Shown: piece by piece, positions 1 to 64,000 of the stretch | Layout of the letters: each line of letters opens with the position of its first letter | Position numbering within the stretch: position 1 is the first letter of the stretch | Origin: Selaginella moellendorffii | Taxonomy: Eukaryota; Plantae; Lycopodiophyta | Direction of reading: 5' to 3' | NCBI RefSeq assembly: GCF_000143415.4 | Contig: NW_003314268.1 | Location: 3,604,559-3,668,558 of the forward strand | Length of the DNA stretch: 64,000 nt | Made by a program: the position numbers and the translations under genes | The notes under the pieces: model-generated | What the model was told of the DNA's origin: nothing | Database searches by the model: none | What the model saw: the letters and a program-made list of their open reading frames with translations, nothing else

Positions 1-150
1 CGAGCGCAGCGTGATGCCCAGCCGTGCCTCTGCCCTCATTGTCGCTCTGTGTGCACAGCGTGTGGGCGTCCCTTCCAGCGATTCCCACCGCCTCCTCCCC
101 CTCCTCGCTTCTAGCTTACTCCGCTGTCGTGTCCTTTCTCCTAGAAAATA

Positions 151-3100
151 ATGGCTACCAGTACTCCACCTCGCTCTACATCCAGAACCACCCTAGCAAG
201 CACCATGGCCATCCCGGCTGGCAACTGGGATGCAGGATGGGAGAAGCTACTCCAGAAGTTCACGGGCGAGAACTTCACAACTTGGAAGACCAAAGTCCAA
301 TTAATCTTAATGGCAAAAGATTGTTGGGATTTGGTGGAGGGAACCGAAGTGAGACCTCCAGATACAGAAGCAGCCTTGCAGGCTACTTGGGACTCAAAGA
401 ACCACAAAGCCCTTTCCGTGATTGGACTGGGTCTTGGAGATGAATTTATTCATCTCCTTGATCTAGAAAAATCCGCCAAGGCCAATTGGGACTCCCTTTC
501 CCAAGTCTTTGCAGCCAAAGCCGCTAATGCTAAATTGGTTCTGACCCAGAAATTTTTCTCCCTACGCATGCAGCCTGGTGAGACAATGGCAACATACATC
601 GGGAAGCTCAAGGGCTTAATGCAGCAGCTGAAGGAAGTAGGTGCTGCAGTTTCCGATGACTATGCAAAAGCCTTCTTGCTGTACTCTGTATCCCCAGAGT
701 TGCAACAATCGTCCTCCATGCTTTCTTTTGTCCCAGGCAAAACCATGGAGGAGCTCTACTCTGATCTGCTCGAGGAAGAGCGCAAGATTGCCGAGCGTCA
801 AGCTGCCCATCAAGGATCCCCTCAGGCTGCTCGTGAGCAGGCCTTGTTTCTTGGTAAGAAACAATCGAGTGGGGAGCAGAAGAAAGGAGGCACTAGCCGT
901 GGGCCTCGTATCTCTTCTGCTATAACTCCCAGCTCTGGATCTAACTTCTCCAAGAAGAAAAAGGGTCCTTGCAACTATTGTGGAAAGATGGGGCATGTCG
1001 AGCGTGAGTGCCGTGCAAAGAAGGCTGCCACCCAGCGCATGCTTACCCAGAGCAACTCGTTGTTGATGATGGCTCTTTACCCATCACCGGTGTCTGCTCT
1101 TGAGGTTCTATGGTTGGATAGTGGTGCCTCCTTTCACATGACTCCCTTAAGGTTTGCCTTTCACACTTACAAAGCTCTTCAAGCTCCACAACAGGTTTAT
1201 GTCGGCGACAAGCGACCACTCCAGGTGGAAGGTCGTGGCATGGTGGTGATCAGGCTATCCGATGGACCTCTTAAGGAGGTTCATCACGTGTACTTTGTAC
1301 CTGAAGCAGGGCAGACAGTTCTTTCTATTGGTGCAGCCTCAGATCAAGGCTTTACTACCACCTTCTTCCCAAAAGGGTGTACCATCCATGGTCGTGATGG
1401 TACTCCTGTAGCCAGTGGCGTGAGGTATGAAACACTCTACCGTTTAAACGCAGAACTGGTTTTTCCAGCTCAAGTGCTTGCTTTCCGAGCACAAGACACC
1501 ATTGAGCTCTGGCATGCTCGTTTGGGGCATGTCAATGAACGAGATCTGCATGCCTTAGCTCGTCACCAGCATGCTAAAGGCATCACGCTCCCAGCTGGCC
1601 ATCTGGGCGTGTGTGAAACTTGCTATCTTGGGAAGCAAGTTCGCCTTCCTTTTCCATCGAGAACCATGGAGGACCAAGCTACAGGCTTACTGGATCTGGT
1701 TCACAGTGACGTGTGCTACCTGCCCGTGGAAACACTCAGCCGCAAGAGGTACTTTGTATCTTTTATCGATGACCATTCCAGATATGCTGTGGTGAGCCTT
1801 CTCCACGCCAAGAGCGAAGTGTTCAACCACTTTAAGTTTTTTAAGAGCTGGGCAGAGACGTCTACTGGTCGAAAGATTCGTGTGTTACGCACAGATGGTG
1901 GTGGAGAGTACTTGAACAGAGAGTTTCTCAACTTTCTAGCTGAGGCTGGCATCGTTCATCAGTACACGACAGCCTATACTCCTCAACAGAACGGTGTGGC
2001 AGAGCGCCTCAATCGCACTCTGCTAGAGACTGTTCGTTGCCTTCTCCAGCACGCAGGCATACCCAACTCCTTTTGGGGTGAAGCTATTAACACGGCTGTT
2101 TACATCCGTAACCGCCTTCCCACAAGGAGCACTGGTGTGGTTCCTTATCACGCTTGGACTGGGAAGCGTCCTCAGTTAGGGCACTTGAGGGTCTTCGGCT
2201 GTACAGCGTATGCTCGCATTCCAGATGCGATTCGGCAAAAGCTGGATCCTAGGAGCCAGAAGACCATCTTCGTGGGCTATCATGCTCATTCCAAGGCCTA
2301 CCGCCTCTATAATCTTGCTCTCAAGAAGCTCGTGGTCAGCCGAGATGTCTCTTTCAATGAGCAAGAGCTTTATCGCCACATTCAAGGTACTATTCCTTCC
2401 AGTTCTAACTTGGTGGACTTGACCCCAGTGCTGGAAGACGAGCTCACCCACCCACCAGCACCAGCAGTCCAGAGGCTGCTTGTCCCAGAAGGAGGAACAC
2501 CTCCTCCACTTGGTGATGAGCCTTCTCCAGCAACTCCGCTGCTACCAGCTCCTCTGGTCACTTCGGTGGCTACTAGCAGCAACACTACTTCATCCAGTGA
2601 GCAGAATCTTGCTGCTACTGTGGATGAGCTGTTTGTTGGTGAAGAAACAGTTGGAGGATCTTCCCACTCACCTCCAGATTCTTTCATGACACCACCACCT
2701 CGTCAAGAGATTGGAGCTGTTACCCGTTCAGGACGAGTGAGCAAGCCAACGGTCAAAGCTCTAGAATCTCTTGCTCAAGCTCCACGCAAGAAGGGATTCT
2801 ATTGGGCCATGAGCTCCATTGCTGAACCTCGTGGCTACCAGGCTGCCCTCTCCAGTCCTGATGCCTCACACTGGCAAGCGGCCATGCAGGACGAGTATGA
2901 CTCACTGATCAAGAATGGAACCTGGACATTGGTTCCCCTCCCTCCTGGCAGGAAGGCAGTCACAGCCAAGTGGCTGTTCAAGAAGAAATATCGAGCTGAT
3001 GGCAGCATTGAGCGCTACAAGGCACGATTTGTAGCTCGTGGTTTCTCTCAGATCCAGGGAGTTGATTACTCTGAAACTTATAGCCCTGTTGTAAAGCTGA

Positions 3101-4422
3101 CAACAATTCGTGTTTTGATGAGCCTTGCAGCTGAGCTCGACCTGGAGCTCCATCAACTTGATGTGAGAACTGCATTCCTGAACGGTGATCTTGAGGAGGA
3201 GGTGTACGTTGCCCAGCCTCCTGGGTTTATACGTCCCGGACAGGAGCATCTCGTCTGCCGCTTGCACAAGGCTCTCTACGGGCTGAAACAAAGCCCCAGG
3301 TCATGGTACACTAAAATTAACAGCTTTCTAACCTCGTTGGGCTTTACTCGCAGCACGGCTGATAATAATCTCTACATATATCGAGATGGCCAAGGATTTT
3401 TATTCTTAGCCTTATATGTGGACGATACAATATTAGCCTCCAATCAGATGCGACTCATCCACCGCATCAAGGCCTCTCTCGCTGCTAAATTCGAGATGAC
3501 CGATCTGGGAACCTTGCACTACTGTCTGGGAATTCAAGTTTGCCGGGATAGGCAACATGGAGTACTTGAGCTCTCACAGGAGAAATACATCCATGACATT
3601 CTCCAGAGGTACTCCATGCTTAACGCTAATCCAGTGGCTACTCCTATGGAAGCAGGCTCAAAGTTGTCCAAGGCTTGTAGTTTGACATCAACCTCTGATG
3701 ACACTCCCGAGGAGGAGACCACAACACTGTACCGTTCAGTGGTCGGGAGCCTCATCTACTTGATGGTCTCAACTAGGCCTGACCTTGCATTCAGTGTGGG
3801 AGCAGTCTCAAAGTTCCTGGACAATCCATCACCCTCACATTGGGCTGCTGTGAAGCGGATCATGAGGTATGTGAGTGGCACAAGGAAGTTCACACTGAGA
3901 TATGCAAGAGGAGATGGAGACAACGGCCTGGTGGGATTCACAGACGCAGACTGGGCAGGAGATCCAGATGACAGAAGATCCACCTCAGGGTATGTCTTCA
4001 TGTACAACCATAACGTGGTTAGTTGGTGTTCCAGGAGGCAGCAGATCACTGCGATGTCATCATGCGAATCTGAATACATCGCAGCTGCAGCAGCAGCGAA
4101 AGAGGCCATCTGGCTTAAGACGTTGCTGCAGGACCTCGGGATTCAAATTCCAGCAGTCAAACTCTACTGCGACAATATGTCGGCAATAGCGTTGACTCGG
4201 GATGCGAGATTTCACTCACGCACCAAGCACATTGAGTTGAGGTTCCATTTCATCCGGGATCAAGTCAACAATGGAACAATCAACCTGGAATTCTGTCCGA
4301 CCAGCTCAATGGTCGCTGATATCCTAACGAAGTCCTTGCCTCGAGTGAAGCATGAACTCTTCCTCAAATCATTCCGTTTGACTGACGGTGCGAGCCTTGA
4401 GGAGGAGTGTGGAGACAAGTGA
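151..4422 (+). CDS. Ty1/copia gag-pol polyprotein (intact, 1423 aa)
   Basis: CCHC knuckle CNYCGKMGHVEREC, protease WLDSGAS, WHARLGH, integrase (RTDGGGEY, PQQNGVAER), RT LYVDD and RNase H in copia order. The stop codon lies inside the 3' LTR. Confidence 0.97.
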   Translation: MATSTPPRSTSRTTLASTMAIPAGNWDAGWEKLLQKFTGENFTTWKTKVQLILMAKDCWDLVEGTEVRPPDTEAALQATWDSKNHKALSVIGLGLGDEFIHLLDLEKSAKANWDSLSQVFAAKAANAKLVLTQKFFSLRMQPGETMATYIGKLKGLMQQLKEVGAAVSDDYAKAFLLYSVSPELQQSSSMLSFVPGKTMEELYSDLLEEERKIAERQAAHQGSPQAAREQALFLGKKQSSGEQKKGGTSRGPRISSAITPSSGSNFSKKKKGPCNYCGKMGHVERECRAKKAATQRMLTQSNSLLMMALYPSPVSALEVLWLDSGASFHMTPLRFAFHTYKALQAPQQVYVGDKRPLQVEGRGMVVIRLSDGPLKEVHHVYFVPEAGQTVLSIGAASDQGFTTTFFPKGCTIHGRDGTPVASGVRYETLYRLNAELVFPAQVLAFRAQDTIELWHARLGHVNERDLHALARHQHAKGITLPAGHLGVCETCYLGKQVRLPFPSRTMEDQATGLLDLVHSDVCYLPVETLSRKRYFVSFIDDHSRYAVVSLLHAKSEVFNHFKFFKSWAETSTGRKIRVLRTDGGGEYLNREFLNFLAEAGIVHQYTTAYTPQQNGVAERLNRTLLETVRCLLQHAGIPNSFWGEAINTAVYIRNRLPTRSTGVVPYHAWTGKRPQLGHLRVFGCTAYARIPDAIRQKLDPRSQKTIFVGYHAHSKAYRLYNLALKKLVVSRDVSFNEQELYRHIQGTIPSSSNLVDLTPVLEDELTHPPAPAVQRLLVPEGGTPPPLGDEPSPATPLLPAPLVTSVATSSNTTSSSEQNLAATVDELFVGEETVGGSSHSPPDSFMTPPPRQEIGAVTRSGRVSKPTVKALESLAQAPRKKGFYWAMSSIAEPRGYQAALSSPDASHWQAAMQDEYDSLIKNGTWTLVPLPPGRKAVTAKWLFKKKYRADGSIERYKARFVARGFSQIQGVDYSETYSPVVKLTTIRVLMSLAAELDLELHQLDVRTAFLNGDLEEEVYVAQPPGFIRPGQEHLVCRLHKALYGLKQSPRSWYTKINSFLTSLGFTRSTADNNLYIYRDGQGFLFLALYVDDTILASNQMRLIHRIKASLAAKFEMTDLGTLHYCLGIQVCRDRQHGVLELSQEKYIHDILQRYSMLNANPVATPMEAGSKLSKACSLTSTSDDTPEEETTTLYRSVVGSLIYLMVSTRPDLAFSVGAVSKFLDNPSPSHWAAVKRIMRYVSGTRKFTLRYARGDGDNGLVGFTDADWAGDPDDRRSTSGYVFMYNHNVVSWCSRRQQITAMSSCESEYIAAAAAAKEAIWLKTLLQDLGIQIPAVKLYCDNMSAIALTRDARFHSRTKHIELRFHFIRDQVNNGTINLEFCPTSSMVADILTKSLPRVKHELFLKSFRLTDGASLEEECGDK

Positions 4423-4571
4423 TGACAAGTCTCCACGTCAGCAAAGAAGACAAGTCATTCATCCAAGACACCAACCGCCAAGCGTCACACCCATACCGTT
4501 ATGTACATAACCATACCAAAGCAATGAAGTCGACAGAGCATTCCGCATACACAAAAAATCACACATCTACA
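4408..4571 (+). repeat. Putative 3' LTR (164 bp) of the copia element
   Basis: TG...CA ends, PPT upstream, host sequence downstream. The second LTR is not visible for confirmation. Confidence 0.75.
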
Positions 4572-4637
4572 GTATCTGTCCGGAACGCTGTCCAGCGTCC
4601 CGTTGCAGCTGTCAACAAATGCCTTGATGCCAGCCAT
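4572..4637 (-). pseudogene. 2OGD copy A: first 22 codons, disrupted by copia
   Basis: Reverse complement of 8045-8110 (MAGIKAFVDSCNGTLDSVPDRY). Confidence 0.9.
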
Positions 4638-5060
4638 GGATGAAACTGTGTAAGCAAGAAAGCTTCAAAGATGAAAAATGGAAATGTAAGGCTTTCTCAA
4701 CTTTGAGATGCGGATATCCGTGTCCCCCCAGTGCCCTGCTTATATAGTTGCAATTTTCAAGTGGGCAGCACGAAGATGCTAAGAACGTTACCATTGCGCC
4801 GAATTCGGATCCGCCCCCGCTCAAGACCATTTTGTGGACCTTTCCGTATCCGTGATCTGACCAGCGTCCACATGCGGCCTGCCTCGGATCCACATCAAGC
4901 GTCAAAGCTCAACTTAGTTGACCCACCGGAAAAATCCATGAACCTTCGCAATTGTCACGTTTTCTAGTGTGCTTTGAGAAACGAAAAGATCGTCCACGCA
5001 AGCGACGGCTGCATTCGGGGCGTCACATGGACTGCAATACGAACAAGCATAAGAAACGAT
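4572..5060. repeat. Inverted repeat arm pairing with 7622-8110
   Basis: Near-identical reverse complement. Mirror ORFs 4612..4905/7777..8070 and 4731..4967/7715..7951 differ by one residue in total. Confidence 0.95.
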
Positions 5061-5415
5061 CAACTCCGAAGCATCCAGACACCACGAGAGTCTGTCGATC
5101 AACTTGAAAGCATCCAGACACCACCGCCAACTGACAAGTCTGAAACTCAGCTCGCGGATATGAATTGCACCCGTAGTGCTCTGCAAGTCGTCGACATTCT
5201 CCTTCTCAAGCTTCCAGCGCTTGCAGCTACAGATGGTTCCAAGTTCCGGTGAGAGGGAAGGACTACAGGCTCGTCCAGCATCGACACGTGGCTCATGGTG
5301 ATCGCAACTTCCTGCGGCCTGGGAACCGTGTCTACCTTCTACAGCAACTTGGGCCAGCTGAGCGACTCCACCGCGAGGATGAACATCTTCGTGGCTCTCC
5401 TCAACATCTGGGACT
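5058..5415 (+). pseudogene. Nodulin-like/NFD4-family MFS pseudogene, middle part
   Basis: PVRGKDY followed, after a frameshift, by SIDTWLMVIATSCGLGTVSTFYSNLGQL...IFVALLNIWD. Matches the family pattern RGEDY...SIDxWL...NLGQ...IWNF. Confidence 0.8.
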
Positions 5416-6129
5416 GGTAAGGTGTGAGTACAAAGCGACCGCAGATAGCTGGGAGCACTATGTGTTTAACGCCCTCCCTGCAAGCAAATGAAACAACGCC
5501 CCTGTAATAGCAAAAGCACAATGTATCAAGTGTGCTACACACTCCGGCATACCTGTAACTTTATCAAAGTGCTTAGCAGCGTTGGAGCATTTTGGGCCTC
5601 GAGAAGGTGAAAAGCGAATAAGAAAAAGAACCTCATTAAATATTTCTGAAAAGGAAAACAGAAAAGATTTCTTTTTCTTATTCGTTGGCACATTACAAGC
5701 TCGTTTGCGGATTGAAAGTGTACAATGGACACAAGTGCATCAATCCGAGTGGTGAAAGCGCTTGTATAGGTAAACTGCTTGGTAAAGCGAACTTGGACGG
5801 GTCAGCCTCTCGTCCTTCGCATATTAACACATACCCAGCACTCTGATGTTCCCACCAGATCCTGCAACTCGTCATTCATCCTGCAAAAGAACCACCGATG
5901 TTTCTAAAAAGTACGCTGTACATATCTTACTTTGAGAATGCGAGCTCCAGAGCTCTCGGTGTACCACTGCTCGAATGCGATCCATGAGTCGAGATCGGCA
6001 TAACTTGAGAATTTCGAGTTGTGGTGCACATCTGTTACCTTTGGAAGAGCTGCATGGAAAATTACTACAACTCGCCTCCATCTTCACTGCTGGTGTGCAC
6101 CTGGAAATCTCTCAAACATTAGGAATTTG

Positions 6130-6969
6130 ATGTGGATGTGGGAGTACGATTGTCTGGAGCGCGGGTGGAGCGATCGCGCGTGGGCAATGCAGTGCCCAAC
6201 ACCAGCGAGGGTTCAAGATTATATGAGCAGGTTCGTGGATCTTCCCGAGGAGCAGCGGCAATGGGCGGAGAGTGTCTACTCGAATGGGGAAGGATTGGAG
6301 CTTTTTCTTTTCCAGGTGAACGCCATCGAAGGCGAGGGCTTTGAGTTGTATAAAGAGACCCAGGAGGCGATTGCCGCAGGCGCGCTGCTGGATGGCTCTC
6401 AAGATATGAGCCAAGAGGCTGAAGCCATGCGTTGCCTCCACAGGGCATTTGCACATCAGCTCCAAGGAAGCAATCCAAACTTGGCACCGAGGTTGAGCGT
6501 TTCTGGCATTCTGGATGCGCACAGGTGCCTGATGACCTCGAGCAAGCCAGACATCGCCGGGAGGCTGAGGCGCGAGGACGAGATTGCCTTCACCATGACG
6601 ACACTGAACTTGCCGCATGTTTTCATGTGGCCTTCGGACGTGGAGGGAGCTCTTCACAGGCTCGTGGATGAAACCAATGCGGAGCTAGAGGAGCTCTTCG
6701 CGAGAGATTGTCACGACCGGACTGAGAGACTTCTCAAGCTCGGGGCACGGTTCTTCCTCGAGTTTGAGAACATCCATCCTTTCAAGGATGGGAATGGGAG
6801 GATCGGGAGAGTACTGCTCGCAAAGCTATTGCAGTCACTTGCGCCGTTCCCGAATACCTTGTTGGTGGAAAGTATGAAGCAGGACCCTCCGTTTGTGGAC
6901 GGGGATGACTACCGGGAATGCTTCGAAAAGAGCACGAGTTCGATCGTAGCGAGGAAGGTGGCGCGCTGA
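6130..6969 (+). CDS. Fic/DOC-domain protein (class II-like), possibly C-terminally truncated
   Basis: Canonical HPFKDGNGRIGR, upstream VNAIEG inhibitory-like motif, ILDAHRCLM...AGRLR. No intron apparent. First in-frame ATG at 6130. Confidence 0.85.
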   Translation: MWMWEYDCLERGWSDRAWAMQCPTPARVQDYMSRFVDLPEEQRQWAESVYSNGEGLELFLFQVNAIEGEGFELYKETQEAIAAGALLDGSQDMSQEAEAMRCLHRAFAHQLQGSNPNLAPRLSVSGILDAHRCLMTSSKPDIAGRLRREDEIAFTMTTLNLPHVFMWPSDVEGALHRLVDETNAELEELFARDCHDRTERLLKLGARFFLEFENIHPFKDGNGRIGRVLLAKLLQSLAPFPNTLLVESMKQDPPFVDGDDYRECFEKSTSSIVARKVAR

Positions 6970-7068
6970 CACAGAGCATGAAAAGAGCTTGGATCGATCG
7001 TATGATCTTTACCGAGATCAGAGAAGACATGGCCATCTGAGACGACGTTGTAGTGCATGTAGGAATTA

Positions 7069-7601
7069 CTCGTGGTGTCTGGATGCTTCGGAGTTGATCG
7101 ACAACACCAGCACCGTTCGAATGTGATCGAAGCTCAGCTTGGACAACCAGAACAACCACAAGTAGTACGATGACCAACATCGAGGCTGGAAGCCTGCTCG
7201 GTATGCTCCCCTCAATGACTGTGACGACGATGAGATAGGCCCTTAAGGCAAAGGTGGGGTAGAGGAACGAGCTGAGAATGGACTTGTCGCTGGACTTCTC
7301 GACGACAGGCCCAGGCCCGAGGAAGAGGCCAAGCAGTAGATACAGGAACGTTGGTAGAAGCCCAAGGAGGAGCTGACATGGAACTGGAAAAAAGTCTGGA
7401 ACACAACCGCGAATGGCCAGGAAAGCCATGCTGGTACCGAGATGATGTTATTGACGGACTCTTGCCTGTAACACAGGGAGATTTTGAGCTGAAGCTGGTG
7501 AGCGTGCCTCCGGTGCATGCTATCAGGTAGAAGCCCGACACTGCGATGACCCAGCGATTGCTGGCGATGGAGAAGAGCTCCCTCGCCATTGCTAGAGCCA
7601 T
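7069..7601 (-). pseudogene. Nodulin-like/NFD4 MFS N-terminal fragment (copy B)
   Basis: MARELFSIASNRWVIAVSGFYLIACTGG, LKISLCYRQ; frameshifted. Confidence 0.75.
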
Positions 7602-8044
7602 TGCCGACTTCGCAGGTAATAATCGTTTCTTATGCTTGTTCGTATTGCAGTCCATGTGACGCCCCGAATGCAGCCGTCGCTTGCGTGGACGATCTTTTCG
7701 TTTCTCAAAGCACACTAGAAAACGTGACAATTGCGAAGGTTCGTGGATTTTTCCGGTGGGTCAACTAAGTTGAGCTTTGACGCTTGATGTGGATCCGAGG
7801 CAGGCCGCATGTGGACGCTGGTCAGATCACGGATACGGAAAGGTCCACAAAATGGTCTTGAGCGGGGGCGGATCCGAATTCGGCGCAATGGTAACGTTCT
7901 TAGCATCTTCGTGCTGCCCACTTGAAAATTGCAACTATATAAGCAGGGCACTGGGGGGACACGGATATCCGCATCTCAAAGTTGAGAAAGCCTTACATTT
8001 CCATTTTTCATCTTTGAAGCTTTCTTGCTTACACAGTTTCATCC

Positions 8045-9224
8045 ATGGCTGGCATCAAGGCATTTGTTGACAGCTGCAACGGGACGCTGGACAGCGTTCC
8101 GGACAGATACATGATGCCGAATGGAGCTGCCGATGTCTCCCGGTACGCGGTGCTGCCGATAGTCGATCTGGCGAGCAAGAGCTTCGAGAGGGATCTCGTT
8201 GACGCTTGCGCAAAGTACGGAATGTTCTACGTAAGTTTTCAAGAAGTGTCTTTTTCCTGTAGTACATGTTTGCTAAATGGATGTACTTCTTGTTCAGCTC
8301 AAGAACCACGGCATTCACACCGAGGACGTGATGAGGTGTGCTCTCGAGTTCTTCAACTCGCCCAGCGAGGACAAGATGCGGTACTACACCGAGGAGATCT
8401 TCACGCCCGTCCGCTACTGCACCAGCATGATGCCTTCGAAGGAAGAGAAGCTCGAGTGGCACGACCACCTCCAGATGTGGCTCAAGGAAGAGTCCCTCGG
8501 AGCGCACCCCTGGCCCGCGTTCCCAGCCAGCTACAAGTCAGTATCTCACTCCGTGATTATGGTATTGCTCTAGATTGCTGATGCTCTATATGCAACAGGG
8601 ACGTTGGATCCGAGTACGCCAGAAACATCTTCAAGCTCGGGAAGAGGATGCTGTTGGTCATGTCTGAGGGACTTGGCCTCCGCACAAACCGTCTTCTGGA
8701 AGCATTTGAAGACATGGTTCTTCTGACGAGAGCCAACTTCTATCCGGCTTGCCCGAATCCGAGGCAAGCCTTGGGGATGGAAGGTCACACCGACAGTGGT
8801 GGCCTCACGTTTGTGCTCCAGGATGGAGTCGGGGGATTGCAGCTCAAGCAAGGCGAGGATTGGTACAATGTGAGGCCACTCGAGGGAATGCTGGTGGTTA
8901 ACATGGGCGATCAGCTAGAGGTACCAGCAGTCGAAAACTTTTTGAGAAACTGTGGATTGATCTTAGTCTTGGTTGGTTGTCTTGTATCAGAAGCTGAGCA
9001 ATGGGAGATACAAGAGCATACTGCACAGGGTGATGGTGAACTCGAAGAGCTCGAGGCTGTCCGTTGGGGCGTTCCTGGGGCCGTCACTAGATGCGGAGAT
9101 CAGCCCGATTCCAGAGCTGGTGAGCCAGGAGAGTCCGGCAAAGTACCGCAGCAGGACTTACAGGGACTACATGCACGAGGTGTACACGGAGCACTTCTCC
9201 GGGAAGAATGTCTATGTGGCTTGA
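8045..9224 (+). CDS. 2-oxoglutarate/Fe(II)-dependent dioxygenase (DOXC type), copy B; exons 8045-8230, 8298-8536, 8599-8920, 8991-9224 (326 aa)
   Basis: GT-AG introns give an open frame. NHGI, NFYPACP, HTD...H iron triad and RLS 2OG-binding motif. Confidence 0.93.
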
Positions 9225-9755
9225 GCCTTGGATAGTCATAGGCACCAATTTTTTTCCTCATCTCACAGATTTTTGCTCACAAGGATCTTAATGTGATAAG
9301 CCACATACGAAATTTGCTCCCTTGACCGACTGTGTGCTGCCTAGAAGGTCGTAAAAGCTTAACAATCACACTTTGTGCTGCCTAGAAGGTCGTAAAGTTT
9401 AACAATCTGCGAAGGAATAAGAGAAATTTTCGTTAACGGGTGTCTTATTATATAAATAATTTATAGCTGAATTTTTGTAACGTTCAGGTGTCCACTCTTT
9501 TTATTTTCATTGGCTTTAGATTGTTAGCTGTGTCAAGTCCAGTGAAAACCACACCGGCAATCAACTAGAACTTCGATAGAAAATTAAGTGTGCTGGGCGG
9601 GAACGTGAGCGTGGGAATGGAGGGAGAGAGAAGACTTCCACAACAAACTTGCAAACTTGTTTGCTCAGTCTCATGCTTTTTGTTGGGCACTCCAAAACAG
9701 AATATAGAATAAAATAGATTATCCAAAGGAAACCTGAAATATACCACATACAAGA

Positions 9756-10150
9756 TCCTGGGAGCAGTCGGCTGCGGCTTCGTAGGAGTATCTCGGAGGT
9801 GTCCGAGATACTCCTCAGAAGTTTGGCATTGGACGGCCGTTCGTCTTCGCTGCTGTGGTTGGCTCTCTAGCGCTCGGCAACTTGCTCATCGCCTTGGGCC
9901 TTCCCGGTGCGTTGTACATCGGCTCCATCATCATACATCGCAAAGGGGATTGGGACGTTCGTCCTGTCGGTGGAAGTTGGGGGTGTGTTCTACGATCGGC
10001 AAGCCAGGAGATATCGGGGCCCTGACACGCTGGAGACCGGGCTCTTGTGCCACGGTGCCAAGTGCTACAGCGAAACCTTCTTCGTCATGGCCGCCACCTG
10101 TTTGTTTGGGTGCGCCATTGCCGGAGGCGAGGCCCAGGTTGATGAGAAAA
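9756..10150 (+). pseudogene. Nodulin-like/NFD4 MFS pseudogene, C-terminal part
   Basis: FLGAVGCGF..SEILLR, FGIGRPFVF..LLIALGLPGALYIGSII, VGGVFYDRQA..CHGAKCYSETFFVMAATCLFG. Joins in frame to 5415. Confidence 0.82.
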
Positions 10151-10522
10151 GTTGCTGCTGCTGACGATGCTAGCAGAGCTCTCATCTTCCAATTTTTTTT
10201 TTTGGTTCCAAGCTATACAAGAACCAAAGACTTGAAATTAGCACCCAGAACCAAAGAAAAACAAGAGTAGAATAGGATGAATGCGTTTTAGAAATAGAGA
10301 ACTCGCCGGAGGGCGACCAAATGCTTTATTTCTCATTCCACTGGAGGGCCGTGCATTTCAATCGGAGGGAAGAATGCTATCATCCAGCGCCAGAGCGCTT
10401 GGGATCGGTCGATCTATAATGCAGGATCACCAGAGCCGTGCCTTTAAACCTGATGATCGCCACAAGCCCTTTTAGGGCTTTTTTGCCCTTTTGATTTAGT
10501 TTCCTAATCTAATCTAATCTAA

Positions 10523-11628
<1,106 letters not shown>

Positions 11629-11842
11629 AAATGATAAAGGATGTCCAAACAATCTTTTGCATGTCTTCACTCGCATAGAGTGTTGAGTGTCTTCACTCAC
11701 TCCATACGTCACTTACAGCAGGTGGTCCGACCCAAGACTAGAGGGACGGAATAATGCATGTAGATAGGGACTCTCTCTCTGTTCTGTATATTCTTGCAAC
11801 ATGGACTTAGCACGAGATAACAATTTGATCAACTTATAATGG

Positions 11843-14800
11843 CTATGGATACGATGTTTTCAGTGTAACTGTACGATTGAAAACTAGTTTCTCCGCCGAG
11901 GAGTCGGGATCCACGCAAAAATATCCTGCATAATCCGAATTGTCACGATTTGAGCCAAAGGAAGTTAAATACCTGTTCGCTCGAACTGGAACCTATCCCC
12001 CGGCTTCGCCGTCCGCAGATTATCCAAAGCGAATGCCCCGTGTATGACTTGCTTTGAATGGGGATTGAGGTCCTCTAGCCAAGTGTCTTTGAGTTCCGCA
12101 GGATCCTACACAGCCATGATCAAACTAGAGAGTTATCACCGCTTTAACACGTTCTCATACCTCTGACAGGAACAATCTGTCGAAGAGTCTCACTTCAACT
12201 TCGAGAGGGCGCGCTCCTTCAGCAGGTTCGGGAACCCAGTGGAGAACGCCCTGCCAAGGAACATATAAAACGATTAGTAAGCACAAGATTTATTGCACAG
12301 AGTAGACCTTGGGCTTGATGCTTTTCTTGGCGTCGTACGTGGCTCTTATTTCAATGACTTCGCCATCCTTATCGCACACATAGTCGACACACGTGATGGG
12401 GTACGCATATCTGCACTCGAATGCTCTAAGGTGATTGTTCCAACTTCAAGAAAGCGTACCTCAACAAGGCTGATTTTCCTTTGGCTAGCCCGTAGAAATC
12501 CTTGGAATCCTTCGTCCGAAAGTCGGAGCGCTCAATATATACAACTCTTGTAAATGGCATCTACAACATGCAAAGGAAAAAATAAAAAACCATCAAGGAA
12601 TCAATCCACAGAAAACCTTGTATGTAGCCGACGGGTCATCGGGCAACCTCTTGCCTTCCACTTCTTCAGCAGCTTCCAGATTCTCAATGACAACCTAAGG
12701 GGGAAATAAAGTGACTCTAAACTCACGAAGTTTTTACTCGTACCTTCAGTGGATGGAGAACCACCATAGTTCTTGGAGCAGTTTTGTTCAATTCATCCCG
12801 AACAAAATGTTCCAACTTATCCATTCTTATAAGATTGTCACTGGAAATACGAAGCGTTAAAACCTTCGAGAAGTTTACATCAATCTACCTCCTCGTGATG
12901 CCTATAGACCGACAGAAAGCATTGATAGCAGTAGCCGGCATTCCTCGTCGACGTAAACCAGCCAATGTCAAAAGCCGAGGATCGTCCCATCCATCCACAT
13001 ATTTTTCTGTTACTAATCGGTTTAGCTGCAAGGATGAGGAGGTCAAAACGCGCACAGTAGGAAAAAAAATTACCTTCCGCTTAGACAGCACATTATTCGT
13101 CATGTTCAGCCGTGAATACTCCCATACATACGGTAGATATAGATTTAATCTGTCTAGCAGCCAGTAATACGATACCCTGCGAGACTCAAACTCCAAAGTA
13201 CACAGCTACAAACAAAAGAACCAATTCAGAACAAACAAAACCAAAAACATTCTCTACGTACCGAATGGGATATATTTTCCAGTGAATCGACGATGCAGTG
13301 TGTAAAGTCGTAGCTTGGATAAATGCACCATTTGTCTTTTGTGCGAGGGTGTGATGCTTTCTGTAAGTGACTATTTCAGAAATAAAACATAAACAGCATG
13401 CCTGTACCTTTACTCGATAAGCAATAAGGTCCAGCATATTGTAGTTTTCGTTTTTCATATCCTGCTTCATTCGCAGTGTAGCTTGCCCTTCCTCAATCAA
13501 CCCAGCCTTCATCTTTTCGAAAAGATCCAGAGATTCTTCTACAGGCCGGTTCCTCCATGGGCTTTCCTTGAAGTTTTCACGGTATTCTTTTATCTCATCT
13601 GCCGTCTATAGAAACAATCAGTTATATAAAGCGCGCCATATTTCTTACCTGATGATCAACATAGGCGTGACCAGATTTTATCAGCTCTACAGCAAGCTCG
13701 TAAAGCTCCTGAAAGTAATCACTGCTGTAGGTAATCTGCAAGAACCGACATTAAAAACTCTTATCAGGAATTAAATGTTTAAAGACCTTGAACGGTTTCC
13801 AACCCATCCACTCTACAATCTCTTTTATGTGTTCAATATATTCTTCTTTTTCGGCATCTGGATTCGTATCATCAAACCTGCCGTAGAAAAGACATAAGAA
13901 CCTGCTAGTGGAATTCAATGATTACCTCAGGTAGCAGCAGCCATTTGCATCGCATGCAAATCCAAAATCGACGAACATGGCCTGCCAAACAGAATTAAGA
14001 CACTAATGACACACAAAAGACACTTACCTTAGCATGTCCAATGTGTAAGTAACCATTTGGTTCAGGAGGAAAACGGGTATAGACTCTTCCACCGGTTGCC
14101 TTCAGATGCTTTTCAAGGATAGCTTTCGTATTCGCTGGGTTCAGTACTGTTCCGTCGCTGAATCTTATTTCCACGTGAACTCCGATATTGTCTTCCGGTT
14201 TTGGGAATATTGAATAGGGGCTTACTTCCTCGACAGGGAGAATTTCTTCCTTCTTGACTTCCTACATTGGTACCAAGATTAAGCGCGTTAAAAACTGACA
14301 ATATGCACCTCAGGCTTTGGCTTTTTCTTCTTGGTTTTCACGTCGTCCTCTGCAGTTCTCTCACCCAGGAGTTCATACATTTTCTTGTCTATCACTTTCT
14401 ACAAGCAAACACAAACACGTTTTAAAAACATATATCAGGCTACCCCAGCAATACCTTGACATATGTGAAGTCCGCAAACGGCTGTAACTCCCTCACTTGT
14501 GCCAGTAGAATCCCAACTGTAAAGTCTCCAGATTAGAATAAGATCACTGAATGTACTAAAGGGGAAACCATTAAATTTGTAGCGCTCATCGAGTAGTTTC
14601 GCTTTGTTCTTTTCCAGCACTTTCTCGACAGCAAGCTCCGCGTCCTCTGGAGAGACAACCACACCTTTCACCCAGAAAGAAGTCAGTGAACGAAAGCTAA
14701 CGGAACTAGAACTCACCGACACCACAGACTCTCTCAAAATCTTCCACCAGGAATTCTTCTGGATCGGAAGAAAAATAGCGAAAGGCCGCATCCAACTGAT

Positions 14801-15225
14801 GGCTCTTGATCTGCCACATCCCATAACGTCTTAGCTCACAGAGAATCAAATCCAAAAACATCTCAAGACCTTTCCAGAAGTAACGTAGCTCAAAAACTTT
14901 GGCCGATGACGAAGAGCGTTCGCACGGTTTGCCGGGTACTTGGTTGCAACCTGCCACAAACCATTCAGAAGCGAGGAGGAAAAATTCGATAGCTTACCGT
15001 GTACAGCACGTTTCCAACCGATTTGTTACAGCCATTTTGCACACCTGCCTGAATTTCAACAATGAGAATCTCTTGAAGAAACACGAAATCGCATGCAATT
15101 ACCTCCTTGATCACAGCCAGGACACTGCTCCTGACCTTCGGATTCACCATAATGTTCTGCGCAGTGGTCTCCTCGATACCGATTCGGCAGAAGAGCTCCA
15201 CAGATGCCTCCATTGCCTCGCTCAT
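11843..15225 (-). CDS. Glutaminyl-tRNA synthetase, multi-exon
   Basis: [56 protein letters not shown]-terminal FNRTVTLK. Confidence 0.93.
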
Positions 15226-15408
15226 AGCGCTGCTCGCGCAGCCACGCCCTACACGACTAGACCTCTGTAAAACCCTAGCATATAGCATATTCTTATCGTG
15301 AGCCCTAAACAGGCCGGCCTTATAAATTTCCCGCGAGAATTCAAAATTCAAATTTTCAAATTCAAATTCCAGTATGGAATACCTCAAGAGGGCATTTGCT
15401 ATCATTTG

Positions 15409-18400
15409 CTATTGCTTCCTCTCCCATTTCCCTTCGCGTCTTCCATCGCTCCTCTCTTTGCTCGCGCGCTCCATTATCGTGCGAGGCCGCGAGGAGTTTC
15501 TCGCTTGCCTCTCGTCGACCATCTCCCCGTACTCGCTGATGCCACCGCCGTTTCCCAGGAGCTCCTCGTAGGCCCTGTCCTGGTGCTGGAAGCTTGGAGC
15601 GTTTGGATTTGGATAGCCGCGGCTGTTCGTCATGAGCACTGGAGTCGATGCTGTTGTCGTTGCCACTGCTGCTAGATGGACGTTGGTGGGGCTCACCGAC
15701 GCTGCCGCGGCTCCTGGGGGTGGCGTTGGAGGTGGAGTTACTGCGTTCTCGCGATCCGGCCTCGAGCTGCTGTTACTTTCTCGCGGGCCCTCGCGGTAGC
15801 GATCGCGATCTCTTGGTCGACTAGAAGATGCGTGTTAACATTTGGGATAGAAGATACATGGATTGGGAAGAAGCGGAGAAGAAGTTTTAAGTCACCTGCT
15901 GCCAGAGGTGGTCGAGGCACTGTAGTCTCTCCGCGAGCTCCGCGCGTTTCCTTGCTCAAGTTCTCTTTGGTAGTCTCTCTGTGTTCTCGAGTGTAAGTAA
16001 AAAACGAAACTGGCAAGAGCTTACCTGTGAGCGTTTCTCCATTTCCAGTTCTACTACATGCCTCAGCTCTCTCGTCTTTTCGCGTTCTTTCTCCAAAGCC
16101 TTTTGCCTTTCTATCTCCCGTTCAGCTTCTGCTGCTCGCTCCCTGTAATCAAAAGATGTATAAATGACTCATGGAAATCTCTTGGAGGCCCACCTATCAA
16201 GTTCTTGCAGGATTACAATCTCCCGGTGCGCCGCTTCATCCAACGCAATCTGACGATCCCGCTCTGCCATTCGCTGACGCTCTCTTCTAATCGCAACTTG
16301 TTGTCGTGCTTCTTCACGTTGCCTACAAGCACTCCGAAGTTTTACAACAATGAACTTTCTACTGCTTACTCTTGAAGAATTTTTTCTTTAAGTTGTTCGA
16401 GGTCATTTGCGGAGCTTTGTGGCTGATGCTTTCCTTCCAGCATCTGCAGCTTCAGTTTTACTTCCTCCAGCTCCTATAAAATCCCGCATGATCTTTGTTA
16501 GAGAGACCAAAATTTCATTACCTTGGCTGCTTCTGCTGCGGCTGCATCACGAGCGTCTGGGCTATCACGCAGAACTGAAAGGCGAGCAAAGACCTGAAGA
16601 AGTGTTCATTTGGTGAGAGAAAAGCAAAGAACTAAGTATCTTACCTCTAGTACTGAGTCCCTGACAGCCAAATATCCTGGATCATTTGGATGTTTGATGT
16701 CTTCACCCAGTAGTGCTTGCTCTAGATTCTGGAAGTAAAAAACTGTGAGGGCTCTCAATTTTTCATAAAAAGATTCTACCTCTTTCACGACATTCCCTTG
16801 GGTCCTAAACTCCAGTAAGACCTGGCAGAGACGTCGTCCAGCTTCCATACACGTCGTTCCTGTACCATTCAGAAAACTGTGTCAAAATCTTAAAGAACAA
16901 ACTTGGTTGCTTACCTGGTTTCGTTTTTGTTTGTTCTTCCATAACTCTCCAAACCTTAGCAGGAATAGACGTGACATCCTCTGGCGAGGCATAGATGCAT
17001 GCCCGTGCTAGTAGAGATAGCGCGAGGTTCGTGTATGGGCCCGATCTCATAAAATGCAAGGACGTCGTGCCAGGAACCAACGAGCCGATTGTGCTGAGAA
17101 ACGTCTTTAGCTGATGTGGTTCTGCCATAGGAATGAACTTCAGCAGCAACTCCATTGCTTGCTGTCTAAGTCCCAAAAGAGAGTCCGACGCAGCCGAGAA
17201 TGTGACTTTGTCCCAGGTAACAGAAACAAGCTTGCGCACAAACTTATCATACGAGTATCTCTGGCTTGCGACTTGAACGTCCAAGTTTGAGACGTTCTCA
17301 TTCCTCCTTAAAAGCTCCCTCAGCTGCTGCAATGCCCCTGACCGCAGCTCTGGCTCGGGATGCTCGAGCATCGCTGCCAGAAGAGGAGCAAGCGAACTGG
17401 ATGCTGCTGGCTTCCAGATCTCCAAGCCTACATGCTGAAGAGCCCGTGGCATCCACTTGACAGTCCATAACCTCCAGCTCAGTCTGGGAGCACGCGAGCA
17501 CTGATACTGCAGGATGGAGCAAACTTCAGCAAGCACCATGTGTACGTGCAGTGACGATGGTAGCGCCAGGAAGTAGTCCATTGTTGCCGCAGCGACTTGC
17601 CAGCAGTGACCCTTTTGCAGCATAGCCACCGAGTCCGTCAAGGATATCAGAGCATAGTGCCAAAAATCTTGCTGACCATCGTGTTGGTGCCGCCGGCGGA
17701 GATAGCTTGCCAGTAGTAAACATCTTGCTCTTGTACCTGCGGCCGTCGCAGCAAGTTTAGGATGGAGCTTCCATGCAGCCTCAAGTTCGGGACCGAGTGC
17801 CTGCAGGAACTTCTCCACGTTGTCATCCAGTAAGTCTGGACTGCAGCTTGATGGCGGCTCGGCATATCGGCCTTCAAGGCTGTCACCTTCACTCAGCACG
17901 CCGTCGTCATCAGTCACGGCATTCCCAACTTCGACAAAGTCTGTTTCTTGCTCCGCACAAGATGAGTCGGGGTGAGCCTGCTTCAGCGGTTGCATGGAAT
18001 GCATGCCACGATAAACTGAAAGCTCCCCGTCCCCAAGGCTGTTCTCCATAAGCGAGCAAAGTGCTACCAGGATCTTGTCGAAGGCGAGAACGTATTTCCC
18101 ACAAGCAGCGGGGGGACAGGATTTTGTCGACTCCACCCAGCTTAAAAGAGAAGAATAAAAGCCAGGTCGCATACCCGGAGAGATGTCTGGAAGAAGATAG
18201 CCGCATAAGTAGATTACGAGCGGTCCTTCGACAGATTGTTGCTTGTCTTGAGGTCCTCTCTTTAGCGCATCCAGCAAAGCACCGAAGCATATAACGCTGA
18301 AAGACTCGCGAAGCTCTTCGCCATAACTGGATCCTCCGGCTGCCGCAGCATACGCAACGAGCGGCTGCAAAGCGCTCATCACGGATTCCAGCATGAACAT

Positions 18401-21400
18401 GTCGCAGTACGAGCTCGAGCACAGCTTGAGGAGCATACGGATGACTCTTGGCATCTCTGGTATGATGGCCTCCATATGCTCTAGCACAATAACCTCTAGC
18501 AGCTGGACAACAATGCGTTTCACGTTGGCTGCCGCAAATCCTTTTACGGAGTAACTGCTACCATCCTTGTGTTGAGGAAACGGATCTGAACAGACCTCCG
18601 CAAACCATCCCAGCAGATCGGGTACACTAGCAGGAGCAAGAGACTTGATTTGAGAGCGAACTGATTCCAGTAGTATGCCCGCGTATCTTAGGAAATGTGT
18701 TCTCATCTTGGGAAAGAATGAGTCGAACTCTGGATAGAGTACCGAAGCAGCCGACTCTTGAGTGTCGATAGAGTTCACGATATTAAGCTTTGCCATTGCA
18801 CCCGGTGCTTTAATCTGCGCATGAAACTCCTCGGAAGTTTCATTACTTGATGATCGGTTGGCGGGACCAAAGGCCGTGAGCTCGTCGGAGAAAATGAGAA
18901 GGGCGCCAGTAAGCTGTTCAAGTGACGAAGCCAGAAGAAGACCGGCTTCTTGATATGTCTGAGCGTAGATCGATAACGACATCCAGCCGATGTAGCGAAC
19001 AAGAGGAAAACTTGACAAGGCAAACCTCGGTATTTCTTGAAGCCACGAAGAGGCTGGAACCAGCTCCTTGTGTGCTGATCCCCCGTCGAAAATATCGCTC
19101 TCTCTGAAAGGCCTTCCAGCAGCGACATAGACCATCCGGCTGAGCAAAGCCCACTGGCGTCGTATCGCAAAAGCATTAGCTATGCGTCGCTGTGAGTATC
19201 CATCTTTTGCGCGGGTGTGCTCCAAAACCACGGACTTGTTAAGCCGCTCCGCACTTTTGAGAATAACCCCAACTAGATCCCCAGGCGGCACCAGCGGCCC
19301 AGTGCTCGTCTCCAAAACGAACAGGAGGCCCTGTAGTAAAACGTCGTACAAGTTGTGCATGTCCCTCTGGAGCTGCCGAACGAAGAACATGCATAGCTGA
19401 CTTTGGTGCTGGCGGACAATAGTGGCAGCATCTTGGAGTCTCTCGTCTTCGGCATCCACCGATAGACTGTTGGAAAACTCGGCACTGCCAACGTCTCCCA
19501 TGCTTTGTGCCAGGTCGCAGTCCCATTTTGACGCTTGCAAGAGAATCCTCAGAACAGCCTTGTCTCTTTCTTCCTCCAATTCGATAATGGATTCTGCCGC
19601 TGCCAAGTCCTTCCCTGAACCAACCTTGGAGAGTATCTGCCGATCGTCGCTGCGTGAATCCATGAAAACGGGATTCAGATGGCACTCCGCAGCTAGAAGT
19701 AAGGAATCGATCGCAGCCTGGTGACTTTCGGGACTCTGTTCTGTTTGAGAGTGCAGCTCGACCGCAAAACGGATAAACTCGGACGCCTGTAACTCACGTT
19801 CCGCCTGGCTTATCAATTGCAGATAGTCCTTCTGCAAATCAAAATACTGATCTACGACCCTTTGATCCAGTGGAGATTTTTCATCGGCTACAATCGTTGC
19901 TGTTCCATCCGAATCCACTGCTTTCCGGTCAGCAGCCAACATCATCCCCTTAAGTTCTGGAGAAATGAAGAATAAGTTTGACTCATCAGCAGCAGCGTTA
20001 CTATCGTTTCCCTCGCCAACAACTCCAAACTTATAATCAGAAGCGTTACCGACGGTATTATCATCCTGACTCAGTAAACCAGTAGGAATTGCCAAGTGTG
20101 GAGCAAGAATAGAAAGCAATACACTGCCGTTGAAAGAAGCTACATCAGAAAGAAACAACGAAGAAAAAAGTACCTTGGTGCTATACGTCCTTGTCGCCAT
20201 TCCACTTCTAAAGCAGGCAGAACTGAGAACCTTTTGACCGCGGCGCAGATAAAATCAAGTGCCAAGGCGCAATTTTGGTCTCGCTTTTCATATAGCATTG
20301 TAGACATATCGCCAAATGTAATTGTACTTTCGGTAAATGTCAATGCTGGCATCAGATAAGGTTCTAGAATCTCGATAAGAAACAGAATGTTGGTTTTCAC
20401 GTCCTAGAGATAAGAAAATAGCGTCACAAGAGTGAATGAGACAAGTGCTTCACCTTGTACTGCTCTAGTAGTTCATCCACATAACCAGAAAGTCCCAGCA
20501 TTACGTAGAGCAAAGCTGCACGCGCTTTGTTCACACTTTTATGGCCAGCCTGCAGCAAATACTTTCAGACGAAATAGAGCTGATGAGATTATTATACCTG
20601 AATGACGCCGGCTACATCTTCAAGGAGCTCGATAGCCAAATCCACCTGCACTAATGAGAATCGTTGAATCCCAGGTACAAAACCAGAAATACAAAAACGA
20701 AAGAAAAACTTACAAGAAGCATCTGACCTTGGAAATAACCATGGATAACCACGCTGAAAGAGGGCCGGTACATAAGTCGATCAGCAAACAGGCCGCTTTC
20801 TCCTTTAGAGAAAATCACAAGTTCTGATAAGTACGATTAAAGCGAAAAAAAAGTTTATCATACATGCGCCGCAGAAAATGATGCAAGGTATCCGGAACAA
20901 GCGTCCAGAAGTGGGCGATACGCCAACGAGATCGACAAAGATACCACCTGAAAGAGTCCGCTTGCATGAGAGACATAAAAAGAAATATATTTCTTACGTG
21001 TGACACAACGCCATGAACTTGAGGAACTTGCCACGGCCAAAATGTTTCATCAATTATTTCAGCGCCTGTTAGCAAGGTGGAAGAAGGACGGATTGCTGAA
21101 AGAGAAGATGATAATGAAATATTAAAACTACAAGTAACTAGGAACAAAATTAGGACCAGCACCTCCAACAGTAGCCTGAACGAACGGCAATACTGGCACC
21201 AAGTCGGCTTCCGAATCGGCTAGCCTTCTACAAAGTACAGGCTACAACATACAGCAATCATAATTATTCAAAATTCGAGAAAAAAAGAGAGTTACCTGGG
21301 AAGCTAAGCAGTAAAGAACGTGCAAAAGACCCTCTTCAATCAACGAGATTTCTAATATTCCAGCATTCGTTATGTCAGTTGTTTCTTCAACAATTCTGTA

Positions 21401-22833
21401 CTCTTCTCCAAAAATCTCCGAATAATCAGCACCAGCAGCAGCTGAAGCATCAGAAACGGCCGCTTCAAGCGAGTCAGCGTCGTGAGTGATTGTACCCTCT
21501 AGCTTCGTATATATTACAGCAACCTGGAAAGTAAATTATCTTTTGTTAGAGGAACAAACAGAGAGAACTCAAACCTTTTTACAAATCCTTGAAAGAGCAC
21601 TGTTTTTATTGGCCACCTTCAAGAGCAACAGAATGACATCAAATCTATAGGCCAAAAGTAGACCCACGGGTTTCTGGGAAACTCCAGAGCCCTTTCCTCG
21701 TTTTGGAGGTGCCTGAGACAAGAGAGAAACATATAAGCTACGAGAATGTAAAGCTTACGGCATGCAACCTGAAAATTCGAAGAGACCGAAAATACGGAAG
21801 TTTGAGTTCGAGCTGTTTCATCTATACCAGTCTTCTCGGCTTCCCTGTATTACTACAGTGCGTGAAAACGCAGTATTAGCCTCATTAAACAATCTAACCT
21901 TCCACCAGCTGACGCTAGAATTGGATAGAATGGACCTACAAGCATCGCCAGGAGCTTAACAGTTGATTCCATAACTTCACTGCTAACCGCCAAGTCGCTC
22001 TACAGAATGAGCATCAGAGAAACAGCTGAAATGGAACTATTCTCACCTCGAGCTGAATCAAGAATGGCGATAGCCGGCTCGCAATGTCTTGGAGAAGCTG
22101 CAGCTCCATGTTAACTTCTACACAGAAAAAATGATAACTCACTCATACCTTAAGGTAGACGGCATGTAGCTCGTGCTTCTGGGAAATAATCCGTGGGAGC
22201 AAGTAGTCAACAACAGGCTGGAGTTCTGGTTCTAGACCAGGAACTTGAATGCCCATCAACTGCAAAGAAAGAGAAAAACATCACTATGTCAGTTGAAGTA
22301 TAGAAAACGAAAACAAAAACTAGTTCCGACCTGGACGTAGAAAATGGCGATCGGGTTTCCACGAAGACAAGAAATCCGAATGAATCGGCATGGTGTGTAG
22401 CCCGCATAGTACGTCATGTCTCGCCTGGGAGCTTCACAGCGTGGCCTTACTTTCACAAAACTTTCCGGCTGAGAAATCACACAAACCGAGCTTAAAAATA
22501 CAGAGAAAGAGAGAACAATGTCACACCTTAAACTTGAGCCCGGCGGCAATCTCCCATTCCAGCACCGATTTGTTGTGCGCGCGAATGTGAGACAATAGAC
22601 ACGCCTCCTGCGCAAAATCTTCACTATAGAAGCTCAAAGGACTCACTACTCGCGACACTGACCTCCAGCTCGAGAATGATCCACTCCTTAGCATTCGTCC
22701 CAGTCGACCAATGCGTCCGGAGATCTGGATCGAGGACATACGCCGCCTTCTGCGACGCCGATTCGCGCGACGATGCGCGCACCTTGAACGGCAGCGCCTT
22801 GAGGCGAGGATCCAGCTCTGGCTGCTGCTCCAT
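15409..22833 (-). CDS. Large conserved plant protein (N-terminal galactose-binding-like domain, ARM-type body, coiled-coil C-terminus), multi-exon
   Basis: N-terminus THWSTGTNAKEWIILEL...KVRPRCEAPRRD...ISCLRGNPIAIF recognised as a plant-conserved family. A 3.4-kb exon lies at about 16.9-20.4 kb. Exon boundaries not fully resolved. Confidence 0.75.
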
Positions 22834-22917
22834 AATCAAAACCCTACAAAATTTCCAAGTTCTATACTATAGCTTTCAAACCATGGAAGCTCTTTAAAGG
22901 TACATATCTATCATCGA

Positions 22918-25173
22918 TTAAACCTGAGAGGACGCTTCTTTGGCCATGAATTTTCTCCTCCTCTGGGCTCTTATCAAAGCTTTGGTTCTTCCTCTCGTCT
23001 TGGAGAGCCCAGTTTTGGTCACCTTGGACGCAAACTTCTTGCGGCATTCCTTCTCCCAGATCCTTCTCGCCTTGGCCTTGGCCATGGCCAGAGCTCGCGT
23101 GCCAACCTTCTCCAAGTTCACTCCCTTGGCCGCGGCTCGATCGAAAGCTTCTTTGTAACGGGACTTTAGCGCTCGCATCCTGGCCCCCAGCACTCGTTCT
23201 CTTTCGAGAGACACGCCTTCTAAGGTCTCGTTTCGCCGCATTGCGTCCTCGAGCCGATTTGCTAGAGCCAGCTCGCGCTTGGTAACAAGGCTGGTCACTC
23301 GTCCTGGAAAAAGAAGAAAAGAAAGTTACTCGTAAGTTTCTACGATCAAGAAAGAAAAAAAAAAAAAAAAACAGACCTTTTAAGCCCATGCGAGCAGTCC
23401 GTCCACTCCGATGCAAGTAATCAATCTGGAACAAGTTTAGTTCATGAGCTAAAGTTTCATTCAACGAAATAGATAACTTTACCGAAGTCGAAGGGAAATC
23501 AAAGTTGATAACATGGTCGACTTGAAGATCAAGGCCCCGAGCAGCCAAATCAGTACAGATTAGCGCAGGAACTGGACCCTCTCCATCTTCAATCTTAAAC
23601 TTTGCAAGGTTCTTTATCCTGCGATAGTAAAGAATAAGCAATTAAAAACAATCACGAACTTAGAAACATGCGTACCGATCTTCTGCAGGGACCTCGCCAT
23701 GATAATTTACACAATGGACATCCATTTCATTCAGGTAGTGATCAACAGCCCGGCAGGAATCAACTGATCTGCAAAAGACCATACAACGACTTCCTTTGGC
23801 AAGCGCGGGCTCAAGAACCTGGAAAGTCACATAAGTGTCACGTAAGTCGTGCAAATGAAACATTCAAGAAGTTCAAAGCATACTTGAACCAAAGCCTCGA
23901 GCTTGTTAATGTTGCCAGGAACTTTTTGGAAGAAATGCCGGGACGTATCGACCTTTTTGTGTAGGGTGGACGTGAAAATGTGCCGAATGCCTGGGAACTC
24001 AGTATCAAGGAGCTTTTGCACGGACTACACAGGTCAAAAGTCAGAACAAAAGGACGCGAGAGAGAGGTTTGCAGTTCACCTTTGTAATCGTCGCGGTCAC
24101 AAGAATGGTCTGAAAATCCGAGCCATTTCGCAAGGCACGGTTGCGAAGAGGATCGATTATCTTCTTCAGCTCAGGCCCAAATCCACGATCAAACATGGTG
24201 TCGGCCTCGTCGATTACCTACAGAAGAGGGGAAAAAACATCCGAGTTTACGCAAAAGAAGAAAACCAAAAGAACTTAGCTGCCTCACCACATACTTGATA
24301 TCTCCAAACGCCAGGTTCCCTTCTTCGACATGCATCAGCAGCCTCCCCGGAGTCCCGACTACCATGTCGAGAGCTCCATTGAGCGCGTCAGCCTGGGGCC
24401 TGGGACGAAATCCCCCACTGATCATCGCAGAACGAAAGCGAGCATGGTGACTTAACGACTTGGCGACTTGTAAAACCTATCAAAACGAGTGTTTTTGCAA
24501 GCTTCTAGAATAAAAGAAAATTAGTACCTGTTCTGTCAACTCTCTGGTCGGACAAAGAACGAGAGCTCGGGGCTTTCTAGCTCGCACGGTTCTTCCACTC
24601 TCGATTTCATCCTTTCGTAAGCTCTGCGCAACGAGAAAGAAGAGAAGTGAGAAAATGATAAGCACACCAAGGAATGAAATAAACCTGGACAAGCGGTAGC
24701 ATGTAAGCGAGCGTTTTTCCGGAGCCAGTGTGAGACGCCACCACCACATTCTCACCGTCTAGAATCGCTGGAATCGCCATTCTCTGGACCTCGGTCGGCT
24801 CCTTCAAATCCAGCTCCTCGATGGCGCCGCGCAGCTCCTCCGCCAGCCCGAGCTCGTCGAACGACTGCGTAGAAACCTCCGCCAGAGAATCCTCGTAATC
24901 CAGCCTCTCGCCTTTGCCCCTCCTCCATCTCCTACCTTCCTCTTCTTCCCGGGCAATGCCGCTCCATCCCTCCTTGGACCGCCTCGATCGAAGCCTGTCG
25001 AGGAGATTATCCTCATCCGCTAGCGCTGCCGACGAACTCCCGCCCCTCTGCGCCGCCCGGAGAGGCCCGCTCGCGACGCTCAGCCTCCGGCACAGCGGCG
25101 GCTTGCGCGCGAGAGGCGATCTAAGCGCAGCCACGGAGGGATAGAGTTGCCGGCAAAGGAATGCCATTCTCAT
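22918..25173 (-). CDS. DEAD-box RNA helicase, RH39-like (organellar)
   Basis: [38 protein letters not shown]; transit-peptide-like N-terminus. Confidence 0.9.
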
Positions 25174-25305
25174 TCCTTCCCGGGCATCGATCTATCGCTT
25201 AAACCCTAAAACCTTGGCGAAATGCGAGCTCCAACGAGTAGAGTTTTACTGACTGACCATAGTGAAGATCCATAGTTCTAAAGTTCGCGAGCTACGAGTA
25301 GTGTT

Positions 25306-28300
25306 TTACTGACCATAGTGGACATCCATAGCTCTAAAGCTCGCGATCTTTGGTCTTCTCGGCTCGCTATACGCCATCGTCCTCCTGATCTTCCTGTCGC
25401 GCGTCTCCTCGTAAATCTTCACTTCCTCCTCCCGGAAGAGCTCGGCTCTAAACTTCTCGATCCTCTCCACGATCACGTCTGGAACGCCCTCGCGCTGCTC
25501 GATCATGTCGAGATAGTCGAGCTTCCTGGCCAGGCAGCACGAAGTCACCAGCGTGTTGTGCATTCCCAGCGTCACTTCGACGCCGACGCTCGGCAGCCAG
25601 CAGTAGAACTCGTAGGCTCCCTGGAAGTCTCCCTGCGCACACAAGGCTCCCAGGAGCTGCCGGAGTCCCTGGTTCTCTGGCCGCTTCCCATCTCTCACGA
25701 GTTCTTCCACCAGCTTTCGAGCTTGATCCGCCTTGCCTTGCCAGCAGAGTCCCACCACCAGCTTGTCATACGTGAACTTGTCTGGAACGATGCCGGTGTC
25801 GGTCATCTGCTTGAGGAAATCCTTGGCTTCGTCCACGCTGCCTCGCCGGAGGATCCCGTCCAGGAGAATGTTGCTCGATCCCACAAGCTGCTGGCAGTTT
25901 ATCCTCGACATCTCTTTGTAGAGCTCGAACGCGTCGTCCAGTCTTCCGGCTCTGGCCAGCCGCGAGAGTAGCACCTCCCAGATCTTCAAGCTCGGGACGA
26001 ATCCTTTGTCACGCATCGCGCTCAGGAGCTTGAAGGCCTCTTCCACCTGATCCGTCTTGCACAGGCTGGAGATGAGGATCTCGTACGTGAACATGTTGGG
26101 AGCTGGAACTTTGTCATTCTTTCCGGACTGCATCCTTCTGAACAGCATCCACGCGGAGCTCCAGGCGTCGTCTTTGATGAACCCGACGATCATGAAGTTG
26201 TAAGTCCAGGTGTTGAGAACGATACCATCTTTGATCATGTCTTGGAACAGGCAGTAGGCTTCATTTGTATCTCCGTTGGCGCAAAAGCCTCGGATCATGA
26301 GATTATAAGAGCACGTATCGGGTAGCCTCTTTGTCTTCATGTCCGAGAAGAGTTTTTTCGCTTCCTCAAACCTGTGCTCCTTGATCATCCGGTCGAGAAT
26401 GACGTTGCAAGAGCCTGTGCTCGGGACGAGGCCTTTGGCAACTGTGGCGTCGAAGAGCTCGCTGGGGCCTTCGCCACTCTTACGACTGTAAGGAAAGACC
26501 ACCAAGTCCAAAGTCTCTCCATCTTCCGCCACCATAACTCCTTCGTTTGTCACTGCTTCGTAGAGCTTAAGTGCCTCGTCCATCCGCTTCTTCCACACCA
26601 AAGCATAGAGCAGCTTGGTGAGTGTAGCAATCCTCGGAGCTACACCTTGATCCAGCATGAAGTACGTGAGCTCCATTGCATCTTGCAATTTAGCAGTGCT
26701 GAGCAGTCCTTCGAGCAAAGTGTTGTAAGTCACCACTGTCGGACTAATCCCCCTGCCTCTCATCTCCTGAAACATTTCCTTGGCTTCTCCGGGTCGTCTT
26801 GCCTTGCAAAGCCCGTTGATAAGTATGCTGTACGCGTAAAAGTCCGACTTGTAGAGCTCTGTCCCACACATCTGTCTGAACAGCCTGATAGCGTCGTCGA
26901 TCCCACCTTCGATGCACAGCTTGTTGAGGAAGACGTTGAAAGCAACCGGGTGTACAGCGATCTTCTTGCCCATCATCTCCGTGACGAGCTTCGCCGCTTC
27001 CACATTTCCTCCATCCATCTTGGACAAGCCTAGAACAACGAGGCTGTAAGTGTTGTCCGTCATGCAAACGTTCTTCCGGCACATATCGCTGTACACCCGA
27101 GAGGCCTCCACCAGCTTCCCTGCTCGCTGGAGCTTGTTAAACAGGACACTGTATGCAGGCTCGGTACAAGGGCAAGGACCTTCGGCCATCTTCTCAAACA
27201 CCTCGTATGCCTGCTGGAGTCTCGCAAACTTGCAAAGGTGGTCGATCAGCGTGGTGTAAGTGACGAAAGTGGGCGAGACGTCCTCCTGTTTCATCCTCTC
27301 CAGTAAGAAGACGGCCTCGTCAAGCTTCTTCCACTTGCAAAGCCCCGCGATCATCGTGTTGTACGTGACAACATCCGGTTTGCATCCTCGGCTGTTCATG
27401 CTCCTAAACAGCTCCCTCGCCTCGTGAATCTTGCGCGCTCTCCACAGCCCCGACAGCAGCACGTTGAAGTTGACAATGTCCGGCTCGCATCCTTTCGCTG
27501 GCATCTCGGCGAAAACATCCATAGCCTTGCTCACGTTTCCCGTCTTGCAAAAGCTCTGGACGATGCTGCTGTACGCGTGAGGAGTCGGAGGATGCCCGAG
27601 CTCCTCCATCTCCCTCAGGAACGCCAAGGCCTTCTCGATGTTGCGAGCTTTGCAGTAGCCATCGATGATGATGTTGTAGGAGACCACGTTGGGAGCGCAG
27701 TGCTGCGGCATTCTTTTCAAGTAGCTCTCCGCCTCGGCCAGCATCCCGGCCTTGCAGAGGCAGCTGATGAGATTGTTGTAGAGAATCGCGTTTGGAAACA
27801 ATCCAGCCTCGAGCATTCTATCCAGCTGCGAGCACCCCCTCTGAAAACTCCCACTCTTGAAGAAACCACGTATCAAGAGGCAGTGGGACTGGACGTCGGG
27901 AGAAAAACCGGCATACTTCATCTCCTCCACGATCGCTTCCGCCTGGGCGACCAGATCGGCCTCCACGAGCTTGCGGATGATGCAATTGTAAGAATGCAGC
28001 GTGCTCACGCACGAATCCTGCCTCACGGACCATCGAAAGAAGCCCACCGCCGTGTCCGGATCGTCGCAGCTCCTCACCACGTCCTCAACCAGGGACGAAT
28101 TCACCGGCTGCTTCCTGAAAATCTCCTCCAGCCTGCCCTGCCAGTCGGAAGAATCGCGCAGAACAGCGACGATGCCCGCCGCATCCACGCATTCCCGCTC
28201 CTTCTTGTCCCGGAAGAGCCCTAGAATCTTGAAGACATCCAGCGCCGGTGCCTCGCCCCCCGCATTGGCACCGGCACCGAGCTGCGAGAGATCCAAGACC

Positions 28301-28374
28301 TGCGTACCGGAGCAAAGGAATCGCCGGTAATGCCGAGCGCCAATGCTGCGAGCGCCCCTCCTCGATACCCACAT
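25306..28374 (-). CDS. P-class pentatricopeptide repeat protein
   Basis: Many 35-aa repeats (PDVVTYNTMIAGLCK...). Likely start MWVSRR just below a telo-box; the ORF is open to 28497. Confidence 0.93.
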   Translation of the reverse strand: MWVSRRGARSIGARHYRRFLCSGTQVLDLSQLGAGANAGGEAPALDVFKILGLFRDKKERECVDAAGIVAVLRDSSDWQGRLEEIFRKQPVNSSLVEDVVRSCDDPDTAVGFFRWSVRQDSCVSTLHSYNCIIRKLVEADLVAQAEAIVEEMKYAGFSPDVQSHCLLIRGFFKSGSFQRGCSQLDRMLEAGLFPNAILYNNLISCLCKAGMLAEAESYLKRMPQHCAPNVVSYNIIIDGYCKARNIEKALAFLREMEELGHPPTPHAYSSIVQSFCKTGNVSKAMDVFAEMPAKGCEPDIVNFNVLLSGLWRARKIHEARELFRSMNSRGCKPDVVTYNTMIAGLCKWKKLDEAVFLLERMKQEDVSPTFVTYTTLIDHLCKFARLQQAYEVFEKMAEGPCPCTEPAYSVLFNKLQRAGKLVEASRVYSDMCRKNVCMTDNTYSLVVLGLSKMDGGNVEAAKLVTEMMGKKIAVHPVAFNVFLNKLCIEGGIDDAIRLFRQMCGTELYKSDFYAYSILINGLCKARRPGEAKEMFQEMRGRGISPTVVTYNTLLEGLLSTAKLQDAMELTYFMLDQGVAPRIATLTKLLYALVWKKRMDEALKLYEAVTNEGVMVAEDGETLDLVVFPYSRKSGEGPSELFDATVAKGLVPSTGSCNVILDRMIKEHRFEEAKKLFSDMKTKRLPDTCSYNLMIRGFCANGDTNEAYCLFQDMIKDGIVLNTWTYNFMIVGFIKDDAWSSAWMLFRRMQSGKNDKVPAPNMFTYEILISSLCKTDQVEEAFKLLSAMRDKGFVPSLKIWEVLLSRLARAGRLDDAFELYKEMSRINCQQLVGSSNILLDGILRRGSVDEAKDFLKQMTDTGIVPDKFTYDKLVVGLCWQGKADQARKLVEELVRDGKRPENQGLRQLLGALCAQGDFQGAYEFYCWLPSVGVEVTLGMHNTLVTSCCLARKLDYLDMIEQREGVPDVIVERIEKFRAELFREEEVKIYEETRDRKIRRTMAYSEPRRPKIASFRAMDVHYGQ

Positions 28375-28765
28375 GAACCCTAATGTGGGTTTATTAGAAT
28401 ATATCGCTAACGGTTCAAGCATATTCTGTCCCCAGCATATTCTGCCAGGCGAGCATGCCAGACGGTATATTCCTCCGGTTGGCGGGGAATATACCACGTG
28501 TTTTAGTTTTGAGAGAATGGCTCTTCCACTCCGGCGGCGGCTCCCCTTGGCGCAGTCTTAGTTGAATTCCAGCTCCAGGGAATTCCCGGCGATCCTCCCG
28601 GATGCCTGGAAGCAGCGCTGCCTAGTTCGTGCCCGGCGCCTGGCGAGCGCGTCCTCGTCCTCGTCCTCGTCGGTCGTCATCGCCCTCGCCAAATCGAAAT
28701 CCGGGGCAGCAATGCAGCGGGGGAGAGGGATTAGCTAGCGGGAAGCTGTGACATCGCAGCGCTGG

Positions 28766-29593
28766 ATGGATCGCCCGGTTCCCGGGGGCGGCAAGGGCAG
28801 CAGGGAGAGGAAGGGTTGGGAGGTGGGCGAGAGCAGCGGCGCCAGGCACCACGTCCCGGCGCCGCTGCCCTCATTCAACCGATGGAGCGGAGTGGCGGTG
28901 CCCCTGCCCGAGCCGCGCACGCCACGGACCAGCCGCAACTCGGAGAAAAGGCGCCTCCAAAAGCTCTATAGGCTGGAGAAACAGGCAGCTACCTTGAATG
29001 TAAGTGTTCTCAGCTTTCCTTGGCTTTGGATGGATGATCTTCTCCCTCAAATCGATCTCTGTGAAGTTCTTTTCATCTTTTCGTCTCTGGAGTTCTCGAT
29101 CTCTTTGCATTTGAAATCCTCCACTTCTATGGAGATTTAGTCTCTCTCTTTCGCTCCCTCCTCGTTTTCTTTTTTTTTTTTTATCAATGTCTCGTGTGTT
29201 CTTGGTTGACTGGCTAGCTTAGCTGCATTCCTCCTTCCTCGTTTGTGGATCTTGGAACTTTCGATTCACTTTTCTCCTCCATGGACGTCAGGAGGAAATT
29301 AGCCAAGCCAAGCAGGCACCCAGGGTCTCCATCACTTGCAAAGAGTACGTATTCATCGAGAGATCTCTACGAATTTCGTTGACAATGGAACTGTTTTTTA
29401 AACTCAAGAGTCGCGGAGTTCATTGAGAGCCGGGGCCGGGAAGATCCTTTCGTCACAAATCAGTAAGCTTCTCACTTTCTTTGTTTTTCACAACCCCATC
29501 TCCATCCGCAGCAATTCCAGGCCGTCCTGGAATCGATGGCTCGGGTCGCCGGCAGGAAGACGAAGATTTTCTTGGGGCTGGTGCTTCTCCTAG
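28766..29593 (+). CDS. Heterotrimeric G-protein gamma subunit; exons 28766-28999, 29292-29344, 29409-29462, 29512-29593
   Basis: Spliced product ...KRRLQKLYRLEKQAATLNEEISQAKQAPRVSITCKEVAEFIESRGREDPFVTNHNSRPSWNRWLGSPAGRRRFSWGWCFS*. Coiled coil, DP motif and WxRW are typical of plant Ggamma. All junctions GT-AG. Confidence 0.82.
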
Positions 29594-30067
29594 GCCTCAC
29601 CAAAGAAGAGTAGAGAATTCCTTTCCCGTGACACACAAAACAGAAGAAATTTTCTTGCTTGAACCCACATGCTTTTTTGTGTTTTTTTTTTTTTTTTTGT
29701 AGTTTTCTGGAACACAGAAGAAATTTTCTTGCTTGAACCCCCACTTTTTTTCTTTTTTTCTTTTTTTGTAGTTTTCTGGAGCGTAGGTTGAGTTTGAACA
29801 TTGAAAGTCAAGGAACGTGCGTGTTGGCTTTTCGTTCCATTTATCGCGGAATTTTTTCCCATTGTTAAGCTAAACAAAAAAATGGACATATTCTTAGAAT
29901 ATCTCAGCATGTGAAACACATTTTCTACTCATTATATACTCATACATTTCATGACCATGTCAAATGTATGTACAAGCATAGTAATGGCGGCCTGACACTA
30001 ATCTTTCTGTATATCGAGTGTATTTCACTTTTAAATATATTGTTTATAGATTCTTGCGTGGACAAAG

Positions 30068-32251
30068 TCACAACCTAACAGCCTTAAACATGTTAGACAA
30101 GAGAACATAAGGGGCAGCACTTTTCAGATCTAGATCAAGCCCAGATCTTTGTCTACCTGGGAACAGAGATTTTTCGGGATTTTTACTAAGCTGCCTGTTA
30201 AAGTTAGCAAAAGAGCTAAGTAAGCAGTTCCAATCTCTTGAGTCTGGCAAAAAAGGCATATGCAAGATGAGGTCTTCTGCGTGAACAAGATACCCTCCTC
30301 GTGCAAGTAGATCCACAATGCAACCGTAAAGAACCTTTGACGGATCCATGCTACCGTAATCAACAATAAAAGATCTGAAAAAATTAATACCCACATGAGC
30401 ATCACCCCCGTGGCTGCAAGCAACCAAAACCAAAACAAACGAGCTCTCATCAGGTTTAATTCCTTGAGATATCATCTCCTTGAAAATATCCAGAACAAGT
30501 TGGTAATGTCCACAGTGGGCATACATTGCTAGCATGGTGTTCCAAGTCACTAGATTTCTAATCACCATCCGCTTGAAAACAACACTTGCCGTCTCCAAAT
30601 GACCGTTTTGGGCATATGCAGTTAGCATAGAGTTCCAAGTCACCAGATTTTTATCCGGTATACCATAGAATATGCGCTTCGCATCCTCCAGATACCGGTT
30701 TTGGGAATATGCATCCAGCAGGGAGATGCAAGAGACAAGATTTTGGTCGTGCATGCCATCAAAGAGAATCTTGGCCTCCTCAAGATACCCATTCTGGGCA
30801 TATGCCGCAAGCATGGCATTCCACGTCACAGAATCTCTGCCGGGCATCGTGTCAAATATTTCTTTGGCCTCCTCCACTTGTCCACTTTGTGCATATCCAG
30901 TCAGCATAGTGTTCCACGAGAAAACATCCCACACAGCCATGTTTTGTGACAAAAACCTCTTTGCCCCCGCCAAATCTCCATTTGAGGCATGCGCACTAAG
31001 CATTGCATTACACAAAACCAAATTACACTGTTGTATCCTAGAAAACAGTCGCAAAGATTCATCCAGATTCCCAGCCTGGGCATATGCCGATATTATAGCT
31101 GTCCACGAGAACAAGTCTCTCTCGGCCAAGGCATCGAACATTCTCTTCACCGAGGCCGTGTCACCAATTTGCGCATACGCCGCGAGCATTGCATTGTGTG
31201 CCACAAGATTCCACTCGGGCATCCGATCAAACAGGAGCTTCGATTCCTCAAAGCAATCCCACTGCATGTAAGCCGAGAGCATCGCAGTCCACGAGACAAT
31301 GTTACGCTTTGGCATCTGATCAAAGAGCGCTCTGGCCATCTCCAAATTCCCATTCTGCGCGTAAGCCACAAACACGGTGTTCCACAAAACCACGTCCTTC
31401 TCTCTCTCGTCAACCTTGCGAAACATCCGATTGAGCTGCTCTAGCTCACCGTGCCTGGAATATGCCGCCATTATCGCAGTCCAGGAGATAAGATTCCACT
31501 CCGGGATGCCATTAAACACCTCCTGGGCCCTCTCCAGATGCCCGGCCTGGGCATGCACGGCCAGCAACGTCGTCCACGTCATCAGGTTGACCATGGGCAT
31601 TGATTTGACCACGCGGTCGCACTCCTCCGTACGCTCCACCCTCGCGTACGCCTGCAGCAGCCCGTTCCACGACGCCAGGTCGTTGTACGGCATGGAGTCA
31701 AAAACGTCCCTTGCAGCGTCCACATGCCCGTTCTGGGCATACGTCGCCAGCATGGCATTCCACGTCACAATGTCCCTGTACGGCATCCGGTCAAACATGT
31801 CCTTTGCGCCGTCAATGTGTCCGTTCTGCGCAAATCCAGTCAACATGGCAGTCCACGCGACCAATCCCCTGTCCGGCATCTGGTCAAACAGACTCTTGGC
31901 CTGGGCAACATGCCCGGTCTGGGCATATGCGGTGAGCATGGAAGTCCACGCCACCTGGTCCCGCCACTGCATGGTATTAAAGAGCCGCTCAGCGTCCCTG
32001 ACGTAGCTGTGCCGGGCATAAGCTGTGAGCATGAAGTTCCAGGAGTAGCGATCCTTCTCCTGGATGCCATCGAAGATCTCTTTCGCGTGGTGGATGCTTC
32101 CACACCGGCTGTACATTTGGATGAGGAGATTCGAGAGGTAAGCGGGCAGTGGATCCGAATAGACGAGCCGAGTGGACCGCTCCACATCTCGTGCGTCGGA
32201 CAGTGCGTTGCAGGACTTGATAAGCTCGACGCTCTTGTGGAAGTCACCCAT
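30068..32251 (-). CDS. PLS-class PPR (long 31-aa SS array, E domain, no DYW) - PLS1
   Basis: Repeats of the DLVxWNAMLxAYAQNGH type; ACSHGG...YGCIVDLLARGG...PYVLLSNM. Start placed at MGDFHK by alignment with paralogues. Confidence 0.9.
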   Translation of the reverse strand: MGDFHKSVELIKSCNALSDARDVERSTRLVYSDPLPAYLSNLLIQMYSRCGSIHHAKEIFDGIQEKDRYSWNFMLTAYARHSYVRDAERLFNTMQWRDQVAWTSMLTAYAQTGHVAQAKSLFDQMPDRGLVAWTAMLTGFAQNGHIDGAKDMFDRMPYRDIVTWNAMLATYAQNGHVDAARDVFDSMPYNDLASWNGLLQAYARVERTEECDRVVKSMPMVNLMTWTTLLAVHAQAGHLERAQEVFNGIPEWNLISWTAIMAAYSRHGELEQLNRMFRKVDEREKDVVLWNTVFVAYAQNGNLEMARALFDQMPKRNIVSWTAMLSAYMQWDCFEESKLLFDRMPEWNLVAHNAMLAAYAQIGDTASVKRMFDALAERDLFSWTAIISAYAQAGNLDESLRLFSRIQQCNLVLCNAMLSAHASNGDLAGAKRFLSQNMAVWDVFSWNTMLTGYAQSGQVEEAKEIFDTMPGRDSVTWNAMLAAYAQNGYLEEAKILFDGMHDQNLVSCISLLDAYSQNRYLEDAKRIFYGIPDKNLVTWNSMLTAYAQNGHLETASVVFKRMVIRNLVTWNTMLAMYAHCGHYQLVLDIFKEMISQGIKPDESSFVLVLVACSHGGDAHVGINFFRSFIVDYGSMDPSKVLYGCIVDLLARGGYLVHAEDLILHMPFLPDSRDWNCLLSSFANFNRQLSKNPEKSLFPGRQRSGLDLDLKSAAPYVLLSNMFKAVRL

Positions 32252-32301
32252 GAGACATATCTTCCTTCTAAGTTCTTCCTCGTAGAACTCCTTCGTAGAA
32301 A

Positions 32302-33194
32302 CTAGTTGTCTCGCCAGAAATCGTCGTAGTGCTCGATCAGTGGCACGCCTCTTTTCTTCTGGAGCTTGATGTAGTCCGCGAGATCGTTGGTCACGCGCTG
32401 GGCGAATTCCTCCTGCTCGGCGGCCTGGAGCTTCTTGATGAGGCCCCGGTAGACGAGGTGATGGAGGTGCAAGCCTGGAGTTTTGAGCATCCGGTTGTAG
32501 AACCTCTCCAGGTTTTGGAAGTCGAAGAGATCGAAGCACGCGCTCATCACCGGGACGAACATATGCCGGTTGGGATGCATCTCGTTGGCGTCCATCTCGT
32601 CCATGGTCGTCCACAGCTCGTCAAATCTTCGTAGATTGGTGAGGATGAGGATAAGTTCGCGGTAGAGGTAGCTGTTTGGCTCGTACCACGACTCCTTCTC
32701 GATGATCCGGAAGACCTGGAGACGCAAACCGTGAGGAAGAGCTCCCGGAGGACGAAGTTTTACCTTCAAAGCTATTTCTTCTTCTCGGTGCTTGCGAAGG
32801 ATGGTGAGGACACACAGCATGTCTTTCTTGAGCATCCTCGGCGCGTTTGTTTCTAGATACGAGTCCACCTTGTCTGGATCGTTCTTGCGATGCCTGAGAG
32901 CCGTCACGGTCTGCATTGCTTCTTGGGTGAACTCCCGGAGACGCAGGAACTCCTTGGGGATCTTCTCGGGTCGAAACACCTTCGACTTGGAAGGCCTTGG
33001 ATCTGGAGTGTCGGCCCAAAAGAATCCAACGTTCTTCTCCCTCGATCCTAGGAGAGGAGCTGCCCGGTGGAAAAGACGTATCTTTTGGAGCTGTGCTTCG
33101 AGAGCTCTCCGGGCGAGCGACCCACATCCTGCATTTGGATATCAGCTTTCACTCCAACAAAAAGAGATGAGCACGCACCTCTCCCAGAAATCAT
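32302..33194 (-). CDS. THA8-like small PPR protein B
   Basis: MISGR|GCGSLARR presequence (short intron), EAMQTVTALRH...RMLKKDMLCVL...IALK|VFRIIEKESWYEPN, matching the THA8/THA8L signature. Confidence 0.8.
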
Positions 33195-33204
33195 CTGAAG
33201 AACC

Positions 33205-33998
33205 CTAAACCTTGTGCCTGGCTTCGAGGTCCTTGAGAAGAATCTCGGCTCGCTCGAGCTCCCCGGCGCTGGTGAGCTTGGCGATGAGAAACGCGTAGAA
33301 ATTCGGGCAAACCTTACACCCGATTGCCTTGATCGCCTCGTAGATCTCCATGCACTTGGCAAAGTTCGCCAGGCTTGCAAACTTCCTCACTGGAAAAACG
33401 AGCATCTCCTCCGAAGGCTCGAGCTTCTCGTCGTGTAAGTTCTTGAGCAGCCTCTTCCAGTCTTCGATCCTGTCGTGTTTGATCACGAACTCCATGATCG
33501 ATTGAAAGAGCTGCGCGCTTGGTTTGTACCACATCTCTTCTCGTATGACATCGAATATCTGGAAGAAGAAGGAAGAAAGAGAGCGTCCAGAAGAACTAGA
33601 GAAGAAAGAAAAGATGAGCTCACCTCGAGAACTCTATCGACTTGGTCCTGGTCTTTGAGTGTGAGAAGAACGATCAAGTAATCGTAGCGCATCATTCTGG
33701 CAGAGCGATCCTTGAGCAGCCGCTCCACGTCCTTCTTGCCCCTGGCCGCTCGCTTGATCTCGGTCACCAGCGCCAGAGCTTCCTTGCTGGGAAACATTCT
33801 CTTCCCCTCCGGCCTCCAGTCGATCTCTCTAGCGCTCAGAAGCTCCGACGACACGGCATGGCGACTCTTGACGAAGCTCCTCGTCTGGGCCGCAATCCTC
33901 GAAAATCCCAGCGCGCCTGTGCCACAACATCTAGATCCAATGACATGATCCATGTTCTAGCAGGAAATCTTACGCTTCGCAACGCGTGCTTGCGCCAT
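33205..33998 (-). CDS. THA8-like small PPR protein A
   Basis: MAQARVAK|RALGFSR, SKEALALVTEIKR...RMMRYDYLIVL...VLE|IFDVIREEMWYKPS. Start inferred via a GTAAG...CAG intron; alternative ATG at 33953. Confidence 0.82.
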
Positions 33999-34048
33999 CG
34001 CCTCCAGCTCGATCTCAGTCCCTGCGCGGGTACCCTAGAACAAGAAGG

Positions 34049-36115
34049 ATGAATGTGGCCGAGGTAATCAAATCTTGCCCCAATCTCTCCCAAGCCAAAG
34101 AGATTCACGATTCCATCCCATGCCCACCTTCCATCCCGATCGCCGAGCTCCTCATCCAAATGTATGGCAGGCTTGGCAATGTCGCCATGGCGGCACAGAT
34201 CTTCGATTCCATGCCGTCCAAGACCGTCCTCTCCTGGAACTCCATGATCACGGCCTATTCCCAGAACAACGATATTCGCACCGCGAAGAGATTCTTCGAC
34301 GAAATGCCCGATCGAAGCCTAGTTTCCTGGACCGCAATGCTCAGTGGCTTCCTCGACCATGGCCGGATCACCGACGGCAAAGAGCTATTCGATCGAATGC
34401 CCTGCCGAGACGTATTCACCTGGAATGTCCTCTTAAATTCATATGCCCGGTTAGGGCATCTTGATCTTGCAAAGCATCTTTTTCTTTCAATGCCAGAGAA
34501 AGATGTGATTGCTTGGAACTGTTTGATAGCCCTTTTGGCACGAACACATCGTCTTAAAGAGGCCAGTGAGTTATTCCAAAAGATGCCCCATAGGTCAGCT
34601 CAATCCTGGAATATTCTCCTTGCAGCATATGCCCAGGCAGGGCATATGCTTGAGGCCCGGCATTTGTTTGACGAGATCCCACAAAGGGATCTCATTGCAT
34701 GGACGGCGCTGCTAGCAGCATATTCCCAGAACGGGCATCTTAAAGCGTCAATGGAGATTTTCCACGCGATGCCAATGAGGAATCTCGTGTCCTGGAACGC
34801 CTTTCTCTCGGCTTTCTCACAAGTCGGAGATGTTGAGAGCTCCAAACGAGTGTTCTTTGCAATGCCCGAGTGGAATGTGGTGTCGTGGACGTCGATGTGC
34901 CAGGTTTACATCCACTCGGAGAATCTCGATCGAGCGAGGAAGTTCTTCTTTGAGACGATGCCGGTGAAGAACAGAGTCTCGTGGAACCTGATGCTCACTG
35001 CGTATGCCGAGAGGGCGGATGTCGTCCAAGCGAAGATGGTGTTCGATTCCATGCCAGAGCACGACCTCGTCTCCCTCTCCGCGATGCTGGCTGCTCTGAT
35101 TCAGGCTGGAAACCTGGACCACGCAAAAATATTCTTCAAAACGCTGCCAGCAAGAGGAATCGTCGCGTGCAACTCCATGCTTGCTGCATATATCCAAAGC
35201 GGTCATCTGGAAGAAGCGAAGGAGCTCTTCTTCCGTGGAATGCTCGAGAGGAGCTTGGTTTCCTGGACGACACTTCTCTCCGGCTTTGCAGACAAAGCGA
35301 ATGGAAGTCTTGATCGAGCGAAGGTTTTGTTTGATGAGATGCCCGACCGGGACTTAGTCGCGTTGACTACCATGCTCGCGGCTTACGCATCTCGCAGCCA
35401 CCTTGAAGAAGCCAAATCCATCTTTGATGCTTTGCCAAAGCATGATCTCGTCGCATGGAACGCCATGCTCGCGGCTTACTCCCGAAACGATTGCCTCGAC
35501 GAAGCGGCCAACTTCTTCCATGAAATGCCCGAACGCGATCTTGTCTCTTGGAATTCTATCTTGGAGGCTTACGCGGCGGCTGGTCACGACCGTCTTGCAA
35601 TGAAAACGTTTGAGACAATGCCGGGGAAAGATCTCTTTTCTTGGAGCACCATTCTAGCAATGCACGTCCGGAGCTTGGAACTTGAACTCGTGGCCGAGCT
35701 CTACACTTCCCTGAAGATCGAAGGAATCACTCCGGACGAGATCGCTTTTGTGTGTCTCATCTTTAGTTGCAGCCACGCTGGAGATTTGGACAGAGGTGTG
35801 CACCACTTTAAGTCGATTGCCTTGGATCATGGCGTGGAGCCGAGCAAGCGAGAGTATGGCTGCTTGCTTGATCTTCTTGCCCGAGCTGGGCATTTGCGGG
35901 ATGCTTTCGATCTCGTCGCCAACATGCCGTTTGAGCCGGATGTGGAGGATTGGAAGAGTTTCCTTGCATCTTGCAAGAGTCTCGATGATCTCAAAACAGC
36001 GTCCACTGCATCCAAATCATCGCTGGAGCTGGACTCACGCAGCTCTGTGCCTTATGTGTTGTTGACAAACCTTTGCACTCCAACTTCCGAGCAAAACGTT
36101 GGTTTCAGAATGTAA
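34049..36115 (+). CDS. PLS-class PPR (SS array, E domain, no DYW) - PLS2
   Basis: About 17 31-aa repeats; SCSHAG...YGCLLDLLARAGHL...PYVLLTNL. Confidence 0.92.
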   Translation: MNVAEVIKSCPNLSQAKEIHDSIPCPPSIPIAELLIQMYGRLGNVAMAAQIFDSMPSKTVLSWNSMITAYSQNNDIRTAKRFFDEMPDRSLVSWTAMLSGFLDHGRITDGKELFDRMPCRDVFTWNVLLNSYARLGHLDLAKHLFLSMPEKDVIAWNCLIALLARTHRLKEASELFQKMPHRSAQSWNILLAAYAQAGHMLEARHLFDEIPQRDLIAWTALLAAYSQNGHLKASMEIFHAMPMRNLVSWNAFLSAFSQVGDVESSKRVFFAMPEWNVVSWTSMCQVYIHSENLDRARKFFFETMPVKNRVSWNLMLTAYAERADVVQAKMVFDSMPEHDLVSLSAMLAALIQAGNLDHAKIFFKTLPARGIVACNSMLAAYIQSGHLEEAKELFFRGMLERSLVSWTTLLSGFADKANGSLDRAKVLFDEMPDRDLVALTTMLAAYASRSHLEEAKSIFDALPKHDLVAWNAMLAAYSRNDCLDEAANFFHEMPERDLVSWNSILEAYAAAGHDRLAMKTFETMPGKDLFSWSTILAMHVRSLELELVAELYTSLKIEGITPDEIAFVCLIFSCSHAGDLDRGVHHFKSIALDHGVEPSKREYGCLLDLLARAGHLRDAFDLVANMPFEPDVEDWKSFLASCKSLDDLKTASTASKSSLELDSRSSVPYVLLTNLCTPTSEQNVGFRM

Positions 36116-37044
36116 GGCTTGTGTCATTGTTGTTTTCGAGTTTTACTTTTATAACTTATGGGATTTTAAAAGTAAATTGCATTTCTAATTCCTTTTACTT
36201 CTTATGTAATTCATTTTCATCTAGATGTTGTGCTAAAACAATTTTTTAATTTGTATGGTATAAATAATTTATTCTGTCAAACTTCTAAAACTAAAAAATT
36301 CTTATTATCAAAATTGTTACTAAATATTTTAAAATGTTGTTAACATGCACTATGTTGATGACATTTTAAAGGCATTTGTTTTTAATGTCAAGCATAACAT
36401 TTATGTTCAATATAACTGCTAAAATTTTATTGTAAAGCTTAATGAAGAAGAATAATTTTTTTAGTTCTACCTCCTTTGCATCTTCCTACATAAATCAATT
36501 ATTAAATTTTAATAAGTTTCAAAATATTTTTACTATCAAATCAATGTAAGTTTTTATTGGTGCATAATTAATTACAGTATCTAGTGTTTTAAATTAAAAT
36601 AAATTTTTAGTTCAAAAATAATTTTTATTTTTTAATTTATAAATTACTCATAAAATAATCAATGGTTAAAACTTTGGTGTTTTGATCCTAATTAATTTAC
36701 ATAGCATCACAATATAATTTACAACTAAAAGAAAAAAAAATTAAATAAACTCTCACTCAGTTTGGTTACCTAGTGACGAGGATGATATTATGGTTACAAT
36801 GATTAATTTGAAATAAAAAACTAATTATTACAATCTCGATTGATTTAATTAAAAAAACTAGGAAATAATTTATCCTCCACTCTAACTTTATAAAAACAGT
36901 TTAACTACCTTTAATTTCAAAAATTTATACATTAAATTTTACTAACTTTTGTGATTTTTTCATTACATATATATGCCCTAAGTTATTAAGTATTTTCATT
37001 CTATTGTTTAATCTTTTTTATTTTTATATTAAATAAATTAATAT

Positions 37045-37218
37045 TGTGAGTGCATGGAATATGGAAAGGGAATACAGAAATGTGCATATCAATTAACCCA
37101 AAAACCCTAGCTTATATACAGGAGCGAGTGGTCCGGATTGAAACCAATCCGACGGCTACCAAAATCCACTACGCTAATATTAGTATATGGCATCGTAGCC
37201 GTACACTTGGCCCTCACA
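37045..37218 (-). repeat. Gypsy 3' LTR
   Basis: TGTGAG...CTCACA; 6 substitutions versus 41931-42104. Confidence 0.96.
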
Positions 37219-37250
37219 TCATCCCCTCCTCTCGGAATAATGGAAGGCCG

Positions 37251-40200
37251 TTAGGGTTCTCTTGTAGATAGGCCGGGATCTGGAGGAACGTCAGGAGGAG
37301 GCATCGGCGGATCTGTAGACGGTATTAACTGCTCCTGATCCCTTTGTATGAAGCGTTTTAACCGCTGCACATGCACAATCTCCGGAGGATCGGTTTGCTG
37401 AACGTCATGCCGAACCTCATAAACTTGCAGTCCAACTTGCCGCAACACTCGATACGGTCCTTTCCACTGCGCAAGGAGCCCCTTAGATAAACCACGTACC
37501 GTAAGATGGGGAAAACGAACTAACACCAAATCATTCACTTTGTACTCCACAGGTGGACGATGATGGGAGTTGTAGCGCCGTTGTTGTCCCACTTGTACGC
37601 GGCCTAAGTGTTCGGCAGACTCTGCTCGGACAAGTGGAAGAATGCTTGTCAAATACTAATCCCATGACCTAGCATCAGGAGCTCGTGGCAATCGCGAAGG
37701 TAAACCCAACTCTGTTGGTAATATTGGATCATGACCATATAGAAGTTTATATGGTGAAGCACCAATAGAACTTTGCACCCCTGTGACATAGGCATATCGA
37801 AGAGACGGCAAATAACCATCCCAATCCGAATGCTGGAAGTTCACATACTTCGAAATCATCCCTTTGAATGTCCGAACGAGCCGTTCCACCAGACCGTCTG
37901 ATTGTGGATGATAAGCACTCGTAAAAGTGTGGCGTATCCCCAACCGAGATGTCAAAACATGAAATACCTCAGCCATAAATGTAGGACCAGTATCCGAAAG
38001 AATCCGCTCTGGACAGGAATGCTGGAACACCACTCGATTGAGGAGGAAGTATCCAACAGCAGTTGCAGAGGCGCTAGCAAGTTCACCAACTTTCACCCAA
38101 CGAGTCAAGTAGTCAGAAGCAATAATAACATACTCATTGCCAGCAGTCGATCGTGGAAAAGGTCCCATAAGATCAAACGCCACAAACTCAAACGGACGGG
38201 AAACTGCAATTGACTCCAACCGTCCTTCCGCAGCACAAGGGGGAGTATTACGAGCTTGGCACCAAACGCAGCTACGCACATACCGGATAATATCACGTTG
38301 CATCTCCGGCCAATAGAAAGACCTGCGCAGCTTCTCGGTGACACGACGGTGTCCCATATGCCCACCTAGAACAGGAGAATCATGGTAGGCATGGAGAAAC
38401 CACGGAATAAACACCGAAGGTACCACCAGTCGTAAATGATCATCAAGATCCGTCCCCACAAAATAAAGAAGGCCATCTTCAAGGCGATATTGAGAATGTA
38501 AATGCCGGAAAAGCAAGTCATCAGCAAGTGATGCAGGATTCTCAAACCCATCTCGAAGCCTTCGAATCCACGGCTCAATCTTTTGAGCCTCGCGAACCTC
38601 CTCAAGAGAAGGCAGATCTTGCTCTGCACCCTGTGGACACTGAACGTCAAGGACAGCAACCGCCGACGGCACAGAATCCTCATCTAGAAAATCCACAGAT
38701 GCTGGAACAACAGGTTCGTCAGAATGATGAGAAGTGAGTGGAGAAGGAAGAGGAGCTCGAGAAAGGGCATCAGCATCAGCCATAGAACTCCCTGGGCGAT
38801 GAACAACATCGAAATCATATATCTGAAGCTTCAAAGCCCATCGAGCCGTACGACCAACCAGGTTCTTCCGCTTCAATAATGAAGTAACAGCAGCATGGTC
38901 ACCTTCAAGTAACGTCCGAGAACCATGTAGATATGCATGAAGTTTCTCAAAACCCCAGACTGCTGCTAAACACTCCTTCTCCGTCGTGGAGTAGTTCATC
39001 TCCGCTGGTTGTAATGTACGGCTTATGTATGCAATGGGATGGCGCTGACCAGGCACACTCGAGCTCTCTTGCATCAACACACCTCCAAGACCAATGTCAG
39101 AAGCATCCACGCACAAAATAAAAGGTCGAGTGTAGTCAGGATATGCCAAAACCGGAGGAGTCGTCAATAGCTCCTTGAGATCCACGAACGCCCGCTCACA
39201 ATCCGGAGACCAGATGAAAGATGACGTTGATGACTTCAGCAACGTTCGCAATGGTGTAGTGCGATCGGAAAGATGATCCACAAAACGACCAAAATACTAC
39301 ACCTTACCCAAAAAGCGCTGCACATCATTCACACACTTCGGAGTAGGGAACTTTAGAACAGCCACAAGTTTGTCAGGATCAACTTGCAAACCCTCACAAG
39401 AAATACGGTACCCAAGATAAGTTGTGTCCTTGGACCCAAACACGCACTTCGACCGCTTCAGCTTTAAACCAACGTCGCGTAGCCGATCCAACACTTTACA
39501 AACATCACGAACGTGCTCCTCCCACGTCCCCTCCGAGTGGATCAAAACATCATCAATGAGGTCAGCAATCACCTCCAGCATATCGCAAAGAACCTCGTCC
39601 ATCATCCGCTGGAAAGTTGCTGGAGCATTGTTCAAACCAAACGGCATCACCAAGAAGTCGTACAAACCAAATGGTGTACGAAAAGCAGTCTTAGGAATAT
39701 CTTCTTCGGCCATCGGTACTTGCCAATACCAAGAAGCAAGATCTAGCTTGGTGAACCAACGACTCCGTCCCAGACGATCCAAGAGATCAGCAGTGTGAGG
39801 AAGAGGATACATATCTGGGATCGTCACTTCATTTAACGGACGATAGTCGATGCAGAAACGAATACTCCCATCAAGCTTCGTCACAAGATGAGGTTCACAT
39901 GCCCAAGGACTCCGTGACTTCCGAATAACACCCTTTTCCAGCATTTCCTTGACGTTTGCTCGTAAAATTTTGATCTCCTTAGGTGACCGACGACGAACAG
40001 GAACCTTGATTGGACGAGCATCCCCGGTTGGAATTGGATGACGTGTGGCAATCTTGGCCCCAGACGATAGGTCAAATTCAAAGAGATCAGAATACTCCTT
40101 CATGAGCCGGTCAACTGCTACAACACAAAGATCGTCGTAGGGATCGGAAAAGGGAAAAACAGAACAAGATGAAAACACAGAAGGAAAGAGTGGGGAAACA

Positions 40201-40739
40201 AAAGTAATGGAAGCAGAGGTAGAAGTAGAGGGACGAAGAGGTATGGAAGTGAGAGGAATGGATGAAACATAAGGAAGTATGAGACAAGGGGGAGAAGCCT
40301 CAAAGTCACACTTGGCATGATTGCGCTGTAACCAATCCATACCAAGAATGAGGTCAAAAGCTTGACTCGGCACCACCCGCAACGACTGCAACTCAAGTTC
40401 GAGATCGCCCACACGCACAACCAGGTCCACCTCATCCCGTGCACATGCATGTGTACGGCCGTTGCCATAAAGAATGAAAACTGGTTCTGCCGCACGACGC
40501 AAGTGTAGACGACAACGTGTGGCAACAGGTCGAGCAATAGAAGATAAACTCGAACCTGTATCAACCAACACGGAGAGAATAATAGGAGACTTCTTGTTAT
40601 AAAAACGAGCTTGGAAAGTAAACACTGGATGAACTAGTGCCGAGTGAACCCCTTGATGATACTCCCAAAAGAAAGATGGAGGGGTCACTGATTTATTTGC
40701 GCAAGGTCCCTCCGTTACTCGCGCGACTCCTCGTTTCCC
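37251..40739 (-). pseudogene. Gypsy pol (PR-RT-RNaseH-INT) with two in-frame TAG stops
   Basis: ORFs 39297..40850, 37656..39281 and 37251..37652 are in one frame; KTAFRT, MPFGL, DASD, HHCC, YHPQSDG, GPY. Confidence 0.92.
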
Positions 40740-41648
40740 AGATGCATCTCGGTGTCCAGACCTTCCACTGCAGCAACACCTAGGGGACGTTGCTGATGCC
40801 AAGGTCTCCACCCAGGAAATGGAGGTCGCCAATCCAGAAAACAACAGCAACGCCGATAAGTATGACCAACTTCATCACACGCCCAGCAGCGAACATCACG
40901 GCCACGACCACGTCCTCGCGCTTGTCCTTGGACTCGAGCAGCAGCAGCATCAACCTCCATTGGAACAGGACCATCACCCATAGGAAGTGGAGCGGAAGGA
41001 CGTGCAGCGAGAAGTGGAAGAGGCGACGTCTCATAACGTTGTGCCAAGCGAAGAGCATCGTCAAGGGTGGCAGGAGCAAGTGCATGCACAAGTCCGACAA
41101 GATCTTGACGAAGTGCTGGCCACAACATTCCTAGCTTGATCCGCTCCGACATATTTGGCTCCGCACGAAACAAAAGACTTCGGAAACGAACGCCAAATTG
41201 CATCACCGACTCCGATGGCCCTTGGCGAAGACGATGCAATTGTTGGAAAGCATCATCACAATCATCGGCATGTCCGAAGGCGCGTTTGAAGACGTCCGGG
41301 AGAACACTCCAATCCCCACGAGTAGCTGCGCTTAAACCATTGTACCACTGCAACGCCATCCCTTGGAGACACGTGGGAAACTCACGCAATCGTCGAGCAT
41401 CATCCCAAGAATGATATGTGGCAATCACCGTAAAGTGATCGAACCAATGGTACACATCATCCCCAGGATTCCCGCGAAAGAACTTTGGTCGAACGTGAGG
41501 ATTGGCACCAAGAGCAGGAGGAGTTGTACCACGTGCCGTGAACGCCGCCATCAACTGAGTTTGGTTGTTCAATTGCAAGCGCATAGCATCAAGCAATTGA
41601 ACCAACTACTGCTCTAGAGTCAAAGGAGGAGATTGCGGATCGGCCATG
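40715..41648 (-). pseudogene. Gypsy gag with one early TAG
   Basis: Retrotransposon-gag-like sequence, PVPMEVD and CWACDEVGHTYRRC knuckle. Confidence 0.88.
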
Positions 41649-41930
41649 AAGATGAACGAAAAAGAAAGAGCAAAAGAAGAGAAATGACAAAAAAGCTGGA
41701 AAGAAATGGTAGATCTAGACAATGCAAAAAGCTAAATCGAAACCAAAATCCTAAAAGGAAAGAACAAAAGAAAGGAAATGGAAAAAGCTAAATCTAGACG
41801 ATGCAAAAGCTAGATCTAAACCGAAATCCCAAAAAGCTAAATCTAGACGATGCAAAAGCTAGATCTAAACCGAAATCCCAAATCCAAACACTCCCCAGGG
41901 ACAATCAAAGGTGCCCCTCATCTCCACCAA

Positions 41931-42104
41931 TGTGAGTGCATGGAATATGGAAAGGGAATATAAAAATGTGCATATCAATTAACCCAAAAACCCTAGTTTA
42001 TATACAGGAGCGAGTGGTCCGGATTGAAACCAATCCGACGGCTACCAAAATCCACTATACTAATATTAGTATACGGCATCGTAGCCGTACACTTGGCCCT
42101 CACA
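41931..42104 (-). repeat. Gypsy 5' LTR
   Basis: Direct repeat of 37045-37218; adjacent PBS. Confidence 0.96.
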
Positions 42105-43161
42105 ATATTAAATATAATTTACTAAAAAATAGATATAAAAATTTTAAACATTTGTATAAAACAAGAGGAAGGAAATTCTATTTTAATTATTATGCCTTAG
42201 TCTAAATCTTTTAAAATAGAAAATAAAATTAATTTAAATACATAAATATTTATGAAGCTCAAGTATACAACTATAATATTATATACTAATATTTACATAA
42301 TAAGGTTTTGATAACTATTACATTGGTTTCAATTAAACTATTTAGTTTTATATATAAACTAGGGTTTTTGGGCTAATTGATATATATATTCCTATTCCCT
42401 TTCCATATTCTATACTAGTGGAAGTGAGGGCCAATTTTGATTATCTTTGAAGAGTGCTTTAATTTGGGTTGTTTTTTCTCCGTTTCATTCATCTTCATGA
42501 CAAATCAACAACCTCTTCCTTTTTTGACTCTAGAATAGCAATTAATGCATTTGCTTGATGTTATGTGGTTGCAAGTGAACAAACTTAGCTAATAGCAGCA
42601 TTCATAACACATGGTACAATTCTTCCTCCTCTTACTGCCAATCCTTGCAATCCGACTAAAATTCTTCTATAGGAATTTTGGAGATGATATGTACCATTGA
42701 TTCAATCACTATACAATGACTGTCATTTATCATTCTTGAGATAATACTCAATGTTTTTGTGGATTTTTGTACCTCTAAGGGATGGTGTTGTAGTGGTCCA
42801 ATGGTTTATGTGTAACTATTCGTGTGGATTATAGCATTTTCCTGGACGTCTTCAAGCTTGTATTTGAACATGCTAATAATTGAAATGATGCCTTTTAATA
42901 ATTGCATCATCTTCATCAAAGACCATCTAAGTTAATAATGGAATTTGGCATTCATTTTTGGAGCTTTTTACTTTATGTAGAGTTAAATATATCAGAGCGA
43001 TCAAGTTGGGAGTGTTGTGGTTAGCACTTTGTCAAGATCTTGTAGGATTTATATATCCAATTGCTCCAACCCCCCTTAAGAATGTTTTTCAATTCGTGCA
43101 ATATTATAAGACATTACATTTTCCACTTCTTGCTAAATGTTATTTAGCTCCACTTCCTATG

Positions 43162-44573
43162 TGTAAACAACTAAATTTTCCATTCTACTTTAATCACTTA
43201 ACCACACTTCTGACCACTTGGAAGAGTCTCACTCATAACTTCCATAAGTCGTATTCCAGACTTAAGGACTTATTAGCCCTCAAAATGGCATTCATGCCAC
43301 TCAACCATTGCACTTAATCCAAGTGCTCCATTTGTCCGATCCCATAACCGACACCCAAAGGTACCACCAACATATCAGCCCATTACGCTAAGGCCATACC
43401 CATCTTTCACACACCATTGATCTAACACCACCTATATCACAGTCATATCTCTCAAAGACTGGGCCATCCATCCACAAGTGATCATCCCATATCCCTCCTT
43501 AGCATCTTTAGGATGCTTACAAACATAGTGAACAACCTCCCTAATATCCCTTTTTTCAGTCTCTATCAAGTCTTTCTTGTCTATAGCCGTGTTCACCAAC
43601 ATTGCCACTGGGTCAAGGCCCATAGGCTCGACCACTAAGTCCTATTGCCCTTTAGGACTTCCTCACCATGTGACTGTGTCTTTAGTTACTACACTAGAGG
43701 ACTATTTCTTTTTCTTTCCACAATTTAGGACTTTAGGACAACATTTTGGAATATCGTGACTCTACATAAGCCTCATGGGTACTCTCCCCACCTTCCGTCT
43801 TTGGGTGCTCTAGCTATGGGCTTAGAGCGAGGTTCCATTGAGCCATGCCAGGTATCTAAATAGGTAGTGCCACCCACGCTTAGACTAGGAGTATCGACTG
43901 GGGGAACTAGAGTCGGCTCTTGAACACTTCACCAAGTTAATTTATTTGTCCATCCGTATGCACTCTAGCTTTGGACTCCTTAGTGAATATATTATCACCC
44001 AACACCTAAACATAGCCTTCCTGGGTCATATTGGCCTTTCCTGGCCAAATTGGCTCCACTTGGGTTTAACCCCCACACTCTCCCTACTATACTTTTGGAA
44101 CCCCTTGCAGCCCCCTCCCCCCACCCCCACCCCCCTCCCCTTGGGGGCAATCGCTTTCGGCTTTCACCCAACAGACTATATTAGTATTCAGACTCAGACT
44201 TGGATTTGGACTTGGTCTTGGTCTCGGTTTCGAACTCAGTCTCGATCTCTGTCTCGGTTCCATCTCAGACTCCATCTCGAACTCCATCTTGGGTCCATCT
44301 CAAATTCCATTTCGGGTCCATCTCAGACTCCATCTTAGACACTTCCATGTGTCATGTGTTGGTCCTCTTTTGTCCCTTTTTTAGAAACTCACCTATCGTT
44401 CGTTTCGTGCTTGTTCCTCAAACCCTTCGTTGGGAGTTCCACTCTCGCTCTCGACTTTTCGAGTTAGAGCTTTTTAGTCCAAACATGTTACTCTCGTTTG
44501 GCTTCCACTTTGGCCACTACCATGTGGCACCCTTTCGGCTCCACTTTTGGGGCTCTGGGATTTATGTCTCACA
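43162..44573. mobile_element. Solo-LTR-like insertion (1412 bp)
   Basis: TGT...ACA flanked by TSD CTATG (43157-43161 and 44574-44578); host gag resumes afterwards. Confidence 0.8.
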
Positions 44574-44615
44574 CTATGGGAGATAGTTCTGATGGAGGTT
44601 GATGCTGCTGTTATG

Positions 44616-45616
44616 TGTAAGGAACTGACTCCCAGAGGCTAAAGGATCCCCGAAAGCATGACCAAAATGACAAAGAGTTCATCGGATGGGACCGAGTCAA
44701 AGATCGAGTCCAAGACCGACTCTAAGACCGAGTTCGAGATAAAGTCCGGGATCGAGTCCGAGGCTGAATCGGAGACCAAGTTTGAGACCGAGTTCAAGAT
44801 AGAGTCCGAGATCCCAAATCAGGTCCGAGACCGAGACCGAGGTCGAGTCCAAAGTCGAGTCCGAGATCGGGTCCGAGATTGAGTCCGAGAACGAGTCCGA
44901 AGTCGGGTCCAAGATCGAGTCCAAGATCGAATCTGAGACTAAGTCCAAATACTAATACGGGTTAAGGGGTGAAAGCCCAAAGTGTGCGTCTCCCGGGGGG
45001 GGGGCTGCAGGGGGTTCCAAAAGTATAGTAGGGATATTGAGGTCCAGGAACCAGTCTTGAAAGAACTCTCCAATGGTGCTTCCAAACTAACTTGAGGTTG
45101 AGACTGAGGCCAAGGGGCCTTGGGTGGGAGTGAGCATGGGCTTGGGTGGTGCCGAAGGGGCCACCCAGGGAAGTGCTCAAGAGCAACTCCCACTCCCGAA
45201 AGGGAAACCAACTGCAGTGCTCCCGGCTCATGTGGAGTGGTGCCCCACTTGCCGAAGCAAGTGTTGCACCCAAGGCTTAGGATTTAGAGGGTCCCATGAT
45301 CAAGTTTTGTTGTACCAAGGGGTGTAAGGAACTTGGAGGCTTGGTGTGCTTGGCTGCTTGTGCCTGCGGGGAGTGTAGCCGAACCTTAAGTCCAGTCTAA
45401 CCCAAGGAGGGGGATTGGGAGGGATTTGGGAATCTGTGGATGGAAGGCTAACTCTCTGTTGCTCGTGTAGTGAGTAGCTGAAACCAAGTAGGACCAAGTA
45501 GGAGTTGGTACAATAGGCGAAAACCTTGGCGAGGGAACTTAGCACAAGCCAAGGCAGTGTTGGTCGGATAGACGAAGTAAACTAGCAAATTGGAAAGGAA
45601 AAATTTATGGCTTACA
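44616..45616. mobile_element. Solo-LTR-like insertion (1001 bp)
   Basis: TGTAAG...CTTACA flanked by TSD TTATG (44611-44615 and 45617-45621); contains a GAGTCC/GAGATC hexamer array. Confidence 0.85.
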
Positions 45617-48600
45617 TTATGAAGATAAAGGTGAAGACATAATCATGGCCATGATATCTATTGCTGGGCATATGATAAGTTTGGCCACACATATTAGCGG
45701 TTTTGGCATTTTCTAGAACTTTACCTTTATTTCTTGGATGGAGGATTTGGCATTAACAATGTCCTAGTGGTGTTGTTGTAATAGAAAGTGTGGATACCAA
45801 AATTCTTTTAGGAAATGAAGAGTTGTGTAAGTAGTATAGGGTATTTGTGAAAATAACTTAATAACCCCTTTATCCTATTTTTAGGAGTATCACTAAGAGA
45901 TTCACTTGACACCAATTAATCCAATATTTACTTTCCAAATTCGTTTTTATAATAAAAGATATCCTATTATTCTCTCTATGTTAGTTGATGCAAACTTGAG
46001 TTTATCTTCTATTTCTTAGCCTATTGCTATATGTTGCCGTCTATATTTACCATCGTGCAGCAAAATTAGTTTTCATTTTTTATAGCAACAACCATACATA
46101 TGTATATGCATGCAATGAGGCAAATCTAGTTGTGTATTTAGACAATCTTGAATTTAAGTTTTAATCATTACAGGTGGTACCAAGTTAACTTTTTGACCTC
46201 ATCCTTAATATAGATTAGTTGAGGCACAATCATATCAATTATGACTTTGATATTCTCCCCTTTTCTTATACTTACTCATCTTTATTCCATTCCTTTCACT
46301 TTTGTTCTTTTTCTTTATACTTCTACTTTTGCTTCTGTTACCTTTAACTTTTCATTACTTTTTCCTATATTTCCATTTTGCTCTTTTATTCACTTCTAGA
46401 TCCATTAAATGATCTTTGTGTTATAGTAGTTGACCAACTCATTGTTACAAATGTGACTTTGGATATCAAAGGATATTTATTGGTCAATTCTTACAAACAC
46501 TCACTCTTTATTACCATTACAGTCGGAGGTCAATCCTATTAGTTTCTTTTATAATCTCCACTCAAACTAGTTAAAAAACTGGTCATCACATGTGCATTTG
46601 AGTACATGAGTATAAGGATAAAATTCTTAAATGCTATTAGTCATACTTGACTAGGTTAAAGAAATTCATTTGTTAACTTGCACTTGTTAGTGTTAGGAAT
46701 CCCCATAATATTAAGTTTGATCCCTCAATATCATTAGATGATAAGTTATCACATTTACCAAACACTCTTGCTATCATGCCTTTTGTGTTAGTCCTATATG
46801 TTATTTTTAGAATGTATCTAGATCTATTAGTTTGACATATTTATAGAATATAAAGATTGTCCTAAATAGAATTGTGTTATTTTTGCTTCCAGATTTATTA
46901 TTCTATATTTAATAAATTTTCATTATTGTCCCTATTCCAAATGTATAATAGGGATAATGGTTAAAAGTTTGCATATAGATGCTTTAGATATCAATTTTGG
47001 GGGTATCTTAATACAAGACTTAAGTTCATGAGGCTCAAAAGTAAGTTATGGATTTGAAAACTTTATGAGGGCTTTGAAAATTTTACATCATTTACTGATG
47101 ACTTACCATTTTGGTATTTTATATTTTCAATATCACATTAAAGACAACCTTCTTTATTTTATTGAAACTAATCTTGATAATCACTTATGACTGGTGGTAC
47201 CTTCAAGATTTATTCCATGCTTTCTATCATAACTCTTCTAGATGGGCCTATGAGATATCAGCATGTGACTAAGAAGCTATGAAATATTTATTTTCCACTA
47301 GAATAGTTTAAACATGTTTCACGCAACAATCTGGAAGGGCTAGGGTTGTGCAATGGCCATATGCCACATTAAAGTTGTCACGGATTTGAAGGAAATGCCT
47401 GGAGAGAAATGGAAATCCACTCATGGTCTATGGGGAGACATATGATTTTGTAGTTAACTATGCTATTTCTATCATTTCATGCATCCTCTCATTGAGGTCA
47501 TGAAGTATGGCCTTATCAGTTGTCTTGCTGTCCTATTTGGGGGAGCTGCAACATATATCGACAAGCCTGCTTAGCAGCCTTTCCCTCCGTTCCTTGATAT
47601 CTACAAGTTCTTCAGGACACTGATCATCTGTCTACACTGTCCAGGGCCTTGGCCTCCATTGGTGACCCCAACAAGAATCTGGCTCTGTTTTATGGAACCT
47701 TAACTCGAGGAAAACAGAGGGTACCAGAAGCCGTCTAAGATCAGGACGCTGTAGAGCATGGGAGCAACCATCATACAGAGGTCTCGTGCACAAGCAGCAG
47801 TCTTAAGGGATGACATGTATCCGGCACTTATGAGTTGGACCTTGCAAGCCCATGACAGTGCTGGCAAGTGAGCTGCACATGCATCTTAGATACTCAGTTT
47901 AAGTGGTTGAATTCAAATAGTCTAGTACAGCAAGAACTACCAAGATCACTATATAATACATTTCATTTAATGCATTTAACTGTTTAAATGGTCCCAGGTT
48001 ATCGTGTGGTTGTCTGTCCTTCTCAGCAGTTTGTCTAGTGATACAATATAAACAATGATTTTGCTAATGAACCTGATTAGACGTGTCTAATATCATGCAT
48101 GACTGGCTTATACCTTATATACTTTCCTCAACACTGCTTTCCCCATGCTTCTCCTTATCCCCGATTTATAGTGTTTCAAGCATGCCGTGAGAAGAATGCA
48201 CTCGTGATGGTAGTCTAATGGCGCTTTGGGATATATCTGAATGTCGAATGGGAGTTCATTGCTTCTCCATTTGCTACATTTTCTGTCAACCATCTCCGAC
48301 ATAGATTACAGGGAGTGTTAAACTTACTTGGTTGCTCTGAAGGCCAGAATATGACCTAGATGTTCTAACACGATTTCAAACAGCCAGATTTGTTATAAAC
48401 AGTGACTTCAAGAAAGACAAAGAAGCCGAATTTCAAATCCTAGAAAGTGAAAGCGTGGAACCAGGAGTGCCGAGCGAAAATATTTCTCAGCAAACTTTGA
48501 CTGGAGTTGGATCAGACGGACAGCTTTCTTAAGCTAAGCAGGAGTCGACATTCTTGACAAGCGCCAATAGCAATCCCAGTTTAGATTCTCTTAAAATTTC

Positions 48601-48705
48601 TGATTTCCTTAAATCACGCAAAGCCAAAATTCGTCCGAGTTGACCAGGGAATCTGAGTCCGCGTGGTGCCGAAAATTGTTTTGGAGCTCTAGAGCCTCGC
48701 TTGTT

Positions 48706-49491
48706 CTAATCTAGCACACACTCACTTGCCTGTAGTGGCTGGGCCTCCCATCTGGATACCTCACACGTCATCTCGAACGCGTCACGCTTGAGCAGCATCT
48801 CATGCTCGAGCTCCTCGCAAGCCAAATCTCCCACACCCCGGATGATCTTGAAGTGGAGCAACAAGAACTTGCCATCGGACAGCTCCACGATTACGTTATG
48901 CTGTCCGATGGCAAGTTCTTGTTGCGTCGGTATGTGGAAGTTCCTCTCCTCGGAGGAGCGCTGCACCGTCACGAGCGAGGAGTGGATCACGTTGATGCCG
49001 TAGTTTGGTTGGGATGCGGGTTTATGGAGACGCGGAGTTGCAGTGGAAAGAGCCACTCCACCATTGCCGAGTAGGCGCGATATGAGGAAGCCGACTTGGC
49101 TGCACAGCTTCTTCTTGGCCGACTTGGATGGGAGACTCTTGCAACTCTTGTGCTCGTAGAGATCCTCAAGCATGAACCTCGAGAAGCCGCGGTACAAATT
49201 GCGCGTCTCCGGGTCCTCCTTGATGTCCCTGTGCACGGCCGACTCGTCGCTTCCAAACAAGCGGATGAGAGCTCGTCTCGCGGTCTCGGCGTTCGAGGTG
49301 GGGTCAGTGGCGATGGGATGCTCCAGCTCGATGCCGGAAACGAGCTCCGCTATGCTCTCGTCGCTGTGGTGGTCCAGCAAGAATTCGTCTAGGCGGTAGA
49401 AGCTGACCAAGCCGGGATACAAATCGTGCGCCATCTCGCGAAGCATCTCTCCGAATGTATCCACGGTAGCATCGTCAGAGCCAACTGACAC
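48706..49491 (-). pseudogene. Dit1/PvcA (isocyanide synthase-like) fragment, fungal-type
   Basis: VGSDDATVDTFGEMLREM, LYRGFSRFMLEDL, KKLCSQVGF; AYSAMVEWLFPLQLRVSINPHPN in a shifted frame; YGI, HIPT...HNVIV. N-terminal half missing. Confidence 0.72.
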
Positions 49492-49596
49492 AGAGCTTTA
49501 CTCATGAAAACAAGGAGCTCCTTGCTATCGTGGATTCCTTTGGAGAGTGGCATCATTTTTTGGAGGGGGCGAGCCATTAAGTGCATGTAGGAATTA

Positions 49597-50160
49597 CTCG
49601 TGGTGTCTGGATGCTTCGGAGTTGATCGACAACACCAGCACCGTTCGAATGTGGTCGAAGCTCAGCTTGGACAACCAGAACAACCAGAAGTAGTACGATG
49701 AGCAGCATCAAACCAAAGAACACCAAAGGCACCGAGGCTGGAAGCCTGCTCGGTATGCTCCCCTCGATGACTGTGACGACAATGAGATAAGGCAAAGGTG
49801 GGGTAGAGGAACGAGCTGAGAATGTACTTGTCGCTGGACTTCTGGACGACAGGCCCGGGCCCGAGGAAGAGGCTAAACAGTAGATACAGGAACGTTGGTA
49901 GAAGCCCAAGGAGGAGTAGAAAGAAGCTGACGTGGAACTGGAAGAAAGTCTGGAACACAACCGCGAATGGCCAGGAAAGCCATGCTGGTACCGAGATCCT
50001 TGAAGAAGCACTCCTGCTTGTAACACAGGGAGATTTTGAGCTCCTAGCTGAAGCTGGTGAGCGTGCCTCCGGTGCATGCTATCAGGTAGAAGCCCGACAC
50101 TGCGATGACCCAGCGATTGCTGGCGATGGAGAAGAGCTCCCTCGCCATTGCTAGAGCCAT
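49597..50160 (-). pseudogene. Nodulin-like/NFD4 MFS N-terminal fragment (copy C)
   Basis: NRWVIAVSGFYLIACTGG, CFFKDLGTSMAFLA; premature stop. Confidence 0.78.
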
Positions 50161-50621
50161 TGCCAACTTCGCAGGTAATAATCGTTTCTTATGCCTTTGT
50201 CTTGTTCGTATTGCAGTCCATATGACGCCCTGACTGCAGCCGTCGCTTGCGTGGACGATCTTTTCGTTTCTCAAAGCACACTAGAAAACGTGACAATTGC
50301 GAAGGTTCGTGGATTTTTCTGGTGGGTCAACTAAGTTGAGCTTTGACGCTTGATGTGGATCCGAGGCAGGCCGCATGTGGACGCTGGTCAGACCACGGAT
50401 ACGGAAAAGTCCACAAAATGGTCTTCAGCGGGGGCGGATCCGGAATCGGCGCAATGGTAACGTTCTTAGCATCTTCGTGCTGCCCACTTGAAAATCTTAT
50501 TTTTTTTGCAACTATATAAGCAGGGCACTGGGAGGACACTGATATCCGCATCTCAAAGCCTAGCATCCAAGCATACATTTCGATTTCCATCTTTCAAGCT
50601 CTTGCTTACACAGTCCCATCC

Positions 50622-51802
50622 ATGGCTGGGATCAAGGCATTTGTTGACAGCTGCAACGGGACGCTAGACAGCGTTCCAGACAGATACATGATGCCAAATG
50701 AAGCTGCCGATGTCTCCCGGTACGCGGTGCTGCCGATAGTCGATGTGGCGAGCGAGAGCTTCGAGAGGGATCTCGTTGACGCTTGCTCAAAGTATGGAAT
50801 GTTCTACGTAAGTTTTCAAGAAGTGACTTTTTTCCTGTAGTACATGTTTGCTAAGTGGATGTATTTCTTGTTCAGCTCAAGAACCACGGCATTCACACCG
50901 AGGATGTGATGAGGTGCGCTCTCGATTTCTTCAACTCGCCCAGCGAGGACAAGATGCGGTACTACACCGAGGAGATCTTCACACCCGTCCGCTACTGCAC
51001 CAGCATGATGCCTTCGAAGGAAGAGAAGCTCGAGTGGCACGACCACCTCCAGATGTGGCTCAAGGAAGAGTCCCTCGGAGCGCACCCCTGGCCCGCGTTC
51101 CCAGCCAGCTACAAGTCAGTATCTCGCTCCTTGATTATGGTATTGCTCTAGATTGCTGACGCTCTATATGCAACAGGGACGTTGGATCCGAGTATGCCAG
51201 AAACATCTTCAAGCTCGGGAAGAGGATGCTGTTGGTCATGTCCGAGGGACTTGGCCTCCGCTCAAACCGTCTTCTGGAAGCATTCGAAGACATGGTTCTC
51301 CTGACGAGAGCCAACTTCTATCCGGCTTGCCCGAACCCGAGGCAGGCCTTGGGCATGGAAGGCCACACCGACAGCGGCGGCCTCACGTTTGTGCTCCAGG
51401 ATGGAGTCGGGGGATTGCAGCTCAAGCAAGGCGAGGATTGGTACAATGTGAGGCCACTCGAGGGAATGCTGGTGGTTAACATGGGCGATCAGCTAGAGGT
51501 ACGAGCAGTCGAAAACGTTTTGAGAAACTGTGGACTGATCTTTGTCTTGGTTGATTGTCTTGTATCAGAAGCTGAGCAATGGGAGATACAAGAGCATATT
51601 GCACAGGGTGATGGTGAACTCGAAGAGCTCGAGGCTGTCCGTTGGGGCGTTCCTGGGGCCATCACTAGATGCGGAGATAAGCCCGATTCCAGAGCTGGTG
51701 AGCCAGGAGAGTCCGGCAAAGTACCGCAGCAGGACTTACAGGGACTACATGCACGAGGTGTACACGGAGCACTTCTCCGGGAAGAATGTCTATGTGGCTT
51801 GA
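50622..51802 (+). CDS. 2OG-Fe(II) dioxygenase copy C (4 exons)
   Basis: Same exon structure and motifs as 8045-9224, with few amino-acid changes. Confidence 0.92.
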
Positions 51803-53622
51803 GCCTTAGATAGTCATGGGCACCAATTTTTTCTCATCTCACGATTTTTTTGCTCACAAGGATCGTAATGTGATAAGCATGTATGGATACATACGAAATT
51901 TGCTCCCTTGACCGACTGTGTGCTGCCTAGAAGGTCGTAAAAGCTTGACAATCAGACTATGTGCTGCCTAGAAGGTCGTAAAAGATTAACAATCCGACTG
52001 TTTGCTGCCTAGAAGGTCATAAAGTTTAACAATCTGGGAAGGAATAAGAGAAATTTTCGTTAACAGGTGTCTTATTATATAAATAGTTTATAGCTGAATT
52101 TTTGTAACGTGGTTCTAAGCGCCATATGACTGATGTTTTATGGATTGCAAGTACTATCCAAACACACATAAAGCAGCGCTTTTCCATCAGGTGTCCACTC
52201 TTTTTATTTTCATTTGCTTTAGATTTTTAGCTGTGTCACGTCCAGTGAAAACCACACCGACAATCAACTTGAACTTCGATCGAAAATTAAGAAAATTTTC
52301 CCTGTAGTTTTCAGCAAGAGCGTGGCGGGACAGGGACCTCAGAGTGGCATGGGGAGATGGAGAAACGTGAGCGTGGGAATGGACGGAGAGAGAAGACTTC
52401 CACAACAAACTTGCAAACTTGTTTGCACAGTCTCTCATGCTTTTTGTTGGGCACTGCCAGACTGCCAAAACAGAATATAAAATAGAATAGACTATCAAAA
52501 GGAAACTTGAAATATACCACGAACCCAGTACATACAAGAGGTAAGGTGTGAGTATGTAGCTGGGAGCACTATGTGCTTAATGCCCTCCCTGCAAGCAAAT
52601 GAAACAACGCCCCTGTAATAGCAAAAGCACAATGTATCAAGTTTGTTACACACTTTGGCATACCTGTAACTTTATCAATGAGGACAAATAAAATTTATAA
52701 TATTAGAAAATGTTATTCTGATTAATCTATGTTGTGTCAATGATATCTAAGTTATGACTTCACCTAGTTATTGCAATATTTCCTAATGGTTTTTAATATT
52801 TTTGAAAGATTTAATTATGTATAGAAATTGTTGTAAGGGTTAATTGTTATATTATACCTTTATACCAGTTAAGATTTGATTCATTCTAAATTTGATCAAA
52901 ATGCATATAAGAAAAAGAGAATTCCACCAATCTATTGCAGAAACAAGCCACATATATAATTTAATGTTGTTAACTAAAGTTTGTAATATTTTACTCATAT
53001 TGTGATAATAATAATTAAAAATTATTTGCTACAAGAACTTGTTTTAAATTTCATCACGTAACTTTTTGGTTTGCTTAAGTATGGGGAGTAAGATGGTAGT
53101 TAGAACATGTTTGGATATTCTGGGATATTCTACAATCTAATGGTTATTATTCATTTAGATTAATCTTTTTTTTCTAATTTATAAACATGCTTATAATTTA
53201 TAAACTTTCCTAAACACTTGTTAATATATTCTAGTTTATTCTTACACAATAAGATTATCCTTATATTTATAAATTATAAATTTCCATTTGATCAATTGGA
53301 TTAATAAATAGGTGTAACGCATTGCCACGTGGAAGGCACAGCAAATTATTTACATTGTATGAATTTTATTGTTGTCAATGTTTTAACTGTCGTATTTTTA
53401 CTGATGAACACTCCCTTTAAATTGAATGTATAACTCATCTTCAAAAACAGATTAAAAGAGAAAGAAAACTTGCAATTGCACGGCAACACAAATTTATGCA
53501 TATACTTCACATCTAGACATGAGCATTTTGACCCTAAATAATTACACATTAAATGTAAATGTAGAAAGACTGGGAGAATCCAATCTGGGGTTGTCTTGGA
53601 CTCAGGGATATCACCGCCCAAA

Positions 53623-53822
53623 GTTGAAGATCAAAGGAATCACTCCGGACTTGGACAGAGGTGTGAGGCACTTGAAGTCGATCGTCTTGGATCACGGCCT
53701 GGAGTCAGGCAAGCAAAAGTATGGCCGCTTGCTTGATCTTCATGCTCAGAGGCTAGGCATTTGCAGCATCGTCTCTTGGAACGAGGCGAACGTCTTGTAA
53801 GGAAAACGTTTGCAACAATGCT
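53623..53822 (+). pseudogene. Scrambled fragment of a PLS2-like PPR C-terminus
   Basis: LKIKGITPD-LDRGVRHLKSIVLDHGLESGKQKYGRLLDL matches about 35711-35897. Confidence 0.75.
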
Positions 53823-54491
53823 ATGCTTTATGTAAACCTTTTGCTCGGCATCAGCTTACAAGTTTGGCAGCCATTTTTCGAGAAAAAAGAGCTTGCTTTC
53901 AGAACGTAAGGAACATCGCACATAGGGTTGGTATGTGGCATTAATGCCGATAAGATCTCTGGATAAATATGGGGGAACGTGCTTTCATTAAAATTCACCC
54001 TTCTTACTCGTTTCGATGGACCTCTTACTCGCTTCGTGCGGTCCCCGATCTTGTGGAAGGGCCGATCACCGATCTTGTGGAAATCTTCTGGGGCTTCTTT
54101 CCATCCACCTGGTTCTCCCAAACCTTCCCTCGCGTCGGAAAGTCGCTCGCTTTCGCCATTTGTTGTATGATAACAGACAGGTCCTGGAGCGGGAAAGCTC
54201 TGCGATGGAAACGTTAACAAGTAACAATACAAGGCCTTCGTCGAGCACTTGGTTTGTTCTATAGATCAAGGCACTCTCCTCTCCAAGTTTCACGAGCTCG
54301 ACATCGCTGCAAAGCTTCGCCCACTCATGCCAAAGCTCGTCAAAGCTTTCCTACGAGAAATAGAAAGTGAAAGACTGCTTCTCAGCCACCTTTCGACTGA
54401 AATATGCTCGCTTTCAAAACATAAGGAGCGTCACTCCCTGGATCCCCGAGAATGGCCTTCTCGGCAATCTGGTTTCCCGCTTCCACGTCGC

Positions 54492-56273
54492 TCAAGCACG
54501 GACGAAGCTCGTCAAAAATCCACTCTCTGGAACGAATGGCATGCTTGCAATGAGGTCCCGAGCATCTCTTAAATGCCCAGCTCGACTGAGAAGATCAACC
54601 AAGCAACCGTATTGTTCTTTCGTAGCCACCAAGCAATGGTCGCGCAGCATCGAAGCGAAGTAAAGCTTGGCGACTTTAAGATCGCCACAGTGGCTGCAGG
54701 CAAGAAGTATTCCAGAGAAGGAAACCTCGTCAGGGCGAGAACCATCCATCGCCATCTCGTTGTAAATCTCGAAAGTTTGCTCAAAGTTCCCGGCTTGGGC
54801 ATTCAGTGTAAGCATTGCATTCCACGCAGTAGAGTCTTTCTTCTCCGGCATCTGCTGGAACAGTACTAGAGAACTTGCGAGGCATCCCTTCTGTCCATAC
54901 GCCACCACCATTTGCGTCCAGGAAACCATGTCTTTCTCTGGCATAGCCACGAACAAGGCAGTGAGTTCCAGCAGATTTCTCCTCTCTTGGCCCTGGTTAT
55001 ACGCAGCAAGCATGGCATTCCACGAAACAGCATCGTGGTATGGCATGCCATGATCGAACAGGCACTTGGCTTGCTCGAGTTTCCTGTGCTGGACGAAGCC
55101 CACCAGCATTGTCGTACACGAGATCAAGCTCCTGCACGGCATTGCTCGGAAGAGAATGGTGGCGTTTTCCAAGTTCCCGCTATCGCCTTCTTGGGAGAAT
55201 GCCATGAGCATTGCATTCCAGGCCACGAGGTTCCACTCGGGCATGGAATCAAAGACGCAATTGGCTTCGTGGAGCTTTCTCTTCTGAGCAAGATCGACGA
55301 GCACCAAGTTCCACGACACAATGTTCTTCACCGGCATTCGCGAGAAGAAGTTATCCTTCAAGGTGGAATCCTCTCCCTGGTGCTGAAGGTACAAGCCCAG
55401 CATGACAGTCCAGGCGACCACTCCTCTCTCCGGGAGCATCTCCTCAAACATGATCTCCGCTTTGGTGATCTCTCCAGCTTGAACATACACCGAAAGCATC
55501 GCGTTCCACGAGACCAAGTTCCGAAATGGCATCCCCTTGAAGCACTCCTCGGCAGATTTAACGTCTCCAACGCGGGAGAAACCGCAAAGTAGTGTGGTCC
55601 ATGAAACCATATCGCGATCCGGCATCGCATCAAAGAACTGCTTTGCACTTTCAATATGCCTTGTTTGGGCAAATGCTGCAAGAACTGCATTCCACGACAG
55701 TGTGTTTCTTTCGGGCATTGCGTGAAAAGCTTCCAGGACATGATTTATAAGACTTGCGCTTTCAAACGCTGACAATAGTGTGTTCCAGGTGACAATGTTA
55801 CGTTCTGGAAATGATCGGAAGAGCTCCAAAGCTCCTACCAAATGCCCAGACTTGGCAAATGCGGAAAGCATCGCGTTCCACGAAACTAGATCCCGTTGTG
55901 GCATCGCATGGAAGAGCTTGGTGGCGCGATCGAGATCGCCGCTTCGCGAGAATCCAGTGAGCAGGCAAGTCCATGAGATCTCATTTCTATCGGGCATGTC
56001 GTCGAAGAGAAGTGTGGCGCTGTGGAGATCTCCGGCGTGGACGTAGACACCCAGCATCGTGTTCCAGGCGCCAATGTCTTTGACAGCCATCGAATCGAAA
56101 ACGCTCCTCGCGGACTCCACGCTGCTGCAATTCGCAAACATCTGGACGAGGAGATTCGAGATGGAGTAGTGGGCAGATCCATCGCTGCTGGCGCGCGCCT
56201 GCGCGTAGATCTCCCGCGCCTCGGCGAAGCTCCGGCACGATCTGATGCGCCGCGCGAGGCCCTGGAGATCCAT
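54492..56273 (-). CDS. PLS-class PPR - PLS3; E domain frameshifted
   Basis: SS array, ACSHCG...YGCLVDLLSRAGHL. The tail LSDVEAG...DAPYVLKASIF continues in another frame to about 54382. Confidence 0.88.
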   Translation of the reverse strand: MDLQGLARRIRSCRSFAEAREIYAQARASSDGSAHYSISNLLVQMFANCSSVESARSVFDSMAVKDIGAWNTMLGVYVHAGDLHSATLLFDDMPDRNEISWTCLLTGFSRSGDLDRATKLFHAMPQRDLVSWNAMLSAFAKSGHLVGALELFRSFPERNIVTWNTLLSAFESASLINHVLEAFHAMPERNTLSWNAVLAAFAQTRHIESAKQFFDAMPDRDMVSWTTLLCGFSRVGDVKSAEECFKGMPFRNLVSWNAMLSVYVQAGEITKAEIMFEEMLPERGVVAWTVMLGLYLQHQGEDSTLKDNFFSRMPVKNIVSWNLVLVDLAQKRKLHEANCVFDSMPEWNLVAWNAMLMAFSQEGDSGNLENATILFRAMPCRSLISCTTMLVGFVQHRKLEQAKCLFDHGMPYHDAVSWNAMLAAYNQGQERRNLLELTALFVAMPEKDMVSWTQMVVAYGQKGCLASSLVLFQQMPEKKDSTAWNAMLTLNAQAGNFEQTFEIYNEMAMDGSRPDEVSFSGILLACSHCGDLKVAKLYFASMLRDHCLVATKEQYGCLVDLLSRAGHLRDARDLIASMPFVPESGFLTSFVRA

Positions 56274-56336
56274 CTCCTGTGTAGCGCATTTTCTTTCACG
56301 CGGGAATTTAGGGTTCTTCCATTCGCTAGTGAGGGA

Positions 56337-57772
56337 ATGCTACTAGGCATAGCGCTCGCCAAGAGTAAGATCAAGCTCTTGGATCGCGCTGCTCTTGCTG
56401 CCTCCTCGATCAGGCGATTCGGCGCCAATCGCTGGGACAGGGAAGGGGATTACGAGTGCGACGATGTCGACATTGGCAGATTTGTGGAGCTCTTCCCGAG
56501 CAAGAAGATCAGGGACGCGGCGCCGCCCAAGACACTGCGGGCCAGCCGCGAATCCGCCACGGTCATCCAGCTGCTGAGGAGCGCCAAGAAATCCCCGGCC
56601 AAGCTCGATGCGTACCTGGGCAGCCACGCTTCGCGGCTCCTTTGCAAGGATCTCCAGTACGTCTTGAATGTGTTCCTCAAGAACCAGGAGAACGACATAG
56701 ACCTGGCTTTCAAGGTACGTGGTAGCATTCTCGTCCTCGTTTGTTCGTTCTACGCTCGTGTTCGTGGAGATCCATGCTTTCTACGCGTAAGCTTTGCTTT
56801 GTCGTCGGTTTCTCTCCATGCTGTCCGCGATTTTTTGCGGAGTTTCCTTGTCTCGTTGTTTGTTCTTCCTAGTGTTGTTGGAAGATCTATCACGTTTAGA
56901 TCCACTTGTCTGTTTGGAAGTCTGGCGATTGGAAGTTTCATGGATCTTAAGGTTGTATTTTCTCTCCATGCTGCCTTGCGTCTTTGTGCGTGTTCTTGAA
57001 CTTGCCAAGGTTTTGTTATCTCGTCCCGAGTATGGTTTGTTCTTTCTAGGTTTGAAGATCCATGATTTCTATGATTGGAATGTCCATCTTCTTGTTCTCG
57101 CGAGTTCTGGTTCTTGCCTTCGTTTACTCGTGGTTTTCTCTCCATTGCATGTTCTTGATCTTGCCAGGGTTTTGTTATCTCGTCCCCAATGTTGTTTGTT
57201 CTTTCTACGTTTGTGTTGTTGTTATCTATCATGTTTTCTTACGTGTGTGTTTGGAAATCACGTCTCCTCCTTGTCTCCTCGCAAGGTTTCGTCTCCTGGA
57301 AGTCCATCTGCTTGTTCTCGCGAACGGCATTTCATGTCCTTGGATCTAAGTATCTGTTTTGCAGATTTTCGAGCTGATTCGAAAGGAGAGCTGGTACAAG
57401 CCGAGCGAATCAACCTACATGCGGCTTGTCAGCTTCTACTGCCGCGCCGACGAGAGGAAGAAACCAATGAGACCAATCCTGGAGCTTCTCAACACGGCGC
57501 AGGGCGAGGGCGTCGCCCTGTCGGAGGCCATGCTCACGGAGCCCATGCGCTGCTGCATCCTCCAGGCAGACTTCGATACGTGCCTCCAGTTTTACAGGCT
57601 CATGCGCTCGTCGGGGTGCCAAGTTCATCGCGGCCTCTACACCTACCTGGCCAAGAGCTTTAGCAGGGCCGGGCTCAAGGAGAAGTCCTTCCAGATCTTT
57701 GCGGATGCTCCGGCGGAACAAGCTCCCTCCAGATTGGAGAAGAGGGAGAGAGTCTTTTTTGTCGAAGATTAG
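56337..57772 (+). CDS. THA8-like small PPR protein C; exons 56337-56714 and 57365-57772
   Basis: SRESATVIQLLRSAK...SRLLCKDLQYVL...LAFK|IFELIRKESWYKPS; GT-AG intron of 650 bp. Confidence 0.85.
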
Positions 57773-57866
57773 CGATAGAACTTTGGTAGGAATCGAGAGA
57801 AACTATGTCCCAAACCGATGGACCTCGGCAGAGAATCTGATGTAAATTACTATGGTCCCATAATCT

Positions 57867-59438
57867 ATGAAGTTAGCTGAGTCGATAAAATCATGCAAAG
57901 ACTCCAACCAAGCCAGGCAAATCCACAAGCTTGTGGAGGAGCATAGAGAGCACATATCTCAGGACACTTCCCTCTACTTGAGCAAGCTTCTCATACGAAT
58001 GTACGTGCGCTGCTCCTGCACAGCTCCTGCCAAGAACATCTTCGACCTCATGGAGCACAGAGACGTTTTCTGCTGGAATCTGATGCTCACAGCATTTGCC
58101 CAGGATGGCTGCCTCTGCGAGGCGCAGAAACTGTTTGATGCCATGGGGTTCAGGACCACCGTTTCATGGACAATCATGCTGGCGGCTTATTCACAGCAGG
58201 GAAAAATAGCTCAGGCCGAGATCTTATTTTCCTCTATGCCCGAAAGAGATGATGTTGCGTGGAATGCGATGTTGGCGGCATATACCATTCACGGGCATGT
58301 TGTTGCCGCAGCTCGATGCTTCGAATCAAACCCAAGACCGAACTTAACATCGTGGAACTGCATGCTGGATGGGTTTTCGCGTGCTGGCAAGCTGAAAAAT
58401 CTAGTGGAGACTTTCAAGAAGATGCCACTGTGGGATATGATCTCATGGAACACTCTGCTATCTGCATATGCCCAGTTAGGGTATATGGAAAAACTAAACA
58501 ATGTCTTCCGTGCAATGCCTTGGCACAACCTTGTCTCGCTCACTTCCATGCTAACTGCGTACTCAAACCACACTTGCTACTTCGGAAGAGCTCGGATATT
58601 GTATAGATCGCTGCCTGCGTACACTCTGGTGACTTTCACAGCCATGATAACAGCATACACACAAAATCAAAGTATCAGCGAAGCGAAGCTCTTGTTTGAC
58701 GACATGCCGGAATGGGATCTTGTCTCCTGGAACTCCATGCTCGCGGCCTATGCCCGGAACGGACATATCGAGCAAGCCATTTGCTTCTTTGAAAGCATGC
58801 CTGTGGTGGACATCTTCTCCTGGAACTCCATTCTCTGGGCCTACTCAGTTGGAGGCCATGTCGACCAGGTGGAGATTTTGTCACAGGCGATGCCGGAGAT
58901 GGACCTTGTGTCGCTAAACTCAGTCCTGTCCGTCAATGGAAGCTTGGGCGAGATCGAGGCGTTCTTCTCTTGTATGCCGTCTCGTGACTTGGTGTCGTGG
59001 AATTCCATGCTCGCTGCATACGCACAGAACGGACGCGTCCGGCAAGCTCAGGAGTTGTTTCAAGCCATGCCTGATCGTGATCTCACTTCCTGGAGGACAG
59101 CCTTGTCCAACCACGCCCGCAACGTCGATGGCTTCCAGAAAGAAGTGTTTGGAGACCTGAATGTCCAAGGTGAGAATCCGGACGAGATGTGCTTTACGAG
59201 CTTACTGTTTGGATGCAGCCACAGGGGTGATGCTACCCAAGCGTGTAAGCTGTTCGCTTCCATGCTGGTCGATTATGGGCTGGAGCCAACCAAGTTGCAA
59301 TTTAGCTGCATCATCGACCTTCTAGCTCGTGCGGGCCACCTGAGAGATGCCAATGATCTCGTCGTCAACATGCCTTTCATGCCTATTGCTGAAGACGTAC
59401 AGAGCTTGCTGGCGTTCTGCTTTCCAAAGCCAGCGTAA
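57867..59438 (+). CDS. PLS-class PPR - PLS4; truncated E domain
   Basis: SS array, GCSHRG...FSCIIDLLARAGHL...MPFMP. Confidence 0.88.
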   Translation: MKLAESIKSCKDSNQARQIHKLVEEHREHISQDTSLYLSKLLIRMYVRCSCTAPAKNIFDLMEHRDVFCWNLMLTAFAQDGCLCEAQKLFDAMGFRTTVSWTIMLAAYSQQGKIAQAEILFSSMPERDDVAWNAMLAAYTIHGHVVAAARCFESNPRPNLTSWNCMLDGFSRAGKLKNLVETFKKMPLWDMISWNTLLSAYAQLGYMEKLNNVFRAMPWHNLVSLTSMLTAYSNHTCYFGRARILYRSLPAYTLVTFTAMITAYTQNQSISEAKLLFDDMPEWDLVSWNSMLAAYARNGHIEQAICFFESMPVVDIFSWNSILWAYSVGGHVDQVEILSQAMPEMDLVSLNSVLSVNGSLGEIEAFFSCMPSRDLVSWNSMLAAYAQNGRVRQAQELFQAMPDRDLTSWRTALSNHARNVDGFQKEVFGDLNVQGENPDEMCFTSLLFGCSHRGDATQACKLFASMLVDYGLEPTKLQFSCIIDLLARAGHLRDANDLVVNMPFMPIAEDVQSLLAFCFPKPA

Positions 59439-59611
59439 GCAAAGCCTGTAAGGTTTGTGTGTTGATAAACAAAGTTGTTTCTAAGTGGAAGTCCATCCTG
59501 GAAGAGCTTGCTGAACAGGAAAACAAAGGAAAAGAATGAGAAAAGTTTGAATCAACACAGTTAGCGTACCGCGTGAGAGAGAAGCGCTTGGCCAACCTCG
59601 ATGGATTTTCC

Positions 59612-60373
59612 TCACTCTTCTTCCAGCAAAGTCCGCAATCCCTGTGTGTTTCGTAGCTCCAGATAGTGCTCGTAAACCTTCTGCGCCTCGTCTAGCAGCC
59701 CAGCCTCCTCGAACTTCCTGGTGAGGTACATGTAGAAGCGGACGTCCTTCCGGCACGTCGAGGCATGCATCCGGTTGTAGAGCCTCATGCACGCATCGAA
59801 GTCGTTGCTGCTCACGCACGCTTGGATGGGAGTCTGGAACGAGAAAACATTTGGAATGAGCCCCTCCTCCTCCGATTCATCCAGCAGCTGGAAAATCCTC
59901 TCCATCGCCTTGGAATCCAATCTCTCGCTGTAGGCAGTGATGAGATGCAAGTAGAGCGATGCCTGTGGCTTGTACCAGCTTTCCTTCCGGACCAAGCCAA
60001 AAATCTGCCAAGTTCCAATGGACAAACACGACATTTTGATAAGGAATCCCAGCTCTCTTACCAATTCCGCAAGATCCATCTCCTTGGCCCTGACGAAGAC
60101 CCAGAAGAGCGACATGAGCTCCTTCGTCAGCAGCCTAGAAACGGAGGTCCGCAGCACGGATTTGAGCCGGTCAGGATCGCCTTTGGCCTTCTTCATCATG
60201 GTCGCCACACTGACCGTCTCCAAGCTCATGGACGGGATCCGGCGCGTCTCCACCTCCTGCGGCATCAGCAGCCTGCGCTTGATGGAATCGAAAGACCGCT
60301 CCAGCTGCGGCAGATCGTGAAGCGCAGCCCTAGCGCCGCTGCTTAGCGCCCGCGCTTGCCAGAGAATGCGCAT
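59612..60373 (-). CDS. THA8-like small PPR protein D (57-bp in-frame intron at about 60005-60061)
   Basis: SLETVSVATMMKKAK...SRLLTKELMSL...LAEL|IFGLVRKESWYKPQ. Confidence 0.85.
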   Translation of the reverse strand: MRILWQARALSSGARAALHDLPQLERSFDSIKRRLLMPQEVETRRIPSMSLETVSVATMMKKAKGDPDRLKSVLRTSVSRLLTKELMSLFWVFVRAKEMDLAELVRELGFLIKMSCLSIGTWQIFGLVRKESWYKPQASLYLHLITAYSERLDSKAMERIFQLLDESEEEGLIPNVFSFQTPIQACVSSNDFDACMRLYNRMHASTCRKDVRFYMYLTRKFEEAGLLDEAQKVYEHYLELRNTQGLRTLLEEE

Positions 60374-60465
60374 CGCCTGGGCAAACAAGGAGAGGAGCCC
60401 TAGGGTTTACCCTAATCCTCTTTTCCCGCAAATTTTTAAAATTTTAAATTTTAAACTACTCTGTT

Positions 60466-61417
60466 TTAGGTCTTCACAGGGTGGAAGCTTGCCGATTTGA
60501 TGTGATCGAGCTTCCCTTCCGCCGAATACTTCCACGAGATCCTCCTCACTTCATCCGCGCTCACTACCCAATTCACCAGGCACGCGAATTCTTGGCCAGG
60601 ATTCACCTTTCTTGGCACGCAAGCCGTGAATCCATAGGGCATATGGACCACGGAGGCGTGTTCTTCGTCGCAAGCGCTCTTGAATCCTCCCCAGGCTACT
60701 CCTCCTCTTGTCTCCAGTGTCAGATCGCAGGGAAACAACGTCATCTCCTGGCCTACGAATTCCCCGCGCGGCTCCTCCCGGCTCGGCTCCAGAGGAACGG
60801 TGGCGAGTTCGTGCTTCCAGACGCTCCCGTGCCATGAATCTCCCGGGCGCTCGCCCGAATCTCTGGACTCCTCGAGAATCTGAGATGCTGAGACCGATCC
60901 ATCGGTACTGTAGCTAAAGATGATCGCCGCTCTCCCCTCCTTGCCTGGTCGAAGAAGAGATCTAAGACAAGAGAGAAGAATGGAGCTAGATAGAGAGCTC
61001 GCCTGGAAGCATGAAATGGACCTCGGATGGCACGGGCTTGCGGGGGAAATCAATCTCCAGCGGCAGCCAGCCAAGGTCTCCGTTTGGAAAGATGAGCGTC
61101 CGCGACGATGGAACCGCGGGATGGATGATCCCATCGGCGCCGCAGTGATCCTGGCGATTGATGAGCCACGGGCCAAGCATCCAATCCCTGTTGCCGCCCC
61201 TGGGGTCGTACCAATCGTTCTTGTGCAAGACGACCGAGCGATCGTCGGCATGGGACTGGAATGACCTGATGCTGCGATACACCTTGGCGGGGTCGCAGGC
61301 AGAGCTCCCATCGATGCGCCAGTTGACCCAGATGCCGTGGAAGTTCTGCCAGTGGAAATCGTCCATCCATTTCCACAGCTCTTCCGGATCGAGCTTGCGC
61401 GCCTCCGCCACCGCCAT
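60466..61417 (-). CDS. DUF3598-like (cyanobacterial-type beta-barrel) protein; GC-AG intron 61002-60945
   Basis: FHGIW...YRSIRSF...VLHKN, DGIIHPA, MPYGF..VPRKVNPGQEF..W..RRISWKYSAEGKL. The splice joins two ORF-track frames. Confidence 0.65.
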
Positions 61418-61487
61418 AGCCAGACGAGAAAATCTCGTCACTTCCCAGGACTCGAACCCGAGACCTCACCGCATTAGGGCAGAAGAG

Positions 61488-61501
61488 TTTAGGGTTTAGG
61501 G
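61488..61501. promoter_or_regulatory. Tandem telo-box in the shared RPL36/DUF3598 promoter
   Basis: TTTAGGGTTTAGGG just upstream of the RPL36 ATG; telo-boxes are established elements of plant r-protein genes. Confidence 0.7.
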
Positions 61502-61509
61502 ACTGCGCG

Positions 61510-61957
61510 ATGGCGCCCAACGTAGCGAGCAGCGGCATTGCCATCGGCCTCAACAAGGGCCATGCCGTCACCAAGAGGACGCCGGCCAAGCGGCCGATCG
61601 ACATGAAAGGGGTAAGATCTCGCGATTAATCAAGAAATTCTCGAAAATCTCTCGTCTTCCTCTTCGCAGAAAGGCCAGAAGAGGACGCTGTTCGTGAGGA
61701 AGCTCATCCGCGAGGTGGTGGGATTCGCTCCCTACGAGAAGAGGATCACGGAGCTGCTCAAGGTGGGCAAAGACAAGCGCGCGCTCAAGGTCGCCAAGCG
61801 GAAGCTCGGCACCCACCTGAGAGCCAAGAAGAAACGCGAGGAGATGTCCACCGTGTTGAGGAAGATGAGGTGAGCTATGCATTATTGTTCTTCCGCTCTC
61901 GCTTTGCTCACGCGCGTTCTTTGCTTTGCTTTGCTTTCCAGGTCTTCTGGGAAGTGA
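61510..61957 (+). CDS. RPL36: 60S ribosomal protein L36 (eL36), 3 exons
   Basis: [48 protein letters not shown]. Confidence 0.97.
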
Positions 61958-62791
61958 GTGAGACGAATGCTTGTTCTCGAAAAAAGTTTCTTTGAATCAA
62001 ACACGAGTTACTATCTTTTCGATCGAAGAAGCTGAGAACATCCCGACTTTGGCTGTTCTTTTCTCAAAAAACTTTGGCTACCTGTTTGTTCTTTCTCAAA
62101 ACTCTGGCACTGAGTTTTCTTTGTTTTGAAAACCAAATGCCTCGGAAGAACAGCTCGCTGGCAATGATTCCAAGCGCGAAAACAAAGAGCGCGAGCAAGC
62201 ATTGAAGAACACCAGGCATACGTACAGCGCGTTGCCAGGGAACAAGACAACGCGAATGAATGAATTCGGATGGATCGATGAATCGAGGGAGAGCTTTGCA
62301 GCTTCACAAAAATTCCTGGGTGACCACCACCAGGCAGGCATTGCAGCGGTCACGACAGCAGGAGACAAAGCGCCTCAAAATTCTTGCACACCTGTAAGAA
62401 GAAGAAAAAAAAAAACAAACAAAGAATCTCTGTGAGAGATGTAACATCACCACTGTTGACAAAAGCATTTACCTGTGTAGTGTCCTAGTGGGGACGAAGA
62501 TCAAAGGAATCACTACCGAGAAAACATCAGCACTTAAACAACCAAAAAAACGATTTTGGAATCAAGAGAGAGTCCTCACTCACAGGCTGTTTGGAAACCG
62601 ACCTCGCTCGGATTGATTGATTGATTTGCTTTGTCTTTGTTACGTACACACCGATCGAAGCGATCTCTCTTTCCTCCCTTTAATGATCCTTGCTAACCTG
62701 GAACACAGCCAGCCAGCCAGCCAAGAAGATCAGCAAAACACCTGAGGAAGTGAGAGAAGTTTGCACGAGCAAGAAAGAAGAATACCCGAGC

Positions 62792-63898
62792 TTAAATGCT
62801 GCTGGTTGACCACGATGCGATTGGTCTGCCACTACTACTCCTTGTCGTTGCCTCCTCCGCCCGGCCCCCGGCCTCTCGCTTTATTCTCGCATTTACGCTC
62901 TGATCGCCCTCTCTGGCCTCGCACTCCCACAGCGACGGCATTGCCAGGGCGGAGGAGGAGGAGGAAGTGGTGGTCGGGTTTGTGGCGCTGTGCGGGACAT
63001 AAACGCCCTCTTGCGTCGTGCCGTGTGATGGCCTGGCGTTGATGACGCCTGGCGTCGCTTGCATGGAGCTGTAAATCCCCCCCGGCGACGCCGGATCCAT
63101 GAAACTTCCGTGAGACGACGGCGCCGACGATCCTCCTCTCCCCGAGACGTAAGAGAAGCCGCGGAACTCTTCCAGCCTCCTCAAGCTGTATGGCGGCTGG
63201 TAAGTCTGGAAGAATCCTCCACTGGCGCTGCCACCATCGATCGAGAAGCCCCCCGGAGCGCCGCCGTGGTGGCCGAACGAGAGAGCTGATCGCGTGGGCT
63301 GTGGCCGGACGAGCCCCGGCGATGCCCCGAAGTAATCGAACCGGGCTGGCCGGAAGGACGAGGCGAGCATGGGTGGCGGCGCTGGAATGCCGGTCAGGTG
63401 CTGGACCATGGATCGAAAGTTGGCGCTGTCCGCCTCGAGGACCGTGGTCGGGGGACGCCGGGACGCTCTGGATCGCTTCTTGCTCACCTTGGTGGACGTC
63501 GCGCCGGCCGAGGAGGGAGCGTTTAGAACCGAAGAGCCAGCGACTAGAATTCCAGTGCCCGAGTGATGCTCCGCCGCTGTCTCGTCACTGGATGATTTGG
63601 GAAAGCCGGGGGCGAAAGCTCCAGTAGTAGCGCTCGTGTGGAGGAAGCTGGTCGAGGCGTGATCGAAGGTGGACGATTGCGAGGCGACGTTGCTGCCGGC
63701 TTTCAAGAGAGAGGTCATGACGGGATCCCAGCTCTGATCGTCGGATGATTTGTGATCGTGGAGGTGGCCGCTGCTGCTACTCCATGACGGCAATTTGGAG
63801 ACGACCAGCGATCCCGGGGATTGGAGCTCCATCTCTAGAGCCTCGCCCGCCTGGGATTTGAATGCCAGGTTCTCTTGGTACTCAGTCTCCCATCCCAT
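62792..63898 (-). CDS. VQ-motif protein
   Basis: KKRSRASRRPPTTVLEADSANFRSMVQHLTG (FxxxVQxLTG). Start uncertain. Confidence 0.9.
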   Translation of the reverse strand: MGWETEYQENLAFKSQAGEALEMELQSPGSLVVSKLPSWSSSSGHLHDHKSSDDQSWDPVMTSLLKAGSNVASQSSTFDHASTSFLHTSATTGAFAPGFPKSSSDETAAEHHSGTGILVAGSSVLNAPSSAGATSTKVSKKRSRASRRPPTTVLEADSANFRSMVQHLTGIPAPPPMLASSFRPARFDYFGASPGLVRPQPTRSALSFGHHGGAPGGFSIDGGSASGGFFQTYQPPYSLRRLEEFRGFSYVSGRGGSSAPSSHGSFMDPASPGGIYSSMQATPGVINARPSHGTTQEGVYVPHSATNPTTTSSSSSALAMPSLWECEAREGDQSVNARIKREAGGRAEEATTRSSSGRPIASWSTSSI

Positions 63899-64000
63899 GA
63901 TAGAAGAGTGGGAGATCGGTATCTCCTGGCCCAGGCGCAAGGAAAGAGATTACCGCAAACCTGGTTGGACCGATCGATACGATAGAGCTCCCGGATGTGG

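What the first reader, a model, noticed from the sequence alone, without database searches (positions are those of the whole stretch)
5416..9755. 4.34-kb insert is circularly permuted relative to its sister copy: footprint of a circular DNA intermediate
Seen: removing 5416-9755 restores the NFD4-like frame exactly (ATC TGG GAC T|TC CTG GGA = IWDFLG), with no TSD or TIR. The insert begins GGTAAGGTGTGAGTA and ends CATACAAGA. These two ends are directly joined at 52539/52540 (CATACAAGA|GGTAAGGTGTGAGTA). So the order is B-X-A here and A-B at 49.6-52.7 kb. Inference: a circle, or one unit of a tandem array, carrying the 2OGD and Fic opened at A|B and integrated next to a related locus.
Basis: partly seen in the sequence, partly recalled or inferred. 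Interest (0 to 1): 0.78.

Follow-up and report, generated by a model that had tools for sequence, protein, structure and literature searches.

The report
Circularly permuted gene-cassette insertion in spikemoss
In the spikemoss Selaginella moellendorffii, a 4.3-kb DNA piece carrying two intact genes was pasted into a transporter pseudogene with its two halves swapped relative to a sister copy, which points to a ring-shaped or head-to-tail DNA intermediate, a route known from cattle and humans.

Summary
Window 5416-9755 (4340 bp) splits one Phe codon of an NFD4/nodulin-like transporter gene. Intact Selaginella paralogues read ...NIWDFLGAIGCGF... straight through this point. With its parts swapped (7052-9755 then 5416-5567), the insert aligns as a single block to 49580-52678, and its two ends abut at 52539|52540.

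There is no target-site duplication, no terminal or subterminal inverted repeat, no microhomology and no lost base. The GT/AG-like ends would splice to a TGA stop, so this is not an intron.

New here:
- The insert is a copy of the head-to-head 2OGD + NFD4-5' cassette, and it landed in the NFD4 gene of another cassette copy.
- The Fic segment (5568-7051) sits exactly between the two outer ends of the sister unit, and is bracketed by AGTGC.
- Both 2OGD copies are under purifying selection.

Best reading (about 0.5): an extrachromosomal circle, closed around the Fic piece, was cut once and end-joined into a break. A tandem-array or template-switch origin and a multi-step local rearrangement remain open. 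This is a new plant example of a known kind of event, not a new mechanism.

The parts
151..4422 (+). Ty1/copia-type gag-pol ORF (1423 aa). Only 149 bp follow its stop before the junction at 4571|4572, so no recognisable 3' LTR is present. Context only.
   Evidence: ORF with GAG/integrase/RT/RNase H-like sequence; no LTR-like repeat between 1-400 and 4423-4571
4572..5092 (+). Native 5' region of the interrupted NFD4-like gene, called a' in the report. It is the reverse complement of 7622-8110 (489 bp, 99.8%) plus 7069-7100 (32 bp, 100%), with a 521-bp internal deletion at an ATCG microhomology. Its left end holds the first 66 nt of a 2OGD CDS on the minus strand.
   Evidence: contiguity with 5093 onward matches P0131, which has the DQL.SIQT motif twice
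5093..5415 (+). Middle part and C-half exon of the NFD4-like gene up to ...NIWD + T. A pseudogene here, with frameshifts and an in-frame stop at about 5249.
5416..5567 (+). Segment B, the left end of the insert. It equals 52540-52678 of the sister copy (94% substitution identity, one 13-nt indel).
5568..7051 (+). Segment X, unique in the window. It holds an intact intronless Fic gene (ORF 6019/6130-6969, motif HPFKDGNGRIGR). It starts with AGTGC, as does segment A.
7052..7068 (+). 17 bp (AGTGCATGTAGGAATTA) that are not NFD4-like but are shared by both A copies (equal to 49580-49596).
7069..7601 (-). Decayed N-terminal half of an NFD4-like gene (residues 1 to about 287 of P0123/P0131, lacking residues 73-163). 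It is truncated at the same base in both A copies.
8045..9224 (+). Plant-type 2-oxoglutarate dioxygenase gene, four open exon segments (DIOX_N + 2OG-FeII_Oxy), head-to-head with the NFD4 fragment.
   Evidence: pN 0.008, pS 0.099 against the sister copy
9225..9755 (+). 3' flank of the 2OGD, forming the right end of the insert. It ends in CATACAAGA.
9756..10185 (+). Rest of the NFD4-like C-half (TC-LGAVGCGF... to the C-terminus).
9785..9801 (+). 17-nt insertion made of the reverse complement of the next 13 nt (9802-9814) plus GGTG. Together with a 1-nt deletion just after it, this breaks the NFD4 frame. A snap-back or hairpin-type repair scar, 29 bp from the right junction.
49580..52539 (+). Sister copy of segment A: 17 bp, NFD4 N-half on the minus strand (50142-49619), 2OGD on the plus strand (50622-51802), and the 3' flank.
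52540..52678 (+). Sister copy of segment B, directly continuous with A.
52524..52564 (.). Imperfect 12-bp inverted repeat (CCCAGTACATAC / GTATGTAgCTGGG) with the A|B point inside its 16-nt loop. Present only in the sister copy.
48706..49491 (-). Isocyanide synthase (DIT1_PvcA) relic abutting the sister copy. Context only.

Best explanation
This is an insertion-type gene duplication that passed through a circular (head-to-tail closed) DNA form and was fixed by ordinary end joining, not by a transposase.

Proposed steps:
1. The source was a roughly 3.1-kb unit like 49580-52678. That unit is a truncated copy of the Selaginella head-to-head cassette: the NFD4-like transporter 5' half on one strand, and a 2OG-dioxygenase plus its 3' flank on the other.
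2. Its two outer ends were joined into a ring, and a 1.48-kb fragment carrying a Fic gene was caught at the closure point. This gave a 4340-bp circle.
3. The circle was broken once, at the point equivalent to 52539|52540.
4. The linear molecule was ligated bluntly into a double-strand break inside a Phe codon of the NFD4-like gene of another cassette copy, 44 kb away.
5. The inserted copy and the target gene's own 5' region then formed inverted repeats, which have been homogenised (99.8%).

Shown:
- the exact permutation;
- the exact target-site restoration;
- the absence of transposon features;
- the position of X exactly between the unit's ends;
- the intactness and constraint of the 2OGD.

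Inferred:
- that the head-to-tail form was a free monomeric circle;
- the direction sister-like unit to insert;
- the capture of X at closure;
- the homogenisation.
For: - Single collinear alignment of the permuted insert to 49580-52678. The end words abut only at 52539|52540.
- The insertion interrupts a codon that is uninterrupted in five S. moellendorffii paralogues and in angiosperm NFD4-like proteins. So this copy is the recipient.
- All four ends are preserved to the base, with no microhomology, no target-site duplication and no inverted repeat. That fits one cut in a circle plus one cut in the target, joined by classical end joining.
- The homology to the sister copy stops at the same two points where X begins and ends (5567|5568 = 52678, 7051|7052 = 49580). 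X and A both start with AGTGC, a 5-mer whose frequency in the window is 6.6e-4 per site. X therefore fills the would-be closure of the unit.
- A and B show the same divergence from the sister copy (94-96% non-coding), so they were copied together.
- The test of Takahashi and Innan (PMC7188851) for the tandem-duplication false positive is passed. The permuted copy is flanked by the two halves of an exon, not by a further direct copy of A or B.
- The same signature is the accepted footprint of circular intermediates in human segmental duplications (PMC7450558; PMC7188851).
Against: - No circle has been observed. The final sequence is equally produced by other routes (see rivals).
- The closure is not a clean end-to-end join; it holds 1484 bp of foreign DNA whose source was not found. 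Only one close Fic relative is annotated (P0001), and it probably is the allele on the other haplotype.
- The target is a paralogue of a gene carried in the insert, and an inverted copy of part of A lies 330 bp upstream. Both facts hint at a local rearrangement rather than an arrival from 44 kb away.
- The 99.8% identity of 4572-5060 to inverted A, against about 95% between the two A copies, needs an added assumption of gene conversion.
- Whether the 17 bp at 7052-7068 belong to the sister locus or are filler is undecided.
- Assembly errors could not be checked with reads.
Confidence: 0.5

Rival explanations
1. The head-to-tail donor was not a free circle. A tandem array (or a looped or re-replicated donor) of the unit A-B(-X) served as template. 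Exactly one period, starting and ending at the same phase, was either copied into the break by replicative template switching (MMBIR/FoSTeS-type) or popped out and re-entered during one repair event.
For: - It gives the same permutation.
- Tandem amplification of these very gene families is reported by other agents of this scan for this genome: isocyanide synthase arrays, Fic arrays, and a 5x 2OGD+MFS cassette. These are unchecked leads.
- Chicote et al. (PMC7450558) favour a replicative interaction.
- The AGTGC at both borders of X fits microhomology-guided template switches.
- A snap-back templated 17-nt insertion 29 bp from the right junction shows error-prone synthesis-dependent repair at this site.
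Against: - No tandem copy of A, B or X exists in the 64-kb window.
- Copying exactly one period to the base, with no microhomology at either outer junction, is not what template switching usually leaves.
- The sister copy is a single unit flanked by unrelated DNA.
Confidence: 0.2
2. There was no insertion from elsewhere. A native cassette at this locus (inverted X, inverted B, inverted A, then the NFD4 middle and C-half) was reshuffled in steps. First, a tandem duplication of A-B-X created the X|A joint. Second, a small inversion with breaks at A|B and inside the Phe codon created both outer junctions. Third, a flip occurred by recombination between the resulting inverted A copies.
For: - 4572-5092 is the native 5' region of the interrupted gene, and it is an inverted, 99.8%-identical copy of part of A.
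- An inversion with two clean breaks gives exactly the pair of junctions seen, with no base lost. Worked through on paper, this path reproduces the observed order.
- All partners lie within 5 kb.
- X would be single-copy or local, which fits the lack of another close Fic copy.
Against: - It needs three events, and it still passes through a head-to-tail (tandem) stage.
- It does not explain why the sister copy's two outer ends coincide with both ends of X.
- It predicts the remainder of the 2OGD, inverted B and inverted Fic just upstream of the copia element. That region is outside the window. No Fic note exists there in the scan's records, which is weak evidence.
- The copia element lacks a recognisable 3' LTR at the junction, so 4571|4572 looks like a rearrangement joint rather than a simple insertion.
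Confidence: 0.15
3. The insert is a non-autonomous rolling-circle transposon (Helitron, Helentron or Helitron2-like) that captured the genes. The sister junction is an end-to-start joint of two tandem elements.
For: - No target-site duplication.
- Insertion between T and T, the preferred Helentron target (PMC4067079).
- Joined ends are what rolling-circle intermediates produce.
- On the minus strand the element starts with TC.
Against: - No 3' CTRR end, and no 3' hairpin at the insert ends.
- No subterminal inverted repeat of 8 bp or more.
- No run of T at the ends, and no Rep/helicase ORF.
- Only these copies in 64 kb.
- In the sister copy the homology does not extend as two elements would require: X is absent on both sides.
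Confidence: 0.03
4. The junctions are an assembly artefact caused by the near-identical inverted repeats and paralogous cassettes.
For: - A 489-bp inverted repeat at 99.8% identity and two cassette copies lie in one window.
- No reads were available to check.
Against: - The two A-B copies differ by about 5% plus many indels, so they cannot have been confused.
- The outer junctions lie in unique sequence, inside a conserved codon, with base-exact complementarity to the sister junction.
- A gene model from the independent v1 assembly (P0001, on the scaffold that also holds the 97%-identical PPR gene) covers 5725-6741 of X.
Confidence: 0.05
5. The insert is a spliceosomal intron (an intron gain, or an 'introner') because it begins G|GTAAGG and ends ACAAG|A.
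For: GTAAG one base from the left end and AG one base from the right end.
Against: - Splicing at GT 5417 / AG 9754 leaves two bases and creates TGA.
- The base-exact restoration needs removal of 5416-9755, which has GG..GA ends.
- The same GTAAGG sits in plain 3'-flank DNA of the sister copy.
- The piece holds two complete genes with their own introns.
- The host gene is a pseudogene with several other frameshifts.
Confidence: 0.01

Closest known systems
Duplication or translocation through circular DNA intermediates. Examples: cattle colour-sidedness KIT translocations (Durkin et al. 2012, recalled from memory; the alleles are described in PMC12235870); human eccDNA-mediated duplications (Takahashi and Innan 2020, PMC7188851); human segmental duplications with A-B to B-A order (Chicote et al. 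2020, PMC7450558).
   Same: - The copy is circularly permuted relative to the donor-type order.
- Junctions show no long homology and no transposon features.
- The recipient site is otherwise unchanged.
- Genes are carried along intact.
   Different: - It is far smaller (4.3 kb against tens to hundreds of kb).
- It is in a lycophyte.
- The closure point holds an extra 1.5-kb gene-bearing fragment rather than a clean join.
- The target is a paralogue of a gene carried by the insert.
- All four outer ends are preserved to the base.
Filler-DNA or ectopic-sequence capture at double-strand breaks in plants (end-joining repair). Stated from general knowledge of plant DSB repair.
   Same: No target duplication, blunt or microhomology junctions, a nearby templated snap-back insertion, and insertion of genomic DNA from elsewhere.
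   Different: Ordinary filler is tens to hundreds of bp and collinear with its source. Here it is 4.3 kb and permuted, which needs a head-to-tail template.
Helitron/Helentron rolling-circle transposons
   Same: No target-site duplication, T|T target, gene capture, and joined ends in intermediates.
   Different: None of the terminal signatures (CTRR, 3' hairpin, subTIRs, T runs). No family of copies and no Rep/Hel.

Membership tests
eccDNA / circular-intermediate-mediated duplication | Block order A-B in one copy and B-A in the other, with the ends of the permuted copy contiguous in the other copy | tested here: met
   One blastn alignment of permuted 7052-9755+5416-5567 to 49580-52678. The ends abut at 52539|52540.
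eccDNA / circular-intermediate-mediated duplication | The permuted copy is an insertion: its flanks are contiguous at an empty site | tested here: met
   Paralogous empty sites only. P0131, P0123, P0122, P0127 and P0128 read N(I/L)WDFLGAIGCGF across the point. The true allelic empty site could not be fetched.
eccDNA / circular-intermediate-mediated duplication | A closure junction inside the permuted copy that joins the two outer ends of the donor segment | tested here: inconclusive
   The donor-type ends (5567 and 7052) face each other but are separated by the 1484-bp Fic segment, bracketed by AGTGC. It could be capture at closure, a larger donor, or a later insertion.
eccDNA / circular-intermediate-mediated duplication | Not the tandem-duplication-plus-deletion false positive (no second direct copy of a block flanking the permuted copy; PMC7188851) | tested here: met
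   The self-comparison shows no direct second copy of A or B next to the insert. Only an inverted 0.5-kb piece of A lies upstream.
eccDNA / circular-intermediate-mediated duplication | Physical existence of the circle | not testable with these tools
   Needs Circle-seq, outward PCR or long reads.
Helitron / Helentron | 5' TC and 3' CTRR termini with a 3' subterminal hairpin (canonical), or 12-15 bp subterminal inverted repeats plus a 3' palindrome and T runs (Helentron; PMC4067079) | tested here: not met
   The ends are GGTAAGG.../...ACAAGA (minus strand TCTTG.../...CTTACC). There is no inverted repeat of 8 bp or more between the end regions, and the ends fold no better than shuffles.
Helitron / Helentron | Insertion between A|T or T|T without target duplication | tested here: met
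   The flanks are T (5415) and T (9756), with no duplication. A single case carries little weight.
Spliceosomal intron / introner | GT..AG boundaries whose removal restores the reading frame | tested here: not met
   GT 5417 and AG 9754 leave G+A and give TGA.
TIR or LTR transposon | Terminal inverted or long terminal repeats and a target-site duplication | tested here: not met
NFD4 / nodulin-like MFS transporter (host gene) | Homology to Nodulin-like + MFS proteins along the whole length, with an open frame | tested here: not met
   Homology is clear: 89% to P0123 over the exon, and the family carries PF06813/PF23262/PF07690. The frame is broken by stops, frameshifts, a 521-bp deletion and the insert. 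It is a pseudogene of that family.

The most novel reading that the evidence does not exclude
The head-to-head 2OGD/transporter cassette, with passengers such as Fic, spreads in Selaginella as a transposase-free mobile unit through recurrent extrachromosomal circles. These circles open at a preferred structure: the A|B point lies in the loop of a 12-bp inverted repeat in the sister copy. On this reading, circle-mediated copying, rather than unequal crossing-over, would be a main engine behind the amplified specialised-metabolism gene families of this genome (isocyanide synthases, Fic, 2OGD+MFS cassettes).
Probability: 0.07. Interest if true: 0.75.

Novelty: new member of a known kind. Interest (0 to 1): 0.45.

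Why it matters
Circularly permuted duplicates are the main sequence footprint of gene movement through circular DNA. They are documented for large segments in cattle and humans. A small, base-exact example that carries two intact genes, one shown to be under purifying selection, would show that this route also makes functional gene duplicates in an early-diverging land plant.

It would also offer a testable explanation for how the amplified 2OGD/transporter, Fic and isocyanide-synthase families of Selaginella multiply. The clean junctions and the known empty-site sequence make it directly testable by PCR, long reads and Circle-seq.

Tried and rejected
- **Intron or introner reading: rejected.** GT/AG are each one base inside the insert, and splicing gives TGA. 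An earlier remark of mine that it would be in frame was an indexing slip, corrected in note 2.
- **Helitron/Helentron: rejected.** No termini, hairpin or subTIRs.
- **Retrocopy: rejected.** The 2OGD introns are retained and there is no poly(A).
- **LTR or TIR element: rejected**.
- **Site-specific recombination: rejected.** The two recombining points share no core: GGGACT|TCCTGG against ACAAGA|GGTAAG.
- **The 36-bp 'duplication' at 5057-5128 as a repair scar: rejected.** I first read it as showing that 4572-5092 was a foreign A fragment. The intact paralogue P0131 has the same two-fold DQL.SIQT repeat, so 4572-5092 is the native 5' region.
- **The 521-bp gap in 4572-5092 as an intron: rejected.** It is a deletion at ATCG, with no GT-AG.
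- **A purely conservative two-inversion history: rejected as sufficient.** It reproduces the local order, but it cannot yield the sister copy, which combines the 17-bp/truncated A start with A-B contiguity.
- **Exact look-ups of window ORFs: nothing found**.


Full report
**What genome this is.** Protein hits name Selaginella moellendorffii: SELMODRAFT_417825 and the XP_0245... proteins. Earlier scan notes say the same. A PPR gene of the window is 97% identical to a protein on a 1,749,879-bp scaffold of the public assembly, and that scaffold also holds the closest Fic relative P0001. The window is therefore the other haplotype, or another assembly, of that region.

**The observation.**
- The insert is 5416-9755, 4340 bp, between T 5415 and T 9756.
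- It starts GGTAAGGTGTGAGTA and ends CATACAAGA. These words abut at 52539|52540, and the 15-mer occurs nowhere else in the window.
- A self-comparison shows 7052-9483, 9484-9747 and 5446-5567 matching 49580-52110, 52187-52520 and 52557-52678.
- When the insert is permuted, one alignment runs through the join: 7052..9755|5416..5567 = 49580..52678.
- Substitution identity is 92-99% per segment, and A and B are equally diverged.

**That it is an insertion.** A search of the left exon against 1.8 billion representatives found intact S. moellendorffii NFD4/nodulin-like proteins.
- A follow-up search gave further paralogues and angiosperm NFD4-like proteins carrying Nodulin-like and MFS domains.
- All read straight through the site: ALLNIWDFLGAIGCGF in P0131, ALLNLWDFLG in four others, and SIWN(F/Y)(F/L)GR in angiosperms.
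- Removal of exactly 5416-9755 rebuilds the TTC Phe codon.
- The intron-like look of the ends misleads. GT is at 5417 and AG at 9753-9754, and splicing there gives GAC TGA.
- There is no target duplication and no microhomology at either outer junction.
- No inverted repeat of 8 bp or more links the ends of the insert, of the A-B unit or of X. The insert ends form no hairpin.

**What the insert is.** A tblastn search with P0123 and P0131 shows what segment A carries.
- On its minus strand (7601 to 7076) lies the decayed N-terminal half of an NFD4-like gene.
- This is head-to-head with a plant-type 2OG dioxygenase on the plus strand (8045-9224; DIOX_N and 2OG-FeII_Oxy).
- The sister copy has the same arrangement, the same internal loss (residues 73-163) and the same truncation point, followed by the same 17 non-NFD4 bases.

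So A-B is a discrete, already truncated copy of a 2OGD/transporter cassette. Another agent of this scan reports this cassette as amplified five-fold elsewhere in the genome (note s1-422229). That is a lead; I confirmed only the head-to-head arrangement here.

The 2OGD is open in both copies, with pN 0.008 and pS 0.099. Both copies have therefore been kept by selection. Segment X (5568-7051) is unique in the window and holds an intact intronless Fic gene with the HPFKDGNGRIGR motif.

**The target.** The interrupted gene is itself the transporter member of another cassette copy.
- 4572-5092 is its native 5' region, contiguous with 5093-5415 exactly as in P0131, which has the DQL.SIQT motif twice.
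- It is the inverted counterpart of A: 489 bp at 99.8% plus 32 bp at 100%. It has a 521-bp deletion at an ATCG microhomology.
- To the left it ends at 4571|4572 against a copia element that lacks a recognisable 3' LTR.
- The gene is a pseudogene. It has stops and frameshifts in the middle part.
- It also carries a 17-nt insertion at 9785-9801 made of the reverse complement of the next 13 bases plus GGTG, and a 1-nt deletion. That insertion is a snap-back or hairpin-type repair scar 29 bp from the right junction.

**A second clue to a head-to-tail form.** Homology to the sister copy ends at 5567 (= 52678) and begins at 7052 (= 49580). X therefore fills exactly the gap between the two outer ends of the sister unit. 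X and A both begin with AGTGC, a 5-mer present at 6.6e-4 per site. This is what one expects if the unit's right end once faced its left end, and X was caught or inserted there.

**Mechanism.** Any history that also explains the sister copy needs a stage in which the unit was joined head to tail. The sister copy combines the truncated, 17-bp-tagged A start with A-B contiguity.

The simplest such history has three steps:
1. A sister-like unit closed into a ring around the Fic fragment.
2. The ring was cut once.
3. It was ligated without loss into a break in the Phe codon by classical end joining.

The near-identity of inverted A and the native 5' region would then be later homogenisation between inverted repeats 2.5 kb apart. 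I give this 0.5.

The rivals are as follows.
- **Tandem-array or template-switch origin (0.2).** It gives the same product without a free circle.
- **Local three-step route (0.15).** A tandem duplication of a native A-B-X, an inversion with breaks at A|B and in the codon, then a flip between the inverted A copies. It reproduces the local order and uses only nearby DNA. It does not explain why the sister unit ends at both borders of X.
- **Rolling-circle transposon.** Not supported beyond the T|T target.
- **Intron.** Excluded.
- **Misassembly.** Unlikely, given 5% divergence between the copies, unique-sequence junctions, and an independent gene model over X. It was not tested with reads.

**Weak observations.** In the sister copy the A|B point lies in the loop of an imperfect 12-bp inverted repeat (52524-52535 / 52552-52564; fold z = -2.0). 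This could mark a preferred opening site. However, the arms are not intact at the insert's ends, where an 11-bp and a 13-bp indel lie 9 and 15 bp from the junctions. The sister unit's right end abuts an 880-bp block of 25% GC.

**Comparison with what is known.** The A-B to B-A signature with featureless junctions is the published footprint of circular intermediates in human duplications (PMC7188851, PMC7450558). It is also the footprint of the cattle KIT translocations, which I recall from memory (Durkin et al. 2012); the alleles are described in PMC12235870.

The criterion of Takahashi and Innan against tandem-duplication false positives is met. My two literature searches on this turned up no plant case of a permuted, reintegrated gene duplicate, but that is not an exhaustive search. 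I class the finding as a new member of a known kind.

**Limits.**
- Spliced models (2OGD, NFD4) were searched exon by exon only; the joined step was left out.
- The direction of copying, the source of X and the physical nature of the intermediate remain inferences.

Noticed in passing
window 9785-9814: A 17-nt insertion (GGAGTATCTCGGA + GGTG) that is the reverse complement of the 13 nt following it. It forms a perfect 13-bp palindrome with a 4-nt spacer inside the NFD4-like exon, 29 bp from the insert. It looks like a snap-back templated or hairpin-type break-repair scar, or a transposon excision footprint.
   Followed up: partly
window 52679-53560: An 880-bp block of 25% GC (window mean 48%) starts exactly where homology between the two cassette copies ends. 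Its origin is unknown, and no ORF or repeat hit was seen.
   Followed up: no
window 52524-52564: An imperfect 12-bp inverted repeat brackets the A|B point of the sister copy, with the point in its 16-nt loop. It is absent from the insert's ends.
   Followed up: partly
window 48706-49491 (minus) and 49492-49596: An isocyanide synthase (DIT1_PvcA) relic lacking its N-terminal part is fused, about 100 bp away, to the truncated NFD4 fragment of the sister cassette. This looks like a deletion joint inside an older ICS-transporter-dioxygenase neighbourhood. An intact ICS gene lies about 5 kb upstream of the window according to an earlier scan note.
   Followed up: partly
window 151-4571: A copia-type element has an intact 1423-aa gag-pol ORF, but only 149 bp follow the stop before the junction with the cassette. 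No LTR-like repeat is found within the window.
   Followed up: partly
window 5725-6741 vs P0001 (SELMODRAFT_417825): The public gene model of the allelic or closest Fic copy stitches together three frames and omits the catalytic HPFKDGNGRIGR region, which is intact in the window's single ORF. The Fic gene is probably mis-annotated in the public assembly.
   Followed up: partly
window 37045-47225: Several diverged inverted and direct repeat pairs (for example 40102-40907 vs 46442-45643 at 71%, and 37045-37218 vs 41931-42104 at 97%) with long ORFs. Probably nested transposable elements.
   Followed up: no
window 8045-9224 and 50622-51802: The two 2OGD copies differ at 6 of 313 compared codons (pN/pS about 0.08). 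The copy riding in the insert has stayed functional, while both linked transporter fragments decayed.
   Followed up: yes

Follow-up and report, generated by a model that had tools for sequence, protein, structure and literature searches.

Two kinds of PPR gene alternate at one locus of the lycophyte Selaginella moellendorffii, and we asked whether this order reflects a partnership between the encoded proteins or the way in which the locus itself has grown. The window that we analyzed is a 64-kb (64,000-nt) stretch of scaffold GL377572.1, for which GL377601.1 is the allelic haplotype scaffold. Within it, four intact S/SS-array PLS-class PPR genes each adjoin one of four THA8-like (THA8L) genes, A to D, which comprise 223–264 codons in two to four exons, and the gaps between neighbors measure 10–173 nt. 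In cluster 1, THA8L-A (33998..33205, minus strand, 223 aa) and PLS2 (34049..36115, plus strand, an intronless ORF of 688 aa) lie head-to-head with their start codons 50 nt apart. A gap of 10 nt separates the end of A from the start of THA8L-B (33194..32302, minus strand, 264 aa), and B leads head-to-tail, across a gap of 50 nt, into PLS1 (32251..30068, minus strand, an intronless ORF of 727 aa). In cluster 2, PLS3 (56273..54492, minus strand, an intronless ORF of 593 aa) and THA8L-C (56337..57772, plus strand, 261 aa) are again head-to-head, with start codons 63 nt apart, and PLS4 (57867..59438, plus strand, an intronless ORF of 523 aa) starts 94 nt past the stop codon of C in head-to-tail orientation. 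THA8L-D (60373..59612, minus strand, 234 aa) is convergent with PLS4, from which 173 nt separate it, and on its other side 92 nt lie between the D start codon and the stop codon of an upstream BFA1-like gene. On rechecking of the coordinates, the genes proved to have the order, strands and spacings that an earlier note had given for positions 30068–60373, and each PLS gene does, as stated there, abut a THA8L gene (4/4). Four abutting pairs exceed the expectation from random placement; they are not independent events, because all of them sit in one amplified locus.

The small genes, which had been called THA8-like from their sequence, do belong to the THA8-like (At3g46870) short-PPR family. A profile of the four A–D first exons matched only PDB entry 4leu among 177,635 PDB sequences (E 5.4e-7), THA8 not being matched in that search; the match stops exactly at the exon boundary and is collinear with that of the exon-2 profile, which matches THA8 at E 3e-7. 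An exhaustive HMMER search with the N-terminal region and the WYKP motif returned 141 hits from 1.8 billion sequences, nearly all of them single-stretch proteins of 200–300 aa or shorter fragments. The fold test was run on the AF2 model of D (pLDDT 86, ten helices), A, B and C being placed by sequence only, and Foldseek ranked 4leu first (E 1e-8, TMt 0.82, rmsd 2.9 Å) and THA8 at ranks 2–4 (TMt 0.62–0.64). Exon 2 of D also matches Pfam PPR_2 above its cut-off. Like Arabidopsis THA8L (At3g46870, PDB 4leu) and its land-plant orthologues of 220–270 aa, A–D have an N-terminal family-specific helix region (chain residues 73–128) followed by about four PPR-like hairpins, and the D model has the same fold. 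Their N-termini are R/S/A-rich and predicted to be disordered, with D residues 1–24 at pLDDT <50 in the AF2 model.

The four copies are as strongly diverged, with all frames open, as the earlier note had held. Pairwise identity is 18–35% among A–D and 20–32% between them and any other family member, and their branches measure 1–2 versus a median of 0.42 substitutions per site, that is, they evolve 2–5 times faster than other members. The conserved Selaginella copy E (LOC9656559, "THYLAKOID ASSEMBLY 8-like, chloroplastic"), an orthologue of Arabidopsis THA8L, is 45% identical to that of Ginkgo. A–D thus differ from At3g46870 orthologues in their divergence, with branches 2–5 times longer, and in standing as four copies at one locus. 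To our knowledge, Arabidopsis THA8L has no established function. THA8 itself (maize and Arabidopsis At3g27750; PDB 4me2, 4n2q), which is likewise a short PPR protein and falls in the same broad subfamily, acts in the chloroplast as a splicing factor for the group II introns ycf3-2 and trnA. Unlike it, A–D lie on the THA8L branch, as indicated by the N-terminal exon profile that misses THA8, and the splicing role of THA8 is therefore not transferable to them.

All four THA8L genes carry a phase-0 intron immediately before the motif (I/V)FxxIxxExWY(K/E)P, of 65 nt in A, 48 nt in B, 650 nt in C and 57 nt in D, confirmed by RNA contigs for A and B and by GenBank models P0004 and P0002 for C and D, respectively. 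The shared intron claimed in the earlier note is therefore present in 4/4 genes, but it is no special tie, since a phase-0 intron before (I/V)F..W(Y/F).P also occurs in F, G and H, paralogues at other places in the genome; its position marks the THA8L family, not a particular bond among A–D. THA8L-A (exons 33998..33973, 33915..33624 and 33558..33205) has an additional intron of 57 nt, its two RNA joints being 33915>33973 and 33558>33624, and its TAG stop at 33207–33205 is retained in RNA. The frame of THA8L-B (exons 33194..33179, 33128..32764 and 32715..32302) is open from the ATG at 33194 and includes an extra 16-nt first exon that is visible in RNA together with its 50-nt intron (33178..33129); this intron and the second, 48-nt intron (32763..32716) are joints in all four RNA runs. 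GenBank model P0003, a fusion of A and B, is unsupported among the RNA joints listed, and the contigs retain the A stop codon. THA8L-C (exons 56337..56714 and 57365..57772) has a span identical to that of SELMODRAFT_407939 (P0004), and its long intron holds degenerate repeats of ~160 nt each. THA8L-D (exons 60373..60062 and 60004..59612) corresponds to SELMODRAFT_407940 (P0002), and its intron is in-frame.

Turning to the larger genes, PLS1–4 match Pfam PPR profiles at E 1e-62 to 1e-125 (PLS1, 1e-125), show a repeat period of 31 aa with canonical 5/last code pairs (TD/ND/NN/TN) in most repeats, and are ~40% identical to one another. PLS1 consists of an S/SS array of 31-aa repeats followed by P2-L2-S2 and an E1-like remnant, and PLS2 of an S/SS array with an E1-like end, the remnant reading "...PYVLL(S/T)N" in these two; PLS3 and PLS4 terminate inside S2. 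A conserved C-terminal block, ...CSHxGD...DLLxRxG...MPFxP, is found in the PLS genes. Pfam gave no match to PF20431 (E motif), though homologues have it, nor to PF14432 (DYW) in any of the four PLS proteins, and neither HSE(K/R)LA nor CxxCH nor a PG-box occurs in the six frames of the window. The earlier designation as DYW-less PLS-PPR genes accordingly holds, but none of the four is a full PLS-E protein, as all lack E2 and PLS3 and PLS4 end in S2. Across seed plants, the closest named homologues of PLS1–4 are At4g02750, and the long 31-aa S-type arrays ending in P2-L2-S2 are common to both; At4g02750-like proteins belong to the editing-factor class. E1-E2-DYW (PF20431, PF14432) is present in the seed-plant homologues but neither in PLS1–4 nor in most related Selaginella proteins, PF14432 being absent from most Selaginella members of the PLS1–4 subgroup. 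PLS1–4 further differ from At4g02750-like proteins in having no evident presequence: their ORFs begin 5–10 residues ahead of the first conserved motif (M..L...IKSC...), and the RNA contigs of cluster 1 contain no upstream coding exon for the PLS genes. Beside cluster 2, tblastn located the relic of a PLS-gene C-terminus (53621..53749, plus strand), 51% identical to PLS2 residues 554–612 and with a deletion, a mark of birth and death among the genes at this site.

Both haplotypes keep all eight reading frames open, and the PLS3 and PLS4 alleles are intact on GL377601.1. Allelic pN/pS was ~0.36 for PLS3, ~0.07 for C, ~0.36 for PLS4 and ~0.53 for D, and moderately low (0.36–0.6) for PLS2–PLS4. 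Among the RNA-run variants listed, 14 synonymous versus 5 non-synonymous changes fall in PLS1 and 7 versus 1 in B, with synonymous changes also in the N-terminal extension of B. All eight genes are under purifying selection, and the claim that the THA8L genes are still open proved correct and holds for the PLS genes as well, with no breaks in either haplotype and pN/pS of 0.07–0.53.

RNA contigs, spliced and drawn from runs of four studies, cover cluster 1 (PLS1, B, A and PLS2). Individual contigs span PLS1 and B (X1, X7), B and A (X6), or PLS1, B, A and PLS2 together (X5); in X1 record 4 and X5 record 6, spliced A exons are joined to the first 0.5–1.5 kb of PLS2. These four genes have shared or overlapping transcripts, and neighbors are probably co-expressed because their RNAs overlap or are read through. 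As to the co-regulation proposed in the earlier note, co-expression is physically plausible in cluster 1, from which the contig data come and where contigs run through A, B and PLS1 and bridge into PLS2.

The genes surrounding the family elsewhere told a different story from the locus itself. In a comparison that took in the loci of F, G, H, P0256 and P0286, the THA8L-family genes F (L003), G (L006) and H (L005) had unrelated neighbors and no adjacent PLS gene, and the nearest PLS relatives, P0256 (L004) and P0286 (L007), had no THA8L gene within 10 kb. The THA8L–PLS adjacency thus did not recur at these loci, and an older, conserved adjacency may exist at the locus of E (LOC9656559) or in Diphasiastrum. 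Unrelated genes in this genome are as a rule just as tightly spaced (~90 nt), in line with the earlier caution about other genes in the window: D and the BFA1-like gene, and the BFA1-like gene and L36e, are each 92 nt apart, the PLS gene at L007 starts 100 nt after Psb28, and one PLS gene shares 4 nt with a convergent gene. In the THA8L tree, C and D are sisters (98). The likelihood improved over that of the free tree when A–D were joined in one clade (AU p 0.77), and a single clade of PLS1–4 was not rejected (p 0.54). Resolution is poor in both trees, the long A and B branches may attract artificially, and no congruence between the two gene trees is demonstrable. The proposed co-duplication is best understood as local amplification of physically linked genes, not as the origin of a dedicated functional module.

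The contigs lend themselves to a stronger reading, which we hold as a tentative possibility, that A, B and PLS1, and perhaps C with PLS4, form one capped, spliced, polyadenylated nuclear mRNA yielding two or three proteins by termination-reinitiation or leaky scanning. Single contigs in the runs of four studies have the A and B introns removed and continue through PLS1, ending 20–284 nt past its stop codon, with no ends between genes. The 10 nt between the A stop and the B ATG are lost as a gap in the X5/X6 allele, where, as read from the indel table, an 8-nt deletion shifts the A stop to a TGA overlapping the B ATG (ATGA), and the 50-nt intron right behind that ATG lies in RNA continuous with the last exon of A. 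Green algae are an established case of polycistronic mRNAs from the nucleus (PMC7896298, PMC11892635), and the algal loci share with A-B-PLS1 very short inter-ORF distances and RNA continuous over several ORFs. The algal evidence includes single molecules and the translation of both ORFs, whereas A-B-PLS1 is known from assembled contigs. Such contigs fuse transcripts that overlap by 31 nt, and separate overlapping mRNAs would look alike; they also bridge the divergent genes A and PLS2, which is impossible as one mRNA, so that merging does occur here. Moreover, as a third cistron ~1.6 kb from the cap with many AUGs ahead, PLS1 would be hard to reach by scanning. At the other extreme, the PLS genes could be decaying, formerly PPR-DYW editing factors, C-terminally truncated, devoid of a targeting peptide and transcribed as passengers. 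The absence of E2 and DYW, the ends of PLS3 and PLS4 inside S2, the lack of an evident presequence, the degraded PLS fragment nearby and pN/pS values of PLS2–PLS4 that are only moderately low all fit this idea, but the ORFs of 523–727 codons are interrupted neither in the two haplotypes nor in the RNA-run alleles, despite ~60% divergence between copies. Together with the excess of synonymous variants in PLS1, the code pairs kept in most repeats and the lack of DYW in most subgroup relatives in Selaginella as well, which indicates that truncated proteins are an established type rather than freshly damaged ones, this makes decay very improbable.

The earlier note had inferred a module, possibly of a specificity factor plus partner. 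In this reading the DYW-less PLS protein would be the specificity factor and the adjoining THA8L its dedicated, co-evolving partner, the two genes being kept adjacent and co-expressed so that cognates are made together. Consistent with this, 4/4 PLS genes adjoin a THA8L gene, all eight genes are intact and constrained, neighbors share RNA or bidirectional promoter space, A–D evolve at the elevated rate that co-evolving partners might show, and the PLS proteins, having no deaminase, would need a factor in trans if they edit. However, the pairing is not seen again at F, G and H or beside P0256 and P0286, tree congruence is not demonstrable, and close packing is general in this genome, which together leave the module reading weak. 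The expression units are not one-to-one either, A and B going with PLS1, C with PLS4, and D standing alone and convergent. We know of no deaminase and no PLS-binding function in THA8L proteins. They would therefore not supply the missing deaminase activity, as judged from what is known of the family and from a review (PMC13041630). We therefore consider such a partnership unlikely.

Instead, we favor, at a probability of roughly 0.6, the reading that two PPR gene kinds were amplified together in place at one locus and then rapidly diverged, with no protein partnership being selected. The kinds amplified would be a short THA8-like (At3g46870-type) PPR gene and an intronless S/SS-array At4g02750-like PLS gene without E2/DYW. 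Because Selaginella packs genes 10–100 nt apart, copies would come to share bidirectional promoter space (A/PLS2, PLS3/C) and to continue into their neighbors (A into B and on into PLS1, C into PLS4). The alternation would then represent duplicated linked neighbors, such as a PLS<->THA8L->PLS block of which an inverted copy was made, plus extra THA8L copies. Every protein would be an organellar RNA-binding factor working on its own, the THA8L copies presumably as small chaperone- or splicing-type PPRs and the PLS copies as sequence-specific binders that would require a deaminase in trans if they take part in editing at all.

This locus resembles the tandem, fast-evolving Rf-like PPR clusters of flowering plants in its local amplification, rapid divergence, relics and clustering. 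Rf-like clusters consist of one gene type (P-class), whereas two structurally unrelated PPR types alternate here and share transcripts. Two observations sit less easily with amplification in place. Strict alternation has been kept despite deep divergence (18–35% identity among A–D, ~40% among PLS1–4), with all eight genes constrained; this orderliness exceeds what simple birth and death predicts and could reflect selection for linkage. In addition, the PLS proteins start at the first PPR-like motif and have no evident presequence that would take them into organelles.

Taken together, the locus looks like a locus-specific, co-expressed mixed PPR cluster and not a genome-wide partnership. It is distinctly unlikely, in our estimate, that the THA8L paralogues are dedicated helpers of the adjoining deaminase-less SS-type PLS proteins, produced from shared operon-like (polycistronic or bidirectional) nuclear units. 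Were this nevertheless true, Selaginella would possess a lycophyte-specific two-component RNA-recognition system that evolved under extreme organellar editing, and the system would include a nuclear mRNA for more than one protein, rare in land plants, with stop/start coupling of A and B.

The two clusters of PPR genes were delineated by ORF listing and sequence reading, which returned the order and orientation described in the earlier note. In cluster 1, the large PLS-class gene PLS1 (32251..30068, minus strand) is followed by the small THA8-like (THA8L) genes B (33194..32302, minus) and A (33998..33205, minus) and by a second large gene, PLS2 (34049..36115, plus). Cluster 2 consists of PLS3 (56273..54492, minus), the small gene C (56337..57772, plus), PLS4 (57867..59438, plus) and the small gene D (60373..59612, minus). 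The spacings reported for the head-to-head and head-to-tail pairs were also reproduced: the divergent start codons lie 50 nt (A/PLS2) and 63 nt (PLS3/C) apart, and the head-to-tail junctions measure 50 nt (B to PLS1) and 94 nt (C to PLS4). Only 10 nt separate the stop of A from the start of B, and 173 nt lie between the convergent PLS4 and D. On concatenated exon coordinates, all eight gene models were in correct phase with open frames. The window is nuclear DNA from scaffold GL377572.1, at about 3.60–3.67 Mb; NCBI names its encoded proteins as Selaginella proteins, and a genomic locus reached via the GenBank protein SELMODRAFT_407939 (L001) is identical to the window from 46337 onward. An intronless P-class PPR ORF of 1063 aa with at least 14 PPR_2 stretches (25309-28497, minus) lies 1.5 kb from PLS1, bringing the region to nine PPR genes within 35 kb. 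Mobile elements were also observed: a Ty3-type LTR retrotransposon with gag, protease, RT, RNase H and integrase in three ORFs between the clusters (37656-41605, minus), and a copia-type polyprotein ORF (1423 aa, apparently intact) at the start of the window (151-4419, plus).

Some purifying selection acts on each of the eight genes. A second haplotype (GL377601.1) carries cluster 2 in the same order with every gene intact, and allelic pN/pS was 0.36 for PLS3, 0.07 for C, 0.36 for PLS4 and 0.53 for D. For cluster 1, the variants listed from the RNA runs were classified on concatenated exon coordinates; among these, synonymous and non-synonymous changes numbered 14 and 5 in PLS1, 7 and 1 in B, 1 and 1 in A, and 3 and 6 in PLS2, with two of the synonymous changes in B falling in its N-terminal extension.

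We then consider the identity of the small genes. Each of A–D carries a phase-0 intron immediately before the motif (I/V)FxxIxxExWY(K/E)P, and, as the earlier note had stated, the four are strongly diverged (18–35% pairwise identity) yet all intact in frame. Pfam matches were weak, with only exon 2 of D passing the PPR cut-off. A profile of the second exons matched PPR structures generally, including At3g46870 (THA8L, 4leu) and THA8 (4me2), and scored designer PPRs at 230 bits versus 48 for THA8L. The first-exon profile had a single match in the whole PDB, 4leu residues 73-128 (E 5e-7), which stops at the exon end, where the exon-2 match starts. Because a full-length profile would be swamped by long PPR proteins, the N-terminal region with the WYKP motif was used as the query in an exhaustive HMMER search, which recovered 141 proteins with E below 0.001, nearly all of them land-plant single-stretch proteins of 200–300 aa or shorter fragments. 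Word-indexed protein searches with D and with the family alignment matched only the window's own proteins, the other paralogues being too diverged for such searches to see. The structure that AlphaFold predicts for D (pLDDT 86) had 4leu as its top fold match (TMt 0.82), followed by THA8. The exon-profile, HMMER and fold matches thus assign A–D, on sequence and for D also on a fold model, to the THA8-like branch and not to THA8 itself, so that the proposed THA8-like assignment holds. The experimentally known splicing function is that of THA8, not of THA8L. The intron of C (56715-57364) is 650 nt long versus 48–65 nt in its paralogues and contains degenerate direct repeats, three to four in number and each about 160 nt long, the best pair agreeing at 88% over 68 nt; they were seen by a separate repeat search, Tandem Repeats Finder having reported nothing in this intron. 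At3g46870 itself is placed in the THA8-like family by a review (PMC13041630) and likewise by a moss overview (PMC9459714).

S. moellendorffii has at least eight THA8L-family members, four of them at the A–D locus. The others are E (LOC9656559, 'THA8-like, chloroplastic'), the conserved orthologue judging by its 45% identity to the Ginkgo protein, together with F (SELMODRAFT_416782), G (P0022, named 'At1g62350-like') and H (P0067). The intron shared by A–D is indeed present in all four, but F, G and H have it at the same position, making it a family marker rather than the sign of a special tie. In the THA8L tree, C and D were sisters (98), and the end branches of A–D measured 1–2 substitutions per site versus a median of 0.42. 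When A–D were held to one clade, the likelihood improved on that of the free search (AU p 0.77).

The large genes gave very strong PPR matches in Pfam, and none of PLS1–4 matched E_motif or DYW_deaminase. A hidden downstream DYW exon was rejected, as the DYW signature is absent from every frame of the 64-kb window. The arrays consist mostly of 31-residue S/SS-type repeats, with a self-identity maximum at offset 31 and the canonical fifth/last residue pairs TD, ND, NN and TN. They close with a P2-L2-S2 block, inside the S2 of which PLS3 and PLS4 terminate; PLS1 and PLS2 retain an E1-like remnant. The description of these genes as DYW-less PLS genes is therefore upheld, while their PLS-E status is not, given the lack of an E_motif match and the restriction of the remnant to two genes. 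Their named relatives are At4g02750-like; seed-plant members of this group have E and DYW domains, whereas most of the Selaginella relatives listed lack them, indicating that the deaminase-less form, as read from protein sequences, is a stable Selaginella type. Sequence reading revealed no evident N-terminal presequence or organelle-targeting extension in any of the four proteins, and the first conserved motif (M..L...IKSC..) begins within 5–10 residues of the start in each. Mutual identity among PLS1–4 is 38–42%. Downstream of PLS3, in low-GC DNA, a degraded PLS C-terminus fragment (53621-53749, plus) is 51% identical to PLS2 residues 554–612 and has an internal deletion; the annotated GenBank PLS3 model (703 aa) runs on into this low-GC stretch, in which nothing but a PLS fragment is present.

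RNA evidence was confined to the 6 kb of cluster 1 and came as assembled contigs from four runs (X1, X5, X6 and X7). These contigs are spliced and hence derive from RNA: four of four minus-strand introns appeared as contig joints with GT..AG ends (32716-32763, 33129-33178, 33559-33623 and 33916-33972). In all four runs, B has a 16-nt first exon followed by the spliced 50-nt intron 33129-33178. The GenBank model SELMODRAFT_407937 (468 aa; 32302-33998, minus) fuses A and B through a predicted intron that removes the stop of A; the required junction is absent among the joints listed and the stop is kept, and the model looks wrong. Reading the indels against the sequence, X5 and X6 share an 8-nt deletion (1 + 7 nt, 33214-33224) just before the stop of A, which shifts the frame and changes the last residues of A, so that A ends instead at a TGA overlapping the ATG of B (ATGA); the A/B junction differs here by allele or strain. 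In X7, an insertion of 32 letters stands at 34028/34029, within the 50 nt that separate the starts of the divergent A and PLS2, an indel polymorphism of their common upstream region.

Single contigs joined PLS1 with spliced B (X1 and X7), B with A (X6), and PLS1, B, A and the first 1.5 kb of PLS2 (X5), and contigs ended 20–284 nt past the PLS1 stop. Such continuity over gene junctions points to shared or overlapping transcripts, and the cluster 1 neighbours are likely co-expressed through them. To this extent the suggested co-regulation is made probable, although contigs cannot show single molecules. A true multi-protein mRNA at cluster 1 is a possibility, but the divergent A and PLS2, which cannot share one mRNA, were also bridged, demonstrating that overlapping transcripts do get merged in these contigs. 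Our literature search found no paper on nuclear polycistrons in Selaginella.

Next, we asked whether THA8L–PLS adjacency is a rule by inspecting 20 kb around each of F, G and H. F adjoins a peptidase M48 gene and has no PPR gene within 10 kb. H lies between Arf GTPase and MDHAR genes, with a PPR-DYW gene two genes off. G is flanked by an aldolase gene on one side and, on the other, by a decayed partial copy of itself and then a Dit1/PvcA-type isocyanide synthase gene (locus L006 on GL377602.1, locus positions 10001-15615, with the decayed copy at 12438-12762). Within the window, too, a Dit1/PvcA relic with a 2OG-dioxygenase lies between the clusters (48.7–51.8 kb), and the two Dit1/PvcA regions may be old paralogous segments. 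Conversely, the closest PLS genes to PLS1–4 elsewhere, P0256 and P0286, have no THA8L within 10 kb. P0256 shares its last 4 nt with an unrelated convergent gene, whose 224-aa product matched no Pfam family and did not resemble THA8L (locus L004 on GL377579.1, locus positions 10001-13202); P0286, a close relative of PLS1, starts 100 nt past the Psb28 stop on the same strand (locus L007 on GL377601.1, locus positions 8961-12129). Within the window, gaps of 92 nt separate D from a BFA1-like gene and the latter from the gene for ribosomal protein L36e, in line with the caveat, raised at the outset, that other genes here are also tightly spaced. Tight abutment of PPR genes with any neighbour is thus ordinary in this genome. 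The adjacency was confined to the A–D locus, one of four independent loci inspected, and does not hold as a general rule. With PPR genes presumably numbering about 800 in S. moellendorffii, PLS genes would make up a few percent of all genes, and one adjacency in four loci is unremarkable. The literature search turned up no paper that connects THA8L with PLS genes.

The likeliest origin of the alternation is that linked neighbours were co-amplified locally, in a genome that is very compact. The layouts PLS2<->A->B->PLS1 and PLS3<->C->PLS4<-D suggest an inverted duplication of a PLS<->THA8L->PLS block to which further THA8L copies were added, though the sequences are too diverged for proof. Amplification in place fits the PLS2-like relic, the C/D and A–D groupings above and the PLS tree tests: in the tree of the C-terminal 210 aa of PLS proteins, which was itself unresolved, monophyly of PLS1–4 (p 0.54) and a PLS3+PLS4 clade (p 0.50) were both acceptable. 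The co-duplicating module thus survives in its duplication part, while a dedicated THA8L–PLS protein partnership lacks support. That all eight genes have been kept in order through deep divergence leaves some room for such a partnership; against it, the adjacency did not recur at the other loci inspected, known THA8L biochemistry lends it nothing, and neither does congruence of the THA8L and PLS trees. Pairwise identities carried no pairing signal among PLS1–4, nor among A–D beyond C/D. Were the pairing functional, it would point to a new kind of accessory factor for the PLS class of PPR proteins, in a lineage whose organellar editing sites run to thousands and which is not known to have MORF proteins, and the enigmatic THA8L family would gain a role.

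As matters stand, the locus documents a lineage-specific, fast-diverging THA8L expansion and exposes what looks like a wrong GenBank fusion of two genes. It is also a well-resolved case of Selaginella neighbours 10–100 nt apart, two THA8L genes and then a PLS gene, whose RNAs run together, and such loci allow the question of polycistronic nuclear mRNA in land plants to be tested directly.
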